DNA from: Minisyncoccota bacterium
GTDB taxonomy: Bacteria; Patescibacteriota; Minisyncoccia; Phycocordibacterales; DASSSU01
NCBI GenBank assembly: GCA_035708305.1
Contig: DASSSU010000037.1
Location: 1 to 52,379, forward strand
DNA: 52,379 bases
Direction: 5' to 3'
The number at the start of each line of letters is the position of its first letter. Positions within the stretch are counted from its first letter, which is position 1. This document shows, in pieces, positions 1 through 52,379 of the stretch. A program made the position numbers and the translations under genes. Under the pieces are notes generated by a model, which was given only the letters and a program-made list of their open reading frames with translations, was not told the origin of the DNA and did not search any database.

Positions 1-56
1 GCTGAATAAAAATTTTGTGGATTGCTGAAGCAGCTTCTCTGATATAATAAACTCAC

Positions 57-2072
57 ATGGCACGCAGCATCATTTTGGGAAACGGAAACATGCTCGTCGG
101 TTTGGACGAATGGGCAAATGTTCGCGATCTGTATTTTCCAATGGTGGGGCTGGAGAACCACGTTGGCGAGCACATGCGCCACCGGATCGGAGTATGGGCA
201 GATGGAAAGTTCTCTTGGCTTCACGATGGAACCTGGACGATCAAAACTCATTTGGAAGACGCCGCACTGGAAAGCAGCATTGAGGCGACTCATGCCGAAC
301 TTGGCGTTTCTCTCTTTTTCCATGACGTGGTTTACAATGAAAAAAATATTTTCATTCGCGCGGTAGAAGTAAACAACCTTGCAGACCAAAAGCGCAGCAT
401 CCGCGTTTTTTTTGCGCATGAGTTCGAGCTTTATTCTTCCAGTACCGCGCATACTGCGTACTACGATCCGATCCAAAAAGCGCTGATCCACTACAAAGTT
501 CGCCGCGTACTTCTGGCAAATGCGAGAATTGACGGACAGATGTGGAGCGAGTACACCACTGGGGTATTTGGGATTGAAGGAAAAGAAGGTTCGTTCCGGG
601 ATGCGGAAGACGGACAGCTTTCGGGGAACCCGATCGAGCACGGGCCGGCGGATTCAGTTTTGGGACTCTATGCTGACTATGCACCGGGGGAGCAGAAGAC
701 CATTCACTATTGGATTGTTGCAGCGAAGGACATCGAGCGCGCAATCGAGCTCAACAACCTCGTGCTGGAGAAAAAGCCAGAACACATGGTTCTCTCGACG
801 CGAAACTTTTGGAAATCCTGGGTAGAGAAGCGGACATTTCACTTTCCCAACTTGGACCCGAGTTGCGGACGGCTTTTTCAAAAATCCCTTCTGCTGATCC
901 GTGCTCACACCAACAACAACGGCGCAGTGATCGCTTCATCTGATTCCGGCATGCTCCAAAAAGGTAAGGACACGTATGCGTATGTCTGGCCGCGTGATGC
1001 TGCTTTCGTTGCTTTAGCCATGTCCGGATCTGGCTACCTGTCCATCACAAAAGAATTTTTCAGCTTCTGCAAAGAAACGATCAGTCCGATGGGCTACTTT
1101 ATGCACAAGTACAACCCAGATGGCTCGCTTGGGTCTTCATGGCACCCATGGGTTCGGAATGGCAAGTTTCAGCTTCCGATCCAGAAAGACGAAACCGCAC
1201 TCGTACTCTTTTCGTTTTGGAAGTTTTATCAGTTTTCCAAAGATCTGGAGCTGGTGGAACGCTTCTATGATTCTCTCATTTTTAAAACCGCGGAATTTCT
1301 TTCCGAGTACAAAGACGGATGCACCAACCTTCCGGCGCCATCATACGATCTTTGGGAAGAACGCTTCGGTATGCATACCTTCACTTCCGCGGCGATCTAC
1401 GCCGGACTTAAAGCCGCTGAAAATTTTGCGCTTCTTCTTGGGAAGGACGACGAACGTAAACGCTGGCACGACCGCGCGTGCGAAATCCGCGAGGCTATTT
1501 TGAAGCACTTGTACAACGAAAAAACTGGCACGTTTTATCGGAGCATCAATGTTTCATATGAAAAGAGCGATCTGCGTTTGGAACATCCGAAGATAGAGCG
1601 CGATGAAACGATCGACATTTCAAGCGCATACGGAATTTATCTTTTTGAGGTTTTAAATGTGAACGATCCGCGTCTAACTTCTGCAATGGAAAAAACCAAA
1701 GCCGCTCTGGAATGCAAAGAAAAAGGAACTGTCGGAGGCTTGGCACGCTACGAAGAAGATCAGTATCATCGTGCCAGTCCGTACGTTCCCGGCAATCCGT
1801 GGTTCATCACGACGCTCTGGTATGCGCAGTACACGATTGCTCGCGCGAAAAATGCGAAAGATTTGGAAGAAGCGGTGAAATGGCTCCATTGGGCGGCTGA
1901 TCATGCGGAGTCTTCGGGCGTTATGGCAGAACAGCTGCATCCGTACACCGGTGCGGCGATTTCTGCCACTCCTTTGACCTGGAGTCATGCGGAGTATGTC
2001 CGCACGGTGTTGGAGTATTTGAATAAGATGGAGGAGCTTGGTCTCTGCGCCGACTGCAATCCCAATAATTAA
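57..2072 (+). CDS. Glycoside hydrolase family 15 (glucoamylase/trehalase-like)
   Basis: 671 aa ORF with GH15 motifs YAYVWPRDAA, YDLWEE and C-terminal MAEQ..P.TG..ISATPLTWSHAEY. Confidence 0.9.
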   Translation: MARSIILGNGNMLVGLDEWANVRDLYFPMVGLENHVGEHMRHRIGVWADGKFSWLHDGTWTIKTHLEDAALESSIEATHAELGVSLFFHDVVYNEKNIFIRAVEVNNLADQKRSIRVFFAHEFELYSSSTAHTAYYDPIQKALIHYKVRRVLLANARIDGQMWSEYTTGVFGIEGKEGSFRDAEDGQLSGNPIEHGPADSVLGLYADYAPGEQKTIHYWIVAAKDIERAIELNNLVLEKKPEHMVLSTRNFWKSWVEKRTFHFPNLDPSCGRLFQKSLLLIRAHTNNNGAVIASSDSGMLQKGKDTYAYVWPRDAAFVALAMSGSGYLSITKEFFSFCKETISPMGYFMHKYNPDGSLGSSWHPWVRNGKFQLPIQKDETALVLFSFWKFYQFSKDLELVERFYDSLIFKTAEFLSEYKDGCTNLPAPSYDLWEERFGMHTFTSAAIYAGLKAAENFALLLGKDDERKRWHDRACEIREAILKHLYNEKTGTFYRSINVSYEKSDLRLEHPKIERDETIDISSAYGIYLFEVLNVNDPRLTSAMEKTKAALECKEKGTVGGLARYEEDQYHRASPYVPGNPWFITTLWYAQYTIARAKNAKDLEEAVKWLHWAADHAESSGVMAEQLHPYTGAAISATPLTWSHAEYVRTVLEYLNKMEELGLCADCNPNN

Positions 2073-2193
2073 TTCTTCCATTTCTGGTACATTTCATCGT
2101 CTTGAAAAAAATTCCTTGGTCACCGTACTAGTCGTACGGTTTCCGGCACGATTTTTCTCAAGACGCGAACCGCACTCAGAAATGAAAGAATTA
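2070..2193 (+). repeat. Family B nested hairpin, copy B1
   Basis: Outer IR taattcttccatttctg/cagaaatgaaagaatta starting at the GH15 stop; inner IR cgtcttgaaaaaaat/atttttctcaagacg; core ggtcaccgtac-tagtc-gtacggtttcc. Confidence 0.8.
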
Positions 2194-2326
2194 CTTTGCA
2201 ATACTCTGAAAGTGATTTTTCGTCTTCCAAAAATTTTATTTTTTTTTAGCCTTGTCCACTTCGGTTGACTTGTCTTTGTTGGTATACTAAAAAGAGCATT
2301 TATTCACCGATAATTTTTAAAGACTC

Positions 2327-3328
2327 ATGGCTGAATTTGATTTTGTATCTATTGGAGACATCACAACGGATGCGTTTATCCACATTGATCACGCGAGTGT
2401 GAATTACAACAAAGCGAAACGCGAAGAAGAGCTTTGTCTCACTAACGGCGCGAAAATTCCGTTTGAATTTGTGAAGGTGGTGCCGGCCGTAGGGAACAGC
2501 TCCAACGCCGCTGTTTCTGCTGCACGTTTGGGACTCAACACTGCTTTTGTTTCCAACTTAGGCGATGATGACCATGGGCATGAGGACTTGGAAATTTTGA
2601 AAGGCGAAAAGGTGGATACGCGCTTTATCAAAGTTCATCCGGATCTTTCGAGCAACTATCACTATGTGCTGTGGCACAAGGCAGAGCGCACGATTCTCAT
2701 CAAGCATGAGGCATACCCGTACGAAATGCCGGATGTGGGAAATCCGAAATGGATGTACTTCAGCTCAGTGGGGGAGGACTCCATACAGTTTCATCATGAT
2801 GTGGCGGCCTATGCCAAGTCCCATCCGGAGACGAAACTTGCCTTTCAGCCGGGCACGTTTCAGATTGAGCTTGGTGCGGAAAAACTCAAAGACCTGTACG
2901 AAGCTTCCGAAGTTTTCTTCTGCAATGTAGAGGAAGCGCGCTTGATTATTGGTGATGAAAAGCAGGAAGTTCCAAAGAAAGAACTCACGATCAAGATCCA
3001 CGAACTTGGTCCAAAAATCGTGGTAGTAACGGACGGAGCGGAGGGATTGTACGCGTACGAAGGAGACAATCAGGGTATTTGGTTTATTCCGCCGTATCCG
3101 GATCCAAAGCCGCCGTACGATCGTACCGGAGCGGGCGATGCCTGCGAGTCTACTATTACCGCTGCCTTGGCACTTGGATTGAGTATGAAAGAAGCAATCA
3201 TGTGGGGACCGATCAACTCCATGTCAGTCGTGCAGTATGTCGGTGCGCGCGAAGGACTCTTGACTCGCGAAAAACTCGAAGAGTATCTTGCAAACGCACC
3301 GGAAGACTACCAGCCGCGAAAAGTGTAA
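2327..3328 (+). CDS. PfkB/ribokinase-family carbohydrate kinase
   Basis: GNSSNAAV N-terminal signature and DRTGAGDA anion-hole motif. Confidence 0.9.
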   Translation: MAEFDFVSIGDITTDAFIHIDHASVNYNKAKREEELCLTNGAKIPFEFVKVVPAVGNSSNAAVSAARLGLNTAFVSNLGDDDHGHEDLEILKGEKVDTRFIKVHPDLSSNYHYVLWHKAERTILIKHEAYPYEMPDVGNPKWMYFSSVGEDSIQFHHDVAAYAKSHPETKLAFQPGTFQIELGAEKLKDLYEASEVFFCNVEEARLIIGDEKQEVPKKELTIKIHELGPKIVVVTDGAEGLYAYEGDNQGIWFIPPYPDPKPPYDRTGAGDACESTITAALALGLSMKEAIMWGPINSMSVVQYVGAREGLLTREKLEEYLANAPEDYQPRKV

Positions 3329-3349
3329 GTAAACTTATCGTTTTGGAAT

Positions 3350-3413
3350 GCACCATGAGAATGTTCTTTTCGAAGTTTGTGGGCTTCACGAGAAAAGAAT
3401 ATTCTCATGGTGC
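3350..3413 (+). repeat. Family A hairpin, copy A1
   Basis: gcaccatgagaat-gttcttttcgaagtttgtgggcttcacgagaaaagaat-attctcatggtgc. Confidence 0.85.
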
Positions 3414-3465
3414 CTTCTTAAGGTTTCTCCTTTCAAAGGAGAGTTTCGGCTAATTTTTATCTTTT

Positions 3466-4776
3466 ATGATTGACTTTCGCTTCAAAGACACTGCGCTTGT
3501 TTCCGAGGACGAGCTCGTGATGACTTCTCATCGGCTTTTTCCGTATACCGAGCGTCTGAAAATTCTCTCGGAAAACGGCGGGTACGGCGAGCCGGAAGCT
3601 TCGCTCAACCTGCTTTTCGACGGCGCACTTCTGCAGTCTGTTCGTGAGGCGAGTGCGAAACTCAGGGATCCAAGGTTAAAATACATTGTCCTGGTGGGAA
3701 TCGGTGGGTCCAATCTTGGTACGGAAGCGATTTATGACGCGCTTTTGGATCGGAAAAAAATTTGCACGCCCGGAAACCCTGGCATACTTTTCCTGGACAC
3801 GGTGGACAGTGTTCGGGCAAATGCTGTGTGCGAAACACTTCTCGAATGCGAGAGCGCAGAAGAATTTGTCTTGTTGGTCGTCAGCAAATCGGGAAAAACC
3901 ACTGAAACGGCGGCAAATGCAGCGTTCTTGTACAATACGCTTTCGGAACGGTTTAGCGACTTGAATGCACGTGTGGCGTGCATCACCGATGAAGGCTCGG
4001 CGCTCTGGAAGCTTGCGGAAGAGAAAAATTTTCTCACGCTTTCTATCCCCAAAAATGTAGGCGGGCGATACTCAGTGTTTTCTGCGGTGGGGCTTTTGCC
4101 GCTTTCACTTGCGGGAATAGACATTGAAAAAGTTCTCGCTGGTGCAAAGCAGATCCGAAAAGAATGCCTCTTTTCAAATGCGCACAACAACCCCGCGCTG
4201 CTCTCGGCCGTGGTGAAATACTGTCAGTTCAAGAAAGGTGCCCGAGTCCACAACCTTTTTCTTTTTGATTCCTCGCTTGCGGTTTTTGGAAGCTGGTGGC
4301 GGCAGCTCGTGGGGGAGAGTTTAGGGAAGGAGTTTGATTTAAATAGCAATCCGATAAACGACCGCATCCTTCCGATGGTCTCTCTCGGCTCTACGGATTT
4401 GCATTCCGTGGGGCAACTTTATTTGAGCGGAGAGAAAAGCATTTTTACCACGTTTGTTTCTCTCGAAAAAAAGAGAGAAGAAATTCCAACACTTTCGGAT
4501 TCGTCGTTCACACCACTTGTGCCGGAAATCCGCGGAAAGGATTTTTCCAATATCATGGAGGCGATTTTAAAAGGGGTGAAGGAGGCATACCGGAAGAGAA
4601 GTTTGCCTTTTGCGGAAATTTCTCTGCCGGAAATTTCGGAAGAAAACATCGGTGCACTTTTCCAAATGGAAATGCTCTCTACCATGTATCTCGCGTTTCT
4701 TATGAACGTCAACGCATTTGATCAGCCAAACGTAGAAGAATACAAAAAAATCACCCGGGAAATTTTGGAAAAATAA
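3466..4776 (+). CDS. pgi: Glucose-6-phosphate isomerase
   Basis: GIGGS, SKSG.T.ET, GGRYSV, GESLGK and FDQPNVE motifs. Confidence 0.92.
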   Translation: MIDFRFKDTALVSEDELVMTSHRLFPYTERLKILSENGGYGEPEASLNLLFDGALLQSVREASAKLRDPRLKYIVLVGIGGSNLGTEAIYDALLDRKKICTPGNPGILFLDTVDSVRANAVCETLLECESAEEFVLLVVSKSGKTTETAANAAFLYNTLSERFSDLNARVACITDEGSALWKLAEEKNFLTLSIPKNVGGRYSVFSAVGLLPLSLAGIDIEKVLAGAKQIRKECLFSNAHNNPALLSAVVKYCQFKKGARVHNLFLFDSSLAVFGSWWRQLVGESLGKEFDLNSNPINDRILPMVSLGSTDLHSVGQLYLSGEKSIFTTFVSLEKKREEIPTLSDSSFTPLVPEIRGKDFSNIMEAILKGVKEAYRKRSLPFAEISLPEISEENIGALFQMEMLSTMYLAFLMNVNAFDQPNVEEYKKITREILEK

Positions 4777-4809
4777 AAACTGCCCCGGATACTTACCGAG
4801 ACTGTTTTG

Positions 4810-4856
4810 TAAGAATCCGGAGAACAGCACCATGTTCTTTTCTCGCAAAGCCCACG
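4810..4856 (-). repeat. Family A half copy A2, adjacent to B2
   Basis: Minus strand gtgggctttgcgagaaaagaacatggtgctgttctcc matches the 3' arm of A8 (gtgggcttcacgagaaaagaacatgggctgttctcc). Confidence 0.7.
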
Positions 4857-4870
4857 AACGTATTGCAAAA

Positions 4871-5000
4871 CAAAACCTCCATTTTTGGATGAAGACCGAG
4901 GCGCAAGAGAAGAATCCGAAAGAGCCGTACTTACTGGTACGGTGACTGAGTGATTCTTCTCTTGCAACGAAGGTATTCGCCAAAAATGGAGGCTTTGATG
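4871..5000 (-). repeat. Family B nested hairpin, copy B2
   Basis: Outer IR cctccatttttgg/ccaaaaatggagg; inner IR gcaagagaagaatc/gattcttctcttgc; near-identical inverted copy of 46790-46919; starts right after the LOG stop. Confidence 0.9.
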
Positions 5001-5726
5001 TTAATTTTGGCGGCGGATGGGCGCTACCCGAATAATATCCAGCGCCTCTTCAATATCATCTGTGATCGTGTACAGCTCCATGTCTTCTTCGTCGATGGCT
5101 TTGTTTTCCTCGTAGAGATATTTCTTGATAAACCGCTGCATTGGATCCCAAAAATCCTTGCCCATGCAAATGACCGGGACTTTTTCAATCTTGTGCGTCT
5201 GGATGAGCGTAAGCATTTCAAAAAATTCATCGAGTGTACCAAAACCGCCGGGAAAGAAAACGTATGCTTCGGCGGCATAGGACATGAGCACCTTGCGGCA
5301 GAAGAAGTATTCAAACTCCATTTTGCGATTTACGTACGGGTTGGTCGCCTGTTCGTAGGGAAGATGAATGTTCAGGCCGAGTGATTCGCCGTTCGTCTCG
5401 TATGCGCCGCGGTTGCCAGCTTCCATGATGCCCGGACCGCCGCCGGTCACGACACCGAAGCCGTATTCAGAAACGCGCTGTCCGAGTTCGCGTGCCATCT
5501 TGTAGTGCGGGTTGTCGGGTTTGAAGCGCGCTGAACCAAAAAAAGTGATGGTGCGCTCCAACCCTTCGAGGAATTCGAAGCCATGGGTGAATTCTCCGGC
5601 GATGCGGTGTACGCGGTTCTTTACGTGTTCAGCAAACTCATCTTTGGTAAGTGGGCGAATGGGAAGTTTGGCTTCCGGTTTGTTCAAGACGACTCTTTCA
5701 TCTGGCTGGACAGGTTCTTTCAGCAT
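5001..5726 (-). CDS. LOG/SLOG-family protein (TIGR00730-like)
   Basis: TFFGSAR, TGGGPGIMEA and FPGGFGTLDE motifs; start moved to ATG 5726, 6 nt downstream of a TATAAT. Confidence 0.88.
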   Translation of the reverse strand: MLKEPVQPDERVVLNKPEAKLPIRPLTKDEFAEHVKNRVHRIAGEFTHGFEFLEGLERTITFFGSARFKPDNPHYKMARELGQRVSEYGFGVVTGGGPGIMEAGNRGAYETNGESLGLNIHLPYEQATNPYVNRKMEFEYFFCRKVLMSYAAEAYVFFPGGFGTLDEFFEMLTLIQTHKIEKVPVICMGKDFWDPMQRFIKKYLYEENKAIDEEDMELYTITDDIEEALDIIRVAPIRRQN

Positions 5727-5865
5727 GAATTCATTATACAAGAGGAATGGTTTCCAGAAAACTGGAAACAAAAAGAGAGTGGGGAAAAAGCTGGACAAAA
5801 AAGCGGAGATGTGTTAGGTTCAAGTTTAGTCCGTTCATCCCGAACGGGTCAAAGGAGACTTCATC

Positions 5866-6111
5866 ATGAAGACGAAACTCGCTTTGGTTCTTTGCATAAG
5901 TATAGGTATATCTTTGCTCCAAGGCTGCGGCAGTCTCGGAGCAATGGCGGGTTCAGGTGGCTTGGCGGGGATGGCCGCTCAGATCGGTATCGGTACCGCG
6001 GTGAAAGCGGGAAACGCCTACTCGGCCCATGAACGCATGGCACGTGAAGTTGCCACGCAGTGTGCCCAAATGTCCGCTTCTCAACGGGCGCGCATTCCGG
6101 CTTGTAATTAA
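5866..6111 (+). CDS. Small putative lipoprotein
   Basis: Hydrophobic signal ending in lipobox-like LQGC; AGGAG Shine-Dalgarno at 5853-5857; downstream terminator. Confidence 0.6.
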   Translation: MKTKLALVLCISIGISLLQGCGSLGAMAGSGGLAGMAAQIGIGTAVKAGNAYSAHERMAREVATQCAQMSASQRARIPACN

Positions 6112-6202
6112 CGCCTAAAAACCAATATACATACAAAAGAGTACCAGATGAATTATAAAGAGAAAGAGTACGAAAACTATAAAATTTCGCTCGCAATCCT
6201 CT

Positions 6203-6230
6203 AGCCCGTCAATTTTTGACGGGCTTTTTT
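6203..6230 (+). terminator. Intrinsic terminator
   Basis: agcccgtcaa/ttgacgggct stem followed by a T tract. Confidence 0.8.
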
Positions 6231-6261
6231 CTTTTTGCCTGCTCTAGTATGATAGAGGGAT

Positions 6262-6333
6262 AAAGGAGATGGCAAAAACTTCTTTTCTCGTGAAGCCCAC
6301 AGACTTCGAAAAGAAGTTTTTGCCATCTCCTTT
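6262..6333 (-). repeat. Family A hairpin, copy A9, upstream of xseA
   Basis: Minus strand aaaggagatggcaaaaacttcttttc-gaagtctgtgggcttcacga-gaaaagaagtttttgccatctccttt. Confidence 0.85.
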
Positions 6334-6347
6334 CAAACACTCTAAAC

Positions 6348-7964
6348 ATGGATCGGGAACTTTATCTCAAAATTTCAAAATGGCGGGAAAAAACGGCGGC
6401 GCGGGAACGAATGCCGGCCTACCGGATCCTCTCTACACAGGCGGTGGAAGGTATTGCTTCAAGCTTTCCCGAAACAAAAGAAGAGCTGCTGGCGGTCAAA
6501 GGTATTGCGGAGAAAAAATTTGCAAAATATGGAGAAGAGATTCTCAGCATGGTTCGGGAGCATCGCGGTACGGAAGTACCGCAGGATGATCTTTTTTCTG
6601 AGAGTGGCGACGAAGACGGAGAGCAGCCGGACGGAATATCAAAAAAGGAAGAAAAATTTTTTTCCGTCGGGGACTACCTGGAGCTTTTGAACATTGGACT
6701 TCGCCGGAGCGGGGCGAAGGTGAAGGGGGAAATTTCGAGCTTGGATATTCGCGAGCGGTATATTTTTTTCGGTCTGAAAGACGCGGAAGATGGCGCGATG
6801 ATGAGCTGTTTCATGTGGCGAAACGACTACGAGCTTTCCGGGGTGGCGCTTGAAGAAGGAATGGAAGTTTTTGCGACCGGTTTCCCCGAAATCTACAAAC
6901 CGGCAGGGAGGCTTTCTTTCCGGGTGCAGTTCGTGGAGCTGTTCGGGGAGGGGGCACTCAAGAAAGCGTACGATGAGCTGAGGAAAAAACTTGAGAAAGA
7001 AGGACTCTTTGCGGAAGAAACCAAAAAGCCGATACCGGACTACTCCGAGCGGATCGGTGTGATCACTTCCAAAACCGGCGCGGTGATTCACGATTTTCTC
7101 AACAACATCGGAAAGTTTGGCTATCATACCTTTTTTTATGATTCGCGCGTGGAAGGACAGCAGGCAGTGCGCGATCTGGTGCGCGGGGTAAAATTTTTTC
7201 AGAAAAAAAATGATATTGATGTGCTGATAGTAATGCGCGGCGGCGGTTCACTGGAGTCGCTTCAAGCGTTCAACAACGAAATACTCGTGCGGGAAGTAAA
7301 AAAGTGTCCGTTCCCAGTGATCGCGGCGATCGGACACGACAAAGACGTCCCGCTTCTCTCGCTTGCGGCGGATGTGATGGTCTCCACCCCGACGGCGGCG
7401 ACGAAAGTGCTGGATCGTTCCTGGAAAGAAGCGCTTTTGAGGACACGATTTTCGGAGCAGAAGATTTTTGGAGCGTTTCGCGAGGTGTTGCAGTCGAAGC
7501 GGTATGAAATTTCCGAGCTCGGCGGCGTACTTCAGAAATGTATCGGCGTGATTTTGGAAAAGATGCGGCGGGCAGAGCGGGTTTTTGAAATTTCGTCCGG
7601 GAAATTCAGATACGCGCTTGAACAGGTGGGAAAGACACTGGAAGAACGGCAAAAAAATATTTTCCGAAATTTCACGATGGCATTACAAAATGCTGAAAAA
7701 GATCTCCTGCCGCAAGCTCAGGCAATCGTCCGAACTTTCTCGCGCACCATCAGGCAGAAAGAAAAAGCGCTTCAAGATCTGGAAAAGACACTTCGTCTAC
7801 ACAGCCCGAAACGCCAGCTGAAGCTTGGATATAGTATCGTTCGTTCAGGCGGGAAAATTCTCCGAAGTGTGAAAAATGTTACGGCGGGACAAAAGATCGA
7901 CATCACGGTCGTGGATGGTACGTTTCAGTCGTCTGTGGAGAAAATAAAACCCCCTGCCCAATAG
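6348..7964 (+). CDS. xseA: Exodeoxyribonuclease VII large subunit with N-terminal HRDC domain
   Basis: OB-fold (GEISS...YIFFGLKD), RIGVITS.TGAV..D, RGGGSLE.L.AFN.E, IGHD.D, TPT motifs; N-terminal ~70 aa match the HRDC pattern (WR...A....PAY.I...P.T.EEL..VKGI..KK..KYG.EIL). Confidence 0.93.
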   Translation: MDRELYLKISKWREKTAARERMPAYRILSTQAVEGIASSFPETKEELLAVKGIAEKKFAKYGEEILSMVREHRGTEVPQDDLFSESGDEDGEQPDGISKKEEKFFSVGDYLELLNIGLRRSGAKVKGEISSLDIRERYIFFGLKDAEDGAMMSCFMWRNDYELSGVALEEGMEVFATGFPEIYKPAGRLSFRVQFVELFGEGALKKAYDELRKKLEKEGLFAEETKKPIPDYSERIGVITSKTGAVIHDFLNNIGKFGYHTFFYDSRVEGQQAVRDLVRGVKFFQKKNDIDVLIVMRGGGSLESLQAFNNEILVREVKKCPFPVIAAIGHDKDVPLLSLAADVMVSTPTAATKVLDRSWKEALLRTRFSEQKIFGAFREVLQSKRYEISELGGVLQKCIGVILEKMRRAERVFEISSGKFRYALEQVGKTLEERQKNIFRNFTMALQNAEKDLLPQAQAIVRTFSRTIRQKEKALQDLEKTLRLHSPKRQLKLGYSIVRSGGKILRSVKNVTAGQKIDITVVDGTFQSSVEKIKPPAQ

Positions 7965-7974
7965 TGGCAGGGGG
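7950..7974. terminator. Hairpin between convergent xseA and HAD genes
   Basis: ccccctgcc/ggcaggggg stem flanked by A runs on both sides. Confidence 0.6.
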
Positions 7975-7991
7975 AAAAGGGAGGAAAGGAT

Positions 7992-8696
7992 TTAACATCC
8001 TGTGCAAGCCTGAATGATATTTTTTGAGGCAGCGGTCGCTTTTCGGTCTCGGAGGGCTTTCACGAGTGGGGCGAGTTCAGCCAGCCCTGAAATACAATAA
8101 TCAGCTCCGGCACGAAAGAAATTTCCCTCGCGATATTTTTCTTCGACTATTCCAACGTGACCTACGCCGATTATCTCTGCTTCTTTTGCTGCTCGCATAT
8201 CTGAGCATAAATCGCCGATGTACATGATCTGCTGCGGCGGAATGTGCAAAGATCTCACATGCTCTTGAAGCATTTTCGTTTTGTCGAAGTCGGAAAGAAT
8301 GATCTCCGAAAAATAAGAATTCAGTTGGTATCTGTTTAAAAATGCCGGTATATCCTCGTGGCGATTTGCTGTCAGAATAGAAAGGGTGATACCAAGCAGT
8401 TTTAGAGACAAAAGGGCTTCCTGCGTTCCTTCAAATGGGCGCACGGAATGGTAGTATTTCTCTATGTGCTGACTGTACTCTTTGTCCAGTTCTTCGGGAG
8501 AACCTTTGTATCCGAGCGAACGAAAGTACTGAATGGGTGGGGAATCAAAGAGCCTCAGGAAGATACTGTAGAATATTTCGTGAGATGGAAGTGGTATTTT
8601 GAATCTTGCACATGTGTCGGCAACAGCTCTGCAGATCTCAGGAACACTGTTGACGAGCGTTCCGTCAAGATCAAAGCAAATGTGCTGAATAGCCAT
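7992..8696 (-). CDS. HAD-superfamily hydrolase (phosphoglycolate phosphatase-like)
   Basis: Motif I FDLDGTL, motif II LTAN, motif IV IGDLCSD; GGAGG Shine-Dalgarno upstream of ATG 8696. Confidence 0.85.
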   Translation of the reverse strand: MAIQHICFDLDGTLVNSVPEICRAVADTCARFKIPLPSHEIFYSIFLRLFDSPPIQYFRSLGYKGSPEELDKEYSQHIEKYYHSVRPFEGTQEALLSLKLLGITLSILTANRHEDIPAFLNRYQLNSYFSEIILSDFDKTKMLQEHVRSLHIPPQQIMYIGDLCSDMRAAKEAEIIGVGHVGIVEEKYREGNFFRAGADYCISGLAELAPLVKALRDRKATAASKNIIQACTGC

Positions 8697-8791
8697 ACAG
8701 CCTCCAGTGTTCAAATCTCAAAGAACTTTCACAAAGGCCGCTTTATTGATACTATAGTACAGAAAAAAGTCAAATCTTAAGACGAAAACAA

Positions 8792-9016
8792 ATGGAGCAA
8801 AAAAAAATAAATTTAAATGAATCACTGAAAAAACTTGAGGAAATCGCCGGATGGTTTGATTCTCAGGAAGAAGTAGACGTGGAAGTGGGACTGCAAAAAG
8901 TAAAAGAGGGTGCCGCACTCATTGAAGCGAGCAAGAAGCGCCTGAAAGAGATTGAAAATGAGTTTGAGGAAGTGAAGCAGACTATGGAGGAACATTCGGG
9001 CGAAAGGGGTGAGTAG
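8792..9016 (+). CDS. xseB: Exodeoxyribonuclease VII small subunit
   Basis: 74 aa, LNESLKKLEEI...EG..L...SKKRLKE pattern; near xseA. Confidence 0.88.
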   Translation: MEQKKINLNESLKKLEEIAGWFDSQEEVDVEVGLQKVKEGAALIEASKKRLKEIENEFEEVKQTMEEHSGERGE

Positions 9017-9032
9017 GTTCCCCGGTGAAGGC

Positions 9033-9071
9033 GTTCTTTCTGAGGTTTGCAGGCTTCACAAGAAAAAAAAC
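9033..9071 (+). repeat. Family A degenerate copy A3
   Basis: gttctttctgaggtttgcaggcttcacaagaaaaaaaac. Confidence 0.55.
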
Positions 9072-9117
9072 TTCTCAGAGGAAGAAACTGCCTATAAGCA
9101 TTTCGCATAAATATCAA

Positions 9118-9831
9118 TCAATGTGCCGCCGCAAGCGAAAGCACTTTTTTCGCACCCGCTTTTCGTAGCGTTCTTTCGGCCTCGCCGAAGGTGGTTCCTG
9201 TGGTGGTCACATCGTCGATCAAAAGAATTACGGCTTCCGAAAGATTCGTGTTTTGTTTTGCCTGAAAGGCGCCGCGCAAGTTCTTCTCTCGTTCTTTGCG
9301 GTTTTTGGTCAGTGTCTGCGGCGGAGTCTCGCGGATTTTTTGGAGTGCCTCTGGATGAAATTCAAACCATGCACCACCATCGATTTCAAACATGCACTTT
9401 GCTATTTCCGCTGACTGGTTGTACTGCCTGTTTTTCAGGCGCCGTTTCGAGAGCGGAATTGGGACCAGCCAGATCTTCTCTTTTTTTGAAATTTCGGAAT
9501 ACATTATTTCTTCGCTGAGCTTTTCCAGGGCCGCGTCGTAGAGGTGTGGTGCAAAATTCTTCGCTGCATTTCGGTTGCCGTGAAATTTCATGGCTCGGAT
9601 GGTGTTCTTCACAGCGGGGTTCCGGTAGCTAAAAACCGCGAAAACATTTTTATCTTCGAAATACTCTTTCGCACTCTGGAGACAGACGAAACACAGACTG
9701 CTTCCCGACTTGCCGCACCCAAGACAGTATTCTGGGAAAAAAAGATCAGCGCAGATCTTGACGAGCGGCTGGAAAAATTTTCTGAAAGGGAAATAGTGTG
9801 GATAAACTCGGTTTTTTGAATCGGTTTTCAT
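9118..9831 (-). CDS. comF: ComF-family competence protein (double zinc ribbon plus PRTase-like domain)
   Basis: CLGC...CFVC, R.YNQS.EIA and LIDDVTTTGTT motifs. Confidence 0.9.
   Translation of the reverse strand: MKTDSKNRVYPHYFPFRKFFQPLVKICADLFFPEYCLGCGKSGSSLCFVCLQSAKEYFEDKNVFAVFSYRNPAVKNTIRAMKFHGNRNAAKNFAPHLYDAALEKLSEEIMYSEISKKEKIWLVPIPLSKRRLKNRQYNQSAEIAKCMFEIDGGAWFEFHPEALQKIRETPPQTLTKNRKEREKNLRGAFQAKQNTNLSEAVILLIDDVTTTGTTFGEAERTLRKAGAKKVLSLAAAH
9797..9805 (-). promoter_or_regulatory. Perfect DnaA box upstream of the pilM promoter
   Basis: TGTGGATAA, the reverse complement of TTATCCACA; extended -10 TGaTACAAT at 9841-9849. Confidence 0.55.
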
Positions 9832-9878
9832 GATTGCTTGTGATACAATTTAGACATAGAAAAACTTTCTTTACAACC

Positions 9879-11015
9879 ATGGCTATTCTCGAACAGGTAA
9901 AAGGCGCTCTTGCAGATGCGCTTCACCTTCAAAAAACTAACAGCGTACTCGGTCTCGATATCGGGAGTTCTTTTGTGAAAGTTGTACAGCTTCGCAAAGA
10001 CGGCGAAAAAGCGGTTTTGGAAACGTACGGGGAGCTTGCGCTCGGTCCGTATGCTGGTTTGGAAGTTGGTCGCGCTGCAAACCTAAAGCCAGAGCAGATC
10101 ATTCAAGCAGTTTTGGCGCTTTTCAGCGAAGCAAACATCACGACGAAAACAGGCTCAGTAGCAATCCCTCTCGGTTCCACACTTTTGTCGCTGATCGAGA
10201 TGCCAAAGATGAACGAAGCGGAACTGGCGAAAACAATTCCTCTTGAGGCGAGAAAATACATCCCGGTCTCTATTTCAGATGTGTCACTGGATTGGTGGAT
10301 CATTCCGGAAAGGAAAGGAGAAGAAGCAGAAGAGGAAGAAGATGAAACCGAGCCGAAAGAAAAGAAGGAGAAAAAAACCGAAGTGTTGATAGTCGCTATT
10401 CACAATGAAGTGCTCACGAAATATAATGACATCATCAACCGCGCAGAGCTTCAGAACAGCTCTTTGGAAATCGAAACATTCAGTGCGGTTCGTTCCACGC
10501 TTTCTCATGACATGTCTCCCTTGATGATGCTTGACCTGGGAGCGGCAACTACGAAACTTTCTTTGGTGGAGCAGGGGATCATCAAAAGTTCCCACATCCT
10601 CAACAAAGGTTCGCAGGACATCACCATCGCGCTTTCCCATTCGCTCAACATGTCCATGCCGAAGGCGGAGGAACTGAAGCGGAAGGTCGGGCTTCTGGGC
10701 GAGGGGGACGATGCAGCCGCAAGCAAGGTCATGGAAGCGGAAGTGGATTATATTTTGACAGAAGCCAACCGTGTTCTTTTAAATTACCAGACGAAGTATC
10801 GCCGTACGGTGACCAAGGTGGTGCTGATCGGCGGCGGAGTGCTTCTGAAGGGTTTCGAAGACGAGGCGAAGAAAAAGCTTTCGACGGAGGTGGTTTATGG
10901 AGATGCGTTTTCGAAAGTTCAGACGCCGCCATTTCTGGAGCCAGTCCTGAAGGAGGCGGGCCCGGAGTTTGCGGTGGCACTCGGCCTTGCCCTCCGTCGT
11001 CTCCAAGATCTTTAA
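9879..11015 (+). CDS. pilM: Type IV pilus assembly protein PilM
   Basis: LGLDIGSS.VKVVQL, LDLGAATT and LIGGG actin-like motifs; start set at ATG 9879. Confidence 0.9.
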   Translation: MAILEQVKGALADALHLQKTNSVLGLDIGSSFVKVVQLRKDGEKAVLETYGELALGPYAGLEVGRAANLKPEQIIQAVLALFSEANITTKTGSVAIPLGSTLLSLIEMPKMNEAELAKTIPLEARKYIPVSISDVSLDWWIIPERKGEEAEEEEDETEPKEKKEKKTEVLIVAIHNEVLTKYNDIINRAELQNSSLEIETFSAVRSTLSHDMSPLMMLDLGAATTKLSLVEQGIIKSSHILNKGSQDITIALSHSLNMSMPKAEELKRKVGLLGEGDDAAASKVMEAEVDYILTEANRVLLNYQTKYRRTVTKVVLIGGGVLLKGFEDEAKKKLSTEVVYGDAFSKVQTPPFLEPVLKEAGPEFAVALGLALRRLQDL

Positions 11016-11137
11016 AATTTCCAAAATTGGCGATCTGCTGTGTTAAGCTCTCCATTTTGACCCTCACTGTACGAAAGCAGTACGACTCGGGATCAAAATG
11101 GAGAGCTTACCTTGCATGTTATCCAATTGTGAAAGTT
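11016..11137 (+). repeat. Family B nested hairpin, copy B3
   Basis: Directly after the pilM TAA; inner IR taagctctccattttga/tcaaaatggagagctta; core ctcactgtac-gaaagca-gtacgactc; loops cgatctgctgtgtt and ccttgcatgttat. Confidence 0.85.
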
Positions 11138-11231
11138 AGATAGTGGTTTTAAAAGTTTGTTAGAAAACAAACTTCGTCCAAATCTGAAACCTTTTATCGT
11201 GGCAAGACCAAAAATTATTTAATTACTCAAC

Positions 11232-11927
11232 ATGCCAGATTTTAAAACATCATTCATTCCCAAAAAGACCATTGCGAGGGCGAAGGTACAGACCGGAACC
11301 CCGGTGGATCTTTTTCTGGTGATTGCAGTTCTCATTTTTCTTCTCGCGGCTTTGGCGGCAGGAGGAGTCTTTGCGTATCAGTTCAAAGTAAAGAGTGACA
11401 TCACGAAAAAAAGCGAACAGCTTGCTCTGGCGCGGAAGGAAATTGACCCAAATCTCATTGCGCAGTTGGAGAGCCTGGACTTGCAGCTTGGAAAAGCCAA
11501 AGAAGTTCTTGGTACTCACCAGGCGATGACCACTCTTTTCGATAAATTAGAGCAGAACACACTTTTGAGCGTACAGTTTGATTCGTTTGCTTACTCGCGC
11601 AACAAAGACGTCCACCAGATTACGATGAATGGCGAAGCAAAAAACTACATGTCTCTGGCGCTTCAGTCAGATGTTTTCAGCAAAGCGGGATTTATTAAGA
11701 ATGCTGTTTTCTCAAACCTCAACCTGAACACAGCGGGGAATGTCCAGTTCCAGATGGTTGCGGATGTAGACCCGTCTATTTTCACTTACACGCCACAGGA
11801 CGGTTCGCCGGACGGCAGTATGGATAACGCCACGGGAACAGGTATCGGAAGTTCCAATACTCCTGTATCGACGCAAAGCCAAACCGTTCCGACGGGAACA
11901 CCGCAAGCCCCAGCAACGCCGCAATAA
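11232..11927 (+). CDS. PilN-like pilus alignment protein
   Basis: Single N-terminal TM, coiled coil and ferredoxin-like pattern; lies between pilM and pilO. Confidence 0.7.
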   Translation: MPDFKTSFIPKKTIARAKVQTGTPVDLFLVIAVLIFLLAALAAGGVFAYQFKVKSDITKKSEQLALARKEIDPNLIAQLESLDLQLGKAKEVLGTHQAMTTLFDKLEQNTLLSVQFDSFAYSRNKDVHQITMNGEAKNYMSLALQSDVFSKAGFIKNAVFSNLNLNTAGNVQFQMVADVDPSIFTYTPQDGSPDGSMDNATGTGIGSSNTPVSTQSQTVPTGTPQAPATPQ

Positions 11928-11941
11928 TTCCGAATAAACAT

Positions 11942-12514
11942 ATGAATTCAAGCAAATTACTTTTTCCGATCCTTCTCATCATCGCCGCCGGTTTGATCTT
12001 TTATCTTTTTATCAACCCGACATATGCGAATGTGAACAATCTTAAACAAGAGCGCGCGCAGTACGATACAGCACTTGGAGATGCTGCTCAGCTTCAAGAA
12101 AAACTTCAATCCCTCCGCGAACAGCTGAACAGCTTTTCTCCGGATGAACTGACTCGGCTTGATCACATGCTTCCGAATCACGTGGACAACGTGCGCCTCA
12201 TTTTGGAACTCAATGCAATTGCTGCCCGCAACAACATGGTGATGAAGAACATCAACTTTGCCCTGGCTCCGGATGCATCAGGCAATGCGAACAGTCCATC
12301 CAACAGCCAAACGAAAGAAGTTCAGACAGTTGGAGTGAGTTTTTCGGTGAAAGGAGATTATCATACGCTCATAGCATTTTTGCAGGATCTGGAAAGAAGC
12401 TTGCGCATGATCGACATCGAATCGGTCAACTTCAGCGTACCGCAGGGTTCCACGGCTGATTCTTCAACATACACTTACAGCATTGTTCTTCACACTTATT
12501 GGCTGAATTATTAA
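11942..12514 (+). CDS. pilO: PilO-like pilus alignment protein
   Basis: N-terminal TM, coiled coil, V.G.Y..L..FL.DLE.SLR.IDI pattern. Confidence 0.8.
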   Translation: MNSSKLLFPILLIIAAGLIFYLFINPTYANVNNLKQERAQYDTALGDAAQLQEKLQSLREQLNSFSPDELTRLDHMLPNHVDNVRLILELNAIAARNNMVMKNINFALAPDASGNANSPSNSQTKEVQTVGVSFSVKGDYHTLIAFLQDLERSLRMIDIESVNFSVPQGSTADSSTYTYSIVLHTYWLNY

Positions 12515-12526
12515 ACACATATCAAC

Positions 12527-13102
12527 ATGGGAGACAAGAAACAAATAGGACTTTTCATTCTTCTGGTCGCGGTACTGGCTGTTGCGTATTTTGGTTACCG
12601 ATCATTTTCCAGCGGACAGAAAGGGGCAGCGCTCATCTCTGGAGATGCAAACCAGGAGAGCGCCACGGTAGCGGGGCAGCAGATTCTCTCGCTCTTGGAT
12701 GATCTGAAAAAAATTCATCTCGATGACTCTATTTTTGCTGATCCGTCATTCCTTTCACTCAAAGACTTCACCGTATCTATTCAAAATCAGCCGAAGGGAC
12801 GTCCAAACCCATTCTCGCCGATCGGAGATGACGACTTCAGCGGATTTCAGAGAGAAGACATGACTTCCGACGCATCCTCTTCTTCTGCAGGAACCTCTTC
12901 TTCCGTGGCCGGCTCGCAGACTTCTGTAATCCCGACTGGCACACAGACAAATCCGAACTCTTCCGAATCTGCACCTTCTGATTCATCAGCAAATTCCGGA
13001 ACTGCACCGACGAACCAGCCCACTTCTGACAATTCTTTCGGTTCTCCAGTAAATTCCGGCCCAACCGTTCCGCCACCAAGCCCGGCTGTTCCTTCCATGT
13101 AG
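12527..13102 (+). CDS. Membrane-anchored hypothetical protein in the PilP position, with Ser/Thr/Pro-rich tail
   Basis: N-terminal TM, GRPNPF motif resembling PilP RDPF, low-complexity C-terminus. Confidence 0.6.
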   Translation: MGDKKQIGLFILLVAVLAVAYFGYRSFSSGQKGAALISGDANQESATVAGQQILSLLDDLKKIHLDDSIFADPSFLSLKDFTVSIQNQPKGRPNPFSPIGDDDFSGFQREDMTSDASSSSAGTSSSVAGSQTSVIPTGTQTNPNSSESAPSDSSANSGTAPTNQPTSDNSFGSPVNSGPTVPPPSPAVPSM

Positions 13103-13107
13103 GCAAC

Positions 13108-13138
13108 AAGCGGGAGTGTTTGGAAAACTTCCGCTTTT
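13108..13138 (+). terminator. Possible weak terminator or processing hairpin before pilB
   Basis: aagcgggagt/acttccgctt stem with a short T run. Confidence 0.4.
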
Positions 13139-13155
13139 AAATTCCACTCTTTTTT

Positions 13156-15051
13156 ATGAGTTTTCTTGAAGAACTGGTACAGCGTGGTGTTCTCAATCGG
13201 GAAGAAGTTCCTATTGTTTTGAAGCTGGCTCATGACACGGGAACGGACATTGATTCGGCACTCCTCTCCCGCGGAGTAGACGAGCGGACCCTCATGAGGA
13301 TCAAGGGGGAGTATCTTCGCATGCCAGTCCGAGTACTCGGAGGGAACCCGGTTCCATACCGAGTGCTTCAGTATATTCCAGAAAATTCCGCTCGGCACTA
13401 TCACTTTGTTCCGATCGGCATCAAGGACAGCGTGCTTGAGATTGGAATTACTGATCCGAACAACATTGAAGCGATGGATGCGCTTCAGTTTATCTCTACA
13501 AAGATAAAAATGCCGTTTCGGGTTTTTCTCATTTCTGAAAAAGATTTTGCGGCAGTTTTGGCGGGCTATCAAGGTTTGCCGGGAGAAATGTCCACGGCTT
13601 TGGCACAGCTCGCGGGAGAGTTTCAGCCACTTCAGGATTCCACAGTAGAAGACATTCCAGGGGAAAATAAAGAAAAAGTCGATGGCGCTTCCGTATCCCA
13701 CGAAAATAATAATCCAAATGATGACGACGATGGTGTTGAAACCGAAGAAGATGACGGGAGCGGAACGAGTGCTCATGCAGAAGGAGTGAAAAAGGACCTT
13801 CAAAAAACTCTTGCGGATGCAGCAAAACCAGAAGCGGCACAGAAAGACAAAGACGGAAAGTCGCATATTGTTGAGGACGCGCCGGTTTCAAAAATGGTGG
13901 CGGTGATTTTGCGGCATGCAACCGAAGGGAACGCTTCGGACATTCACATTGAGCACACGGGAGACAAAATCCGAGTGCGCTTCCGTATTGACGGCGAGCT
14001 GCACACGAGTATTTTGCTTCCAACCAATGTGCACGCAGCGATGGTTTCACGCATCAAGATTCTTTCCAACCTGAAGCTTGACGAAAAACGTAAGCCGCAA
14101 GACGGACGCTTTTCCGCCAAAATAGACGGAAGAAGAATCGACTTTCGCGTTTCCACGTATCCGGCATATTATGGTGAAAAGGTGGTGATGCGTATTCTTG
14201 ACTCGGAAAAGGGAATCAAGAGTATTGATCAGTTGGATTTCCAGAAAGGTCAGCTGGAAAAGATCAAAGCGGCTATCAAGCGCCCGTATGGAATGATCCT
14301 GATTACCGGGCCGACCGGCTCAGGAAAATCCACAACCCTGTATTCTATGCTGAACGAACTGGACCGTCAGAAAGATAACGTGGTGAGCCTGGAAGATCCG
14401 GTGGAATACACGATCGAGGGGGTGAACCAGTCCAACGTGCGGCCGGAAATCGGGTACACGTTTGCGACCGGACTTCGTTCGATCCTGCGACAAGACCCCG
14501 ACGTGATCATGGTTGGTGAGATCCGCGACAAAGAAACTGCGCAGCTTGCGATCCAGGCGGCCTTGACCGGACACTTGGTTTTCTCCACGCTTCACACCAA
14601 CACGGCGGCTGGTGCGATTCCGCGCTTGATCGATATGGGAGTTGATCCATACTTGATCGCACCAACGCTTATCTTGGCAATTGGACAGCGCCTCACTCGT
14701 GCGCTTTGCGAAGGAGGAGGGAAGCCAATTCCGGTAGACGAAGCGATGCAGGTGATGTTTGACAAGCAATTTGAAGATCTTCCGAAAAAATTCCGAGACG
14801 AGATCAAAATTCCAGATCATGTCTACGAAGCGGTTCCTACTGCCGAATGTCCGGGAGGGACTCGGGGACGTATGGCCGTGTTTGAAATCCTGGATGTCAA
14901 TGCGGACGTTCGTCACGCGATTTTAAACAAACCTGTGGAAAGTGAAGTATTTCAAGTTGCTCGGAACAATGGTATGCTTACGATGAAGGAGGATGCTCTT
15001 TTGAAAGCGTTTGACGGGAAGATACCTTATATCGAAGTCAATAAGCTCTGA
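13156..15051 (+). CDS. pilB: PilB/GspE-family extension ATPase
   Basis: ASDIHIE, PQDGR, GPTGSGKSTT, EDPVEY, LRQDPDVIMVGEIRD and TGHLVFSTLHTN motifs; N-terminal T2SSE_N-like domain. Confidence 0.95.
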   Translation: MSFLEELVQRGVLNREEVPIVLKLAHDTGTDIDSALLSRGVDERTLMRIKGEYLRMPVRVLGGNPVPYRVLQYIPENSARHYHFVPIGIKDSVLEIGITDPNNIEAMDALQFISTKIKMPFRVFLISEKDFAAVLAGYQGLPGEMSTALAQLAGEFQPLQDSTVEDIPGENKEKVDGASVSHENNNPNDDDDGVETEEDDGSGTSAHAEGVKKDLQKTLADAAKPEAAQKDKDGKSHIVEDAPVSKMVAVILRHATEGNASDIHIEHTGDKIRVRFRIDGELHTSILLPTNVHAAMVSRIKILSNLKLDEKRKPQDGRFSAKIDGRRIDFRVSTYPAYYGEKVVMRILDSEKGIKSIDQLDFQKGQLEKIKAAIKRPYGMILITGPTGSGKSTTLYSMLNELDRQKDNVVSLEDPVEYTIEGVNQSNVRPEIGYTFATGLRSILRQDPDVIMVGEIRDKETAQLAIQAALTGHLVFSTLHTNTAAGAIPRLIDMGVDPYLIAPTLILAIGQRLTRALCEGGGKPIPVDEAMQVMFDKQFEDLPKKFRDEIKIPDHVYEAVPTAECPGGTRGRMAVFEILDVNADVRHAILNKPVESEVFQVARNNGMLTMKEDALLKAFDGKIPYIEVNKL

Positions 15052-15170
15052 GACTTCCATTCTTGGCACTCTTCTGCGTTGAGCAATTTTATTTTGGCAT
15101 TCACCGTACGAAGAGTACGGCTCATACCAAAATAAAATGCTCGCCTTGAATAGCGCTCAAGAATGAAACC
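15052..15170 (+). repeat. Family B nested hairpin, copy B6
   Basis: Directly after the pilB TGA; inner IR gagcaattttattttgg/ccaaaataaaatgctc; core tcaccgtac-gaaga-gtacggctc; outer cattcttg/caagaatg. Confidence 0.85.
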
Positions 15171-15278
15171 CCTAGGAAATCTAAAACTTTCAGCGAACGC
15201 TTGTATGTCAAGAATGAAACCATTTGAACAGTGGTTTGAATTCAAAAAGGTGGAAGAAAAATTTTTAAATACAAAAAC

Positions 15279-15713
15279 ATGGGCGAGGAAATGAAAAACA
15301 AAAATATTCTCATTGTCGATGATGACAAGTTTCTTTTGGACATGTATTCGATCAAGTTCGGTGAACACGGCTTCACGGTCACGAGCTGCCTGGGAAGCGT
15401 GGAAGCGCTGGAAAAGATCAAAGAAGGACTTCATCCGGATGTGATGCTTTTGGATGTGATCATGCCGACTATGGACGGGTTTGAGTTTTTGGAAAAAGTG
15501 CGAAAAGAAAATCTCCTCCCTGAAACGGTCGTGATCATGCTTACCAACTTGGGACAGGAAGAGGACATTGAGCGCGGAAAGTCTCTTGGAGCAAAAGGCT
15601 ACATTGTGAAGGCTTCTGCAACCCCTACGGAGGTGGTGAAAGAAGTCTCCACGCTTGCCCAGTCTTTTGGCAATATGAGCAAAAAAATCCCGGTGTCGGC
15701 GGTGGGAGAATAA
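15279..15713 (+). CDS. Single-domain response regulator (CheY-like receiver)
   Basis: ILIVDDD, LLDVIMP.MDG, MLTN and YIVK motifs; no output domain. Confidence 0.9.
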   Translation: MGEEMKNKNILIVDDDKFLLDMYSIKFGEHGFTVTSCLGSVEALEKIKEGLHPDVMLLDVIMPTMDGFEFLEKVRKENLLPETVVIMLTNLGQEEDIERGKSLGAKGYIVKASATPTEVVKEVSTLAQSFGNMSKKIPVSAVGE

Positions 15714-15733
15714 ACATTTAATCAGATAAAACT

Positions 15734-16798
15734 ATGGTGGATTACAAAAAAGAACTGGAAGATCTCATGCTTTACGTGATTCGCGAGGGCGGGTCGGATC
15801 TGCATTTGTCGGTAGGAAAGACTCCTCACATCCGCGTTTCGGGAAGCTTGGTGCCGCTTATGCGAAAAACGCCGCTTACTCATGAAGACACCATGGAATT
15901 TGTTTCGCTGCTTCTGGATGATGAGAAGAAGCAACAGTTTCTTCGCGAACAGGAGATAGACTTTTCTTACTCATTTTCGGATGATGCGCGTTTTCGCTGC
16001 AATGCCTTCTTTCAATCCGGGGATGTGGGGATTGCCATGCGTCTTATTCCGGAGCACATCCGTAACGTGACAGAGCTGAACCTTCCGCCGATTTTGGAGA
16101 CGTTTTCCCAAAAGAAGCAAGGATTTTTCTTGGTGGTAGGGCCGATCGGGCAGGGGAAATCCACCACGCTTGCCGCACTGATCAACATGATCAACGTGAC
16201 GCGCTCGGTGCACATTCTCACGATTGAAGATCCGATCGAGTACATTTTTAAAGAAGACAAAGCCATCATTGATCAGCGTGAAGTTCACACCGACACGGAC
16301 AGCTTCCCGGCGGCACTTCGTTCGATGTTCCGTCAGGATGTGGACGTGCTGATGATCGGAGAAATGCGCAGCCAAGAAACGATTTCATCTGCTGTGACGG
16401 CAGCGGAAACCGGACACTTGGTTTTCTCCACGCTTCACACCAACACCGCGGCGCAAACTGTTGACCGTATTGTGGACAGCTTCCCCTCCGATCAGCAGAA
16501 CCAGATCCGCATGCAGTTAGCTTCTGGTCTGATCGGAGTTTTCTCGCAGCGCCTCATTCCGCGGGTGGGTGGCGGGATGGTCCCGGCGGGGGAGCTTATG
16601 GTAAATACCAGTGCGGTTTCCAACCTGATCCGCGAGGGACGGAGTCACGAGATCCCATCGGTGATCGAAACTGGGTCTGAGTTTGGAATGATCGATATGA
16701 ACCGTTCGCTGCTGGATTTGGTGCAGTCGGGTGAGATTTCGTATGAGGATGCGATACTGAACTCCCAAAACCCTCGTGGTTTGGAGAGATTACTGTAA
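15734..16798 (+). CDS. pilT: Type IV pilus retraction ATPase PilT
   Basis: SDLHL, GPIGQGKSTT, EDPIE, TGHLVFSTLHT and AVSNLIRE (AIRNLIRE-like) motifs. Confidence 0.95.
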   Translation: MVDYKKELEDLMLYVIREGGSDLHLSVGKTPHIRVSGSLVPLMRKTPLTHEDTMEFVSLLLDDEKKQQFLREQEIDFSYSFSDDARFRCNAFFQSGDVGIAMRLIPEHIRNVTELNLPPILETFSQKKQGFFLVVGPIGQGKSTTLAALINMINVTRSVHILTIEDPIEYIFKEDKAIIDQREVHTDTDSFPAALRSMFRQDVDVLMIGEMRSQETISSAVTAAETGHLVFSTLHTNTAAQTVDRIVDSFPSDQQNQIRMQLASGLIGVFSQRLIPRVGGGMVPAGELMVNTSAVSNLIREGRSHEIPSVIETGSEFGMIDMNRSLLDLVQSGEISYEDAILNSQNPRGLERLL

Positions 16799-16915
16799 GA
16801 CTTCCAAATTGAGCGATCTCCTGTGTCAAAGCCTGTATTTTCCTGTTCATCTGCCTATGGCAGACTCACAGCAAAATGCAGACTTTTCCTTGAATCTCAC
16901 CTCAATTTGAAAGCC
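16799..16915 (+). repeat. Family B nested hairpin, copy B7 (variant core)
   Basis: Directly after the pilT TAA; outer cttccaaattgag/ctcaatttgaaag; loops cgatctcctgtgtc and tccttgaatctcac; core tca-tctgc-ctatg-gcaga-ctc. Confidence 0.8.
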
Positions 16916-16999
16916 TCTCACGTATTTCCGAGTTTAAAGATTCTGAGAAATGAAACCCTTGCTCTCGGTGGTTCCCTGAAAAAATCCTTGTCACCTAAA

Positions 17000-17069
17000 C
17001 CAGAGATCGTTTCGTGTTCTTTTCGAAGTTTGTGGGCTTCACGAGAAAAGAATATGAAACGATCTCTGG
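17000..17069 (+). repeat. Family A hairpin, copy A4
   Basis: ccagagatcgtttc-gtgttcttttcgaagtttgtgggcttcacgagaaaagaatat-gaaacgatctctgg. Confidence 0.85.
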
Positions 17070-17136
17070 ACACATCCAAACTTTGAATCTTGTTTAAATT
17101 TAAAACCTGCTTCTGAAATTTTAAAAAAATATTACC

Positions 17137-18336
17137 ATGCTTTTCAAATACAGTGTTGTAAGTTCTGAAGGAGAAGAAAAGACCGGAACCATTGATGCCG
17201 CCAACCAGGATGTGGCAATTACGTCTCTTCAGAGAAAAGGATTCATCGTGTCTTCCGTTACGCCGGATGAGGGTGGAAAATTTCTTAAGATGGATTTGCA
17301 GATCTTTGAAAAAGTTTCCAACAAGGAAGTGGTGATTCTTTCTCGGCAAATTTCTACGCTTTTTGAGTCGCACGTCTCAGCGCTTCGTGTTTTTCGGCTC
17401 CTTGCCGAAAGCGTGGATAACCCGCTGCTTTCCAGAATCCTCACGGAAATTTCCAACGACATCCAGGGTGGTCTCTCCATTTCCGCCGCCATGAAAAAAC
17501 ATCCAAAGGTATTTACGGATTTTTATGTAAACATGGTGCGTTCGGGAGAAGAGTCTGGACGTTTGAACGAAACCTTTCTTTACCTTGCAGAATATCTTGA
17601 TCGTACGTACGAGATTGTTTCTAAATCCCGAAACGCGCTTATTTACCCGGCATTTGTGATCCTCGTGTTTGTGGTCGTGATGGTGCTCATGCTTACGATG
17701 GTGATCCCGCAGCTCACCAAAATCATTAAAGAATCCGGTCAAGAGCCGCCGATTTATACGCAGATTGTCATTGCCATCTCGGACTTCCTGGTGAACTACG
17801 GTTTGTACCTGGGATTATTCATCGTGGCAGTAGGAATTGCTACTTGGCTCTACGGCGGACGTTTCGGGCTTTCTTGGGGGCGTACAAAAATCAGTCTGCC
17901 CTACATGGGGCCTCTGTTCCGCAAGTTTTATCTTTCGCGCATTGCCGACAACCTAAACACGATGATTACCAGTGGTATCCCGATGGTGCGTACGATTGAG
18001 ATCACGGCGAGTGTGGTGGGTAATTCCGTGTACGAAGACATCATGAAAGATGTTGCAGAACAGGTTCGCGGCGGAAACTCTGTCTCCAGCTCCATGGCTC
18101 AGCATCCGGAAATTCCAAACATTATGATCCAAATGACCAAGGTGGGGGAGGAAACTGGAGAGTTGGGAACCATCCTTGCTACTCTCGCGAAGTTTTATCG
18201 GCGTGAAGTGGACAATGCCGTTGATACGATGATCAGCCTGATCGAACCGGCAATGATCGTGGCGCTTGGTTTGGCGGTGGGAGTTTTGCTGGCGTCGGTA
18301 CTTATGCCGATTTATAATCTCTCCTCCGCAATTTAA
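17137..18336 (+). CDS. pilC: PilC/GspF inner-membrane platform protein
   Basis: SRQISTL..S, V.SGEESG.L, GEETGEL and IEP.MIV motifs; two T2SSF repeats. Confidence 0.95.
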   Translation: MLFKYSVVSSEGEEKTGTIDAANQDVAITSLQRKGFIVSSVTPDEGGKFLKMDLQIFEKVSNKEVVILSRQISTLFESHVSALRVFRLLAESVDNPLLSRILTEISNDIQGGLSISAAMKKHPKVFTDFYVNMVRSGEESGRLNETFLYLAEYLDRTYEIVSKSRNALIYPAFVILVFVVVMVLMLTMVIPQLTKIIKESGQEPPIYTQIVIAISDFLVNYGLYLGLFIVAVGIATWLYGGRFGLSWGRTKISLPYMGPLFRKFYLSRIADNLNTMITSGIPMVRTIEITASVVGNSVYEDIMKDVAEQVRGGNSVSSSMAQHPEIPNIMIQMTKVGEETGELGTILATLAKFYRREVDNAVDTMISLIEPAMIVALGLAVGVLLASVLMPIYNLSSAI

Positions 18337-18459
18337 TTAAAACTTTCAAAATTGGCGATCTGCTGCGTTAAAAGAAAAAGTGCTTGGTCACCGTACTATC
18401 CGTACGGCTCCCGGCGCACTTTTTCTTTTGCCTTGCATCTCATCCAATTTTGAAAGTTT
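18337..18459 (+). repeat. Family B nested hairpin, copy B4
   Basis: Outer IR aactttcaaaattgg/ccaattttgaaagtt; inner aaaagaaaaagtgc/gcactttttctttt; core ggtcaccgtac-tatcc-gtacggctcc; starts after the pilC TAA. Confidence 0.9.
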
Positions 18460-18554
18460 TATTTTTCAAAACATTGGAAGTGGTTTTTTAGTGAAAATGC
18501 ACTCAGGAATGAGCGTTTTTTCTTTGTAATATTCTGAAGGTGTTTACTCGAGAG

Positions 18555-18643
18555 CGGAAGCTCCTGATGTTTCTTTTCAAGACACTGAGACTTGGGCAAA
18601 CGCCCCGGAGTGGTGTCTGGAAAAGAAACATCAGGAGCTTCCG
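18555..18643. repeat. Long inverted repeat (24-bp perfect arms) upstream of the major pilin
   Basis: cggaagctcctgatgtttcttttc (18555-18578) and gaaaagaaacatcaggagcttccg (18620-18643). Confidence 0.9.
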
Positions 18644-18656
18644 TGAACACGCATCT

Positions 18657-18697
18657 GAATCTTTTCGAAGTTTGTAGGCTTCACGAGAAAGGAATAT
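18657..18697 (+). repeat. Family A hairpin, copy A5
   Basis: gaatcttttcgaagtttgtaggcttcacgagaaaggaatat. Confidence 0.75.
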
Positions 18698-18801
18698 TTT
18701 TCTTTATGTGAACGGGCGATGTTTAGAGTACTTGCAATTTTAGATATTCTATGGTTTTATACATTCATCCGACTTTCATGTCATGGGCACTGGCGCAGGA
18801 G

Positions 18802-18810
18802 TTATCCACA
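18802..18810 (+). promoter_or_regulatory. Perfect DnaA box upstream of the major pilin
   Basis: TTATCCACA. Confidence 0.55.
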
Positions 18811-18959
18811 ACAAAAGGGTAAAAATCGTGATAGCATAAGAGTGTACATGAAGATCCGGTACAAGTTTCCTTCGGCGGTTGAGTAAAAAGGAGGGGCTTC
18901 GGATGATATGCGGGTCGAATTTGTATAGTAATTAAACAATTGTTTTAAGCACGAATGTT

Positions 18960-19373
18960 ATGAATAAGAATAATAAAGGTTTTACCCTTATCGAACTTCT
19001 CGTGGTCATCGCGATTATCGGTCTTCTTGCCAGCGTTATTCTTGCAAGTTTGAGTACGGCTCGCGAAAAGTCCCGCGACGCGCGACGTCTTTCTGACGTT
19101 GGACAGATCCGCATCGCTCTCGAAGGATATAATGACGACCATGGAGGATACCCAACTTCGTTATCAGTTTTGTCTCCTGATTACATGACGTCTGTTCCGG
19201 TGGATCCGTCAACGCAAGCATCTTACCTGTATAAGTCTGCAAGCAGCAGTGCGTATTGTCTTGGTACCAACCTGGAGAACCACAACAACAGCGCCCTTGA
19301 CCAATCAGCTTCTTGTGCATCTGGCTTACCTGGATATGTCAATGCTTCTACTACATACGCCGTTCAGCCATAA
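18960..19373 (+). CDS. Type IV pilin, likely the major pilin
   Basis: Class III signal KG|FTLIELLVV; 137 aa; own promoter region and terminator. Confidence 0.9.
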   Translation: MNKNNKGFTLIELLVVIAIIGLLASVILASLSTAREKSRDARRLSDVGQIRIALEGYNDDHGGYPTSLSVLSPDYMTSVPVDPSTQASYLYKSASSSAYCLGTNLENHNNSALDQSASCASGLPGYVNASTTYAVQP

Positions 19374-19395
19374 TCATTCTTTTTAGAAGATTGAT

Positions 19396-19429
19396 AAAAG
19401 AAAACCCCTTCATAAGGGTTTTTCTTTTT
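19396..19429 (+). terminator. Intrinsic terminator after the pilin gene
   Basis: aaaagaaaaccc...gggtttttcttttt. Confidence 0.75.
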
Positions 19430-19575
19430 GTGTATGGCGGTAACTTTTTTGGGAACAAGATTCCTCATTTTTTCAAAAAGATAGCAGATGTGGATTGCCG
19501 ATCTCACGAATTTTTTGCTTTCGTGCTAGGATAAAAGAAAATTTCCCTCTCAAACTTCATTATCTGATTACTTCC

Positions 19576-20484
19576 ATGATCATCATTGCTTCCATTCTTG
19601 CGCTTCTTTTTGGGATGGCGATTGGCAGTTTCTTAAACGTTGTAGTTGACCGCGCAAGTCTCCGGGAAGCGGCACGCGGAAGATCCTGGTGTGACTTCTG
19701 CAAAAAAACACTTTCGTGGTTTGAGCTTCTGCCGGTGGTGAGTTTTGTGATCCAGAGAGGAAAGTGCCGATCGTGCCAGCAGTCTCTCTCGTCACAATAC
19801 CCGACGGTGGAGCTTTTTACCGGCATTGCCTTCGCACTGACTTTGGACCGGCTTTTTCAAAATCGCTTTTTTGGGTTTTTCCATGAAGCGCTCTTTTCTC
19901 CCGGTTTTTCCTTTGCGTCTTCAGGTGAAGTATTTTTCTTTGCGGCAAGTATTCTTTTTGCTTTTCTTGTCGTCGCGCTTTTGGTCACCATTTTGGTATA
20001 TGATCTCAAGCACAAAGTCATTCCCGATGAATTCTCCTACACTTTTGCGACACTTGCCCTCCTCAAGATTTTCTTTATTTTCTTTTTCTTTCCGGGCGCG
20101 GAGAGCACCGACGCACTTCTTCTTGCCGTTCTCGCGGGCCCTCTGTTGGCACTTCCTTTCGCGTTGCTGTGGCTCGTGTCTCGCGGAAAGTGGATGGGGC
20201 TTGGGGATGCGAAACTCACGCTCGGGATCGGATGGCTCTTTGAACTGCTTCCGGGATTCACGGCAATCATTTTCGCCTTTTGGTCCGGTGCTTTGGTGGG
20301 AGTACTGCTCATTGCTTTCCAGAAAATTCAGAAAGTTTGTGGACAACGTGCATTGTCTCCCGCTTCTTCCTCCCTTACAATGAAAAGCGAGCTTCCGTTC
20401 GCCCCTTTTTTGATTCTTGGCATGGCGCTCGTCTTTTTCTTCGGGATCAACCTTTTTTCAGGAGCGTTTCAAATTTTCTTCTAA
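19576..20484 (+). CDS. pilD: Prepilin peptidase/N-methyltransferase
   Basis: GSFLNVV, RSWCDFC, GKCRSC, YDL, MGLGDAKL and LPFAPFL motifs. Confidence 0.93.
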   Translation: MIIIASILALLFGMAIGSFLNVVVDRASLREAARGRSWCDFCKKTLSWFELLPVVSFVIQRGKCRSCQQSLSSQYPTVELFTGIAFALTLDRLFQNRFFGFFHEALFSPGFSFASSGEVFFFAASILFAFLVVALLVTILVYDLKHKVIPDEFSYTFATLALLKIFFIFFFFPGAESTDALLLAVLAGPLLALPFALLWLVSRGKWMGLGDAKLTLGIGWLFELLPGFTAIIFAFWSGALVGVLLIAFQKIQKVCGQRALSPASSSLTMKSELPFAPFLILGMALVFFFGINLFSGAFQIFF

Positions 20485-20503
20485 ACCCATTTCACGACCT
20501 CTT

Positions 20504-21157
20504 ATGACTTCTAGGACTCATACATTTCACGAGACCGAACGAGGATTCAGTCTGATCGAGCTTTTGGTCGCCATTAGTATTTTTATCATTCTGACTTCCG
20601 GATTCATCTTGCGTTACTCCAAGACGCAGTCGGGAACGGTGCTTCATGTGGCAGAAACGGAGGTGGTGAGCACGCTCCAGGAAGCACGGCAGGATGCTAT
20701 CGCGGTGGCACAGTATCAGGGACAGTTTCCGAGCTATGGCGTGTACTTTGACAAATCTACTCCAAACCAGCTGATCATCTACGCGGACTGTGTCGCCGAT
20801 GATTATAAGGACAATAGAATCGACAATAAAGACAACTTCTCCTATCCGTCCGGGAGCGGCTGTTCTGGCGGCGGTCTGGTGAAGACGGTGACTTTGGAGC
20901 GTGGCACGTATGTGAAGGACATCCGAGCCAACCTCTGCGGCGTGGACAAAGGAGCGGCTGGTTGTACGACCAAAGAAGAGGATCGTGCGTCTGTAGAGTA
21001 CGTTCGCCCGGTCCCGACCATCTGGCTTTCAGACTCTTCAGGAAAAGTACTCGAGTACGGGAACATTGAAGTTGATATCGGATCTAGTAAGTCCAGTTCG
21101 ATCAAGACCGTGACGATATGGGGTTCGGGACTCATTGAAACGGATGAAACACGATGA
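20504..21157 (+). CDS. Minor pilin (FimT/FimU-like position)
   Basis: RG|FSLIELLVAI class III signal; start set at ATG 20504. Confidence 0.85.
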   Translation: MTSRTHTFHETERGFSLIELLVAISIFIILTSGFILRYSKTQSGTVLHVAETEVVSTLQEARQDAIAVAQYQGQFPSYGVYFDKSTPNQLIIYADCVADDYKDNRIDNKDNFSYPSGSGCSGGGLVKTVTLERGTYVKDIRANLCGVDKGAAGCTTKEEDRASVEYVRPVPTIWLSDSSGKVLEYGNIEVDIGSSKSSSIKTVTIWGSGLIETDETR

Positions 21158-21795
21158 AATATTTTCTGAAAAAGATTTTGAAAAAGGCTGTTTCAGCGCA
21201 AATACGAAATGAAACCGAAGACAGACGCGGCTTCAGTATCATTGAAACGCTGGTGGCGGTGACTATTGCGAGCTTGGCACTCGCAAGCTTTTCTGCGTCG
21301 GTGGTGCTTTCGATACGCGGGTACAAAGCCAGCCGGGAGTACTACACGGCGGCAAAGATCGCGCAGGAGGGCATGGAGATCGTCATCAACAAACGTGATG
21401 CAAATCTCAGGTGTGTTGCTATTGCGAACAGCGGCGGAACACCTTGTCCTATTTCCGACTATCAACAAAATCTCATTAATGACGATGGGTCAGATGGAGA
21501 CTGGGAGGTGGATGCGGTTACCTACCCAACCATGGGTATTGCCACAAAGTTTAATAAATTCAACCCGAATGATTATCTTTGTGTCACACCACCGGTACCT
21601 CCAAATGACCCCGGGGGTCGATATGGCTACAACTGCGGTGCTGGAAGTACGCCTATTCCGGGCAACTTTACTCGTGAAGTAAAAATTCATAAAATTGACA
21701 GTACCAAACTTCATGTGACGACCATAGTTCGATGGACATCCCAAGGGCAATCAAAGCAGATCGCCCTGGAAGAAGTTCTTTTGGGGTCACCATAA
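21154..21795 (+). CDS. Minor pilin (PilV-like position)
   Basis: RRG|FSIIETLVAV class III signal. Confidence 0.82.
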   Translation: MKYFLKKILKKAVSAQIRNETEDRRGFSIIETLVAVTIASLALASFSASVVLSIRGYKASREYYTAAKIAQEGMEIVINKRDANLRCVAIANSGGTPCPISDYQQNLINDDGSDGDWEVDAVTYPTMGIATKFNKFNPNDYLCVTPPVPPNDPGGRYGYNCGAGSTPIPGNFTREVKIHKIDSTKLHVTTIVRWTSQGQSKQIALEEVLLGSP

Positions 21796-21845
21796 TTGAA
21801 AAAACAGATTCCAAAAAAATATTATTCATGAACATGCATGCATCT

Positions 21846-23582
21846 ATGAAAACATCGCGAAGAAAAGAAAAGGGTTTTACGCTGATAGAACTCCTGGTGG
21901 CGATTGCTATTTTTGTACCGATGATCTTGATGATTGTGTCATCGTTCATGATGCTTGACTCCGCCCGTCGGGATACGGTAAACAAAAACGATCTCATGAA
22001 TCAGCTTCAGTACGGAGTGAACCTCATGGGAACGGAAATCACCTCCGGCTCGGCTTTTCCAACGAGTTGTCAAAGCGGCTGTGACACGCTCAATTTTGCG
22101 ACAAAAGTTCGTCCTGATGTTCCGCAGACAAATGTGTACTACACACTGGACACGAGTACGCATCAGCTGGTGCGCGGAGCACAAAAAACCTTTGGTCTCT
22201 GTGCCACACTTCCGCTTGATGAGAAGTGTTATGAACCGATGACTTCGGCGCGGCTTGATATCACCAGTGCCAAGTTTTTTGTCGGGCATTTTGATGCGGG
22301 AGGAAAGCCGATCGTCACAGTAGTTTTTGACGGAAATGTCGGTGAAGGGAAAGAAAAAGAAGATTTTCACATTTCTTCGTCCTTTTCTCCTCGCTTTACG
22401 CAAGATCCAAATGCTCAGTTGCCGGCAGACAATGAGCCGCCCACGCTTGCTATTACCCAGCCGACCAACGCTTCCACATATTCTACAGGTAATTCAACTA
22501 TCGTGCTTGGGGGAACATTTTCGGATAACGTCGGTGTAACCGAAGTGGATTGGCGGAACGAAGCTGCCACCAACTATGATGGTTTTGCAAGTGTCTCGGG
22601 AACTTCAACCTTGGGAACATGGGAGACCCCAGTTATCAATCTGGTGAGCGGAGTAACGAACAACATCGTAATTACTGCAAAAGATGCAGCGGGTAACACT
22701 ACCATTCAAACTCTGCAAGTAGACTCTACTGGCCCTCCTGCGGCACCCGCATGGCACCTCAATTACCCTTGGGCCACCTGTTACTACACTGGAATTGCTC
22801 GAGTCTATCTGCAGTGGGATGGTCCAACCTACAATGGCGCATATATATATCGTTGCAATGGATCAACATGCACCCCTACAAGCAGTGATTACATCGGCTT
22901 TGCTCAACCCCAGTGGGGGAATGGCTATCAAGATGATACTACCGTCCAAGGTCAAGCTTACAGTTATGCAATCCGAGTAAAAGGGCTTGATTCTCAACTT
23001 AGTCCGTTTTCCAACGTACGAAGCATCACTTCTCCAACTGGTTGTGTTTATACTTCGCCAAGTAGCAGTGGTGGTTCAAGTGGTGGTACTTCTAGTGGCG
23101 GTACCAGTTCGGGAGGCACTAGTTCCGGCGGTACAAGCTCAGGTGGTACTTCTAGTGGCGGTACCAGTTCGGGGGGTACGTCCAGTGGAGGCACTAGTTC
23201 CGGTGGTGGAACCGGCAGCGGGGGGACGACAAATCCAACCGTTACACTTACAGCAAATCCGATCTATCTCCAGGTGGCAGTATCAGGAAGCGTTACCGCC
23301 GGCCCCGATAGGTCTTCCAACACAACCATAACAGTAAATCCGGCAAACGGCACCCCGGGTACTGTCTCCTTCACTGCCACAAGCAGTGTGCCTGATATCC
23401 AAAACTTTTTCTCTCCTCCAAGTGTAGATGCTTCTTCCCAAGCTACTTCACAGTTTTACGTGACGGTTCCGGACGCTACGCCGGAAGGGACGTACAAGGT
23501 TACCGTGGATGTGGATGGTGCCGACGCATCGCCGATCACCCTCTATCTTTCAGTCTCCGTTCGTCAAGGAGGAACTCTCTAA
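21846..23582 (+). CDS. Large minor pilin (PilW-like) with Ig-like/FN3-like extension and (SSGGT)n linker
   Basis: KG|FTLIELLVAI; beta-rich modules (PTLAIT.P...S, N.I.ITAKDAAGN; QGQAYSYAIR); Gly/Ser repeat. Confidence 0.8.
   Translation: MKTSRRKEKGFTLIELLVAIAIFVPMILMIVSSFMMLDSARRDTVNKNDLMNQLQYGVNLMGTEITSGSAFPTSCQSGCDTLNFATKVRPDVPQTNVYYTLDTSTHQLVRGAQKTFGLCATLPLDEKCYEPMTSARLDITSAKFFVGHFDAGGKPIVTVVFDGNVGEGKEKEDFHISSSFSPRFTQDPNAQLPADNEPPTLAITQPTNASTYSTGNSTIVLGGTFSDNVGVTEVDWRNEAATNYDGFASVSGTSTLGTWETPVINLVSGVTNNIVITAKDAAGNTTIQTLQVDSTGPPAAPAWHLNYPWATCYYTGIARVYLQWDGPTYNGAYIYRCNGSTCTPTSSDYIGFAQPQWGNGYQDDTTVQGQAYSYAIRVKGLDSQLSPFSNVRSITSPTGCVYTSPSSSGGSSGGTSSGGTSSGGTSSGGTSSGGTSSGGTSSGGTSSGGTSSGGGTGSGGTTNPTVTLTANPIYLQVAVSGSVTAGPDRSSNTTITVNPANGTPGTVSFTATSSVPDIQNFFSPPSVDASSQATSQFYVTVPDATPEGTYKVTVDVDGADASPITLYLSVSVRQGGTL
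23063..23225 (+). repeat. 15-nt-period coding tandem repeat, about nine (SSGGT) units
   Basis: Translation SSSGGSSGGTSSGGT...; exact ~31-nt duplication 60 nt apart (from 23082 and 23142). Confidence 0.9.
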
Positions 23583-23586
23583 AAAT

Positions 23587-26159
<2,573 letters not shown>

Positions 26160-26164
26160 ATTCT

Positions 26165-26761
26165 ATGATGCAAAAAAAAATCAGCAGAACCACTAAAGTT
26201 TTTATCTCCATCTTAGTCTGTGTGGGAGTGCTTAGTGTGGCATCCATTTTTCTCGCTTCTTTTTCTTGTATGCGATGCACATCACCTGACGCACGGCGTA
26301 TTTCTGATCTTGGCCAGATCCGTATTGCACTCAAAGACTTTCGTTTTGATCACGGCAAGTATCCAGCTACACTGCAGGAACTCCAAGAAACCTATATGAC
26401 CACTGTTCCGGTTGATCCGAAAACAAATCATCCATATCTGTACGGCACGAACGGAGTGCGTACGGATTTTCGCCTCGGAGCAACTCTTGAGAACAAGCAC
26501 AATTCCGCTCTTGAAAGTGATATCGATGAAAGTGCGTACGGTGTGGATGGTACTGATCCGAACTACGTTGTTGGCCCAGACAAAGATACAGATGGTTGGG
26601 ACACCAGTCGTTCATCGGATGAAGGTTCCTTTACCGGGGGAAGTGTGTCACCTGAAGAATTTAAAAACGCCGCGTCAAGCGCTTTGAAAAACAGCGGATT
26701 TCCCTCGGTGGAGACCGGAAACGGCAGCGGAAACGGCAGCGGCGGGGGAGTGGGGAATTAG
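26165..26761 (+). CDS. Pilin-like protein, paralog of the major pilin, lacking a prepilin cleavage motif
   Basis: DARRISDLGQIRIAL...DHG.YP...VPVDP versus DARRLSDVGQIRIAL...DHG.YP...VPVDP in 18960-19373; N-terminal TM without G|FxxxE. Confidence 0.7.
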   Translation: MMQKKISRTTKVFISILVCVGVLSVASIFLASFSCMRCTSPDARRISDLGQIRIALKDFRFDHGKYPATLQELQETYMTTVPVDPKTNHPYLYGTNGVRTDFRLGATLENKHNSALESDIDESAYGVDGTDPNYVVGPDKDTDGWDTSRSSDEGSFTGGSVSPEEFKNAASSALKNSGFPSVETGNGSGNGSGGGVGN

Positions 26762-26822
26762 GGCTTAAAAAAAGCCTGTGGTATGATTAAAATACCATTA
26801 TTCAGCTTCTTTTTGCACTTCC

Positions 26823-27929
26823 ATGAAAGACATTCGCATTCATGTGGCGACCGAAACGATCATCAAAACGGTTTTGATTTTGCTGGCGTTTTATCTGCTC
26901 TTTACTATCAGAGACATTCTGCTGCTTTTGGTGGCATCGGTGGTGATCGCCGCAGCGGTGGAGCCGGCGGCGCTGTGGTTTGTGCGGCACAAAATCCCGC
27001 GCGTTCCGGCAGTGATCATTGTGTACCTGTGTGGACTGCTGGTTTTTTCAGCGATTTTCTACTTTTTCATCCCCCCGCTTTTCCAGGAAATCATCTCTTT
27101 CATCAACCAGATCCCAACGTACGCTTCCAAGCTTGATTTCTTTGGTACGACATCGGGAAGTCAGCCGCTTTTGAGCCAGCTCACCCAGAATATCTCTTTG
27201 GGTGATGCGCTTGGTGAATTCAAAAAAGTCGCGGGGGAGGCGACGGGCGGATTTTTCCAGGTGGTTTCTACGACCTTCGGCGGAGCACTCGGCTTCATTC
27301 TTGTGATTGTCCTTTCTTTTTATCTCGCAGTGCAGGAGCGCGGGATTGAAAATTTCCTCAAGCTTGTTACACCATTCAAAAGCCAACGTTACGTGGTTAA
27401 CCTCTGGGGGCGGGCACAGCTCAAGATCGGTCGGTGGCTTCAGGGACAGTTGCTTCTCGCACTCATCATCGGTGTTTTGGTTTTTCTCGGTCTCACGATT
27501 CTCAGTTTTCAAAACGCCTTCTTTCTTGCGGCACTTGCGGGACTCTGTGAACTTATCCCTATTTTTGGTCCGATCATCGCCGCAGTTCCGGCGGTGCTCA
27601 TCGGTTTCACCATAAGTCCGACGGTAGCGCTTTTGACCATTGCACTCTACATCGTGGTGCAGCAGTTTGAAAACCATCTCATTCAGCCGCTGGTGATGAA
27701 AAAAGTTATCGGTATTTCTCCTCTGGTGGCAATCATCTCACTCATCATCGGCGCGTCTTTGGCAGGATTTTTGGGAATTATTCTTTCTGTTCCGATCGCC
27801 GCAGTGGTGATGGAATTCATCGGTGACGTGTCGAAAGAAAAAGCGCTGGAGGCGGAAGAAGCAGCTGAAGAAGCAGAACTTCGCAAAAAACGCAAGAAAG
27901 AACGGGAAGAACAATCAAAAGAAGAGTAA
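26823..27929 (+). CDS. AI-2E (PerM/UPF0118) family transporter
   Basis: Multi-TM protein with IP.FGP.I..VP, QQFENHLIQP and P.V.IISL.IG motifs. Confidence 0.9.
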   Translation: MKDIRIHVATETIIKTVLILLAFYLLFTIRDILLLLVASVVIAAAVEPAALWFVRHKIPRVPAVIIVYLCGLLVFSAIFYFFIPPLFQEIISFINQIPTYASKLDFFGTTSGSQPLLSQLTQNISLGDALGEFKKVAGEATGGFFQVVSTTFGGALGFILVIVLSFYLAVQERGIENFLKLVTPFKSQRYVVNLWGRAQLKIGRWLQGQLLLALIIGVLVFLGLTILSFQNAFFLAALAGLCELIPIFGPIIAAVPAVLIGFTISPTVALLTIALYIVVQQFENHLIQPLVMKKVIGISPLVAIISLIIGASLAGFLGIILSVPIAAVVMEFIGDVSKEKALEAEEAAEEAELRKKRKKEREEQSKEE

Positions 27930-28010
27930 AGCAACAAGAAAGCGTGGCAAAAAAGAGAAAAGAAAGAAAAGATCAGGGAAAATATCAAAAAGAAAAGTAA
28001 AAACAAAAAC

Positions 28011-29588
28011 GTGGAAGAGAAACAAGCATTGAAAAAATTTTATATTACTACTGCGATTCACTATGCGAATGCCGCACCACACGTGGGGCATGCGTACGAA
28101 GGCGTGCTTGCGGACATTCTCGCCCGATATCAGCGTGGCCGCGGCGCAGAAACTTTTTTTCTCACGGGAACGGACGAGCATGGACAGAAGATCGTCCGCG
28201 CTGCCGAAAAAGCCGGAGTCGGGCCGCAGGCTTTCGTAGATGAAAACGCGGCAAAATTTCAAAAGCTTTACGAAGATCTCCACCTCTCAAATAATGCGTT
28301 CATCCGGACGTCCAACAAAGAAGCACACTGGGCGGGTGCGGAAGAACTCTGGAAGCGCCTTTCAAATGCCGGTGACATTTACCGAGATACGTATGACGGA
28401 CTCTACTGTGTTGGATGTGAAAGCTTTGTGACTGAAAAGGAGCTCGTGGATGGCAAATGCCCGGATCACAATGAAGAGCCACAGGTGGTGGAAGAGGAGA
28501 ATTATTTTTTCCGCGCATCAAAGTATCAGGAACAGCTGATCACGCTTATCGAAAAAGATGAATTGCGTATTTTGCCAGACGCACGAAAAGAAGAGACACT
28601 TGCATTTCTCAAAGCACCGCTTCAAGATCCGAGTTTTTCACGCCCGGAAGGAAGTGTGCCGTGGGGGATTCCAGTTCCGGGTGATCCGACGCAAATGATG
28701 TATGTTTGGTGCGATGCGCTTGCGAACTACATTTCCGCGCTCGGATTTGGAAAAGCGGGTGAGGATGAGAAATTCCAAAAATTCTGGCCGGCGGATGTTC
28801 ACGTGATTGGAAAAGACATTTTGCGCTTTCACGCGGTTTTCTGGCCGGCGATGCTTCTTTCAGCAGAGCTTCCGCTTCCGAAGACGCTCCTGGTGCACGG
28901 ACACCTCATTTCCGGCGGACGCAAGATGTCGAAGACGCTCGGGAATGTGATTGACCCGCAGTATTTCATCAAAAAGTATGGGTCGGAGGCATTTCGACAT
29001 TATTTGGGACACGAAATTTCGCCTTTTCACGACGGCGATTTCACGGAAGAAAAATTCATCGAGAGCTACAACGGCAACTTGGCGAATGGTATCGGCAACT
29101 TGCTTTCACGCACGGTTGCTATGGCACAAAAGTATTTTGATGGAAGTGTGATGTACGATGAAAATATTTCCGTTCCGATGCGGCGGAAACTCGGTGGCTT
29201 CGCAGAAGAAGAAGCACCAGTGTTTCACATCCCGTACTATTTCGATCAATTTGTTTTGCCTGAATACCAAAGAGAAATGGAAGCACTTGAGATTAACAAA
29301 GCAGCGGGTGTGGCGTGGCGGTTTGCCGCGGCGCTTGATGAATATATTTCTGATTATGAGCCGTTCAAGCTGGTGAAGACCGATGCAAAGAAAACCGAGC
29401 AGGTTCTGTGGCAAGTACTTTTTGGTATTTCCAAACTCGCCGAACTTCTTCAGCCGTTTCTTCCCGAAACAGGAGAAAAAATGCACCACGCTCTTGGGGT
29501 TCAGGATGATATAGAAGTAAATTCTGAAACGGTATTTCATACGGAGCCGCTTCCTGAGCCGCTCTTTCAAAAGGTAAACGTCTCTTAA
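28011..29588 (+). CDS. metG: Methionyl-tRNA synthetase
   Basis: HVGH, TGTDEHG.KI, YVW.DAL, GKDILRFH and KMSK motifs; GTG start. Confidence 0.97.
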   Translation: MEEKQALKKFYITTAIHYANAAPHVGHAYEGVLADILARYQRGRGAETFFLTGTDEHGQKIVRAAEKAGVGPQAFVDENAAKFQKLYEDLHLSNNAFIRTSNKEAHWAGAEELWKRLSNAGDIYRDTYDGLYCVGCESFVTEKELVDGKCPDHNEEPQVVEEENYFFRASKYQEQLITLIEKDELRILPDARKEETLAFLKAPLQDPSFSRPEGSVPWGIPVPGDPTQMMYVWCDALANYISALGFGKAGEDEKFQKFWPADVHVIGKDILRFHAVFWPAMLLSAELPLPKTLLVHGHLISGGRKMSKTLGNVIDPQYFIKKYGSEAFRHYLGHEISPFHDGDFTEEKFIESYNGNLANGIGNLLSRTVAMAQKYFDGSVMYDENISVPMRRKLGGFAEEEAPVFHIPYYFDQFVLPEYQREMEALEINKAAGVAWRFAAALDEYISDYEPFKLVKTDAKKTEQVLWQVLFGISKLAELLQPFLPETGEKMHHALGVQDDIEVNSETVFHTEPLPEPLFQKVNVS

Positions 29589-29652
29589 TTATCCCCAAGA
29601 TTGGAACGAACGCGGATTTTTCGAAAAAAATTTTTGTTATAATGAAATCCGT

Positions 29653-30516
29653 ATGAAACATCTCACCATTCTCGGGACGATTACACTTTTTTTTCTTATG
29701 CCGTTTTTTGCGGCGCATGCTGATGGTCAAACATGTTTCGCGGTAAAAGACAGCACGGGGTATCACAAAGTCGGGTGTGCGGATACTCTGGCAGCGTGTC
29801 AGTCCGTGTACCAAGTGACGAGCAATGCGGTGATTCCATGTCAGCCGGAAGCGGTTGTTGATTCTTATGTCAGTGAGAAGAACACCGGCAGTCCTGTTGA
29901 CCCCGGCCCATATTGTTACGTGGGAATTGATTCGAGTGGAAAAGCCAACCCTCTCGCCTGTACAGACAAAGCGGACTGCGAAACTGTCTATGCAAGTGCG
30001 TCAAATGTCATTGCCGCTTGTGAACCACAGTCAAAAGCCATTTCGGATGCGAATAGTTACAATGCTGCCAATACAAATACTGTTACCGTCGGAAATGGAT
30101 CTACCGCCAGTAATGGGGAGAACCCGAGTTCTCAACAAGCCGTAGGTCCGGGTGGAAGCATTCCATATGCCAATGGCAGCTGTGTTCCGCTCGTGCAGTG
30201 TATGGCAAATTGCGGCTTTCCGCAGATCTTGGCAATGATCAAATGTATCGTGACATTTCTCCTCTTCTACATCGCCACTCCGTTTGCTGCTGTCTTCTTT
30301 GTCTATGCTGGGTTTCTCTACATGACTTCCGCCGGCGATCCAGGCAAGGCAAGGTTGGCAAAAGATATTTTTGTCTGGATTGTCTTCGGCTTCATCATCG
30401 CGCTTGTGGCGTGGCTCCTCATCAACGCACTCCTTTTGGGCTTGGGTGTCAAAGACAAGTTTAATTTCCTGAGCGAAACGCTGGCGCTCTTTAAATTCTG
30501 GCCGTATCATTTTTAG
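29653..30516 (+). CDS. CPR-type VirB2/TrbC-like pilin with a Cys-rich repeat N-terminal extension
   Basis: C-terminal A..F.VYAGFLYMTSAGDP.K...AK.I..W...G..I.L.AWLL two-TM pattern; signal peptide; two 4-Cys repeats. Confidence 0.75.
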   Translation: MKHLTILGTITLFFLMPFFAAHADGQTCFAVKDSTGYHKVGCADTLAACQSVYQVTSNAVIPCQPEAVVDSYVSEKNTGSPVDPGPYCYVGIDSSGKANPLACTDKADCETVYASASNVIAACEPQSKAISDANSYNAANTNTVTVGNGSTASNGENPSSQQAVGPGGSIPYANGSCVPLVQCMANCGFPQILAMIKCIVTFLLFYIATPFAAVFFVYAGFLYMTSAGDPGKARLAKDIFVWIVFGFIIALVAWLLINALLLGLGVKDKFNFLSETLALFKFWPYHF

Positions 30517-30549
30517 TACAGAGCGGTTTTTTGATTACGCTGGTAATTT

Positions 30550-31335
30550 ATGAATTTTCCGGAATATTTTGACATTCATTCGCATATAAACGACGCGGCT
30601 TTTGACGGTGATCGTGTGGAGACGATCCGTCGCATGGCGGAAGCGGGAGTGGCAACGCTTGTGGTGGGGACGGATGAAAAAATGTCTCAAGATGCGGTGG
30701 CGATTGCGTCCCAAAACGAAAATATTTGGGCGGTGGTGGGGCTTCACCCGACGGACACGGACGAAGGATTTCGTGCAGAAGTGTATCGGGATCTTTTGCA
30801 TCATTCAAAAACCGTGGGAGTTGGTGAGTGTGGTCTGGATTATTACCGGATGAAAGAAGACACGGAAGCAGAGCGAAAAAGGCAGAAAAATGTTTTTGAA
30901 GCGCAGCTGGAGCTCGCGGTGGAAACAGGGAAGCCGCTCATGATTCATTGCCGGGATGCGCACGAAGATATGCTCTCGATCTTGGAATCCAAAAAGAAAT
31001 CCTACGGTGAAAAGCTATGGGGAAACATTCATTTTTTCACCGCCTCTCCTGAAGCCGCATCTCGGTATTTCAATCTGGAGTTCACCATTTCTTTTACGGG
31101 AGTGCTGACATTTACCCACGACTACGATGAAGTGGTGCGGTTTGCTCCGCTTTCTATGATTCAGTCCGAAACTGACTCGCCGTATGTGTCGCCTGTGCCG
31201 TACCGCGGCAGCCGCAATGAACCGACGCATGTGCGGGAGGTGGTGAAAAAAATCGCCGAAATTCGCGGCGAAGATCTGGAAAAGGTGAGGCATAGTCTGC
31301 TAGAAAATACGGTTCGGGTGTTTCGGCTAGGCTGA
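30550..31335 (+). CDS. tatD: TatD-family DNase
   Basis: DIHSH, GLHP, GECGLDY, IHCRDA and ETDSPY motifs. Confidence 0.93.
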   Translation: MNFPEYFDIHSHINDAAFDGDRVETIRRMAEAGVATLVVGTDEKMSQDAVAIASQNENIWAVVGLHPTDTDEGFRAEVYRDLLHHSKTVGVGECGLDYYRMKEDTEAERKRQKNVFEAQLELAVETGKPLMIHCRDAHEDMLSILESKKKSYGEKLWGNIHFFTASPEAASRYFNLEFTISFTGVLTFTHDYDEVVRFAPLSMIQSETDSPYVSPVPYRGSRNEPTHVREVVKKIAEIRGEDLEKVRHSLLENTVRVFRLG

Positions 31336-31405
31336 TTTTTCTGCTGTTTTGGAAAAATCGGAGAAAAATATTGCATTTTCAGCGCCTTTCTGGTAAAGTT
31401 TCGTC

Positions 31406-31927
31406 ATGTCAAAAAGCGAAGAGACCAAAACAGAACTCCAAAATGGAACGCTTATCTATGAAGCGGGATTCCATATTTTTCCAACCGCTTCTGCTTCGGA
31501 AGTAAAGGAAATTGTGGAGGCCATCAAAACAGAAGTTGCGAGGGTTGGCGGAGAAGTCATTTCTGAGGAAGAGCCAGCAAAAATCAAACTGGCGTATGAA
31601 ATGCGCAAAAACACGGCAAGCAAGCGGTACCGATTTACGGAAAGCTACTTCGGCTGGGTGAAGTTTGAAGGAGAAGCTGAAACAGCACTCAAGATGGACG
31701 AATTTTTGAAGCACCATGAGAGCATTCTTCGCTTTATCATTGTGAAAACTATTCGGGAAGATACGTTCTACCGAAAAGGCGATGAAGAAGAAAACGATTT
31801 TCAGGAAGAAGGCTCGGACACGGAGCATTCTTCTGAGACTGAAGTGGAAGAAGAAAAGAACAGTGAAGAAAAGACAGATATCGATGAAGAAGAACTCGAT
31901 AAATCCATCGAGCGCCTCACGACATAA
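31406..31927 (+). CDS. rpsF: 30S ribosomal protein S6 with acidic tail
   Basis: YE..F...P, KLAYE.RK and ILRF.IVK pattern; rpsF-ssb-rpsR synteny. Confidence 0.88.
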   Translation: MSKSEETKTELQNGTLIYEAGFHIFPTASASEVKEIVEAIKTEVARVGGEVISEEEPAKIKLAYEMRKNTASKRYRFTESYFGWVKFEGEAETALKMDEFLKHHESILRFIIVKTIREDTFYRKGDEEENDFQEEGSDTEHSSETEVEEEKNSEEKTDIDEEELDKSIERLTT

Positions 31928-31939
31928 TTTCAAAAGCGT

Positions 31940-32407
31940 ATGTATTTGAACAAAGTTTTTCTGATCGGAAACCTTACACGCGATCCGGAGCTCAAATCCC
32001 TTCCATCGGGAATTCAGATTTCTTCTTTTTCTTTGGCCACCAACCGAGTTTGGAACGGCAAAGACGGACAGAAGCAGGAAAGCACGGACTATCACAATGT
32101 CGTGGTATTTGGAAAGCAGGCGGACACCGTTTCCCGATATCTCAAGAAAGGAAGCAGTGCACTTGTGGAAGGGCGCATCCAAACAAGAAGTTGGGATGCA
32201 GAAGATGGCACAAAACGCTATCGCACGGAAATCATTGCTGACCGCATTCAGTTTGGTCCGAGAAGGGAAGATGTGGGCGGGCAGTCCTACGGCGCTTCTT
32301 CCGGTGCCTCAAAAAGTACTGCTTCTGCTTCAAAACAAAAAGAAGAAATAGACACGATTGAATACCCTGACGAAGAAGAAATCAATCCAGATGACATTCC
32401 TTTTTAG
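31940..32407 (+). CDS. ssb: Single-stranded DNA-binding protein
   Basis: NKVFLIGNLTRDPE start and C-terminal DDIPF. Confidence 0.97.
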   Translation: MYLNKVFLIGNLTRDPELKSLPSGIQISSFSLATNRVWNGKDGQKQESTDYHNVVVFGKQADTVSRYLKKGSSALVEGRIQTRSWDAEDGTKRYRTEIIADRIQFGPRREDVGGQSYGASSGASKSTASASKQKEEIDTIEYPDEEEINPDDIPF

Positions 32408-32446
32408 CGAAAACTTTAAATATTTAATCGGTATTCTCGAAATTTA

Positions 32447-32659
32447 ATGAAATCAACCATGCACAAAAACGAAGAAAATTTCACACATGTGGAGCACTAT
32501 GACTACAAAGACATTGAACTTCTCAAGAAGTTTGTTTCTCCACATGGAAAAATCATGCCGCGTAAGCGAACCGGCGTTCCGGTAAAAAATCAGCGTCAGA
32601 TTGCGGAAGCGATCAAGCGTGCGCGGTTTATGGGACTTCTTCCATATCTGATCCGATAG
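32447..32659 (+). CDS. rpsR: 30S ribosomal protein S18
   Basis: [11 protein letters not shown]...GKI.PR..TG...K.QR..A.AIKRAR..GLLPY. Confidence 0.96.
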
Positions 32660-32684
32660 TTTTTTGAGAATATGAGAGAAACAG

Positions 32685-32705
32685 ACACCCGAGAGGGTGT
32701 TTTTT
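32685..32705 (+). terminator. Intrinsic terminator after rpsR
   Basis: acaccc-gaga-gggtgt followed by a T tract. Confidence 0.75.
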
Positions 32706-32809
32706 ATCGGTTTCAAAAATTTAATTTCTGAAAAATGAAAAGGTAAAAGTTCTTGAGCTGTTTATAAACATCTTGTACTGCTTTTCCTCTGGTATAATGT
32801 TTCTAAAGT

Positions 32810-34795
32810 ATGGATGAAGAGAATGAAAAAAGCAGAATAGAGGGTTTTGAAGAAAAGCTGTATTCAAAGAACAAGATTCCCGAACCGAAACGATCCCAGC
32901 TTCTTCCCAAAAAATATGATATCCCGCGGGATTTTGAATCCTCCGAAGAGGAAACTGCTGAAGAAGTATCGCCTTTGGGGCCGAGCCCTTCCGCGACGGT
33001 GCTTCCAAAAGCGAAAAAAGCAGCATTAAAAAAAGAGTATCTCGGTTCATCACCATTTCGAAAGCTGCTCTTCTTTTCACTGATCTTTTTCGTGATTGCG
33101 GGAGGTGTGGCGGGGGTGATGTTTCTCGCCAACTCTGATGCTATTTCCACGAAGAACGTCCAAATGACCGTCATTGGTCCGGAAACCGCGAAAGCCGGCG
33201 ATAAGGATTTGTTTCAGATTTCCATTACAAACCGAAACCAGGTGCCGATCTCAAACGCATATCTGATGATGACTTTTCCAGACGGAACGCGAAAAGCTGA
33301 AGATCTTACGCAGACAATCACGGATTATCAGCAACAGCTCGGGAATATCGGAACTGGAGAAACTAAAAACACACAGGTGGAGGTGGCGCTTTTTGGAAAT
33401 GCGAATGATCAGCTGCCGATCGATCTGACGCTGGAATACAATCTCCAGAATTCCAAAGTTTCTTTTGTAAAGAAAATGACTCACACCGTTGAAATCACTT
33501 CCTCTCCGGTGGTTTTGAGTGTCAATCTTCTGCGCGCCTCAGCTTCGGACCAGCACGTGGAGCTTGATTTGACCGTGAATTCCAACTCAGATACAACCAT
33601 CAATGACCTTGTCGCGGAAGCGCAGTACCCGGTCGGATTCACCTTCGTGAGCTCGGTCCCCGCCGCTTCATCTGGAAGCAACATCTGGGATTTGGGAACG
33701 ATCGAGCCAGGAGAGCAAAAGACGATTAAAATAAACGGGATACTTTCCGGAGAAAGCACAGAAAAAAAGATTTTCCGTTTCCAGGCTGGACTTTCGAAAG
33801 ATCCGACGGCTGGTGTACAGGTTCCGTATGCTTTGGCGCAGGCAAACACTACTATTGAGGCGCCATTTGTACTTGCAGACATCGCTATTTCTGATATGGA
33901 TGACAAAACCGATGCGGTTGATCCGAAGAACAAAACGGTTGGGGGGACTGTCAGCTGGAAAAACAACAGTGGTGAGCGACTCACAAATATGAAAATGAAT
34001 TTGGCTTTGAGTGGAGATATCGTGAATCGGGAAACGGTTCAGTCGGAATCTGGGTTTTTCCAATCATCGGACGATACCATTCTGTGGGATCCGAGAACGA
34101 CGAAAAACCTTTCTGAAGTTTTGGAGGGTGCATCAGGACAGCTTCCGTTTCACTTTGATATTTATGATCCATTTTCTCCTGAAACAGCCATGATTCACAA
34201 CCCGACTGTGACCATGAACGTGAGTATGCAGGCAGACCGTCTTTCAGAGGCGGGAGCAGTAGATGAACTTCAGGCCTACGTAACCAAAAAAATTAAGATT
34301 GACACGGTTGTGAAGTTTGCTGCCTACGCGCTGTACAATGGGTCACCGTTTCAGAATTCCGGTCCGCTTCCGCCGGTGGTGGGGCAGCAGACCACCTACA
34401 CCATTTTCTGGACACTCAAAAATTCTTTCAACGATGTGAACGGTGCGATTGTAACGGCCAAGCTTCCTCCGTATATGCAGTGGATCGGTTCGTTCACTCC
34501 TCAAAAAGAAAATATCGAATACAACAGCCATACCGGAACGGTCACTTGGCATGTAGGAAAACTTGACGCTGGAACGGGTATTCAAACGCCGGATCGAGAG
34601 GTAGCCTTCCAGGTGGCGTTTCAGCCAAGTCTCAGCCAACTGGGAGAGACACCAAACATCTTGCTTGATAGTAACTTCCAGGGAACGGATGCGTTTACCG
34701 GGGCGGCGCTTGATCAAACTGTTCTTCCGGTAACGACACGTTTGACGGAAGATCCGAACTTTAACAACGATGCGTTAAGCAAGGTGACACAGTAA
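32810..34795 (+). CDS. Large single-pass membrane protein with several predicted Ig-like (DUF11-like) beta-sandwich domains
   Basis: Charged N-terminus, one TM, then beta-rich repeats (WDLG.IEPGE.KTI.I.G). Confidence 0.65.
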   Translation: MDEENEKSRIEGFEEKLYSKNKIPEPKRSQLLPKKYDIPRDFESSEEETAEEVSPLGPSPSATVLPKAKKAALKKEYLGSSPFRKLLFFSLIFFVIAGGVAGVMFLANSDAISTKNVQMTVIGPETAKAGDKDLFQISITNRNQVPISNAYLMMTFPDGTRKAEDLTQTITDYQQQLGNIGTGETKNTQVEVALFGNANDQLPIDLTLEYNLQNSKVSFVKKMTHTVEITSSPVVLSVNLLRASASDQHVELDLTVNSNSDTTINDLVAEAQYPVGFTFVSSVPAASSGSNIWDLGTIEPGEQKTIKINGILSGESTEKKIFRFQAGLSKDPTAGVQVPYALAQANTTIEAPFVLADIAISDMDDKTDAVDPKNKTVGGTVSWKNNSGERLTNMKMNLALSGDIVNRETVQSESGFFQSSDDTILWDPRTTKNLSEVLEGASGQLPFHFDIYDPFSPETAMIHNPTVTMNVSMQADRLSEAGAVDELQAYVTKKIKIDTVVKFAAYALYNGSPFQNSGPLPPVVGQQTTYTIFWTLKNSFNDVNGAIVTAKLPPYMQWIGSFTPQKENIEYNSHTGTVTWHVGKLDAGTGIQTPDREVAFQVAFQPSLSQLGETPNILLDSNFQGTDAFTGAALDQTVLPVTTRLTEDPNFNNDALSKVTQ

Positions 34796-34864
34796 AATTT
34801 CAATCGGATACTGGTGTACTTTGTAAATCTGTGTTACAATATCCAAAACTTAATAAATGAAATT

Positions 34865-35422
34865 ATGACAGCTTTCTACATCATTATAGCGATCATTGTT
34901 GTGGCGGTTTTGGCTCTGATTCTTTTTTACAACCACCTCGTGCGTCTTCGAAACCACGCGGAAGAAGCATGGGCGGACATTGATGTGCAGCTCAAGCGGC
35001 GATACGATTTGATCCCAAACCTGGTGAACACGGTGAAAGGCTATGCCGCACACGAACAGGGAACGTTTGAAAAAGTCACCGCAGCACGCACTGCGGCCAT
35101 GAATGCTGGAACGGTTGCCGAAAAAGCGCAGGCCGAAAACCAGCTTACTGGCGCGCTCAAATCACTTTTTGCGGTTTCCGAGAGCTATCCGGATTTGAAA
35201 GCAAGCCAGAACTTCTTGGAACTCCAGCAGGAACTTTCCGACACGGAAAACAAAATCCAGGCAGCACGTCGCTTCTACAACAGCAATGTCTTGGCACTTC
35301 AGAACGCCCTCGAAGCCTTTCCAGGAAATGTGTTTGCAAGTTCCTTTGGCTTCACAACGAAAGATTTTTTCCAGCTTGAAGAAAATGCCGCTGAGAAAGA
35401 GCCAGTGAAAGTAAGTTTCTAG
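34865..35422 (+). CDS. lemA: LemA-family protein
   Basis: IDVQLKRRYDLIPNLV, V.E.YPDLKA.QNF and AARRFYN motifs. Confidence 0.95.
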   Translation: MTAFYIIIAIIVVAVLALILFYNHLVRLRNHAEEAWADIDVQLKRRYDLIPNLVNTVKGYAAHEQGTFEKVTAARTAAMNAGTVAEKAQAENQLTGALKSLFAVSESYPDLKASQNFLELQQELSDTENKIQAARRFYNSNVLALQNALEAFPGNVFASSFGFTTKDFFQLEENAAEKEPVKVSF

Positions 35423-35466
35423 ATTTCTGAAGGCTTCCAGTTTTGAGGAATTTTGGAGTGAATGAC

Positions 35467-35510
35467 TTCTGTTCTTTTCGAAGTTTGTAGACTTCACGAG
35501 AAGAGAAGAT
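35467..35510 (+). repeat. Family A hairpin, copy A6
   Basis: ttctgttcttttcgaagtttgtagacttcacgagaagagaa, between lemA and htpX. Confidence 0.8.
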
Positions 35511-35570
35511 GGAGCCGTTCTCCAAACTTGAGCTTCAATTTACGCTTCTCTGTAATTCAAATTTAAAATA

Positions 35571-36476
35571 ATGGCAAAAACACTCTACCAAGAGCGCTTT
35601 CAAAACGTATGGAAAACCTGGCTGCTGATGTCCGGGTTTTTGATCGTGATTATTTTGCTGGGATTTGCGGCGAGCTGGTATTTCGACAGTGCGGCTATTT
35701 TGTACGCTGCGGTGGCGTTCAGTCTTTTTATGAACTTTCTGAGCTACTGGCATGCAGACAAGATCGCCCTCCGAGTAAATCGCGCCAAGCCGCTTCCACG
35801 TGAAGGACACGAAAGAGTGTACAACACGGTAGAAAATCTTTCGATCGCGGCGGGTTTACCCATGCCCAAGCTCTACATCATCGACGACCCTGCACCAAAC
35901 GCTTTTGCAACCGGGCGAAATGCCAAGCATGCCGCCGTCGCAGTCACGAGCGGGCTTTTGCAGATGATGAACCAAAACGAGCTTGAAGGCGTTTTGGCAC
36001 ATGAGCTCTCGCACGTCGGCAACAAAGATATTTTGGTACAGACCGTGGTAGTGGTCCTCGTCGGATTTGTCGCGATTCTCTCGGATATTTTTCTTCGGTC
36101 AACTTTTTGGGGGATTGGCGGGAATGATCGTGATTCTCGGGCGGGGATTATTTTTATGATCATTGGAATTATTTTTTCCATTCTTGCGCCGATTGTAGCA
36201 ACGATCATTCAGCTGGCAGTTTCCCGAAAGCGCGAATTCCTTGCGGACGCTTCCGGTGCGCTTCTGACGCGCTACCCGGAAGGACTCATTTCTGCGCTTC
36301 AGAAGATCGATGCGTATTCTGCTCCGATGCGGCACCCGAGCAACGCCACCGCGCACATGTATATCGCAAACCCATTTGGTTCAAAAGGGAAATCTTTCTC
36401 CGCTTCGATCAGCCGGCTTTTCATGACCCATCCGCCGGTTGCAGACCGCATCGCGGCTCTGCGCGGAATGGAGTAA
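35571..36476 (+). CDS. htpX: M48 zinc metalloprotease HtpX
   Basis: PNAFATG, HELSH (HExxH), SRKREFLAD and THPP motifs. Confidence 0.95.
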   Translation: MAKTLYQERFQNVWKTWLLMSGFLIVIILLGFAASWYFDSAAILYAAVAFSLFMNFLSYWHADKIALRVNRAKPLPREGHERVYNTVENLSIAAGLPMPKLYIIDDPAPNAFATGRNAKHAAVAVTSGLLQMMNQNELEGVLAHELSHVGNKDILVQTVVVVLVGFVAILSDIFLRSTFWGIGGNDRDSRAGIIFMIIGIIFSILAPIVATIIQLAVSRKREFLADASGALLTRYPEGLISALQKIDAYSAPMRHPSNATAHMYIANPFGSKGKSFSASISRLFMTHPPVADRIAALRGME

Positions 36477-36488
36477 TTCTTTAGACCG

Positions 36489-36527
36489 GCAAAATAAAAA
36501 TCACCCGCAGGGTGATTTTTATTTTGT
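36489..36527. terminator. Bidirectional terminator-like hairpin
   Basis: caaaataaaaatcaccc-gca-gggtgatttttattttg. Confidence 0.8.
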
Positions 36528-36754
36528 GTGCGGAGAGAGAGGGATTCGGCGCCAGCTCACATCAATATTTTTGTTCGCTTTACTCCAAAAATATTGTGTG
36601 GCTCCTGCCCGGGCTCGACAGTTCAGAAAATAAATAAGAATGTATTTTCTCCGTCTCCGCCTTTCGAATCCCACACTCTCAGAAAGCAAGTCAAGAAAAA
36701 AGTCACCCTAGACGGATGACCTTTTCTTGACTTGTGCGGAGAGAGAGGGATTCG
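36527..36754 (-). repeat. 22-bp direct repeat of the tRNA-Ser 3' end flanking a ~185-bp hairpin-rich module
   Basis: tgtgcggagagagagggattcg at 36527-36548 and 36733-36754. Confidence 0.85.
36687..36734 (-). terminator. Terminator hairpin downstream of tRNA-Ser
   Basis: caagtcaagaaaa...ttttcttgacttg with inner gtca/tgac. Confidence 0.75.
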
Positions 36755-36823
36755 AACCCTCGGTGGGCGTAAACCCACACTCGCACTCCAAGCGAGCGCC
36801 TTCGACCACTCAGCCATCTCTCC
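36737..36823 (-). tRNA. tRNA-Ser (anticodon GGA), CCA not encoded
   Basis: Minus strand GGAGAGA acceptor; D-loop TGAGTGGTCGAA; anticodon arm CTCGC-TT-GGA-GT-GCGAG; long variable arm; GGTTCGAATCC T-arm. Confidence 0.97.
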
Positions 36824-36991
36824 AAATTGCACTTTTCCTCTCCATTTATACACGAGAAAGCGAAGAAATGCAAAGTGTGTGGTTTCACAACTGAAAGAGT
36901 TTTTTGATTATAAATATCTGCTTGTCAGATAAGGTTTGACACAAAAAGTGTGAGCGCTATAATCCTTGATTATTCTTTTATAATTATTTTT

Positions 36992-38272
36992 ATGAGCAAA
37001 ATTGCCAAGGTGTTTGCGAGAGAGATTCTTGATTCAAGAGGAAATCCGACGGTGGAGGTGGAGGTGACGCTTGCGGACGGTTCGTTCGGAAGGGCGGCAG
37101 TACCGAGCGGGGCTTCCACGGGAGCGCATGAAGCGTGCGAACTTCGGGACGAGGACATGAAAAGGTACGGCGGGAAGGGGGTTTTGAAAGCCGTACAGAA
37201 TGTCAACACGACGATCGCGCGAAAAATACAGAAGAAAGAATTTGATCAAAAGTCTCTGGACACGCTCTTGATCGAGATCGACGGAACTCCAAACAAAACC
37301 AACCTTGGCGCAAATGCGCTTCTCGGGGTGTCCTTGGCATTTGCGAAAGCGCAAGCGATCTCAGAAAAGAAACCGCTCTGGAAATACTTCAAGGAAATTT
37401 CGAAAACAAAAAAGACGATGCTTCCGGTGCCGATGATGAATGTCTTAAACGGCGGAAGGCATGCCGACTCGGTGGATTTGCAGGAATTTATGATCATGCC
37501 GGTCGGTGCGAAATCTTTCTCCGAAGCGCTCCGGTGGGGAACGGAAGTGTTCCATGCGCTCAAAAAGATCCTCAAAGATCGAGGGCTCAATACCTCCGTG
37601 GGAGATGAGGGAGGATATGCTCCAAGTCTCGAGAAAAACGAAGACGCGATCGAGCTCATTCTTGAAGCGATCAAGAAAGCCGGCTATCGCCCTGGGAAGG
37701 ATATTGCGGTGGCGATCGATGCTGCTGCTTCGGAATTTTATGAAGATGGCAAGTATCATTTGAAAACCGAGAAGAAAATTCTCTCTGCGGAAGAAATGGT
37801 GGACCTGTACGCCGGGTGGATCAAAAAATATCCGATCGTGTCCATCGAAGATGGGCTTGCGGAAGACGACTGGGAAGGGCAGAAATTCATGACAAAAAAA
37901 CTGGGCAAGAAAGTGCAGCTGGTCGGCGATGATATTTTTGTCACCAACATCGAAAGACTGGAACGAGGAATCAAAGAGGAATGCTGCAACGCGATTTTGA
38001 TCAAGCTCAATCAGATCGGAACGGTAAGCGAGACGATTGATGCGGTGACGATGGCGCGAAAAGCCGGATGGAATTCGATCATTTCTCACCGGTCGGGTGA
38101 AACCGAAGATCCGGTGATCGCGGACTTTGCGGTAGGTCTCGGAACGGGAGAGATCAAGACCGGGTCGCTCTGCCGGTCGGAACGTGTGGCGAAGTATAAC
38201 CAGCTGCTTCGCATAGAAGAATCACTCGGAAAGAAAGCGGAGTTTCCGGGAGTGTCTATTTTAAAAAAGTAA
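36992..38272 (+). CDS. eno: Enolase
   Basis: [30 protein letters not shown] and SHRSGET motifs; start set at ATG 36992. Confidence 0.98.
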
Positions 38273-38283
38273 AGAAAAATTTT

Positions 38284-38892
38284 ATGGCTCGATTATTTCT
38301 CATCCGACACGGAAAGTCCGAATGGAACAAGCTCGGGAAGTGGACGGGGTGGACGGATGTCTCGCTTGATGAAGACGGCATCAAAGAAGCGGAAAGAGCG
38401 GGGCAGCTGCTTTGCAATGAAGACGTGCACAAGGTCTACACGTCGAAACTCAAAAGAACGCACGAAACGTTTGAGCATTTGAAGAATGGGGCAAACAAGG
38501 AATTCCCTGAATCAGTGCCGTGCGAGGAATTGAATGAAAGAAATTATGGAATTCACACGGGGAAAAACAAGTGGGAAGTGAAAGAGGAGGTCGGAGAGGA
38601 AGCGTTCAATCAACTCAGAAGGGGATGGAACGTGGAAGTGCCGGAAGGAGAAACGCTCAAGGACGTGCATGCTCGGGTCGTGCCGTTTTACGAATCGAAT
38701 ATTAAAAAAGATCTTGCAGAAGGCAAAAATGTCTTAGTGGTCGCGCACGGCAATACTCTTCGAGCGCTCGTGAAGCACTTGGAAGACTTGGATGAAGCGG
38801 CGGTATGCGAAGTGGAAATCGGCACCGGTGAAATCCATTGCTACGAAACGGATGAAAATGGGCAGATTGTTTCCAAGGAGGTGAGGAAGTGA
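38284..38892 (+). CDS. gpmA: 2,3-bisphosphoglycerate-dependent phosphoglycerate mutase
   Basis: RHGKSEWN, LNERNYG and VAHGNTLRAL motifs; follows eno. Confidence 0.9.
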   Translation: MARLFLIRHGKSEWNKLGKWTGWTDVSLDEDGIKEAERAGQLLCNEDVHKVYTSKLKRTHETFEHLKNGANKEFPESVPCEELNERNYGIHTGKNKWEVKEEVGEEAFNQLRRGWNVEVPEGETLKDVHARVVPFYESNIKKDLAEGKNVLVVAHGNTLRALVKHLEDLDEAAVCEVEIGTGEIHCYETDENGQIVSKEVRK

Positions 38893-38916
38893 TTGTGGTA
38901 TCATGAAGGTATCTTT

Positions 38917-39855
38917 ATGACACAAGAAGAAAAAAAATTTGGTGAGGTCATGATTTATCGCGATGGTGATAAACCGCGACTTGAAGTCAAACTTGAACAA
39001 GGAACGGTGTGGCTGACGCAATCACAGATGGTGGAGCTTTTTGAAAGTAGCAAGGCAAACGTGAGCGAGCATATCAAGAATATTTACGAAGAAGGCGAAC
39101 TCAGGGAAAACACAGTTGTTCGGAAATTCCGAACAACTGCCCAAGATGGAAAGACCTACAATGTTGCTCACTATAATCTGGATATGATCATATCGCTGGG
39201 GTATCGAATAAAATCTCATACTGCGACTCAGTTTCGTATGTGGGCGACGGGCGTGCTGCGTGAGTACACTCTCCAGGGTGTGGCAGTGAATCAAAAACGA
39301 CTCGACCAGCTGGGAAAGTACCTCGATATTGTTTCGCGTTCGGAAATTGCGGAAGTCTCGGGTGTGGGTGAGATTGTGAAAGAATACATCGGTGCGCTTC
39401 ATCTGCTTGAGGAATACGACGACAACAGGCTGAGCGAGCCGGAAGGGAGGAAAGAAAGTTGGAAACTAACCTACGAGGAAGCGCGGACTTTTCTTGAGAA
39501 AATAAAAAAGCAAGAAGACTTTGGCGAGAATTTTGCAAATGAACGAAGTGAGCATTTCGGAGGTGTCGTCGCCGGTTTGTATCAAACATTTGGTGGGAAG
39601 GAACTCTACAAAAGTGTGGAGGAAAAAGCGGCGAATCTTCTGTATCAGGTGGTGAAAGACCATCCATTTGTGGATGGCAACAAACGTTCCGCAGCGGCAC
39701 TCTTTATTTTTTTCCTCTCCAAAAACGGCATCCGCTCGACAATCAACAGTAACGCACTTGCGGCAACTATCCTCATGGTCGCGCTTTCCGATCCATCTGA
39801 AAAAGATCAGATGATTCTTTTGGTGCGCAATTTTCTTGATAGCGGGAGAAAGTAG
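38917..39855 (+). CDS. RhuM-like N-terminal domain fused to a Fic/Doc domain
   Basis: TVWLTQ.QM.ELF, YNLDMIISLGYR..S..ATQFR.WAT and Fic motif HPFVDGNKR. Confidence 0.9.
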   Translation: MTQEEKKFGEVMIYRDGDKPRLEVKLEQGTVWLTQSQMVELFESSKANVSEHIKNIYEEGELRENTVVRKFRTTAQDGKTYNVAHYNLDMIISLGYRIKSHTATQFRMWATGVLREYTLQGVAVNQKRLDQLGKYLDIVSRSEIAEVSGVGEIVKEYIGALHLLEEYDDNRLSEPEGRKESWKLTYEEARTFLEKIKKQEDFGENFANERSEHFGGVVAGLYQTFGGKELYKSVEEKAANLLYQVVKDHPFVDGNKRSAAALFIFFLSKNGIRSTINSNALAATILMVALSDPSEKDQMILLVRNFLDSGRK

Positions 39856-39927
39856 CTTTTTACTTTTTAAAAGTAAAAATATTCCACGAAATTGATCGGG
39901 TTTATTAAGAAAGACCAAAAAACAACT

Positions 39928-40349
39928 ATGACCTTGGGAGTACGAGCAATAATAAAAAGAAAAAATTCGCTCATAATGGTGGAACACACGGAGAAAGAGC
40001 ATGGTGTTTTTTTCTTTTTCCAGGTGGTGGAATAGAAGAACACGAAAGTATTTTTATGGCGGCTGAACGCGAAGTCTTGGAGGAAACAGGATTGGCTGTG
40101 AAAGCGGAAAAAATCCTTTACATTCGTGAAGTAAAATATAAGAAAAAATATGGATTAGAGTTTTATGTGTTGTGCAAATATGTTTCAGGCACGCCAAGGC
40201 TTGGAAAAGATCCTGAACTTGGGGAAAATGATCAAATACTGACAAGGGTGGAAGAGATTGATATATCAAAACTTGATACTGTAAAGTGGAGACCGGAAGA
40301 GCTTCAAGGAGTGCTTATCAAAGAAACCGCCAACCTCGAAGAAATTTGA
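39928..40349 (+). pseudogene. NUDIX hydrolase split by a -1 frameshift in a T run
   Basis: N-part MTLGVRAIIK...GVFF from ATG 39928 stops at TAG 40033-40035; the -1 frame continues FPGGGIEEHESIFMAAEREVLEETG (Nudix box) to TGA 40349. Confidence 0.8.
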
Positions 40350-40537
40350 GAATATAAAATATTTAGGACTTACTTCTTTGGGGTAGAGGTTTAAAAAAGG
40401 GGGCGGATTGTTTCCAAGGAGGTGAGAAAGTAAACAGCATTGGTAACTGCGAGAATCCTCCAATACCTTGTTATTTTCACTGATCCGAAAGAAAATAAAG
40501 TACAGAACAAGTTACATTTTCTTTGATTTCATGAAAT

Positions 40538-41284
40538 TTAGTTGAGGTTCTCTCTAAAAAACGGAAGGATGTGTTTTTTTCGTAATTCGGGACCGCTCAT
40601 TTTATGCCCCTTTTTGGGGAGAATATGAAAAGAATAAGGTTTTCTGAGTCTCGTGAGCTCTTCGGCGAGTTCACGCGAAAGAAAAGCCGGGACGTTTTCA
40701 TCGTCTTCTCCGTGTAGAATCAGCACCGGACAAGCAAGCGTTTTCATGTCAAAGATCGGCGAACGATCTCTCATTGCTTCCTCTGAAAGTCCCGTTTCAT
40801 CCTCAATCTGTTTTTTTATCATCGGGTGTTTTTTCTCCCACTGATAATTTTTTTGAAGATCATATGCTCCAGATTGAAAAACAGCAGCCTTCCACAGTTT
40901 TGGGTAATGAACAGCGAGCAAGGCCGCAACGCTTGCCCCACGAGAAACTCCATGGACGGCTATTTTTTTCTGGTTAAGGTTCTTTTTTTGGATCACTTCC
41001 TGAACAACATCAGCAATTCCTGAAATGGTTTTTGGACCATAGTAGTCACGCGGACCATTTGAGTAACCAAAACCGCGTTGAGATGGTAGGATGATGTTAT
41101 ATCCGAAATTGGTAAGCACTCGCGCAGGGTAAATCATATCCCACGCGCCGAATGTGTTATACCCATGAATATAGACAATGGTTGGTGAAATTTCCGGCGA
41201 ACTTTCTGATGGAAAAAAGAGTGCTTCAAATTTTTCTCCTTTATGAGGACGCAAAAACTGTTCAAAAGAAATGATATTTTGCAT
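40538..41284 (-). CDS. Alpha/beta-hydrolase (S9 peptidase catalytic-domain-like)
   Basis: IHG, GVSRGA nucleophile elbow, LHGEDDENVP acid and GH motif; no beta-propeller. Confidence 0.85.
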   Translation of the reverse strand: MQNIISFEQFLRPHKGEKFEALFFPSESSPEISPTIVYIHGYNTFGAWDMIYPARVLTNFGYNIILPSQRGFGYSNGPRDYYGPKTISGIADVVQEVIQKKNLNQKKIAVHGVSRGASVAALLAVHYPKLWKAAVFQSGAYDLQKNYQWEKKHPMIKKQIEDETGLSEEAMRDRSPIFDMKTLACPVLILHGEDDENVPAFLSRELAEELTRLRKPYSFHILPKKGHKMSGPELRKKHILPFFRENLN

Positions 41285-41378
41285 GAGGTTTATGAGGTTT
41301 ATAATAAAAAAGAGGAGACGATTTACGCCTCCTCGAAATTTGAAAGATCTTCTTCTCAGTTATTTTAGGTGCAGTATT

Positions 41379-41915
41379 TTACTGTGGATCACTACAACCC
41401 GGTCCGCAACCGCAGGAATCTCCTGGGCTACAATCACCCAAAACAATATACCCAATTTTTTCAATGCCTGGTCCGAGTACCGGTTTACCTTTCTCGTTTA
41501 AATAATACCAGTTCTCACCCAGGACACCCTCTCCAAACAGGTTAGTAGCAACTTGAAGGGTGTATTTGGGTGCGTTTGGATCAGAAGGCTGATCACTTGT
41601 CGCCGGTTTGTGGTAAATAAAATGAGCAAAGTGTTTTATGCAGAAATCTTCATATTCTTTCATGAAGAGTCCAAATTCATGCCATCCAATGTCTATCGTG
41701 TCGGGAGGAGTCCACTGTCCAGGAATTGTCCCACACATGTACAGAAAACGTTTGGTATCCTGAAATACGCTACAGGCTTGTTTGTAGGACATGCCATGTT
41801 TCTTTTGAAGACGCTCGACAACGTGCCGGTTATCGTAGTTCATAACCTTCTCAAGCAGTTCAGGTGATTTACTAGCGTGAACGTTAGACGTGCGCTTTAG
41901 TATTGAATTTGTCAT
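41379..41915 (-). CDS. Glycine-rich-domain-containing-protein-like fold with a Cys-rich C-terminal tail
   Basis: KRFL..C....TPP..ID.GWH.F......Y..FC...F..FI.H.P pattern; tail DCSPGDSCGCGPGCSDPQ; GAGGT Shine-Dalgarno. Confidence 0.65.
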   Translation of the reverse strand: MTNSILKRTSNVHASKSPELLEKVMNYDNRHVVERLQKKHGMSYKQACSVFQDTKRFLYMCGTIPGQWTPPDTIDIGWHEFGLFMKEYEDFCIKHFAHFIYHKPATSDQPSDPNAPKYTLQVATNLFGEGVLGENWYYLNEKGKPVLGPGIEKIGYIVLGDCSPGDSCGCGPGCSDPQ

Positions 41916-42100
41916 CTTTACTTACCTCTGTGTTGTCCAAGAAAAGAACCGGAATGCTCAGAACCATGAAAAAGTACAACATTCCATTGCGAATATAACA
42001 TGCTTAAATATTTTACGCAACAAGCATTGACAAATATTAAATTCCAATTAATGTAGAGTTGGTATTCAAAATTTTTTGTTCTTTGAAAAGGAGTTGGGAA

Positions 42101-43303
42101 ATGAAAATACTCATGATAGTGAAATATCCTCCAATTCAGGGTGGGGTAAGTACTGAGTCATATTGGACCGCTCAAACTTTTGCAGAAATGGGGCATGAAG
42201 TTCACGTTCTTACAAATGCAGATGAAATAGAAGAACAATATCGAATCAAAATTCCGCCACAAGATATGCATCTATTAGCAGGGTACAAAATAAAAGGAAA
42301 AATTTTTCTTCATAAAACAGAAAAAGATAGTAATCATGTCTTTATACCACAAAATAATCCGAGTGTTTCAAAAATAGTCGGTACCGGGCTTAAAGTTATT
42401 AAAGAATTTAATCCGGCATTCATCTGGAGCTATTACTTGGAACCATATGGAGTATCGGCACTTTTCCTGTCGCTTTTGACTGGGGTGCCTTATGTTATAA
42501 AACATGCGGGAAGTGATATTGGGAGACTTATGCCGACAGCGCAGCTTATGCCGATCTACAAAGAGGTATTTCAACGAGCCTTATTCGTAATAACTCATTC
42601 TGTTCACTTTGACCGCTTTCGTCTTTTGGGAGTAAAAGTGACCAATTTTTCTGAAAGTATTTCTAATCGGTTCAGAGGAGATTTATTCTTTCCTGAGCCA
42701 CCTCAAGAAAAAAAGATGGTTACCATTGGTGTATATGGGAAAACGGGACATTCCAAGGGAACATATGAGATTCTAAAAGCTATTGGATTGCTTCGTTCGC
42801 AAGGTGTCCCTTGTGTATTGAAAGCTTGCTGGGATAAAAAGAATGTAGACATTATCTGTAGATACGCAGAAACTCTTTCCCTTGGAGAAGATGTTTTTCA
42901 GTGGATAGATTTCATGCCTCATTGGAGAATGCCTGACTTCATTAAATCGTGTGATATGATTTTGTTTTTGGAAAATAACTTCCGTATACGATTCCATACA
43001 CCTGGAATTCCAATCGAAGTCCTTGCTTGCGGGCGCCCAATTATTACGACATCTGAAATTGCTGACAAGAAATTTTTAGCAACTTTTCTAAAACCGAAGG
43101 AAAATGCATTCTTAATTTCTAAAGAGAAGGTCGATTCAGAAACAATTGCAGAAGCGATCCATACGGTAATAAACCATGTATCGGGTACTGACTTCTGGAG
43201 GACACCATGGGTGAATTCCGGTTTACTTTCATTTAAGGCTAGGCTTAAAACTGAAGAGTTCTTAAACGTAATTCAAGATCGAATAAATTTCTCTAAAGCC
43301 TGA
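42101..43303 (+). CDS. GT-B fold glycosyltransferase (GT4-like)
   Basis: KYPP..GG, GHEVHVLT, HAGSD and EVLACGRPII motifs; AGGAG Shine-Dalgarno at 42089-42093 supports ATG 42101. Confidence 0.85.
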   Translation: MKILMIVKYPPIQGGVSTESYWTAQTFAEMGHEVHVLTNADEIEEQYRIKIPPQDMHLLAGYKIKGKIFLHKTEKDSNHVFIPQNNPSVSKIVGTGLKVIKEFNPAFIWSYYLEPYGVSALFLSLLTGVPYVIKHAGSDIGRLMPTAQLMPIYKEVFQRALFVITHSVHFDRFRLLGVKVTNFSESISNRFRGDLFFPEPPQEKKMVTIGVYGKTGHSKGTYEILKAIGLLRSQGVPCVLKACWDKKNVDIICRYAETLSLGEDVFQWIDFMPHWRMPDFIKSCDMILFLENNFRIRFHTPGIPIEVLACGRPIITTSEIADKKFLATFLKPKENAFLISKEKVDSETIAEAIHTVINHVSGTDFWRTPWVNSGLLSFKARLKTEEFLNVIQDRINFSKA

Positions 43304-43323
43304 TAAGTCGGAGAATTAGGTTC

Positions 43324-43351
43324 AAGAGCCGGAGAAAGTCCGGCTCTTTTT
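43324..43351 (+). terminator. Intrinsic terminator
   Basis: aagagccgga-gaaag-tccggctctt followed by T run. Confidence 0.8.
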
Positions 43352-43470
43352 AATACCGCTTTCAATAAAGAGGATATTTTTTAGAGGTTCTTAATTATTG
43401 AAGAATAAAAAATTTAAAAGATTCTTGAATTCTAAAACATTTGAATAAATACATATCGTTTCGTTTAGGG

Positions 43471-44730
43471 CTACACAAAAATTTCCGGAATGGGGAAGGA
43501 AAGGGCGAGGGTTTTGACTTCTTCGCGAAGCGTGGATTTTTTTGCTTCGTTATCTTTGTTTTTCAAAATATCCAAAATGATTTCTGCGACGCGTGCGCAG
43601 TCTTTTTCTTTAAAACCGCGGGTGGTAATCGCCGGAGTGCCGAGGCGGATGCCGGAAGGGTCAAGCGGTTTGCGCGGGTCGTCGGCGATGACGTTCATGT
43701 TGAGCGTGATGCCGATTTCATCTAGAAGAGTCTGTGCTTCTTTTCCAGAAACTCCAAACGAACCGGAAACATCTGCCAGGATGAGATGGTTGTCCGTACC
43801 GCCGGTGATCATTTTGAGACCGCCGCGCGCGAAAACTTCTGCCATGGCTTTTGTGTTTTTCAGAATCTGCGCTGCGTACTCCTGGAATGCAGGCGTGAGC
43901 GCTTCACCAAAACACACGGCTTTTGCGGCGATGGTGTTCATGTGCGGACCGCCCTGGAGACCGGGAAAAACCACCTTGTCGATTTTTTTCGCAAGGTCTT
44001 CGTTTTCACGGACGAGGATCATGCCGCCGCGTGGTCCGCGAAGAGTCTTGTGTGTGGTGGTCGTCATGACATCAAACCCGAAATCAAACGGATTTTTCAC
44101 GGCTTTTCCGGCGATGAGTCCGGCAATGTGCGCCACGTCGATCATCGAAACGGCGCCGATTTCACGGGCGATCTCCACAAATTTTGCGTAGTCAAGTTCG
44201 CGCGGGTAGGAAGAGAATCCGGCGAGGATTATTTTTGGTTTTTCACGGAGTGCGATTTCCCGCATTTCGTTGTAGTCGATTTCGCCGGTCGTGGGATCTT
44301 TCATTTTGTAGTGCACGAAGCGGAAGAGCTTTGAGAGCACGGTGACCGGAGAGCCGTGCGTGAGGTGTCCGCCGTGGGAAAGGTCCATCCCGAGAATCGT
44401 GTCGCCCGGTTCAAGAAGCGCGAAATATGCCGCCATGTTTGCCGGCGCGCCCGAGTGCGGCTGGACGTTGGTAAACTTCGCCTCGAAAAGTTTTTTCGCC
44501 CGGTCCCGTGCGAGATCTTCCACTGTATCGGTGAAATCTTGCCCGCCGTAGTAGCGCTTGCCAGGGTAGCCTTCGGAATATTTGTTGGTAAAAACCGATG
44601 CATTGGCTTCACGAACAGCGCGCGAAACGTAGTTTTCCGACGGAATGAGCTCGAGTCCTTCGGTTTGGCGCTTTTCTTCGCCTTGGATCGCGTCCCAAAC
44701 TTCCCGGTCTTGGTTTTTGAGGTATGACAT
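43471..44730 (-). CDS. glyA: Serine hydroxymethyltransferase
   Basis: LIPSEN, GYPGKRYYGG, HGGHLTHG, TTTHKTLRGPRGG and SGIRLGTPA motifs; start set at ATG 44730. Confidence 0.98.
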   Translation of the reverse strand: MSYLKNQDREVWDAIQGEEKRQTEGLELIPSENYVSRAVREANASVFTNKYSEGYPGKRYYGGQDFTDTVEDLARDRAKKLFEAKFTNVQPHSGAPANMAAYFALLEPGDTILGMDLSHGGHLTHGSPVTVLSKLFRFVHYKMKDPTTGEIDYNEMREIALREKPKIILAGFSSYPRELDYAKFVEIAREIGAVSMIDVAHIAGLIAGKAVKNPFDFGFDVMTTTTHKTLRGPRGGMILVRENEDLAKKIDKVVFPGLQGGPHMNTIAAKAVCFGEALTPAFQEYAAQILKNTKAMAEVFARGGLKMITGGTDNHLILADVSGSFGVSGKEAQTLLDEIGITLNMNVIADDPRKPLDPSGIRLGTPAITTRGFKEKDCARVAEIILDILKNKDNEAKKSTLREEVKTLALSFPIPEIFV

Positions 44731-44789
44731 ATTTCTACATGATAGCAAATCGAAACAGAAAAGAAAAAGGGAATGACTTTGGAAATTCC

Positions 44790-44835
44790 ACCATATATTT
44801 TTTGAAGTTTGTGGGCTTCATGAAAAGAGCATATG
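44790..44835 (+). repeat. Family A degenerate copy A7
   Basis: catatattttttgaagtttgtgggcttcatgaaaagagcatatg. Confidence 0.65.
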
Positions 44836-44926
44836 CTTGTGGTTTTCAGACCGATAAACTTTCCGAAAAATAAAAAATGGGGAAAATGAAATTTCAAAGA
44901 TGTTTTCTTCTTGTATAATGAAATGA

Positions 44927-46789
44927 ATGAAAACGAGTTTTCTTGCCGCCTTGGGATGGTTTCTCCTTGCGGTACTCGGCGCGGGAATGTGGTATCTGCT
45001 TCGCTTTGGAGGCGAGGCGGTGTATTCGCCGTTTTTGCCGGAGGTTGCTTTTCTCGCTTTTTTTCTCGCGGGATTTTTTGTTTTTCTGATTCTGCGCAAA
45101 ACACTCAAAACGCGGGCGAAAATTCTTGCGTACGATCAGGAACTCAGGCACAAAAATGAAATGTACGATCTCATTTCTGGCGGACTCGACGACGGGATTT
45201 GGGATTGGGATTTCAAGACTGGAAAAGTTTTTTTTTCGGATGAGTGGAAGAAGCTTTTGGAGTTCAAAGATCGAGGGAGGCTTGGGGCGCGCTTTGAAAA
45301 TTCTCCCGAAGGATTGCAGTTGAAAGCGCAAAGTGCGGACGCGGAAAACAGCACGGTACCCGGAAAAGTAGAGACGATCGCGGATTTCGAAGATACGGCG
45401 GACTGGTGGGCGGGGCGGATTCACCCGGACGACATTGACCAAGTGAAGCAGCAGATGGATCTGCATTTCGCGGGACAGAAGCCGTTTTATGAAGCGGAGT
45501 ACCGGTTTTTGAACGGAAAGCAGGAGTATGTGTGGATCATCGATCGCGGCCGGGCGGTGAAAGACGCGAGAGGAAAGCTCAGTCACATGGCCGGGATCAC
45601 GAGCAGTATTCAGGATTTGAAGAATGTGGAGAAAGTTTTGAAAGGACGTACCAGCGAACTCGAAGCTGCAAAAGCGCACATCGAAAGCGAAAAAGCGCAA
45701 ACAGAAACCGTGCTGGAGTCGATCGGTGAAGGCGTGATCGCAGTGGACAAAAAAGGCCTGGTCACGGTGGCGAACCCCGCGGGGGCAAACATGCTCGGGC
45801 TTTCGAAAGAAGACATGATCGGCATGACCTTTGCCAACGTGATTCCGAAAGAAGAAGATCGCAAAGAGCAGCCGACACAAAAAGAAGATCGCCTTGTGTA
45901 CCAAACCCTCGCGACGGGCAAGAAATATTCCGCGACCTCCTACTACTATCGTTCGGATGATGCAAAATTTCCGGCGGCGGTCACTTCTGCGCCGATTGTG
46001 CTGGACGGAGCGCTTGCGGGGGCGATTGTGGTTTTTCGTGACACCACGCGTGAAATGGAGATCGACAAACAAAAAACGGAATTTGTTTCGCTTGCGTCTC
46101 ACCAACTTCGCACACCGCTTTCCGCCGTGCGCTGGTACTCGGAAATGGTGCTGGGGGAAAAGATCGGTCCCCTAAACGACAAGCAGCGGAAGTATGTGCA
46201 GGAAGTCTACGACAGCAACTTGCGGATGATCGAGCTGGTGAACGCACTCTTGAACGTATCGCGCATTGAGCTGGGAACCTTTGCCGTGGAGCCATCGGAA
46301 GTAAACCTGGGTGAAATGTTTGAAAGCGTGGTGGACGAGCTCATGCCAGCCATGCGGGCAAAAAACCTTCACTTTGAAAAGCATTATGAAAACGCACCGA
46401 AAGCCTTTTTTGTGGATCCGAACCTCATGCGGATCGTTTTCCAAAACTTGCTTTCCAACTCGGTGAAGTACACGCCGGAGGGTGGAAGTGTGGGTATTTC
46501 GGTGGAAGAAGTTGGGGCATATTTGCGGGTGAAAGTCTACGACACCGGCTACGGCATCCCGAAAGCCGATCAGCCAAAAATGTTTACCAAGCTTTTCCGT
46601 GCGAGCAACGTGACGACAAAAGACACGGAAGGAACGGGTCTCGGTTTGTACATCATCAAGTCCGTGGTAGAAAAAACCGGCGGGCGGATTTGGTTTGAAT
46701 CGGAGGAAAATAAAGGAACAACGTTTTTTGTGGAGTTGCCGATGAAGGGGATGAGTAAGATTGAAGGCACAAAAGGCCTCGAACCTTGA
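44927..46789 (+). CDS. Membrane PAS/PAC sensor histidine kinase
   Basis: Two N-terminal TMs; PAS (GIWDWD, RIHPDD) and second PAS; H-box SHQLRTPL; NLLSNSVKY, DTGYGI and GTGLGL. Confidence 0.95.
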   Translation: MKTSFLAALGWFLLAVLGAGMWYLLRFGGEAVYSPFLPEVAFLAFFLAGFFVFLILRKTLKTRAKILAYDQELRHKNEMYDLISGGLDDGIWDWDFKTGKVFFSDEWKKLLEFKDRGRLGARFENSPEGLQLKAQSADAENSTVPGKVETIADFEDTADWWAGRIHPDDIDQVKQQMDLHFAGQKPFYEAEYRFLNGKQEYVWIIDRGRAVKDARGKLSHMAGITSSIQDLKNVEKVLKGRTSELEAAKAHIESEKAQTETVLESIGEGVIAVDKKGLVTVANPAGANMLGLSKEDMIGMTFANVIPKEEDRKEQPTQKEDRLVYQTLATGKKYSATSYYYRSDDAKFPAAVTSAPIVLDGALAGAIVVFRDTTREMEIDKQKTEFVSLASHQLRTPLSAVRWYSEMVLGEKIGPLNDKQRKYVQEVYDSNLRMIELVNALLNVSRIELGTFAVEPSEVNLGEMFESVVDELMPAMRAKNLHFEKHYENAPKAFFVDPNLMRIVFQNLLSNSVKYTPEGGSVGISVEEVGAYLRVKVYDTGYGIPKADQPKMFTKLFRASNVTTKDTEGTGLGLYIIKSVVEKTGGRIWFESEENKGTTFFVELPMKGMSKIEGTKGLEP

Positions 46790-46919
46790 TATCAAAACCT
46801 CCATTTTTGGCGAATACCTTTGTTGCAAAAGAAGAATCACTCAGTCACCGTAACCGGAAGTACGGCTCCCTCGGATTCTTCTTTTGCGCCTCGGTCTTCA
46901 TCCAAAAATGGAGGTTTTG
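46790..46919 (+). repeat. Family B nested hairpin, copy B5
   Basis: Directly after the kinase TGA; outer caaaacctccatttttgg/ccaaaaatggaggttttg; inner gcaaaagaagaatc/gattcttcttttgc; core gtcaccgta..gtacggctcc. Confidence 0.9.
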
Positions 46920-46952
46920 TTTTTCAAAATTCTGGAGGTGGTTGCTCACCGA

Positions 46953-47018
46953 GGAGGACAGCCCATGTTCTTTTCGAAGTTTGTGGGCTTCACGAGAAAA
47001 GAACATGGGCTGTTCTCC
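46953..47018 (+). repeat. Family A hairpin, copy A8
   Basis: ggaggacagcccatgttcttttcgaagtttgtgggcttcacgagaaaagaacatgggctgttctcc. Confidence 0.9.
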
Positions 47019-47098
47019 AAATAACTATTCTATTTTTAGAATTCTAAGTATATCTTTGTTTCTTCATTTTAAAGTTTTTTGTTATAATCCGGATATTC

Positions 47099-47488
47099 AT
47101 GGAACCTACATCAAAAAGCAAAAAAATTCTCATTGTTGAGGATGACCGTGCACTCCGGACGATTTTGGGTGACCGACTTCGGGAAGATGCGTACGAGGTG
47201 ATCGAAGCAAGTGACGGGGAAGCGGGACTTCAGATGGCGAAAGAAAGCCATCCTGATTTGATTCTTCTCGACATCATCATGCCCAAAATGGACGGGATCG
47301 AAATGCTTGCGGAACTCCGCAAAGACGTGTGGGGGAAAGGGGCTAATGTTATTATGCTCACGAACTTAAGCGCTGAAGATCAGAAAAGCGCCGCGCGTGA
47401 ACAGGGTGTGGCGGATTATCTCGTGAAATCTGATTGGGATATCGAAGGTATCGTGGATTGCATCAAAAGCAAGATCAAAAAAATCTAA
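47099..47488 (+). CDS. Single-domain response regulator
   Basis: ILIVEDD, LLDIIMPKMDG, MLTN and YLVK motifs. Confidence 0.92.
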   Translation: MEPTSKSKKILIVEDDRALRTILGDRLREDAYEVIEASDGEAGLQMAKESHPDLILLDIIMPKMDGIEMLAELRKDVWGKGANVIMLTNLSAEDQKSAAREQGVADYLVKSDWDIEGIVDCIKSKIKKI

Positions 47489-47529
47489 TCTAAAGAATTG
47501 TTTTCGAGACAAGCGCCGCAAAGAGTACT

Positions 47530-48003
47530 ATGCGAAAAAATTTAACCATCGGTCTTTTTGTGAGCTTCGCTTTGGTAGGGGTGTCTGTGGGAAGCTTTTT
47601 ACTTTCGGAACGATCTCCCGTAAGCACTTTGAAGGCTTCAAAAGAGATTTCGCTTTCTTTGAACGGACATGTACTCGCGGCGGAGGTTGCAGACACGGCA
47701 AGTGAACGCCTCCAAGGTCTTTCGGATCGCGCGGAATTGGCACCTGGAAAAGGGATGTTTTTTGTTTTTCCTGAGAGTGATTATCAGGGGATTTGGATGA
47801 AAGATATGCATTTTCCCATTGACATACTTTGGCTGGATCAGTCTTATCATGTGGTCTCTCTAATGACGAATGTTTCTCCGGGGACGTATCCGACGATTTT
47901 TAAACCTGCGGTGCCGGCAGAGTATGTTCTTGAGACGAACGCTGGATTTGTAAAGCAAGTAGGGCTCCATCTGGGCGATCAAGTACAAAAAATAAGAGAA
48001 TAA
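47530..48003 (+). CDS. DUF192-family protein
   Basis: AEVADT..ER.QGLS, GMFFVF, WMKDMHFPIDI.W and YVLE.NAG motifs. Confidence 0.9.
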   Translation: MRKNLTIGLFVSFALVGVSVGSFLLSERSPVSTLKASKEISLSLNGHVLAAEVADTASERLQGLSDRAELAPGKGMFFVFPESDYQGIWMKDMHFPIDILWLDQSYHVVSLMTNVSPGTYPTIFKPAVPAEYVLETNAGFVKQVGLHLGDQVQKIRE

Positions 48004-48013
48004 ACTCACCCGT

Positions 48014-48022
48014 TTATCCACA
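48014..48022 (+). promoter_or_regulatory. Perfect DnaA box upstream of the surface-protein operon promoter
   Basis: TTATCCACA; TGgTACAAT at 48051-48059. Confidence 0.55.
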
Positions 48023-48105
48023 GTTCTCTTTGCTTTTAAGATTTACGAGGTGGTACAATAGCGGTATAGTATAAATTCCTCTGGAGAGGTATTAACAATT
48101 ATTCT

Positions 48106-48768
48106 TTGAGGCGTATGTATTTATCTTTTATTGTTGCTGCGAAGAGATCCTTGGTCATCACGTTGGCTTTGAGTTTTCTTGGGTTGGCAAGCTTTTTTCT
48201 TTTTGAGCCATCTATCACCAAAGCTGCTACGGACAGCGTGACGGTGAGCCAGGCCGTGACCGCCGACATTTCATTGTCTGCTGCAAGCGATATCACACTT
48301 AGCGCCCTCTCAAGCTCCGTCAACTCAGCGGTGGGAAGTACCACCTGGACGGTAATCACCAACAACAGTTCCGGCTACAACCTAAAGGTGGCGGCTGGAA
48401 CCTCTCCCGCACTTAAGAGCGGTTCAAACAGTTTTGCTGATTACAGCGAAGCAGTGGCGGGTACTCCGGAGACCTGGAGTGTTTCAAATGCCTACGAGTT
48501 TGGTTTTTCAGGATTTGGTACTGATGTCTCTACCGCAAGCTTTGGAAGTGACACGAAATGTACCCCAACAGCAAACGACCCGAGTGCTTCAAGTTTGAAG
48601 TGGGAAGGTTTTGATACTACCGGTATTGAGCTTGCAAACTCATCAGGAGTAACGAACACCAGCGGATCAGATGTAACCTTGTGTGTTGCAACTGAGCAAA
48701 ACGGTGTGTTTGCTCCCTCCGGATCCTACTCCGCCACTATTACGGCAACAGCGGTGGTAAACCCATAA
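48106..48768 (+). CDS. Secreted beta-rich protein, WxL/fimbrial-subunit-like
   Basis: Signal peptide (...TKA|AT), TWTVITNNSSGYNL and C-terminal GSYSATITATAV. Confidence 0.55.
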   Translation: MRRMYLSFIVAAKRSLVITLALSFLGLASFFLFEPSITKAATDSVTVSQAVTADISLSAASDITLSALSSSVNSAVGSTTWTVITNNSSGYNLKVAAGTSPALKSGSNSFADYSEAVAGTPETWSVSNAYEFGFSGFGTDVSTASFGSDTKCTPTANDPSASSLKWEGFDTTGIELANSSGVTNTSGSDVTLCVATEQNGVFAPSGSYSATITATAVVNP

Positions 48769-48841
48769 ATCACCGTGATTGAACGGAAGGAAAGAAAATC
48801 AGAGGGGGTTCATATCTCTCAGAATGTAAATCTATCTTCAC

Positions 48842-49867
48842 ATGATGACCTTTGGTAAAGTTGTACCGAATCAGGCTGTAGCAGGCAATTTCCTGGGGTG
48901 GCATGCAAAAAAGGCGGCTTTCTTTGCTGCTTTTTTTTCTTTCTCCTTCTTTTTTCTTTTTTTCTTTTCACCTTTTGCAGCAAGCGCATACTCTATTGAG
49001 AACACCAACGCGGAATTAACAGGAGACTTCGTACTTTCTCCTGCCAAGTTAGAAATTGATATTGATCCCGGAAGTACGGCTACTCGTACAATTTCCATCA
49101 CCAACCGCGTCAACAAAGACGTGAATTTCAGTGTCAGTGTGGAGGACTTTGAAGGTTCGGAAGACCCGAACCAGGCGGTGGTGCTTTTGGGAGATAAAAC
49201 CGGTCCATATTCTTTAAAGGATTTTATCAAGCCGGAGATCTCCACCTTTAGTCTCAAGCCGGGAGAGAGAATCACTATTCCGATCGCAATTTCTATTCCT
49301 CAAAACGCCGAACCGGGAGGCTTGTATGGATCAGTGCTGGTGCAGAACGTTCCTGACCAGACGGGCAACGGAGCACAAACGGTATCACGGCTTGGGGCAC
49401 TGCTTTTTGTCCGTGTAGCGGGTGCAGCTGATGAAGCGGGAAGTCTGAAGAATTTTCAAATTGAAGGTGGAAAAAAGGTGTTCACACATGGACCGTTTCC
49501 TTTTGAATTTATTTACCAGAACACCGGAAATGTTCACTTGATTCCATATGGAGTCATCACTATTTACAATATTTTGGGTAATCCGGTCAAAACCATCGAC
49601 GTGGATCCGTATTTTGCCCTTCCGGATGCTATTCGCTATCGCAAAATTGTTTGGGATAAGGGCGTGCTTCTCGGCCGCTACAAAGCCGTTTTGCAATTGA
49701 ACCGTGGTTATGGAGACAATGGCGGCATTGTGGATACCAAGGAGGTCGTTTTTTGGGTGCTTCCGTGGAAATGGATTTTGGGCGGAATCTTTGCGCTCTT
49801 TGTGATCATTCTTTTGATTTATTTCATGACTACCCGTCTTGAAGTATCGTTTAAGAAGAAAAAATAG
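48842..49867 (+). CDS. DUF916/DUF3324-like surface-complex protein with C-terminal TM
   Basis: LSP...PG...T..I...N; IP.NAEPGG.YG; NTGNVHL.P.G.I.I.N; W.LPW plus TM and basic tail. Confidence 0.7.
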   Translation: MMTFGKVVPNQAVAGNFLGWHAKKAAFFAAFFSFSFFFLFFFSPFAASAYSIENTNAELTGDFVLSPAKLEIDIDPGSTATRTISITNRVNKDVNFSVSVEDFEGSEDPNQAVVLLGDKTGPYSLKDFIKPEISTFSLKPGERITIPIAISIPQNAEPGGLYGSVLVQNVPDQTGNGAQTVSRLGALLFVRVAGAADEAGSLKNFQIEGGKKVFTHGPFPFEFIYQNTGNVHLIPYGVITIYNILGNPVKTIDVDPYFALPDAIRYRKIVWDKGVLLGRYKAVLQLNRGYGDNGGIVDTKEVVFWVLPWKWILGGIFALFVIILLIYFMTTRLEVSFKKKK

Positions 49868-49920
49868 CAGGACCAGGTTTGTTTCACGTTTTTTGAATTT
49901 ATGATAATACACAATTCTCG

Positions 49921-51465
49921 ATGGTCTCTTTTGCGCTGAAAAAATATTTCCCGTTCATTCTTCTTTTTTCCGTTTTCTTTTTTTGCGGTATTTTTCTTGC
50001 TCATGCCGCTCCGACGGATTCAGATTCTGTCATTGTCAAACAGGAAGTTAGTACCTGCGTTGTCAATGGTGTTTGTGATGCTGCCGAAAATGCAAGTAGC
50101 TGCCCCATGGACTGCCATATTGCCTGCAGTGATCACACGGACAATGATGGCGATGGGCTCATTGATTATCCGGCCGATCCCGGATGCACATCGGCTACAG
50201 ACACGGACGAGTACAACGCGCCGGTGGTTCCTCCTGTGGTGAACAGTGGATCTTCCCAGGAACCGGAGAATGGGAGCTATGTACCGGGAGTGATTCAGTT
50301 TTCAAATTTGCGGATCAACGCTGGGACCCTTCAGGCAACGATTTCTTGGACCACAAATTCAGAGACTTCCGCGAAAGTTTTCTGGGGAAGAACACGCGAT
50401 TATGGAGATGGTTCGCTTTCCAGTTTGGATTATGAACAAAACCACGAGGCAGAACTCGCCAATTTGTCACCCGGAACGGTATATTATTTTGAAATAACTG
50501 CACGCACATATTCCGGCGCCCTTCTAACTGAGCAGGGGTCTTTTGTGACCGCCAATCCTGGCGGGAAACAAGAAACACCCAATGTCTCTGACTTGCAAAT
50601 CTCAGGAGATGCTTCGGGGCTGGTGGTTGCCTGGAGAAATCCGGCGGATCAGAATTTTGCTTCCGTGAAGGTGGTGAAAAAACTCTCCGGCTTTCCCCAG
50701 GATCCAAGTGATGGTGACCTTCTCTACGAAGGCACAGGAGAATTTGTTTTTGATCAGAATGTCCGTGCTGGGAGCCGCTACTATTATGGTGTCTTCGCTA
50801 AGAGCAAGTCGGGAGATTTTGCTTCGGGTGTGGTTGGTTCTTTCCTCATTGGGAGTTCAGGTGGCGAAAAAGGAAATGAAGGAGGTGGAAATGGGGATTT
50901 GGAAGGAACGCTCCCGGGTACGCATATCAATCAGCCGGGAACATCAACTTCAAGCGGAGGAAATACCACACCCTACGCACTGTCTTTGAGTGATTTTATC
51001 TTTACCCAGGGAAACAACACGATTCCTATTTCCGGGGGTGGAATTCTGAAGCTTGATCCAGGTATTCCTTTTGCCATACTTTTGCCGAGTCAAGCGGTGC
51101 GAAACGGCATCTCGTCTGTTCTTTTTGAGAGAACGAATGACGACACTAATGCCAAAACCAATTATCTTCTTTACAAAGACCAAAACGAAGACGTGTACCG
51201 CGCACTTCTTCCGGCATATTTTACGAAAGGGAAATATCCGTTCCGGATCTTTGTCGTTCAGGCGGATGGGAATTATTACACACTCTCTGGCACGATCCAG
51301 ATTGTGGCATCTTCGTCTGAAAGCATGAACTCCGGGGGAAAGACGGAGATTATCGGGTTTTTGACAAAGAATCCACAAAAAACCATTATATTTTCGATAT
51401 TTTTGCTGCTCCTGCTCATTTTGCTGCTTTTGCTTCGTCACTATCAAAAACTCAAACTTCCTTGA
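49921..51465 (+). CDS. Multidomain surface protein (Cys motif, DxDxDG Ca-binding-like repeat, FN3-like domains, C-terminal TM)
   Basis: C..NGVC...E...SCP.DC; CSDHTDNDGDGLIDYPADPGC; ATISWTT...L.PGT.YY. Confidence 0.7.
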   Translation: MVSFALKKYFPFILLFSVFFFCGIFLAHAAPTDSDSVIVKQEVSTCVVNGVCDAAENASSCPMDCHIACSDHTDNDGDGLIDYPADPGCTSATDTDEYNAPVVPPVVNSGSSQEPENGSYVPGVIQFSNLRINAGTLQATISWTTNSETSAKVFWGRTRDYGDGSLSSLDYEQNHEAELANLSPGTVYYFEITARTYSGALLTEQGSFVTANPGGKQETPNVSDLQISGDASGLVVAWRNPADQNFASVKVVKKLSGFPQDPSDGDLLYEGTGEFVFDQNVRAGSRYYYGVFAKSKSGDFASGVVGSFLIGSSGGEKGNEGGGNGDLEGTLPGTHINQPGTSTSSGGNTTPYALSLSDFIFTQGNNTIPISGGGILKLDPGIPFAILLPSQAVRNGISSVLFERTNDDTNAKTNYLLYKDQNEDVYRALLPAYFTKGKYPFRIFVVQADGNYYTLSGTIQIVASSSESMNSGGKTEIIGFLTKNPQKTIIFSIFLLLLLILLLLLRHYQKLKLP

Positions 51466-51491
51466 GTGCAGGAATGCAGAGCTGCTGGAGG

Positions 51492-51537
51492 AAAATAAAA
51501 AATCCTGAAAACTGGCCTTCAGGATTTTTATTTTTTT
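51492..51537 (+). terminator. Intrinsic terminator
   Basis: aaaataaaaaatcctgaa...ttcaggatttttattttttt. Confidence 0.8.
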
Positions 51538-51569
51538 GAGATGATTTCTTAAAAAATATTTTTTAAGAA

Positions 51570-51578
51570 TGTGGATAA
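51570..51578 (-). promoter_or_regulatory. Perfect DnaA box upstream of the HTH-TM gene
   Basis: TGTGGATAA; TGgTAAAAT at 51616-51624. Confidence 0.55.
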
Positions 51579-51695
51579 CTTCACGGTAAAAAACACGATT
51601 TTTCAAGAGCTCTTGTGGTAAAATATTGTTGTATTTTTCTTTCAATAGAGTATTGAATTTCTTTATTTAAGCCATTTTTTATTTTTAACAAATTT

Positions 51696-52127
51696 ATGAG
51701 CGCAAAGTACATCACTCTTCAAGAAGCAAGTTCTGGAACGCCCTATGACGCCAATTATCTTGGGCTTTTGGTTCGAAAAAGAAAGCTTCCGGCAAAAAAA
51801 GTAAAAGGGCGCTGGATGACGACGGAGGAAGATGTTCGGGCGTACTTGCGCACGCATTCAAGAGTGCCAATGAGCGCTCATTTTTTGTTTCGGAGGGGGG
51901 TATTGACACTTTCCTTTCTTTCTTTGTGTGCTCTTGTGGTGGCAATCTTTTTCCCGGTGTTTTTCTTCTGGGGTTTTGAAGGAAAGGGAGATAGCGGTTC
52001 CGTCAAGAGCGTAGCAACAGTGCAGAAAATCCCCGACTCCGACGGAGAAGGCCCAATCATCATTGGCATGGACACTTCCGGCGGGCTGAGCTCGCGAATG
52101 ATCGCCGCAACGCAAAATACACCGTAA
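51696..52127 (+). CDS. Excisionase/MerR-like helix-turn-helix domain fused to a TM segment
   Basis: YITLQEAS....Y.ANYLG.LVR...LPAKK..GRW.TT followed by a hydrophobic helix. Confidence 0.65.
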   Translation: MSAKYITLQEASSGTPYDANYLGLLVRKRKLPAKKVKGRWMTTEEDVRAYLRTHSRVPMSAHFLFRRGVLTLSFLSLCALVVAIFFPVFFFWGFEGKGDSGSVKSVATVQKIPDSDGEGPIIIGMDTSGGLSSRMIAATQNTP

Positions 52128-52164
52128 GTTTGTTGGTGCTGTTTTTGTTTTTGAAAATGAACCC

Positions 52165-52379
52165 ATGAAAGCCCGTTTATCAAAACTGAAATTCATTTCT
52201 ATCCTCTCTGTTTTTGGGGCGGTGCTTTTTAGTGTATTTCTTTCCCTCGCCTCCGCCTCCTTCACCCCCACCATCAACTACCAGGGTAAGGTCACAGATG
52301 CTTCCAGTACGGCGGTGGCCAATGGAAGCTACGACGTGACCTTCAAGCTCTACACGGTCCCAACCGGAGGCACGGCTAT
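52165..52379 (+). CDS. 5' partial gene for a secreted, probably large surface protein (truncated by the window end)
   Basis: Open frame from ATG 52165: MKARLSKLKFISILSVFGAVLFSVFLSLASASFTPTINYQGKVTDASSTAVANGSYDVTFKLYTVPTGGTA. Confidence 0.75.
   Translation, partial: MKARLSKLKFISILSVFGAVLFSVFLSLASASFTPTINYQGKVTDASSTAVANGSYDVTFKLYTVPTGGTA

Follow-up and report, generated by a model that had tools for sequence, protein, structure and literature searches.

A nested-hairpin repeat at stop codons recurs across bacterial phyla and is best read as a mobile REP-type element

Genomes of Patescibacteria are tiny and streamlined, so that seven copies of one hairpin after seven ordinary genes within 52 kb represent a sizeable investment. 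What are these hairpins, and what places or keeps them at the stop codons of those genes? The window studied here is the whole analysed stretch of 52,379 nucleotides from a Minisyncoccota bacterium, and the hairpin, termed family B, is a nested DNA structure of ~125 bases. Our best reading is that family B is an unusually widespread nested-hairpin repeat, unlisted in databases, and a mobile element of the REP type rather than a dedicated regulatory RNA.

Seven copies in the window and their architecture

A covariance model made from the seven window copies and scanned over the whole window recovered 7/7 (105-119 bits, E 1e-23 to 1e-26) and gave no match beyond them. All copies claimed in the preliminary description are present where stated:

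B1: 2070..2193, plus strand, after the GH15 glycosidase gene; stop codon 2070-2072, forming the element's first bases; core hairpin 2120-2142; 105.9 bits
B2: 4871..4997, minus strand, after the LOG/TIGR00730 gene; upstream gene stop 5003-5001; core 4922-4945; 119 bits
B3: 11013..11140, plus strand, after pilM; stop 11013-11015; core 11064-11088 (TCACTGTAC..GTACGACTC); 110.5 bits
B4: 15049..15174, plus strand, after pilB; stop TGA 15049-15051; core 15101-15123; 118.9 bits
B5: 16796..16918, plus strand, after pilT; stop 16796-16798; core stem 16847-16867, swapped yet paired (TCA-TCTGCC..GGCAGA-CTC); 105.4 bits
B6: 18338..18461, plus strand, after pilC; stop 18334-18336; core 18388-18410; 117.3 bits
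B7: 46793..46919, plus strand, after the PAS histidine kinase gene; stop 46787-46789; core 46845-46868; 114 bits

The copies measure 123-128 nt and form nested helices with 44 modelled pairs. The layout originally proposed matches their alignment: from 5' to 3', an outer stem (17 modelled pairs, 88.6% paired), a left loop CGA-n8-GTT, an inner stem of 14-19 bp and variable sequence, the core, the returning inner stem, a right loop GCCT/CCTT..CAT and the returning outer stem. The apex, TCA-CCGTAC-n4-8-GTACGG-CTC, is constant across the family together with two internal loops; the constant parts comprise the 6-bp CCGTAC/GTACGG stem with its TCA/CTC flanks, a YTYGT/CCTY internal loop and a TTCCA/TGAAAG outer motif. 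In the consensus of 105 copies the apex is constant, the loop motifs are non-symmetrical and the outermost 8 bp are nearly devoid of information. The swapped core stem reported earlier for the last copy, B7, does exist, but in B5.

Fold energies of the window copies range from -40 to -63 kcal/mol, with z-scores against shuffles of -9.6 for B6 and -7.2 for B4, and the exact core pattern occurs three times versus 0.00 expected. B2 and B7 are 93% identical and differ by a compensated G-C to A-T change within the inner stem; the remaining pairs of copies share 51-67%. B3 and B6 have near-identical outer arms and unrelated inner stems. The inner-stem arms have no other matches within the window, and we rejected the idea that the variable stems are copies of other window sequence. 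Changes on both sides affect 28/44 pairs in the seven copies alone and 43/44 in 112 sequences, in which 86.7% of cells are paired versus 54% in shuffles and 32-46% when partners are slid. Stems are unrelated between copies, and their composition tracks host G+C (0.36-0.71). The claim that inner stems differ yet stay complementary around constant unpaired motifs is thus confirmed, as is covariation; the extension of this claim to selection on an RNA is not, because any hairpin required to fold as single-stranded DNA gives the same signal.

As first described, the window copies begin at or within ~5 nt of a stop codon and run in the sense of the upstream gene (7/7, 0-3 nt past the stop of a real gene). 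In B1, B3, B4 and B5 the aligned element opens with the stop codon itself, and the gap is 1 nt in B6 and 3 nt in B2 and B7. Family-wide, an ORF of at least 100 codons ends within -12..+16 nt of the element's 5' end in 65 of 114 copies. Among these 114, a long ORF end abuts in the sense direction only for 58 and in the antisense direction only for 4 (p=2.6e-13), so placement is non-random with respect to stop codons; for two plasmid copies, independent GenBank annotation agrees on it. Some copies lie inside operons, namely pilB-pilT-pilC in the window and ssb-rpsR in L042.

Spread across phyla and gain or loss between relatives

The apex and two internal loops recur in many Patescibacteria, where a search had been proposed, and in cultured Betaproteobacteria (Janthinobacterium, Ralstonia, Polaromonas, Xylophilus), as well as in assemblies of Acidobacteriota, Rokubacteria and Myxococcota. 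When 119 loci fetched by the core pattern were scanned with the covariance model at E<1e-3, 118 further matches were obtained, some without the exact core. They include tandem doublets and a composite of a linker plus family A, which resemble BIME mosaics, and shared inner-stem subfamilies occur in many genomes, as in the three copies of L033. Phage carriage was rejected, as 2.9 million viral contigs contained a single core match, attributable to chance, and all-against-all clustering of 2297 ORFs near elements revealed no recurrent neighbour gene.

No database entry accounts for the family. At gathering score, Rfam 15 matched only a tRNA-Ser in the window; at E<=5 the copies gave nothing or weak microRNA-precursor noise, and the elements in 18 loci from other phyla were unmatched, which bears out the expectation that family B is absent from Rfam. 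Literature searches by sequence strings and topic found the element undescribed. The antisense core (GAGCCGUAC..GUACGGUGA) resembles the basal part of domain V in group II introns; we regard this as coincidence, as the core lacks the upper helix, the bulge and the GNRA loop and there is no Rfam intron match. The window holds no transposase gene, as had been stated, and no integrase gene. A TnpA-REP/HUH gene had been suggested to lie elsewhere; with E. coli RayT as tblastn query, the 1.39 Mb of fetched loci yielded a single Y1 transposase (Y1_Tnp) gene, in L114, flanked by its own, unrelated 17-nt REP, and no RAYT was linked to family B within these loci.

The proposed comparison of occupied and empty sites revealed presence/absence differences in a syntenic relative, in Janthinobacterium and in Ralstonia. 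For the window organism this comparison relies on nearest relatives ~70% identical in protein. L121, syntenic with the window (LOG protein 70% identical), is empty after GH15, LOG and PilM, with spacers of 10-70 nt and unchanged protein C-termini, and has a copy of its own behind xseB, a site unoccupied in the window; L122 is likewise empty. Intergenic spacers of ~10-70 nt without the element become 200-340 nt with it. Janthinobacterium alleles without the element end ..KRKTIG*, whereas filled alleles end ..KRLGGKH*, their stop being a TGA within the element's 5' arm. In Ralstonia, the element of the filled allele lies immediately 3' of the native TAG. Neither filled/empty alignment contains a target-site duplication, leaving a TA, other or inverted target duplication unsupported. 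A copy after pilC in three genomes had hinted at positional conservation; these genomes had been found via the element itself, and 80 PilC loci of other Patescibacteria (450 kb in total) contained zero copies, so this idea was dropped.

Mobile repeat or structured RNA

Family B probably belongs among the non-coding interspersed repeats of REP/MITE type, mobile and co-transcribed in 3' UTRs. Like REP/BIME sequences, it consists of multi-copy hairpins in transcribed intergenic DNA beside ORF 3' ends, single, paired or in mosaics with other motifs, with lineage-specific abundance; the mobilisation proposed for REPs likewise involves hairpins of single-stranded DNA (PMC3733652). Stop-codon adjacency itself is not new, as REPs sit <20 bp from the 3' ends of ORFs, often with a terminus that provides the stop codon (PMC3733652). 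Betaproteobacterial copies of family B carry GTAG twice on the bottom strand (CTAC). However, family B has 125 nt and three nested helices versus 20-40 bp for a REP, the window copies have CGATCT../..CATCT in place of terminal GTAG/CGTC, constancy resides in the apex and internal loops rather than at the end, the same apex spans phyla, and no RAYT is linked.

The earlier proposal of a REPIN-like non-autonomous element stands in part. Both are long hairpins (~100 nt in REPINs) with compensatory arm changes, and REPINs are non-autonomous replicative units; filled and empty sites and the patchy distribution fit this reading. Family B is no strict REPIN, since the arm motifs (YTYGT vs CCTY, TCA vs CTC) are not inverted copies of one REP, and since REPINs have conserved ends and a variable middle whereas the loop region is most conserved in family B, to which no RAYT is tied. 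REPIN-RAYT systems were described from Gammaproteobacteria. MITEs such as ERIC/IRU, Correia/NEMIS, RUP and SMAG share with family B the imperfect palindrome of 100-150 bp, co-transcription with neighbours, plausible orientation-dependent effects and bursts within lineages, and the outer stem provides terminal inverted repeats. Family B differs from them in lacking a target duplication in the two filled/empty pairs, in having unrelated stems between copies of one genome and in its distribution across phyla.

On this mobile reading, new copies would land at a stop codon, or a few bases to either side, in one orientation. The apex stem with its flanks, the internal loop and the outer motif would form the likely recognition surface of a trans-acting protein, which would act on a folded single strand of the element, in all likelihood the gene-complementary DNA strand. 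For the stems, pairing alone would suffice; they could therefore drift or be exchanged, adopting the base composition of the host. Once inserted, the element would be transcribed as the 3' UTR of the upstream gene or as an intercistronic spacer, and may incidentally affect mRNA ends.

The strand preference bears on this reading and on its main rival. The strand antisense to the gene folds better in 104/105 copies, and counting transition mismatches as G-U gives 400 on the antisense versus 184 on the sense strand, about twofold. This wobble excess sits mostly at a few conserved mismatch positions and may reflect recognition features instead of pairing; at one conserved T-G pair the preference is for the sense strand. 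The overall wobble-pair preference argues against a purely sense-RNA function. That rival, which we consider unlikely, holds that family B acts in cis as a structured RNA of the sense transcript, forming a module of the 3' UTR or intercistronic spacer whose constant loops are bound or cut by a conserved protein or RNase. The module would determine where mRNAs end at the 3' side, how stable they are or how cistron levels compare, or it would be coupled to the ribosome at termination, which would open the first ~10 bp of the outer stem. Sense orientation in register with the stop codon, copies inside operons that need read-through, a copy upstream of its gene's own terminator, constant unpaired motifs, the sense-favouring T-G wobble and the strong folds are all consistent with such a module. 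Against it stand, besides the better antisense pairing, a constant core in which the stem is fixed in sequence and the loop varies, an uncommon arrangement for RNA recognition, the missing Rfam match, the Janthinobacterium gain within a coding end with an altered C-terminus, and the empty sites in syntenic relatives and at the 80 related type IV pilus loci. The preliminary suggestion of a 3'-UTR stabiliser or processing element is weakened accordingly, because such absence would be unexpected for a housekeeping processing signal.

Far less probable is that the hairpins are transcription terminators or attenuators that stop or pause RNA polymerase after a gene. Repeated terminator-type hairpins do exist, as in mycobacterial TRIT and paired neisserial uptake sequences, and family B follows stop codons, with T-rich runs after B1, B2, B6 and B7. 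However, the U-tract that directly follows the hairpin of an intrinsic terminator does not recur consistently across copies; a terminator scan called canonical hairpin-plus-T terminators in the window and none of the family B copies, a hairpin resembling the intrinsic terminator of the LOG gene lies downstream of B2 (4802-4782, minus strand), and some copies separate co-transcribed essential cistrons.

We give little more than passing credence to an antisense or guide-bearing hairpin RNA, in which the inner stem would be processed as a duplex in the manner of a microRNA precursor, or the functional molecule would be an antisense transcript. The more stable antisense fold, purine-rich closed loops and the unrelated inner stems of B3 and B6 between matching outer arms would suit it, but the inner-stem arms lack a second match in the window, an antisense promoter was not found, and the inner-stem subfamilies point to descent rather than acquired guides.

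Least credible of all is an attC-like site, its folded bottom strand recombined by a tyrosine recombinase in an integron-like system or a scattered solo-site derivative: although family B shares with attC the ~120 bp imperfect hairpin just after an ORF, the better-folding complementary strand, a structure more conserved than its sequence and an occurrence in taxa known for chromosomal integrons, and although AAC..GTT stands at the hairpin base in ~40% of copies, we rejected this reading on sequence features, gene content and synteny. The AAC/GTT pair is unconserved, with varying base-of-stem columns and A/T-rich flanks (placing the base by folding with flanks was too noisy for use); R'' RYYYAAC and R' GTTRRRY are not conserved, and the apex is constant where that of attC is variable. 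Window copies come without arrays, cassettes or an integrase; the genes they follow are core genes with conserved synteny, B2 runs opposite to its neighbours, and relatives gained single elements with gene content unchanged.

Implications for carrier genomes

The same apex across phyla, with stems adapted to host G+C, could equally reflect long-term purifying selection for a host function. We consider it improbable, though worth stating, that family B is the recognition site of a candidate single-strand-specific enzyme or conserved host factor that would place solo hairpins precisely at stop codons in fixed orientation, or else a host-beneficial translation-termination module kept across phyla. 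If so, the enzyme or factor would be common to Patescibacteria, Betaproteobacteria, Acidobacteriota, Rokubacteria and Myxococcota, and its targeting rule and hairpin architecture would lie outside the REP-RAYT, IS200/IS605 and integron systems. The apex is letter-for-letter the same from Patescibacteria to cultured Betaproteobacteria while its surroundings have changed, a pattern pointing to a single conserved protein partner; carriers in culture bring this putative protein within experimental reach. Family B can alter the C-termini of proteins, as it does in Janthinobacterium, lengthens spacers and occurs within operons; it is therefore relevant to annotation and to the reading of gene expression in carrier genomes, for which the covariance model can be used for masking or annotation.

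Stop-codon-anchored hairpins and their neighbours in the window

The preliminary description had placed seven copies of a nested hairpin of ~125 bases (family B) at gene ends in the window, and a search with a covariance model built from an alignment of these copies (model R1, alignment A2) bears this out. Run over the entire window with filters off, R1 returned exactly these seven, on the strands described, at 105-119 bits; the best unrelated match, a tRNA-Ser gene, scored 27 bits.

Family B copies in the window and the genes upstream of them, all ordinary genes
2070-2193, plus strand: B1, after a GH15 glycosidase gene
4871-4997, minus strand: B2, after LOG
11013-11140, plus strand: B3, after PilM
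15049-15174, plus strand: B4, after PilB
16796-16918, plus strand: B5, after PilT
18338-18461, plus strand: B6, after PilC
46793-46919, plus strand: B7, after a PAS histidine kinase gene

In B1, B3, B4 and B5 the aligned element opens with the stop codon of the upstream gene, and the gap is 1 nt in B6 and 3 nt in B2 and B7, so that the claimed anchoring at stop codons holds within 0-3 nt for all seven. Each copy folds as a single long nested hairpin (-40 to -63 kcal/mol); comparison with dinucleotide shuffles gave z-scores of -7 to -10 (B6, B4), and the exact core TCACCGTAC-n4-8-GTACGGCTC occurs three times in the window versus never in shuffles. An exchanged core stem that still pairs does exist, although it lies in the copy at 16796-16918 (B5) and not in the last copy, to which it had been assigned. 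B2 and B7, at 93% identity, are recent copies, and a compensated change from G-C to A-T separates them.

Other repeats and motifs in the window
3346-3417, 6262-6333 (opposite orientation), 17000-17069 and 46953-47018: family A hairpins
18659-18694 and 35472-35507: family A, apex only
4835-4873: family A, partial
2194-2225, 4860-4870 (minus strand), 18520-18550 and 46920-46950: linker, approximately TTTGYAAWAYTCTGRARGTG
18555-18643: separate hairpin, 31-bp arms 97% complementary (CGGAAGCTCCTGATGTTTCTTTTCAAGACAC in one arm)
18802, also 2376, 9797, 20338, 48014 and 51570: DnaA-box-like 9-mer TTATCCACA or its variant TTGTCCACA

Family A carries a variable stem of 14-17 bp under a constant apex, GTTCTTTTC-GAAGTTTGTGGGCTTCACGA-GAAAAGAAC, and usually stands 50-120 nt 5' of the next gene's start, often just 3' of one of the family B copies; within the fetched loci (~1.4 Mb) its apex is confined to contigs of the same organism (L123). 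The linker comes after B1, B2 (first part only), B6 and B7 and before family A hairpins, and together linker and family A make BIME-like mosaics, with spacers of 200-340 nt versus 10-70 nt in the related locus L121. The separate hairpin, flanked by B6 and a family A apex, is the window's longest inverted repeat. The 9-mer at 18802 lies between pilC and a pilin gene; since roughly half of 39 metagenomic Patescibacteria loci (L130-L203) also have it within 40 nt 3' of pilC, it suggests a putative conserved regulatory site. Amid otherwise housekeeping genes, the window also encodes a RhuM/Fic-domain protein and a protein bearing a type IV secretion pilin domain (38893-39855 and 29653-30516).

Distribution, placement and folding of the family

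A scan of 185,579 species genomes for the core pattern matched at least 119 stretches, against an estimated ~90 chance matches for the whole collection, and almost all of the listed matches adopt this nested hairpin fold, loops included. The majority of those listed belong to several classes of Patescibacteria (Saccharibacteria, Kaiserbacteria, Paceibacteria, Uhrbacteria, Zambryskibacteria); others come from cultured Betaproteobacteria (Polaromonas JS666, Xylophilus, Janthinobacterium, Massilia, Paraherbaspirillum) and from Acidoferrum, Rokubacteria, Polyangiaceae and Byssovorax. On these loci R1 gave 118 matches at E<1e-3, including some additional copies without the exact core. Copies follow their hosts in G+C content (0.36-0.71), with no change in the apex. 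A consensus drawn from 105 non-redundant copies retains TCACCGTAC..GTACGGCTC and C-YTYGT-TG facing CG-CCTY-G, keeps a TTCCA/TGAAAG motif more weakly, and has stems nearly devoid of conserved sequence. Rfam yielded no match to family B in the window or in loci of any phylum examined, in keeping with its proposed novelty, and no description was found in literature searched by sequence and topic. Family B is real, and absent from Rfam and from the searched literature.

Placement at stop codons is likewise non-random beyond the window. An ORF of 100 codons or more terminates -12 to +16 nt from the 5' end (mode -4 to 0) in 65 of 114 copies, and ORF-abutting copies do so in sense only in 58 cases versus antisense only in 4 (p=2.6e-13). 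Most of the remainder come after a short gene, a contig end or a further copy (tandem doublets). On two annotated plasmids, from Ralstonia wenshanensis and a Comamonadaceae isolate, the element begins at an annotated CDS end.

In a 112-row alignment, 86.7% of cells are paired, versus 54% with partners shuffled and 32-46% with partners slid, and double changes occur in 43 of 44 pairs; fitting the alignment to the model biases these figures towards structure, though the margin is large. This covariation proves that the hairpin matters, as had been proposed from the covarying arms, and does not show that it works as RNA. A sense RNA role useful to the host is the main rival to a mobile repeat, and we regard it as unlikely. 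In 104 of 105 copies the antisense strand gives the more stable fold (mean -57 versus -44 kcal/mol), and transition mismatches fall as G-U 400 times on that strand versus 184 on the sense strand. The excess has three sources: (i) conserved positions, notably an A facing C at the core base, which makes the stem longer on the antisense strand and leaves G-A pairs in tandem; (ii) the C-A mismatch in TTCCA/TGAAAG; and (iii) the outer stem in general (99 versus 35). In the variable inner stem the G-U counts are unbiased (87 versus 74), and at one conserved pair, T-G, the sense strand is favoured. We take these observations as mild evidence, weaker than the other results, that it is the bottom strand that must fold, as single-stranded DNA.

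Filled and empty sites in relatives

L121 shares the window's gene order (GH15-PfkB-PGI-LOG...XseA...PilM; LOG protein 70% identical) and has spacers of only 10-70 nt at the sites of B1, B2 and B3. PfkB, PGI, LOG and PilM end on the same residue in both, the GH15 C-terminus having diverged. Conversely, L121 bears its own copy 3' of xseB, where the window is empty; L122, from another relative, is empty too. Sequence 3' of pilM in L121 (2690-2735, minus strand; TAA-GATTTCAATGACCGAGAAAGATTTAAC) is similar to the ends of both outer arms of B3 (TAAAATTTCCAA...GTGAAAGTTAGATAG); it may be what is left of a deleted copy, or the likeness may be chance.

A copy follows pilC in three genomes, two of them found via the element itself, and 80 PilC loci of further Patescibacteria, totalling 450 kb at 53-63% identity, had none; the carriers' PilC C-termini match those of 39 non-carriers. 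Janthinobacterium orthologues end in KRKTIG* without the element and KRLGGKH* with it, an insertion of ~155 nt, 12 nt ahead of the native stop, after which the frame ends at a TGA within the 5' arm. In R. wenshanensis the element begins immediately 3' of the native TAG. Neither filled/empty pair, both being from cultured Betaproteobacteria, shows a target duplication. At the corresponding site the R. solanacearum complex (L211-L213, ~1826-1890) carries a (GCTGTA)n hexamer tract of ~10 units, continuous with the response-regulator stop codon.

Relation to known elements

REPs lie <20 bp from ORF 3' ends and often provide the stop codon (PMC3733652), so the anchoring of family B is REP behaviour. 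It differs from known REP/MITE elements in its length and nested architecture, in having a constant apex instead of a terminal tag, in stems unrelated within one genome, and in conservation that spans phyla. On this likeness and these differences we file it as of REP/MITE kind, outside every described family. The sole Y1 transposase found in the fetched loci is accompanied by its own, different REP.

Features of locus L114
35-727, minus strand: Y1_Tnp gene (IS200-like/RAYT-like), between inverted palindromes
2-18, 717-733 and 1485-1501: 17-nt palindrome CAGAAGGTGCCCTTCTG, unrelated to family B

These features of L114 form a small REPtron; its genome holds a high-scoring family B copy as well. 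An attC identity was rejected: only ~40% of copies have AAC..GTT at the base, the apex does not vary, and the copies adjoin core genes whose synteny is conserved, with no integrase in the window; nor was a transposase found anywhere in it, as previously stated. A canonical terminator was rejected on the inconsistent T-run after copies and the normal terminators nearby, one of them 3' of B2. Phage carriage was rejected, as was copying of the stems from other window sequence, none of which matches.

Patchy abundance, two-way gains between relatives, recent paralogues and tandem or mosaic layouts form the pattern of a mobile repeat. Family B is probably a selfish, hairpin-mobilised repeat carried in 3' UTRs.

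Follow-up and report, generated by a model that had tools for sequence, protein, structure and literature searches.

The stretch of DNA analysed here (the window, 52,379 nt) belongs to an uncultivated ultra-small soil bacterium of the Patescibacteria/CPR (Paceibacteria-like). Its intergenic spacers, among them those next to the PGI, xseA, pilT and pilC genes, carry a family of imperfect palindromes of 70-90 nt, termed family A (Table 1). A motif scan with the core GAAGTTTGTGGGCTTC, allowing up to 3 mismatches, gave 8 matches in the window where 0.72 would be expected by chance; none of 100 shuffles yielded as many. The 3' half-core CTTCACGAGAAAAGAA additionally recovered a truncated copy on the minus strand, giving 8 full copies and 1 truncated copy (9 in total), all of which are intergenic. 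A covariance model of the family matched exclusively the 8 full copies in the window. These counts confirmed the repeat family at the positions given in the initial annotation and excluded occurrence at background frequency; the description of an extragenic palindrome family with an asymmetric conserved tip was likewise borne out.

Table 1 Copies of family A and associated hairpins in the window. Core matches are from the motif scan (up to 3 mismatches) and lie on the strand given; bits are covariance model scores.
Feature	Position	Strand	Core match	State and structure	Energy and score	Placement
A1	3346-3417	+	3372	Intact hairpin; inverted repeat I3; 22 contiguous pairs below bulge	-41.7 kcal/mol sense, -34.3 antisense; 75.1 bits	Begins 18 nt past PfkB-type kinase stop; ends 49 nt before PGI start
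A2h	4819-4860	-		Truncated: 3' half-core and right arm; CTTTGCGAGAAAAGAA at 4835-4850		Minus strand, between B (4997-4871) and intrinsic terminator (4802-4782), downstream of LOG-family gene
B paralogue	4871-4997	-		Aligned by eye		Precedes A2h
A3	6262-6333	-	6292	Intact hairpin; inverted repeat I2, 26 nt, 100% complementary	-46.3 kcal/mol; 72.3 bits	Past + strand terminator 6203-6225; 15 nt before xseA start codon
A4	9028-9075	+	9042	Decayed: 3 core mismatches, bulge ACAA, poor arms	54.9 bits	Just past stop of small xseB-like gene (8792-9013)
A5	17000-17069	+	17025	Intact hairpin; inverted repeat I4; 25 contiguous pairs incl. 2 G·U		pilT-pilC spacer; B (16798-16916) lies 84 nt upstream
I1	18555-18643	+		31-bp hairpin; inner TTTCTTTTC/GAAAAGAAA stem as in family A; tip different, 41 nt		
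A6	18653-18700	+	18667	Decayed core without arms	62 bits	Directly past hairpin I1
A7	35452-35526	+	35480	Partly decayed	63.3 bits	Between LemA and HtpX-like genes
A8	44778-44850	+	44804	Decayed; bulge ATGA	64.8 bits	Divergent spacer, SHMT / histidine-kinase genes
B	46793-46919	+		T-tailed structured hairpin, ~125 nt; inverted repeats I9/I11, I16/I17		Precedes A9
A9	46953-47018	+	46976	Intact hairpin; inverted repeat I5	-45.9 kcal/mol; 75.3 bits	Spacer between histidine-kinase and response-regulator genes; B (46793-46919) lies 34 nt upstream

Conserved tip, variable arms and the neighbouring B element

The eight full copies comprise four intact and four decayed ones, and the ninth copy is truncated. 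The intact ones coincide with long inverted repeats (arms of 23-26 nt, 92-100% complementary) and form hairpins of 28-32 bp with -42 to -46 kcal/mol (n=4). The 42-nt tip, TGTTCTTTTC·GAAGTT·TGTG·GGCTTC·ACGA·GAAAAGAAYAT, is near-identical among copies. Its apical part is a 6-bp stem (GAAGUU/GGCUUC) capped by a UGUG loop and followed on the 3' side by an ACGA bulge, and the asymmetry of the tip arises from this bulge and two U·G pairs. The segment tttgtggg, initially taken as the loop, is better read as these two U·G pairs plus the UGUG loop. Three cores are the same over 36 nt, and the sole difference in a fourth is a T>C change within its apical stem; in the remaining cores, 2-9 of 41 nt are substituted (76-90% identity). 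Six of the eight full copies have ACGA as their bulge. "Invariant", as the core had been called, is thus too strong a term.

The lower arms vary in sequence from copy to copy while their complementarity is kept. The view that the outer arms are inverted repeats holds for the four copies with good arms; A4 and A6 have almost none, and those of A7 and A8 are imperfect. That the arms are specific to each copy is true of A1 and A5, whose arms are each unique within the metagenome, but the arm of A9 is common to A2h and about 3-6 further metagenome copies, and the arm motif C[CT]GTT[TC]TCC recurs in several others. A1, A5 and A9 have identical cores and wholly different arms. A semi-conserved foot, TTTGGAG...CTCCAAA, is present in several copies. 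In A7, the right arm belongs to the common type but the left one has diverged; a paralogous right flank was found in metagenome run X4. Hairpin I1 is possibly a related variant of family A.

The usual site of a copy is an intergenic spacer, soon past a stop codon or past an older terminator-like element, B. Four of the nine copies lie directly downstream of a B element which, unlike family A, is conserved at orthologous sites in relatives. A2h is a paralogue of the B+A9 region, right arm CATGGTGCTGTTCTCC included; judged from sequence comparison, B and A are duplicated here as a single block. The independence of family A, as originally proposed, is doubtful in view of this joint duplication and of the four copies directly past B.

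Pairing, strand and orientation

Each of the three one-sided changes observed (U·G>C-G, U·G>U-A and A-U>G·U) leaves pairing intact, and pairing in the apical helix is complete (100%). The T-G to T-A change had been noticed before; it exists, but in the copy at 35480, the seventh in the earlier list and not the sixth. Overall, 90.6% of cells were paired; shuffling gave 82.1% (none of 500 shuffles attained the observed value) and sliding the partner gave at most 64%. The sense fold was stabler than the antisense fold in 8 of 8 copies, and the five non-Watson-Crick pairs of the intact stems, when read on the sense strand, are all G·U. Covariance model scores were 55-75 bits on the sense strand, as against 20-29 bits on the antisense strand of the four intact copies. 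Eight of the nine copies point in the same direction as the adjacent gene, a bias that is confounded with replication direction by a GC skew that is positive over the whole window; A3 is the sole copy antisense to both neighbours.

The same genome carries a second hairpin family, with the tip CACCGTAC..GTACGGCTC and likewise a conserved tip and a variable stem. This tip is also found in hairpins of the two closest relatives.

Copy number and gain in this lineage

In metagenome run X1, the assembly covered the 42-nt core at a depth of about 1000 and its flanks at 6-11; the corresponding depths in run X2 were about 615-630 and 6-8. Depth fell sharply at 17015/17056 and 3358/3405. The assembly depth ratio of core to flank was about 90-140x in the two soil metagenomes, which suggests some 50-130 copies of family A per genome. 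The core-bearing contigs match the depth of the window's own contigs, indicating that these copies belong to the same genome.

None of 185,579 reference genomes contained family A. In GTDB species genomes there were 27 core matches, none with the CTTTTC/GAAAAG flanks, where by our own estimate about 35 are expected by chance. JGI metagenome contigs gave 0 matches with a strict pattern and 5 chance matches with a loose one, and IMG/VR gave 0. The core words are confined to soil metagenome runs that also contain this genome.

The corresponding gene junctions are shorter in relatives: the pilT-pilC gap is 338 nt here compared with 19, 35 and 1 nt (L029, L030 and L036), the PfkB-PGI gap 137 nt compared with 22 nt, and the PGI/LOG gap 224 nt compared with 73 nt. 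The covariance model found no family A copy in 43.7 kb of relatives' sequence. Because the family is absent at 5 of 5 comparable junctions of the nearest relatives, these data show that it was gained in this lineage after the split from the nearest sampled relatives. Eight metagenome runs yielded neither an empty-site allele nor an excision joint, and the population in them looks near-clonal.

Comparison with known repeats and interpretation

Family A was compared with REP elements, defined as palindromes in which a GTAG or CGTC tetranucleotide is left unpaired at one end (PMC3733652); their imperfect hairpin is the structure recognised (PMC3733652, PMC2817692). Like REP/REPIN-RAYT systems, it consists of short extragenic palindromes in about 100 copies per genome, is species-specific, lies mostly downstream of coding regions between co-directional or convergent genes, and is plausibly transcribed as RNA hairpins. 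It is a small high-copy extragenic palindrome as REPs (20-40 bp) are, yet its full hairpin spans 70-90 nt and its conserved tip about 42. No unpaired GTAG/CGTC tag was present at the flanks of the four intact copies (left, ..GGAAT/GCACC.., ..GTTTG/AAAGG.., ..CTAAA/CCAGA.. and ..ACCGA/GGAGG..; right, CTTCTT, ATCCCT, ACACAT and AAATAA); GTAG occurs in the family solely as a loop mutation in two decayed copies. Neither REPIN/BIME doublets nor alternating clusters were seen, all nine copies being solitary. The closest pair in the window (A5/A6) is 1.6 kb apart and one metagenome contig has two cores about 640 nt apart, in both cases in the same orientation. A Pfam scan of the roughly 60 ORFs of the 52-kb window found no Y1_Tnp/HUH/RAYT nuclease, the partner suggested for the family, and no other transposase or integrase. 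Whereas REPs conserve the whole 20-40-bp unit, family A conserves a tip with a 4-nt bulge above a variable lower stem; its hairpin is also much longer (28-32 bp), solitary and untagged, with no RAYT in the window. The REP/BIME analogy therefore stands for copy number, intergenic site and lineage restriction, and falls for the tag, the alternating clusters and the conservation of a whole stem.

Other known systems resemble the family in part. At the gathering score of Rfam 15 there was no match to family A, tRNA-Ser alone passing in the window; in permissive mode, the A5 and A9 regions gave generic long-hairpin (miRNA precursor) noise far below threshold. With regard to MITEs, the conserved part is central and not terminal and no consistent direct repeat flanks the intact copies; A6 alone is flanked by a GTGAAC direct repeat, which may be chance. 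Our literature search found no REP or MITE family reported for CPR bacteria. The ends of IS200/IS605 elements and PATEs are bulged, imperfect subterminal hairpins read as single-stranded DNA by a strand-specific enzyme, and such reading would explain why the tip is asymmetric and why orientation is biased with respect to replication. However, IS200/IS605 elements have two similar end hairpins around a body and a conserved cleavage tetranucleotide, whereas family A has one hairpin per unit, and no TnpA/TnpB gene was found in the window. ERIC and Correia/NEMIS elements are long intergenic palindromes that are co-transcribed, and their RNA hairpins are RNase targets that alter the stability of the flanking mRNA. 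They are conserved over their full length, and Correia elements are bounded by terminal inverted repeats with a TA target duplication; family A shows neither of these features. Integron attC sites are likewise hairpins in which extra-helical bases give strand choice and in which pairing is conserved while sequence varies, but their outer R/L boxes are conserved and their centre is variable, the opposite layout, and they form cassette arrays beside an integrase, none of which is present in the window.

Taken together, family A most resembles selfish REP/MITE-like palindromes, though the tag and BIME layout that define REPs are missing. That it is a lineage-specific, non-coding palindromic repeat, functionally REP/MITE-like and non-autonomous, is our preferred explanation, held at about even confidence. 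On the best reading, the asymmetric tip is the putative recognised part. The family would spread as DNA, with a structure-specific enzyme acting in trans and reading the asymmetric tip once the single strand has folded; RAYT on REP hairpins and TnpA on IS200/IS605 ends serve as models for such an enzyme. Arm complementarity may be kept by hairpin-templated correction, by selection for foldability, or by both. The identical cores and unrelated arms of A1, A5 and A9 are left unexplained by simple copying and decay of whole hairpins. This contrast calls for an extra process, such as conversion of the arms, homogenisation of the cores or insertion of just the tip, or alternatively for selection on the tip at individual loci.

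The latter leads to a second explanation, tentative and rather unlikely in our judgement, in which the copies are host-selected cis-acting RNAs, that is, 3'-UTR or inter-cistronic hairpins whose bulged tip is bound or cleaved by a dedicated protein (e.g., an RNase III-type enzyme or K-turn-type binder). It fits arms that have fully turned over and yet remain perfectly paired around identical cores, including the unique arms of A1 and A5. It also accounts for stem imperfections that are all G·U on the sense strand, the always stabler sense fold and the co-orientation of 8 of 9 copies with transcription. A2h, placed after a stop codon and ahead of a real terminator, is thus transcribed, and the second hairpin family, with the tip described above, has the same design. 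Against this, about half of the window copies are decayed or truncated, which is unexpected if each were needed at its own locus, and the same junctions manage without family A in all sampled relatives. Moreover, little read-through RNA should reach the four copies that follow a T-tailed B hairpin, and one copy is antisense to both neighbours.

An improbable alternative is a DNA site with a chromosomal function, namely a DNA-uptake signal, nucleoid organisation or a recombinase site. In Neisseria and Pasteurellaceae, uptake sequences are often arranged as inverted pairs within hairpins at gene ends, and the window holds a large type IV pilus/competence cluster and comF together with dispersed, intergenic family A copies. 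However, known uptake signals are 9-12 nt long with about 10^3 copies, whereas the family A unit is 42 nt, asymmetric and present in about 10^2 copies; half-sites are never found alone in the window, and decayed copies are common.

It is very improbable that the copies are ordinary intrinsic terminators that share a loop by chance. They are very stable hairpins past stop codons, but no stem is followed by a T-run, either in a terminator scan of positions 1-20000 or in the tails of A7-A9, which were read directly; T-tailed terminators do occur nearby, the scan having found real ones at 6203-6225(+), 7974-7950(-) and 4802-4782(-). A 42-nt tip identical among unrelated genes is not a terminator property, and several copies lie between genes that are likely co-transcribed (pilT-pilC, kinase-regulator). 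The missing T-tails disfavour a terminator identity, and the copies are not ordinary terminators lacking a conserved bulge, the case named in the initial annotation as a refutation.

TIGR systems have been reported from parasitic bacteria, with mention of Patescibacteria, as tandem arrays beside a Nop-domain Tas gene, each unit alternating an edge and a loop repeat with two 9-nt spacers, A and B (PMC12045711). The conserved tip, variable arms and semi-conserved GGAG/CTCC foot superficially recall this edge-spacer-loop-spacer layout, but guide-RNA-like units (TIGR-Tas or CRISPR solo repeats, with the arms as spacers) are barely credible here, and a TIGR or CRISPR array is ruled out: the units are solitary and dispersed, their arms are complementary to each other in place of two independent spacers and match nothing else in the window, and no Nop-domain, Tas or Cas gene is found there.

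For the organism, the preferred REP/MITE-like reading predicts that an inserted copy would be co-transcribed with the upstream gene as part of its 3' region, where the 28-32-bp RNA hairpin may act as a 3'-end barrier or processing site and not as an intrinsic terminator. Were the host-selected RNA element the true explanation, the lower stem would need pairing alone, family A would constitute a post-transcriptional regulon, and transposition would be secondary or absent.

Occurrence, folding and gene context of family A

Eight matches to the core GAAGTTTGTGGGCTTC with at most three mismatches were found in the window, against a chance expectation of 0.72; no shuffled sequence out of 100 gave eight. 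The truncated copy A2h was matched by the 3' half-site. The eight copies were used to build a covariance model, which matched exactly those eight in the window and no others, with scores of 55-75 bits on the sense strand; in antisense, the four intact copies scored only 20-29 bits. A repeat finder returned a 41-nt direct-repeat family at seven plus-strand A sites and long inverted repeats at A1, A3, A5, and A9. By the core count, the half-site match, and the covariance model, the nine sites and the bulged core described in the initial annotation are real. The term "invariant" for this core was too strong, as the bulge reads ACGA in six of the eight copies and differs in the rest.

Minimum-energy folds gave an apical stem of 6 bp (GAAGUU/GGCUUC, including two U·G pairs) with a UGUG loop. 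Beneath this stem come a 4-nt bulge, ACGA, in the 3' strand and an invariant 8-bp stem TTCTTTTC/GAAAAGAA, and then the lower stem, the two strands of which are the arms. The intact copies (A1, A3, A5, and A9) had 22-26 contiguous pairs below the bulge and folding energies of -42 to -46 kcal/mol. A7 and A8 were imperfect, A4 and A6 lacked most of their arms, and A2h lacked the 5' half. Within the four intact copies, positions 1-8 from the core never varied, and positions 12-19 showed two to four pair types each (at least three at seven of the eight positions), all of them Watson-Crick except one G·U. In a 48-column alignment, 90.6% of the cells were paired; shuffles gave 82.1%, with none of 500 as high as the alignment, and pairing was at most 64% when the partner strand was slid. 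The apical helix was 100% paired, its three one-sided changes all preserving pairing.

The intact stems contained five non-Watson-Crick pairs, each with its G in the 5' arm and its T in the 3' arm; these are G·U on the sense strand and would be A·C on the other. The sense fold was also computed to be more stable than the antisense fold in every copy. The flanking genes were co-directional for six copies, convergent for two, and divergent for one. After correction of two gene calls, namely those of an xseB-like small gene directly before A4 and of a small lipoprotein gene, eight of the nine copies ran in the same direction as the adjacent gene; A3 was antisense to both neighbours. Both this co-orientation and the G·U pairs of the sense strand point to the importance of that strand in its folded form, either as RNA or as single-stranded DNA. 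No A copy had a T-tail, and real T-tailed terminators exist nearby. The minus-strand order at A2h was the LOG stop codon, the structured element B, A2h, and a terminator, which would place A2h within a transcribed 3' region. The locus was found in no RNA run.

Coordinates of family A and other features (A cores from the motif search, inverted repeats from the repeat finder)
Feature	Position	Strand	Remark
A1 core	3372	+	inverted repeat 3346-3417
A2h	4835-4850	-	truncated; 3' half-site
A3 core	6292	-	inverted repeat 6262-6333
A4 core	9042	+	
A5 core	17025	+	inverted repeat 17000-17069
A6 core	18667	+	
A7 core	35480	+	
A8 core	44804	+	
A9 core	46976	+	inverted repeat 46953-47018
B	2084-2220	+	
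B	4871-4997	-	
B	11018-11130	+	
B	16798-16916	+	
B	18335-18464	+	
B	46793-46919	+	
B in relatives	L029 6490-6616; L037 about 2310-2440		
TCACCGTAC tips	2123-2139, 4925-4942, 15104-15120, 18391-18407, 46848-46865; L030 3554-3598		
Terminator 3' of pilB	15086-15138		A/T-flanked
I1	18555-18643		31-bp hairpin
xseB-like gene	8792-9013	+	corrected call
Lipoprotein gene	5866-6111	+	corrected call; then terminator 6203-6225
36-nt direct repeat	38855-38890, 40396-40431		89% identical
RhuM/Fic-domain gene	38893-39855		
NUDIX fragment	40056-40349		
44-nt pilB/pilT stretch	14566-14609, 16409-16452		98% identical
Pilin-like protein gene	21732-23582		616 aa; 15-nt repeat at 23067-23209
Phycisphaerales tip	L002 3570-3603; L011 651-684		within 1174-aa ORF

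Relatives, copy number and arms

On its PilC and PGI homologues, the window is assigned to Patescibacteria (Paceibacteria/Parcubacteria-type CPR). The organism was found in soil and rhizosphere metagenomes of several studies, and it had no match of its own among GTDB species representatives or JGI contigs. The nearest relatives were two contigs of one JGI sample, L029 and L037 (PilC 81% and PGI 53% identical to the window); L030 and L036 were more distant (PilC 73% and 62%). No relative was close enough for comparison of the arms or to reveal the target before insertion. All four are syntenic with the window and lack A, and the covariance model found no copy in 43.7 kb of relatives. The pilT-pilC junction is 338 nt in the window and 19, 35, and 1 nt in relatives; the PfkB-PGI junction is 137 versus 22 nt, and the convergent PGI/LOG junction 224 versus 73 nt. 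L029 and L037 do carry B, at the orthologous sites that follow GH15 and pilC. From the presence of B and the absence of A in these relatives, B is old, and A was gained by this lineage recently. Spacers of the pilus operon measured 200-620 nt in the window (9834-19400) versus 1-80 nt in L036 (4123-11700), the one distant relative whose sequence sufficed for this comparison, being filled by B, A, and other hairpins in the former and almost free of hairpins in the latter. The intergenic DNA of this lineage is thus markedly expanded for a CPR genome.

Neither empty-site nor excision alleles were found at six of the nine A sites in eight soil metagenome runs, the joints seen being only cross-alignments between B paralogues and between pilB/pilT paralogues. 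The pilB-like and pilT-like ATPase genes share a nearly identical 44-nt stretch, which gave spurious joints when metagenome contigs were aligned to the window; this identity, far above expectation for the rest of the genes, may reflect gene conversion.

The summed depth of Logan contigs over the core at A5, A1, and A9 was about 1000 in X1 and about 615-630 in X2, two soil runs containing this genome, and the depth of the unique flanks was 6-11. Depth fell sharply at 17015/17056 (A5) and 3358/3405 (A1). Core-carrying contigs had a depth of 6.8-9.8, equal to that of the window's own contigs, and consequently these copies belong to this genome. Allowing for double counting, as flanking contigs overlap the collapsed core unitigs, family A was estimated at about 50-130 copies per genome, consistent with nine copies in 52 kb of window.

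Indexed core words occurred only in runs containing this genome. A 20-nt degenerate tip gave 27 matches in GTDB species genomes (about 35 expected by chance on our own estimate), none with the family flanks. In JGI metagenome contigs the strict pattern gave no match and the loose pattern five chance matches; IMG/VR gave none. One locus was of separate interest: two orthologous Phycisphaerales MAG contigs carry, within a coding region, ggaggaactc-GAAGTTTGTGGACTTC-ACGA-gagttcctcc, that is, the same tip and bulge as A with a perfect 10-bp flanking stem. Ten perfect flanking pairs are very unlikely among 27 chance matches, although this is a single locus and a coding one.

The outer arms had been described as copy-specific. 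This was borne out for A1 and A5, whose arms were unique in the metagenome, with depth at baseline just outside the core; the arm of A9 was shared with A2h and about 3-6 further copies. Further copies with related arms appeared in single-contig flanks (GGAGAACAGTG.. and CGGAAACAAAATATA/TGTATTCTGTTTTCCG), and a right-arm motif, C[CT]GTT[TC]TCC(AAACTT), recurred in several copies. Moreover, B plus A9 (46793-47018) was paralogous as a block, arm included, to B plus A2h (4997-4819, minus). By these shared arms and the block paralogy, arms travel with the element, and they form subfamilies plus some singletons. Insertion into existing terminator loops was rejected as a general rule, because the arms lack T-tails, differ in composition from the A/T-flanked terminators of this genome, and in many copies are related. 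Copying of the arms from nearby sequence was also rejected, as they had no match elsewhere in the window.

Element B, hairpin I1 and other features of the window

B is about 125 nt long, begins at a stop codon, and is mostly T-tailed. It has a variable, covarying outer stem and a conserved GGCGA(T/A)..GTT internal loop; five of its six copies in the window had the stem-loop tip CACCGTAC..GTACGGCTC, of which the relatives carried diverged forms. On the 3' side there is usually a T-rich tail, then a TTTTTCAAAAyhyTGGArGTGGTT extension. B had no Rfam match; in appearance it is a conserved terminator or 3'-UTR RNA of elaborate structure. A tip of the form TCACCGTAC-N(3-6)-GTACGGCTC is found repeatedly on lower stems that are otherwise unrelated, caps a plain terminator 3' of pilB, and is carried by related species too, a design of conserved tip and variable stem as in family A.

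When alternative tips between CTTTTC...GAAAAG were sought, I1 was the sole match. This 97% complementary hairpin has the A inner stem TTTCTTTTC/GAAAAGAAA and a 41-nt tip that is unlike the A tip and is itself a hairpin. It lies directly 5' of the decayed A6, and the pair may represent a nested insertion or a sister family.

By Pfam, the approximately 60 window ORFs have ordinary CPR content, including a type IV pilus cluster, ligA, metG, eno, glyA, xseA/xseB, and a two-component pair; none encodes a transposase, HUH/RAYT, integrase, Cas, or Nop-domain protein, and overlapping small ORFs had no Pfam match. The two copies of a 36-nt direct repeat flank about 1.5 kb containing the RhuM/Fic-domain gene and the NUDIX fragment, where a stretch of lower GC (about 0.40 over 40-44 kb) begins. 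This segment looks like an inserted cassette whose arrival duplicated the 3' end of the phosphoglycerate-mutase-like gene. The pilin-like protein contains a tandem 15-nt (5-codon) Gly/Ser/Thr-rich repeat.

Nature and significance of the family

Taken together, the results speak for a palindromic repeat family that is specific to this lineage and was gained by insertion. The coexistence of intact, decayed, truncated, and block-duplicated copies is the behaviour of non-autonomous elements of the REP/MITE type, and the conserved asymmetric tip would be the obvious candidate recognition module for a trans-acting, strand-specific enzyme. A simple selfish model leaves one observation unexplained: the tips of A1, A5, and A9 are identical, yet the arms that carry them are perfectly paired and differ completely from copy to copy, two of these arm pairs being unique. 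One of four options must hold. The arms might change fast and in concert, one templating the correction of the other; the tips might be homogenised across copies; the tip alone might be inserted or converted; or host-level selection might act on the tip at each locus. The last is the main rival reading, namely a regulon of protein-bound RNA hairpins.

We consider it unlikely that family A is not plain selfish DNA but a new type of mobile hairpin or a CPR-specific RNA-hairpin regulon. Both readings draw on the identical tips of A1 and A5 on unrelated, perfectly paired, metagenome-unique arms. In a mobile hairpin, what is transposed or converted would be the 42-nt tip, and hairpin-primed or template-switch synthesis would build the copy-specific complementary arms on insertion or later; to our knowledge, such a palindrome-building mode of transposition has not been described for bacterial repeats. 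As a regulon, the bulged tip would be the recognition module of protein-bound RNA hairpins, and it could be drawn as a K-turn-like GA/GA motif (CUUUUC-GA-AGUU...GGCU-UCAC-GA-GAAAAG).

The suggested analogy to REP/BIME units holds for the REP/MITE-type behaviour; A has neither the GTAG/CGTC tag nor the doublet/BIME organisation, and REP membership fails on both (PMC3733652, PMC2817692). The layout of attC is opposite to that of A, and in combining a conserved bulged tip with variable complementary arms, A departs from the architectures of REP, MITE, and attC alike. In the literature, we found no REP- or MITE-like family reported in CPR bacteria. A class of terminators was rejected for lack of T-tails; TIGR/CRISPR-like guide units were rejected against the TIGR description (PMC12045711) and for lack of a Cas or Nop-domain protein in the window; and Rfam searches led us to reject group II intron domain V, ribozymes, and the other families of that database.

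Short-read assemblies of this organism break at every A copy, with contigs ending inside the core, which is relevant to the binning and closing of such genomes, and the layout of A offers a concrete bait for finding a partner protein. Genomes of CPR/Patescibacteria are tiny. At about 10^2 copies, each of 70-90 nt, A would occupy about 1% of a genome assumed to be about 1 Mb, and A and the older B inflated intergenic spacers several-fold. An organism thought to be short of room for either must have an active mobilisation system or an RNA-level mechanism specific to its lineage.

Follow-up and report, generated by a model that had tools for sequence, protein, structure and literature searches.

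In the glycocins (sublancin/SunS, glycocin F/GccA and thurandacin/ThuS) a ribosomal peptide is encoded with an adjacent glycosyltransferase gene, and is glycosylated on cysteine through an S-link. The glycocin enzymes belong to family GT2, with the GT-A fold; the short precursors carry double-glycine leaders, and the exporters are of the ABC/C39 type. In the NHLP and Nif11 precursors a long conserved leader pairs with several enzyme classes, and the cores are variable and cysteine-rich. We have analysed a three-gene locus that can be compared with both, lying in a window of 52,379 nucleotides (the whole stretch of DNA analysed). As in the glycocins, a putative ribosomal peptide has a dedicated glycosyltransferase beside it, and the likely chemistry is S-linked glycosylation of cysteine. 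In contrast to them, the glycosyltransferase is a GT4 enzyme (GT-B; Glycos_transf_1 and Glyco_trans_4 domains) and not a SunS/GccA-type GT2 S/O-glycosyltransferase, the 'leader' is a folded region of ~130 residues, and there is no conserved exporter. Because the glycocins use GT2 enzymes, the analogy is functional only. With the NHLP and Nif11 precursors the locus shares a protein-sized conserved N-terminal region, association with unrelated enzyme classes and variable cysteine-rich C-terminal cores. However, the protein here, of family PF27765, is unrelated to them in sequence and has a new fold (no PDB match); it lacks a Gly-Gly cleavage motif and a linked transporter, and its invariant Asp, His, His and Tyr residues suggest something beyond passive recognition. 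A search of the literature found no description of this system.

The block at 40538-43303 contains three open reading frames, which we confirm as encoding an S9-type serine hydrolase, a 178-aa protein and a GT4 glycosyltransferase. Its features are:

40538-41284, minus strand: S9-type alpha/beta serine hydrolase of 248 aa, the candidate processing enzyme (Pfam Peptidase_S9)
41312-41334, minus strand: terminator-like hairpin GAGGAGGCG-UAAAU-CGUCUCCUC then UUUUUUAUUA, between the tailed-protein and hydrolase genes
41379-41915, minus strand: 178-aa PF27765 (UCP032817-like) protein with a helical domain and a Cys-rich tail, the candidate precursor or substrate (ORF, annotation, AlphaFold2)
41394-41432, minus strand: four-cysteine motif C162-SPGDS-C168-G-C170-GPG-C174 in the disordered tail
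41466-41864, minus strand: helical domain of ~130 residues, about 18-150, with six helices (alignment A1, AlphaFold2)
41916-42100, no strand: divergent intergenic region of 185 bp, GC 0.32, holding both Shine-Dalgarno sites
42101-43303, plus strand: GT4 (GT-B) glycosyltransferase of 400 aa, from a distinct clade (Pfam, orthologue alignment A4)

The preliminary description had singled out the block as AT-richer, and rightly so: its GC is 0.397, against 0.471 for the window, and just 2.6% of equal-sized sliding windows are lower. The trio is located in the lowest-GC stretch of the window. Compared with the 38 other ORFs, the hydrolase, 178-aa and glycosyltransferase genes deviate in both GC (z = -3.0, -2.2 and -5.1, respectively) and GC3 (z = -2.6, -2.1 and -3.9), and their closest relatives are found in Patescibacteria MAGs. 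Shine-Dalgarno sites had been claimed for at least two of the three genes. They can be placed as GAGGT, 8 nt upstream of ATG 41915 of the 178-aa gene (acctc on the plus strand, 41924-41928), and AAGGAG (42088-42093), 7 nt upstream of ATG 42101; none is evident for the hydrolase gene. The position of AAGGAG makes MKILMIV (ATG 42101) the most likely start of the glycosyltransferase, rather than TTG 42059. The 185-bp intergenic region gave no good match to a sigma-70-type promoter, except one overlapping the glycosyltransferase start. The proposed co-transcription of the 178-aa gene with the hydrolase gene is not evident, as the 94-bp gap between them contains the terminator-like hairpin (9-bp stem, T-run, -17.9 kcal/mol, z = -2.56). 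A search for RNA runs containing the stretch found none. A leaky terminator downstream of the precursor-like gene was considered as a trait of the family and rejected, since at related loci hairpins of this kind show no significant enrichment downstream of family genes (9/22, against 40/149 control genes; p = 0.21).

Precomputed annotation places the 178-aa protein and all its close relatives in PF27765. The database gene call begins at M25 and gives 154 aa; we prefer the longer ORF because homologues align from residues 9-20 and GAGGT precedes ATG 41915. The protein is a domain followed by a tail, as had been perceived from the sequence. In the AlphaFold2 model pLDDT is 91-98 for approximately residues 20-150 and ~51-58 beyond, so that a folded domain is joined to a disordered tail. 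This tail (residues 151-178) ends in CSPGDSCGCGPGC, and its sequence, LGDCSPGDSCGCGPGCSDPQ, had been given exactly. In alignment A1 residues P70, D75, Y88, H102, P104 and W136 of the helical domain are invariant, W78, H79, C92 and N135 are near-invariant, and the C168 and C174 columns of the tail are at least 90% conserved. A Foldseek search of the confident model against the PDB gave no match below E = 2, and so the function of the protein cannot be read from its fold. The sequence search against the PDB returned only noise, and NCBIfam no match.

The label 'GRDP-like' that had been attached to this protein is not supported, and the family is PF27765. The Pfam GRDP-like model (PF07173, DUF1399) matches neither the window protein nor eight further members, six of them actinobacterial-type, and among 89 alignment members it touches a single one (E = 0.1). 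What the family has in common with the plant GRDP/DUF1399 proteins is a conserved domain followed by a C-terminal low-complexity tail, together with the NCBI name 'glycine-rich domain-containing protein' carried by some actinobacterial members of PF27765.

How widespread is the combination of domain and tail? An exhaustive phmmer search gave 1,945 PF27765-related cluster representatives (clusters at 50% identity), ranging from Patescibacteria and Woesearchaeota to Streptomyces and Bacteroidota. Across 151 family representatives cysteine accounts for 10.6% of the residues in the final 30 positions, against 2.2% elsewhere, and 111 of the 151 have at least three cysteines within that segment; the cysteine tail thus exceeds chance. 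The tails are variable, and their type covaries with the neighbouring enzyme, this being GT4, a small methyltransferase or a protein of ~363 aa. Tails of the type C-x2-5-C-G-C (C..CGC..C) are found at 7/10 GT-linked genome loci and at 1/75 others (Fisher p = 2e-7). Those with a terminal CG[AS]C accompany the ~363-aa protein (16/25 against 2/60, p = 3e-9), and ..STNC.. tails the small methyltransferases (p = 0.011). These statistics are not corrected for shared ancestry. The ~363-aa partner, which marks the largest subfamily, has an invariant (CSS)n-CGG tail of its own; it was modelled at pLDDT 86 without a fold match in the PDB, and NCBIfam is also blank. Four of 28 GT-linked proteins (five loci: L017, L085 and L141/L158/L167, in our numbering) have no Cys-rich tail, and the link between glycosyltransferase and domain is therefore not strictly dependent on the cysteine motif. 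The tails at L141 and L158/L167 are near-identical, and that at L085 has three cysteines without the full motif. Members without any tail are still paired with a glycosyltransferase or hydrolase gene, sometimes with a 4-nt overlap of the genes. For the window tail itself strain variation is uninformative in the sample available, the contigs of four soil runs being identical except for a single base difference.

The glycosyltransferase matches Glycos_transf_1 (PF00534) at 32.1 bits (cut-off 26.4), and a Glyco_trans_4 domain is also present. It belongs to a clade with the signature KYPPIQGG, HAGSD and GK..SKG, in which E-x14-E replaces EX7E. The catalytic segment that had been flagged as atypical, FLENNFRIRFHTPGIPIEVLACG, is conserved among the orthologues: the canonical EX7E is missing, and in its place we find E291-x14-E306 with invariant F294, H299 and P304. 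E306 is also invariant in alignment A4, as are G213, K214, K219 and G220 of the GK....KG motif. The best solved relatives by sequence profile are BshA (5d00, 5e-12; 2jjm, 3mbo, 6n1x and 6d9t) and then MshA (3c4q), which share the GT-B fold and the GK..KG donor motif. Nevertheless the similarity is weak, there is no NCBIfam equivalog match for BshA or MshA, and alignment to BshA across the altered EX7E region requires a 4-residue insertion.

A second form of the enzyme is found within the clade. The 41 long-form members are 31-38% identical, share KYPPIQGG/HAGSD and E-x14-E, and carry a C-terminal PqqD-type RRE. This assignment is based on a Pfam PqqD match of 24.3 bits (cut-off 23.4) and on the profile of the long-form C-termini against PqqD structures (5sxy, 2e-8; 5vrd, 2e-7). 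Enzymes of the MbnB_TglH_ChrH type occur in 21 long-form loci (1e-77 for the one scanned), and Asn-synthase-like genes and small Cys-repeat peptides are also present in the long-form loci. Judged from these sequence comparisons, the GT4 clade is RiPP-associated through the RRE fusion in MNIO (MbnB/TglH/ChrH) clusters. The window glycosyltransferase is a member of the same clade and, as in those clusters, its neighbouring gene product is Cys-rich. In contrast to them, it is a short form, paired with a PF27765 protein, and neither an MNIO gene nor the MNIO partner nor an RRE is present in the window. The short forms end after the GT-B fold, and no Pfam match to PqqD/RRE was found in the window enzyme. 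A tblastn search of the whole window with the MNIO enzyme and its partner gave nothing at E < 0.01, and the locus has no PF05114 enzyme.

The third gene had been taken for an S9-like serine hydrolase, with which its match to Pfam Peptidase_S9 (PF00326; 2.7e-24, catalytic domain only) is in agreement. Residues S114, D195 and H227 align with S445, D524 and H556 of the Aeropyrum acylaminoacyl peptidase (1ve6), which we take to be the catalytic triad of that enzyme, and the Ser-Asp-His arrangement is thus intact and in S9 order. Acylaminoacyl peptidases are its best solved relatives (3e-14). With the S9 peptidases of RiPP maturation, namely the leader peptidases of prolyl-oligopeptidase type and the lasso isopeptidase Atxe2, the window hydrolase shares the S9-type catalytic domain with its aligned Ser/Asp/His residues. 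It differs from them in having no N-terminal beta-propeller, the match being limited to the catalytic domain of the solved chain (residues 344-570), and the window protein being 248 aa in total. The match to the Atxe2 model is weak and partial (3.4e-8; 32.7 bits against an equivalog cut-off of 400). The propeller is the source of peptide specificity in S9 peptidases; the hydrolase could be an esterase or deacetylase. By family it would be the linked peptidase of the locus, peptidase activity itself being inferred. Orthologues lie beside the family gene or the glycosyltransferase at L003, L005, L008, L083, L092, L093, L095, L103, L104, L115 and L148.

The genes are linked well beyond the window. 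A genome scan was seeded with the tailed protein, using a narrow alignment, and a metagenome scan with the glycosyltransferase. In the former, Patescibacteria and one MAG each of Woesearchaeota and Pseudomonadota had a glycosyltransferase orthologue no more than 1.5 kb away (E 1e-42 to 1e-115). Independent look-ups add L001, L083/L084 and L085. The metagenome scan found a PF27765 gene in the locus of 17 of 21 short glycosyltransferases. When pooled, a PF27765 gene is present at 28 of the 32 short-form loci of the clade, with shuffled gene order and strand, and at three of the remaining four the contig visibly ends beside the glycosyltransferase. The preliminary description had named a lack of co-occurrence elsewhere as part of what would refute its proposal, and the genes clearly do co-occur. 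The S9-like hydrolase is found in 12-14 loci; most loci add some peptidase, of interchangeable type. In 10-11 loci the S9 hydrolase is replaced by a small HExxH protein ('IHEL.HN'), a class of enzyme that had been suggested as a possible associate. Radical SAM enzymes had been suggested likewise, and none were found at these loci. The archaeal locus has Peptidase_C39_2 (4e-10) as its hydrolytic partner and L006 has M16, and some loci add an MvdD-type ATP-grasp (6e-16) or JmjC_2 (5e-20) enzyme. An exporter is not conserved, with an ABC-type gene within 3 kb at 1/32 loci, and neither exporter nor immunity genes were seen among the genes flanking the trio in the window. Many uncultured bacteria have the module, as do some archaea, and its taxonomic distribution is patchy.

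We propose that the three genes form one horizontally acquired, RiPP-like module that modifies a protein tail, and put the probability of this at about one half in the absence of biochemistry. The proposal of a glyco-peptide system is supported by computation, each computational check that had been suggested for it giving a favourable result, with glycosylation and cleavage remaining inferences. The helical domain would serve as a docking handle for the partner enzyme, the role of the linear leader and RRE in the sister systems, and the short-form GT4, lacking an RRE, would glycosylate the tail. That the tail is the acceptor is inferred, and so is the acceptor atom, most likely that of cysteine, since cysteine and the glycine of CGC are the sole tail residues conserved across the GT-linked members. 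The donor can be suggested only by analogy with BshA and MshA, and is probably a UDP-hexose or UDP-HexNAc. The hydrolase would then cut or trim the modified tail, an inferred step for which the small HExxH protein, C39 or M16 peptidase may substitute elsewhere. As there is no conserved exporter, the product, a glycosylated thiol-rich peptide, may have an intracellular role (metal or redox chemistry, for instance) or be released by an unlinked route.

The locus shows part of what is expected of a RiPP cluster. A modifying enzyme is linked to the candidate precursor at the 28 of 32 short-form loci, and the tail class tracks the partner. The candidate precursor has a conserved domain and a variable Cys-rich tail, yet its 'leader' is folded, with invariant polar residues and no conserved cleavage motif. 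There is no biochemical or expression evidence for a RiPP-like reading, and the scarcity of exporters is unlike most secreted RiPPs.

The PF27765 protein could instead be a mature adaptor, metal or redox protein, whose domain binds and regulates or activates the adjacent enzyme, be it GT4, methyltransferase, hydrolase or the ~363-aa protein, and whose cysteine tail binds metal or senses redox state, in the manner of a metallothionein or zinc clasp, and is not a substrate. Residues of the D75/H79/Y88/H102 type persist in the tail-less members that are still paired with a glycosyltransferase or hydrolase, and are suggestive of an active or metal site rather than a passive leader. Conservation of the four-cysteine motif is high in the GT-linked subgroup, which would be expected of a metal site, and the (CSS)n-CGG tail of the ~363-aa partner suggests metal or thiol chemistry common to the partners. 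The lack of a conserved exporter is consistent with an adaptor. There is also a precedent in the plant protein GhGRDP1 (DUF1399 domains), reported to enhance UDP-rhamnose synthase by binding it (PMC13001069), although homology to plant GRDP is unsupported by the Pfam model. We regard an adaptor as unlikely, if still to be reckoned with: it does not explain the interchange of unrelated peptidase families, the presence of MvdD-type ATP-grasp and JmjC enzymes, or the RRE fusion of the same glycosyltransferase clade in MNIO RiPP clusters.

Alternatively, the GT4 enzyme and hydrolase may belong to a small-molecule pathway, making a glycoside (for example a low-molecular-weight-thiol-like compound or glycolipid head group) for which the tailed protein is a carrier, scaffold or cysteine donor. 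The relationship to the bacillithiol and mycothiol enzymes BshA and MshA is in keeping with this, as are the possible deacetylase or esterase activity of the hydrolase, the missing exporter, and a His_Phos_1 phosphatase-type gene that adjoins the module in L083/L084 and lies 1.6 kb from it in the window. However, besides the want of an equivalog match, the conserved neighbours at the 32 loci include neither an LmbE-type deacetylase nor a Cys ligase. At other loci the hydrolase slot is occupied by proteins of peptidase types (C39, M16 and HExxH), and the RRE fusion of the sister clade indicates peptide substrates. We consider such a pathway quite improbable.

A speculation to which we attach little weight is that the invariant Asp, His, His and Tyr of the helical domain form a metal site acting on the protein's own cysteine tail, autocatalytically, like the plant BURP-domain cyclases. 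Completion and release of the glycosylated, thiol-rich peptide would fall to GT4 and hydrolase, and small-genome bacteria and archaea would have in it a low-molecular-weight thiol, or a metal chelator, that is ribosomally encoded. If this were so, PF27765 would mark a superfamily of such systems, each self-contained, with four or more classes of enzyme partner among them.

Mobile-element cargo of unrelated role (for example defence or a toxin-antitoxin-like pair), or neighbours merely co-travelling on an island, is very improbable: the low GC, the adjacent RhuM-Fic/DOC gene and frameshifted Nudix gene, the patchy distribution, and a family gene with methyltransferase and GNAT inside an integrative element of Streptomyces antibioticus are in its favour, but the PADLOC 2.0 defence-protein models match none of the three window proteins, the accessory genes are of peptide-modifying types, and a linkage that is kept in different phyla and in two domains of life, although the order of the genes is shuffled, is hard to account for without selection for co-function.

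If the RiPP-like module is real, PF27765 proteins make up a large class of ribosomal precursors that has gone unrecognised, with a folded domain of unknown fold as the 'leader'. A distinct GT4 clade would then consist of peptide glycosyltransferases, which have an RRE when in MNIO clusters and lack it when next to a PF27765 protein. New starting points would be opened for RiPP genome mining, the toolbox of peptide glycosylation would be extended by GT-B enzymes, and natural-product-like chemistry would be present in lineages thought to hold very little of it. Being compact, with three genes and no cofactor-heavy enzymes, the module lends itself to direct testing in E. coli. PF27765 also occurs in a two-unit form (domain-tail-domain-tail) and in a two-gene form.

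The trio is most economically read as a RiPP-like system for modifying the tail of a protein, a reading to which we give a probability of about one in two. The three reading frames named in the preliminary description are all present, arranged as follows.

Features of the low-GC block and its flanks
Left flank: enolase, His_Phos_1 protein, RhuM-Fic/DOC protein, frameshifted Nudix gene
40538-41284, minus strand: S9-type hydrolase, 248 aa
41312-41334, minus strand: canonical-looking terminator-like hairpin followed by a T-run, in the 94 bp that separate the hydrolase gene from the 178-aa gene
41379-41915, minus strand: PF27765 tailed protein, 178 aa
42059 or 42101-43303, plus strand: GT4 glycosyltransferase (GT), 414 or 400 aa depending on the start
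Right flank: SHMT, opposite strand

The trio lies at the low extreme of GC content in the 52-kb window. The AT-richness remarked on earlier is borne out by the statistics: block GC is 0.397 against 0.471 for the window, the gene z-scores are -3.0, -2.2 and -5.1 relative to the 38 other reading frames, and GC3 is shifted in the same way. This points to horizontal acquisition. Shine-Dalgarno sites, reported for at least two of the genes, are seen as GAGGT 8 nt upstream of the ATG at 41915 (178-aa gene) and AAGGAG 7 nt upstream of the ATG at 42101; the start of the GT is therefore taken as MKILMIV, the equivalent of which begins all its orthologues. Co-transcription of the 178-aa gene with the hydrolase had also been proposed, but given the hairpin between them it is not evident, and a search for RNA data on the stretch found none. 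The stretch is nearly unchanged in contigs from several soil metagenome runs, and for each of the three genes the closest relatives are in Patescibacteria MAGs (Saccharibacteria, Paceibacterota, Wolfebacteria). The window holds only one PF27765 gene, and a search of it found no MNIO (MbnB/TglH/ChrH), HExxH, ATP-grasp, JmjC, M16, C39 or TehB-like gene. The module of the window is the minimal form.

The hydrolase matches Pfam Peptidase_S9 (2.7e-24) over the catalytic alpha/beta domain only, and is an S9 enzyme without a beta-propeller. Among solved structures it is closest to acylaminoacyl peptidases of archaea and bacteria; its S114, D195 and H227 fall exactly on S445, D524 and H556 of 1ve6, the catalytic triad of that enzyme. 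The GT passes the Pfam Glycos_transf_1 model, with BshA (5e-12) and then MshA as best solved relatives by profile. Invariant elements across eight orthologues include KxPPIQGG, HAGxD, GK....KG and E291/F294/H299/P304/E306; E-x14-E stands in place of the usual EX7E, making this a GT4 member with an altered motif.

The 178-aa protein had no match in the copies of Pfam and NCBIfam scanned, and is assigned to PF27765 ('UCP032817-like') by precomputed database annotation. An AlphaFold2 model from an 89-sequence alignment (pLDDT 86 overall) has six helices within residues 20-150 (pLDDT 91-98), followed by a tail, residues 151-178, at about 51-58; Foldseek against the PDB gave nothing below E = 2. 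P70, D75, Y88, H102, P104 and W136 are invariant, and W78, H79, C92, N135 and the tail cysteines C168 and C174 nearly so. The protein had been called GRDP-like. Some actinobacterial members of the family are indeed named 'glycine-rich domain-containing protein' by NCBI, but they give no match to the Pfam GRDP-like model, and the label is not supported by it.

How general is this architecture? An exhaustive HMMER search (E <= 1e-3) gives 1,945 representative clusters of PF27765 relatives. Nearly all, at 130-200 aa, share this domain, whose end lies near an 'FG.LS.NW' motif, and carry behind it a tail of 15-70 residues that is rich in Cys (10.6% versus 2.2% elsewhere), Gly, Ser and Asn; at least three Cys occur in the last 30 residues of 111 of 151 representatives. 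One 341-aa protein (P0003) is a tandem domain-tail-domain-tail fusion. Some loci have two family genes, and in the metagenome loci L145 and L149 the pair flanks the GT.

The association of the GT with the tailed protein, on which the preliminary description had rested its proposal, recurs elsewhere. When metagenomes were scanned with a profile of the GT, 309 relatives and 80 loci were recovered. Of 21 short GTs (390-454 aa), 17 are accompanied by a family gene in their locus; for three of the other four the contig is seen to stop next to the GT. Pooling genomes and metagenomes, the family gene is present in 28 of 32 short-GT loci. The S9-like hydrolase is found in 12-14 of these 32, while 10-11 have instead a 150-205-aa protein with an invariant IHEL.HN (HExxH), a motif whose co-occurrence the preliminary description had asked about. 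In the Woesearchaeota locus a Peptidase_C39_2 protein (4e-10) is encoded between family gene and GT, and the L006 locus has an M16 peptidase in addition. An MvdD-type ATP-grasp (PF21068, 6e-16) joins four of the 32 loci, a JmjC_2 protein (5e-20) three, and methyltransferases some. Gene order and strand vary from locus to locus. Independent look-ups using database gene calls confirmed the arrangements below.

Loci from the independent look-up
L001: GT4, PF27765 and S9 genes together; GT 44% identical over its full length
L083/L084: GT4, family gene (tail GPCDSCGCSPCDPS), 104-aa gene, S9, His_Phos_1
L085: family gene, then GT4

In Saccharibacteria-type loci (L003 1590-1871, L005 10615-10893, L083 6603-6917) the module is joined by a conserved small protein (92-116 aa; motifs GWP(F/Y)E.MYDE and YRLNEGP). 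It has no Pfam match and is absent from the window.

A genome scan seeded with the family gave 203 relatives and 80 loci in many phyla, for which reading frames were called and neighbours clustered anew. Four partner classes emerge, each with its own tail type.

Partner classes in the family-seeded scan
About 363-aa protein without Pfam match: immediately downstream, 22 loci; tails end in a single CG[AS]C
Small TehB-like SAM methyltransferase: downstream, 8 loci; five tails of C..C.(A/G)STNCQ..C type
Window-type GT4: 8 loci including the window; tails C-x2-5-C-G-C-x2-3-C
S9-like hydrolase alone, overlapping the family gene: L046, L054 and L067, Chryseobacterium-type; tails without Cys

The Cys tails are thus variable, and their class follows the partner enzyme. 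The CGC motif goes with the GT (7/10 versus 1/75 loci, p = 2e-7, the single exception being a 2-kb contig), the terminal CG[AS]C with the ~363-aa protein (p = 3e-9) and STNC-type tails with the methyltransferase (p = 0.011). Three of the eight methyltransferase loci (L039, L043, L068) have no Cys tail. The p values are from Fisher tests on 85 genome loci, uncorrected for shared ancestry. The ~363-aa family (e.g. L031 10382-11506; 22 loci within L018-L082) comprises over 220 clusters, all without a Pfam match, and its confident AlphaFold2 model (pLDDT 86) has no fold match in the PDB. In L046, L054 and L067 (Chryseobacterium, Epilithonimonas, Kaistella) the gene of a tail-less member overlaps that of a ~304-aa S9-type hydrolase by 4 nt, suggesting a domain-enzyme partnership that needs no Cys tail.

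A further 41 GT relatives are long (586-809 aa) and 31-38% identical to that of the window, sharing KYPPIQGG, HAGSD and the atypical E-x14-E segment. No family gene was found near any of them. At the C-terminus they are extended by a PqqD-type RiPP recognition element (RRE): that of the L100 protein scores 24.3 bits against Pfam PqqD (cut-off 23.4), and a profile of 23 such C-termini matches the PqqD structures 5sxy (2e-8), 5vrd (2e-7) and 3g2b (4.5e-4).

Neighbours of the long GTs (41 GT4-PqqD fusion loci within L096-L167, e.g. L128 4255-8031)
MbnB_TglH_ChrH (MNIO) enzymes: 21 loci (1e-77 for the one scanned)
About 281-aa partner: 13 loci
Asn-synthase-like proteins: 5 loci
Methyltransferases: 4 loci
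Small Cys-repeat peptides (C-x2-C repeats): e.g. ...SSCIVCFVCFVCVVC..., L102 5628-5876

The window GT, whose atypical segment the preliminary description had picked out, therefore belongs to a clade otherwise embedded in recognisable RiPP clusters and bearing a peptide-leader-binding domain. The literature search found no description of a GT4-RRE fusion in MNIO clusters.

In a RiPP-like system of this kind the helical domain would act as a docking handle, replacing 'leader plus RRE'; the tail would be glycosylated by the GT4 and then processed by the hydrolase, a role that unrelated families may fill in different loci. Nothing in the GT-linked tails is kept throughout except the cysteines and the Gly of CGC, and on this evidence alone cysteine would be the likeliest acceptor; in several members N, H, Q or D takes the place of the serine of 'DSC'. 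By analogy with BshA and MshA the donor might be a UDP-HexNAc or UDP-hexose, which is a guess.

Four observations weaken this simple picture. An exporter is not conserved, an ABC-like one lying within 3 kb in only one of the 32 short-GT loci. The Asp/His/His/Tyr constellation of the domain is kept even in tail-less members, and 4 of 28 GT-linked family proteins (5 loci) have no Cys tail. Lastly, the ~363-aa partner of the largest subfamily carries its own invariant C-terminal (CSS)n-CGG tail (S-S-C-S-S-C..C-G-G). Three alternatives therefore stay open: that the PF27765 protein has an adaptor, metal or redox role, that the genes belong to a small-molecule (thiol-like) pathway, or that the PF27765 domain acts autocatalytically on its own tail.

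As a tail-modifying system the module would be similar in function to the glycocins, but it employs a GT4 where they have a GT2, differs in precursor architecture and lacks conserved export. In the NHLP and Nif11 leader families, too, a single large and conserved N-terminal region works with many classes of enzyme, but their sequences are unrelated to PF27765, whose fold has no solved counterpart. No description of PF27765/UCP032817 or of the three-gene module was found in the literature searched.

Some further features of these loci may be mentioned. Bordering the low-GC block, and beginning right after the stop of the His_Phos_1 gene, is the gene of a 320-aa protein (38893-39855, plus strand) with a RhuM-family N-terminus and a Fic/DOC (death-on-curing type) C-terminus; such genes are typical of mobile elements. 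A one-base frameshift, located in a T-run near 40006-40022, breaks the Nudix hydrolase gene (39892-40349, plus strand); a perfect Nudix box, FPGGGIEEHESIFMAAEREVLEETGL, reappears once the frame is shifted. Either the gene is a pseudogene or the assembly has an error in a homopolymer. The His_Phos_1 (phosphoglycerate-mutase-type) gene at 38284-38892 lies 1.6 kb from the S9 hydrolase with the Fic/DOC and broken Nudix genes between, and in L083/L084 its counterpart (L083 7818-8606) adjoins the hydrolase; the arrangement may be either a remnant of synteny or a sign of linked function. In Streptomyces antibioticus (L087 7001-8696) genes of a methyltransferase and a GNAT acetyltransferase come after a PF27765 gene (tail GHCEAGCCCNT), and all three are carried by an integrative element that also has resolvase, TrwB-like, Replic_Relax and integrase genes.
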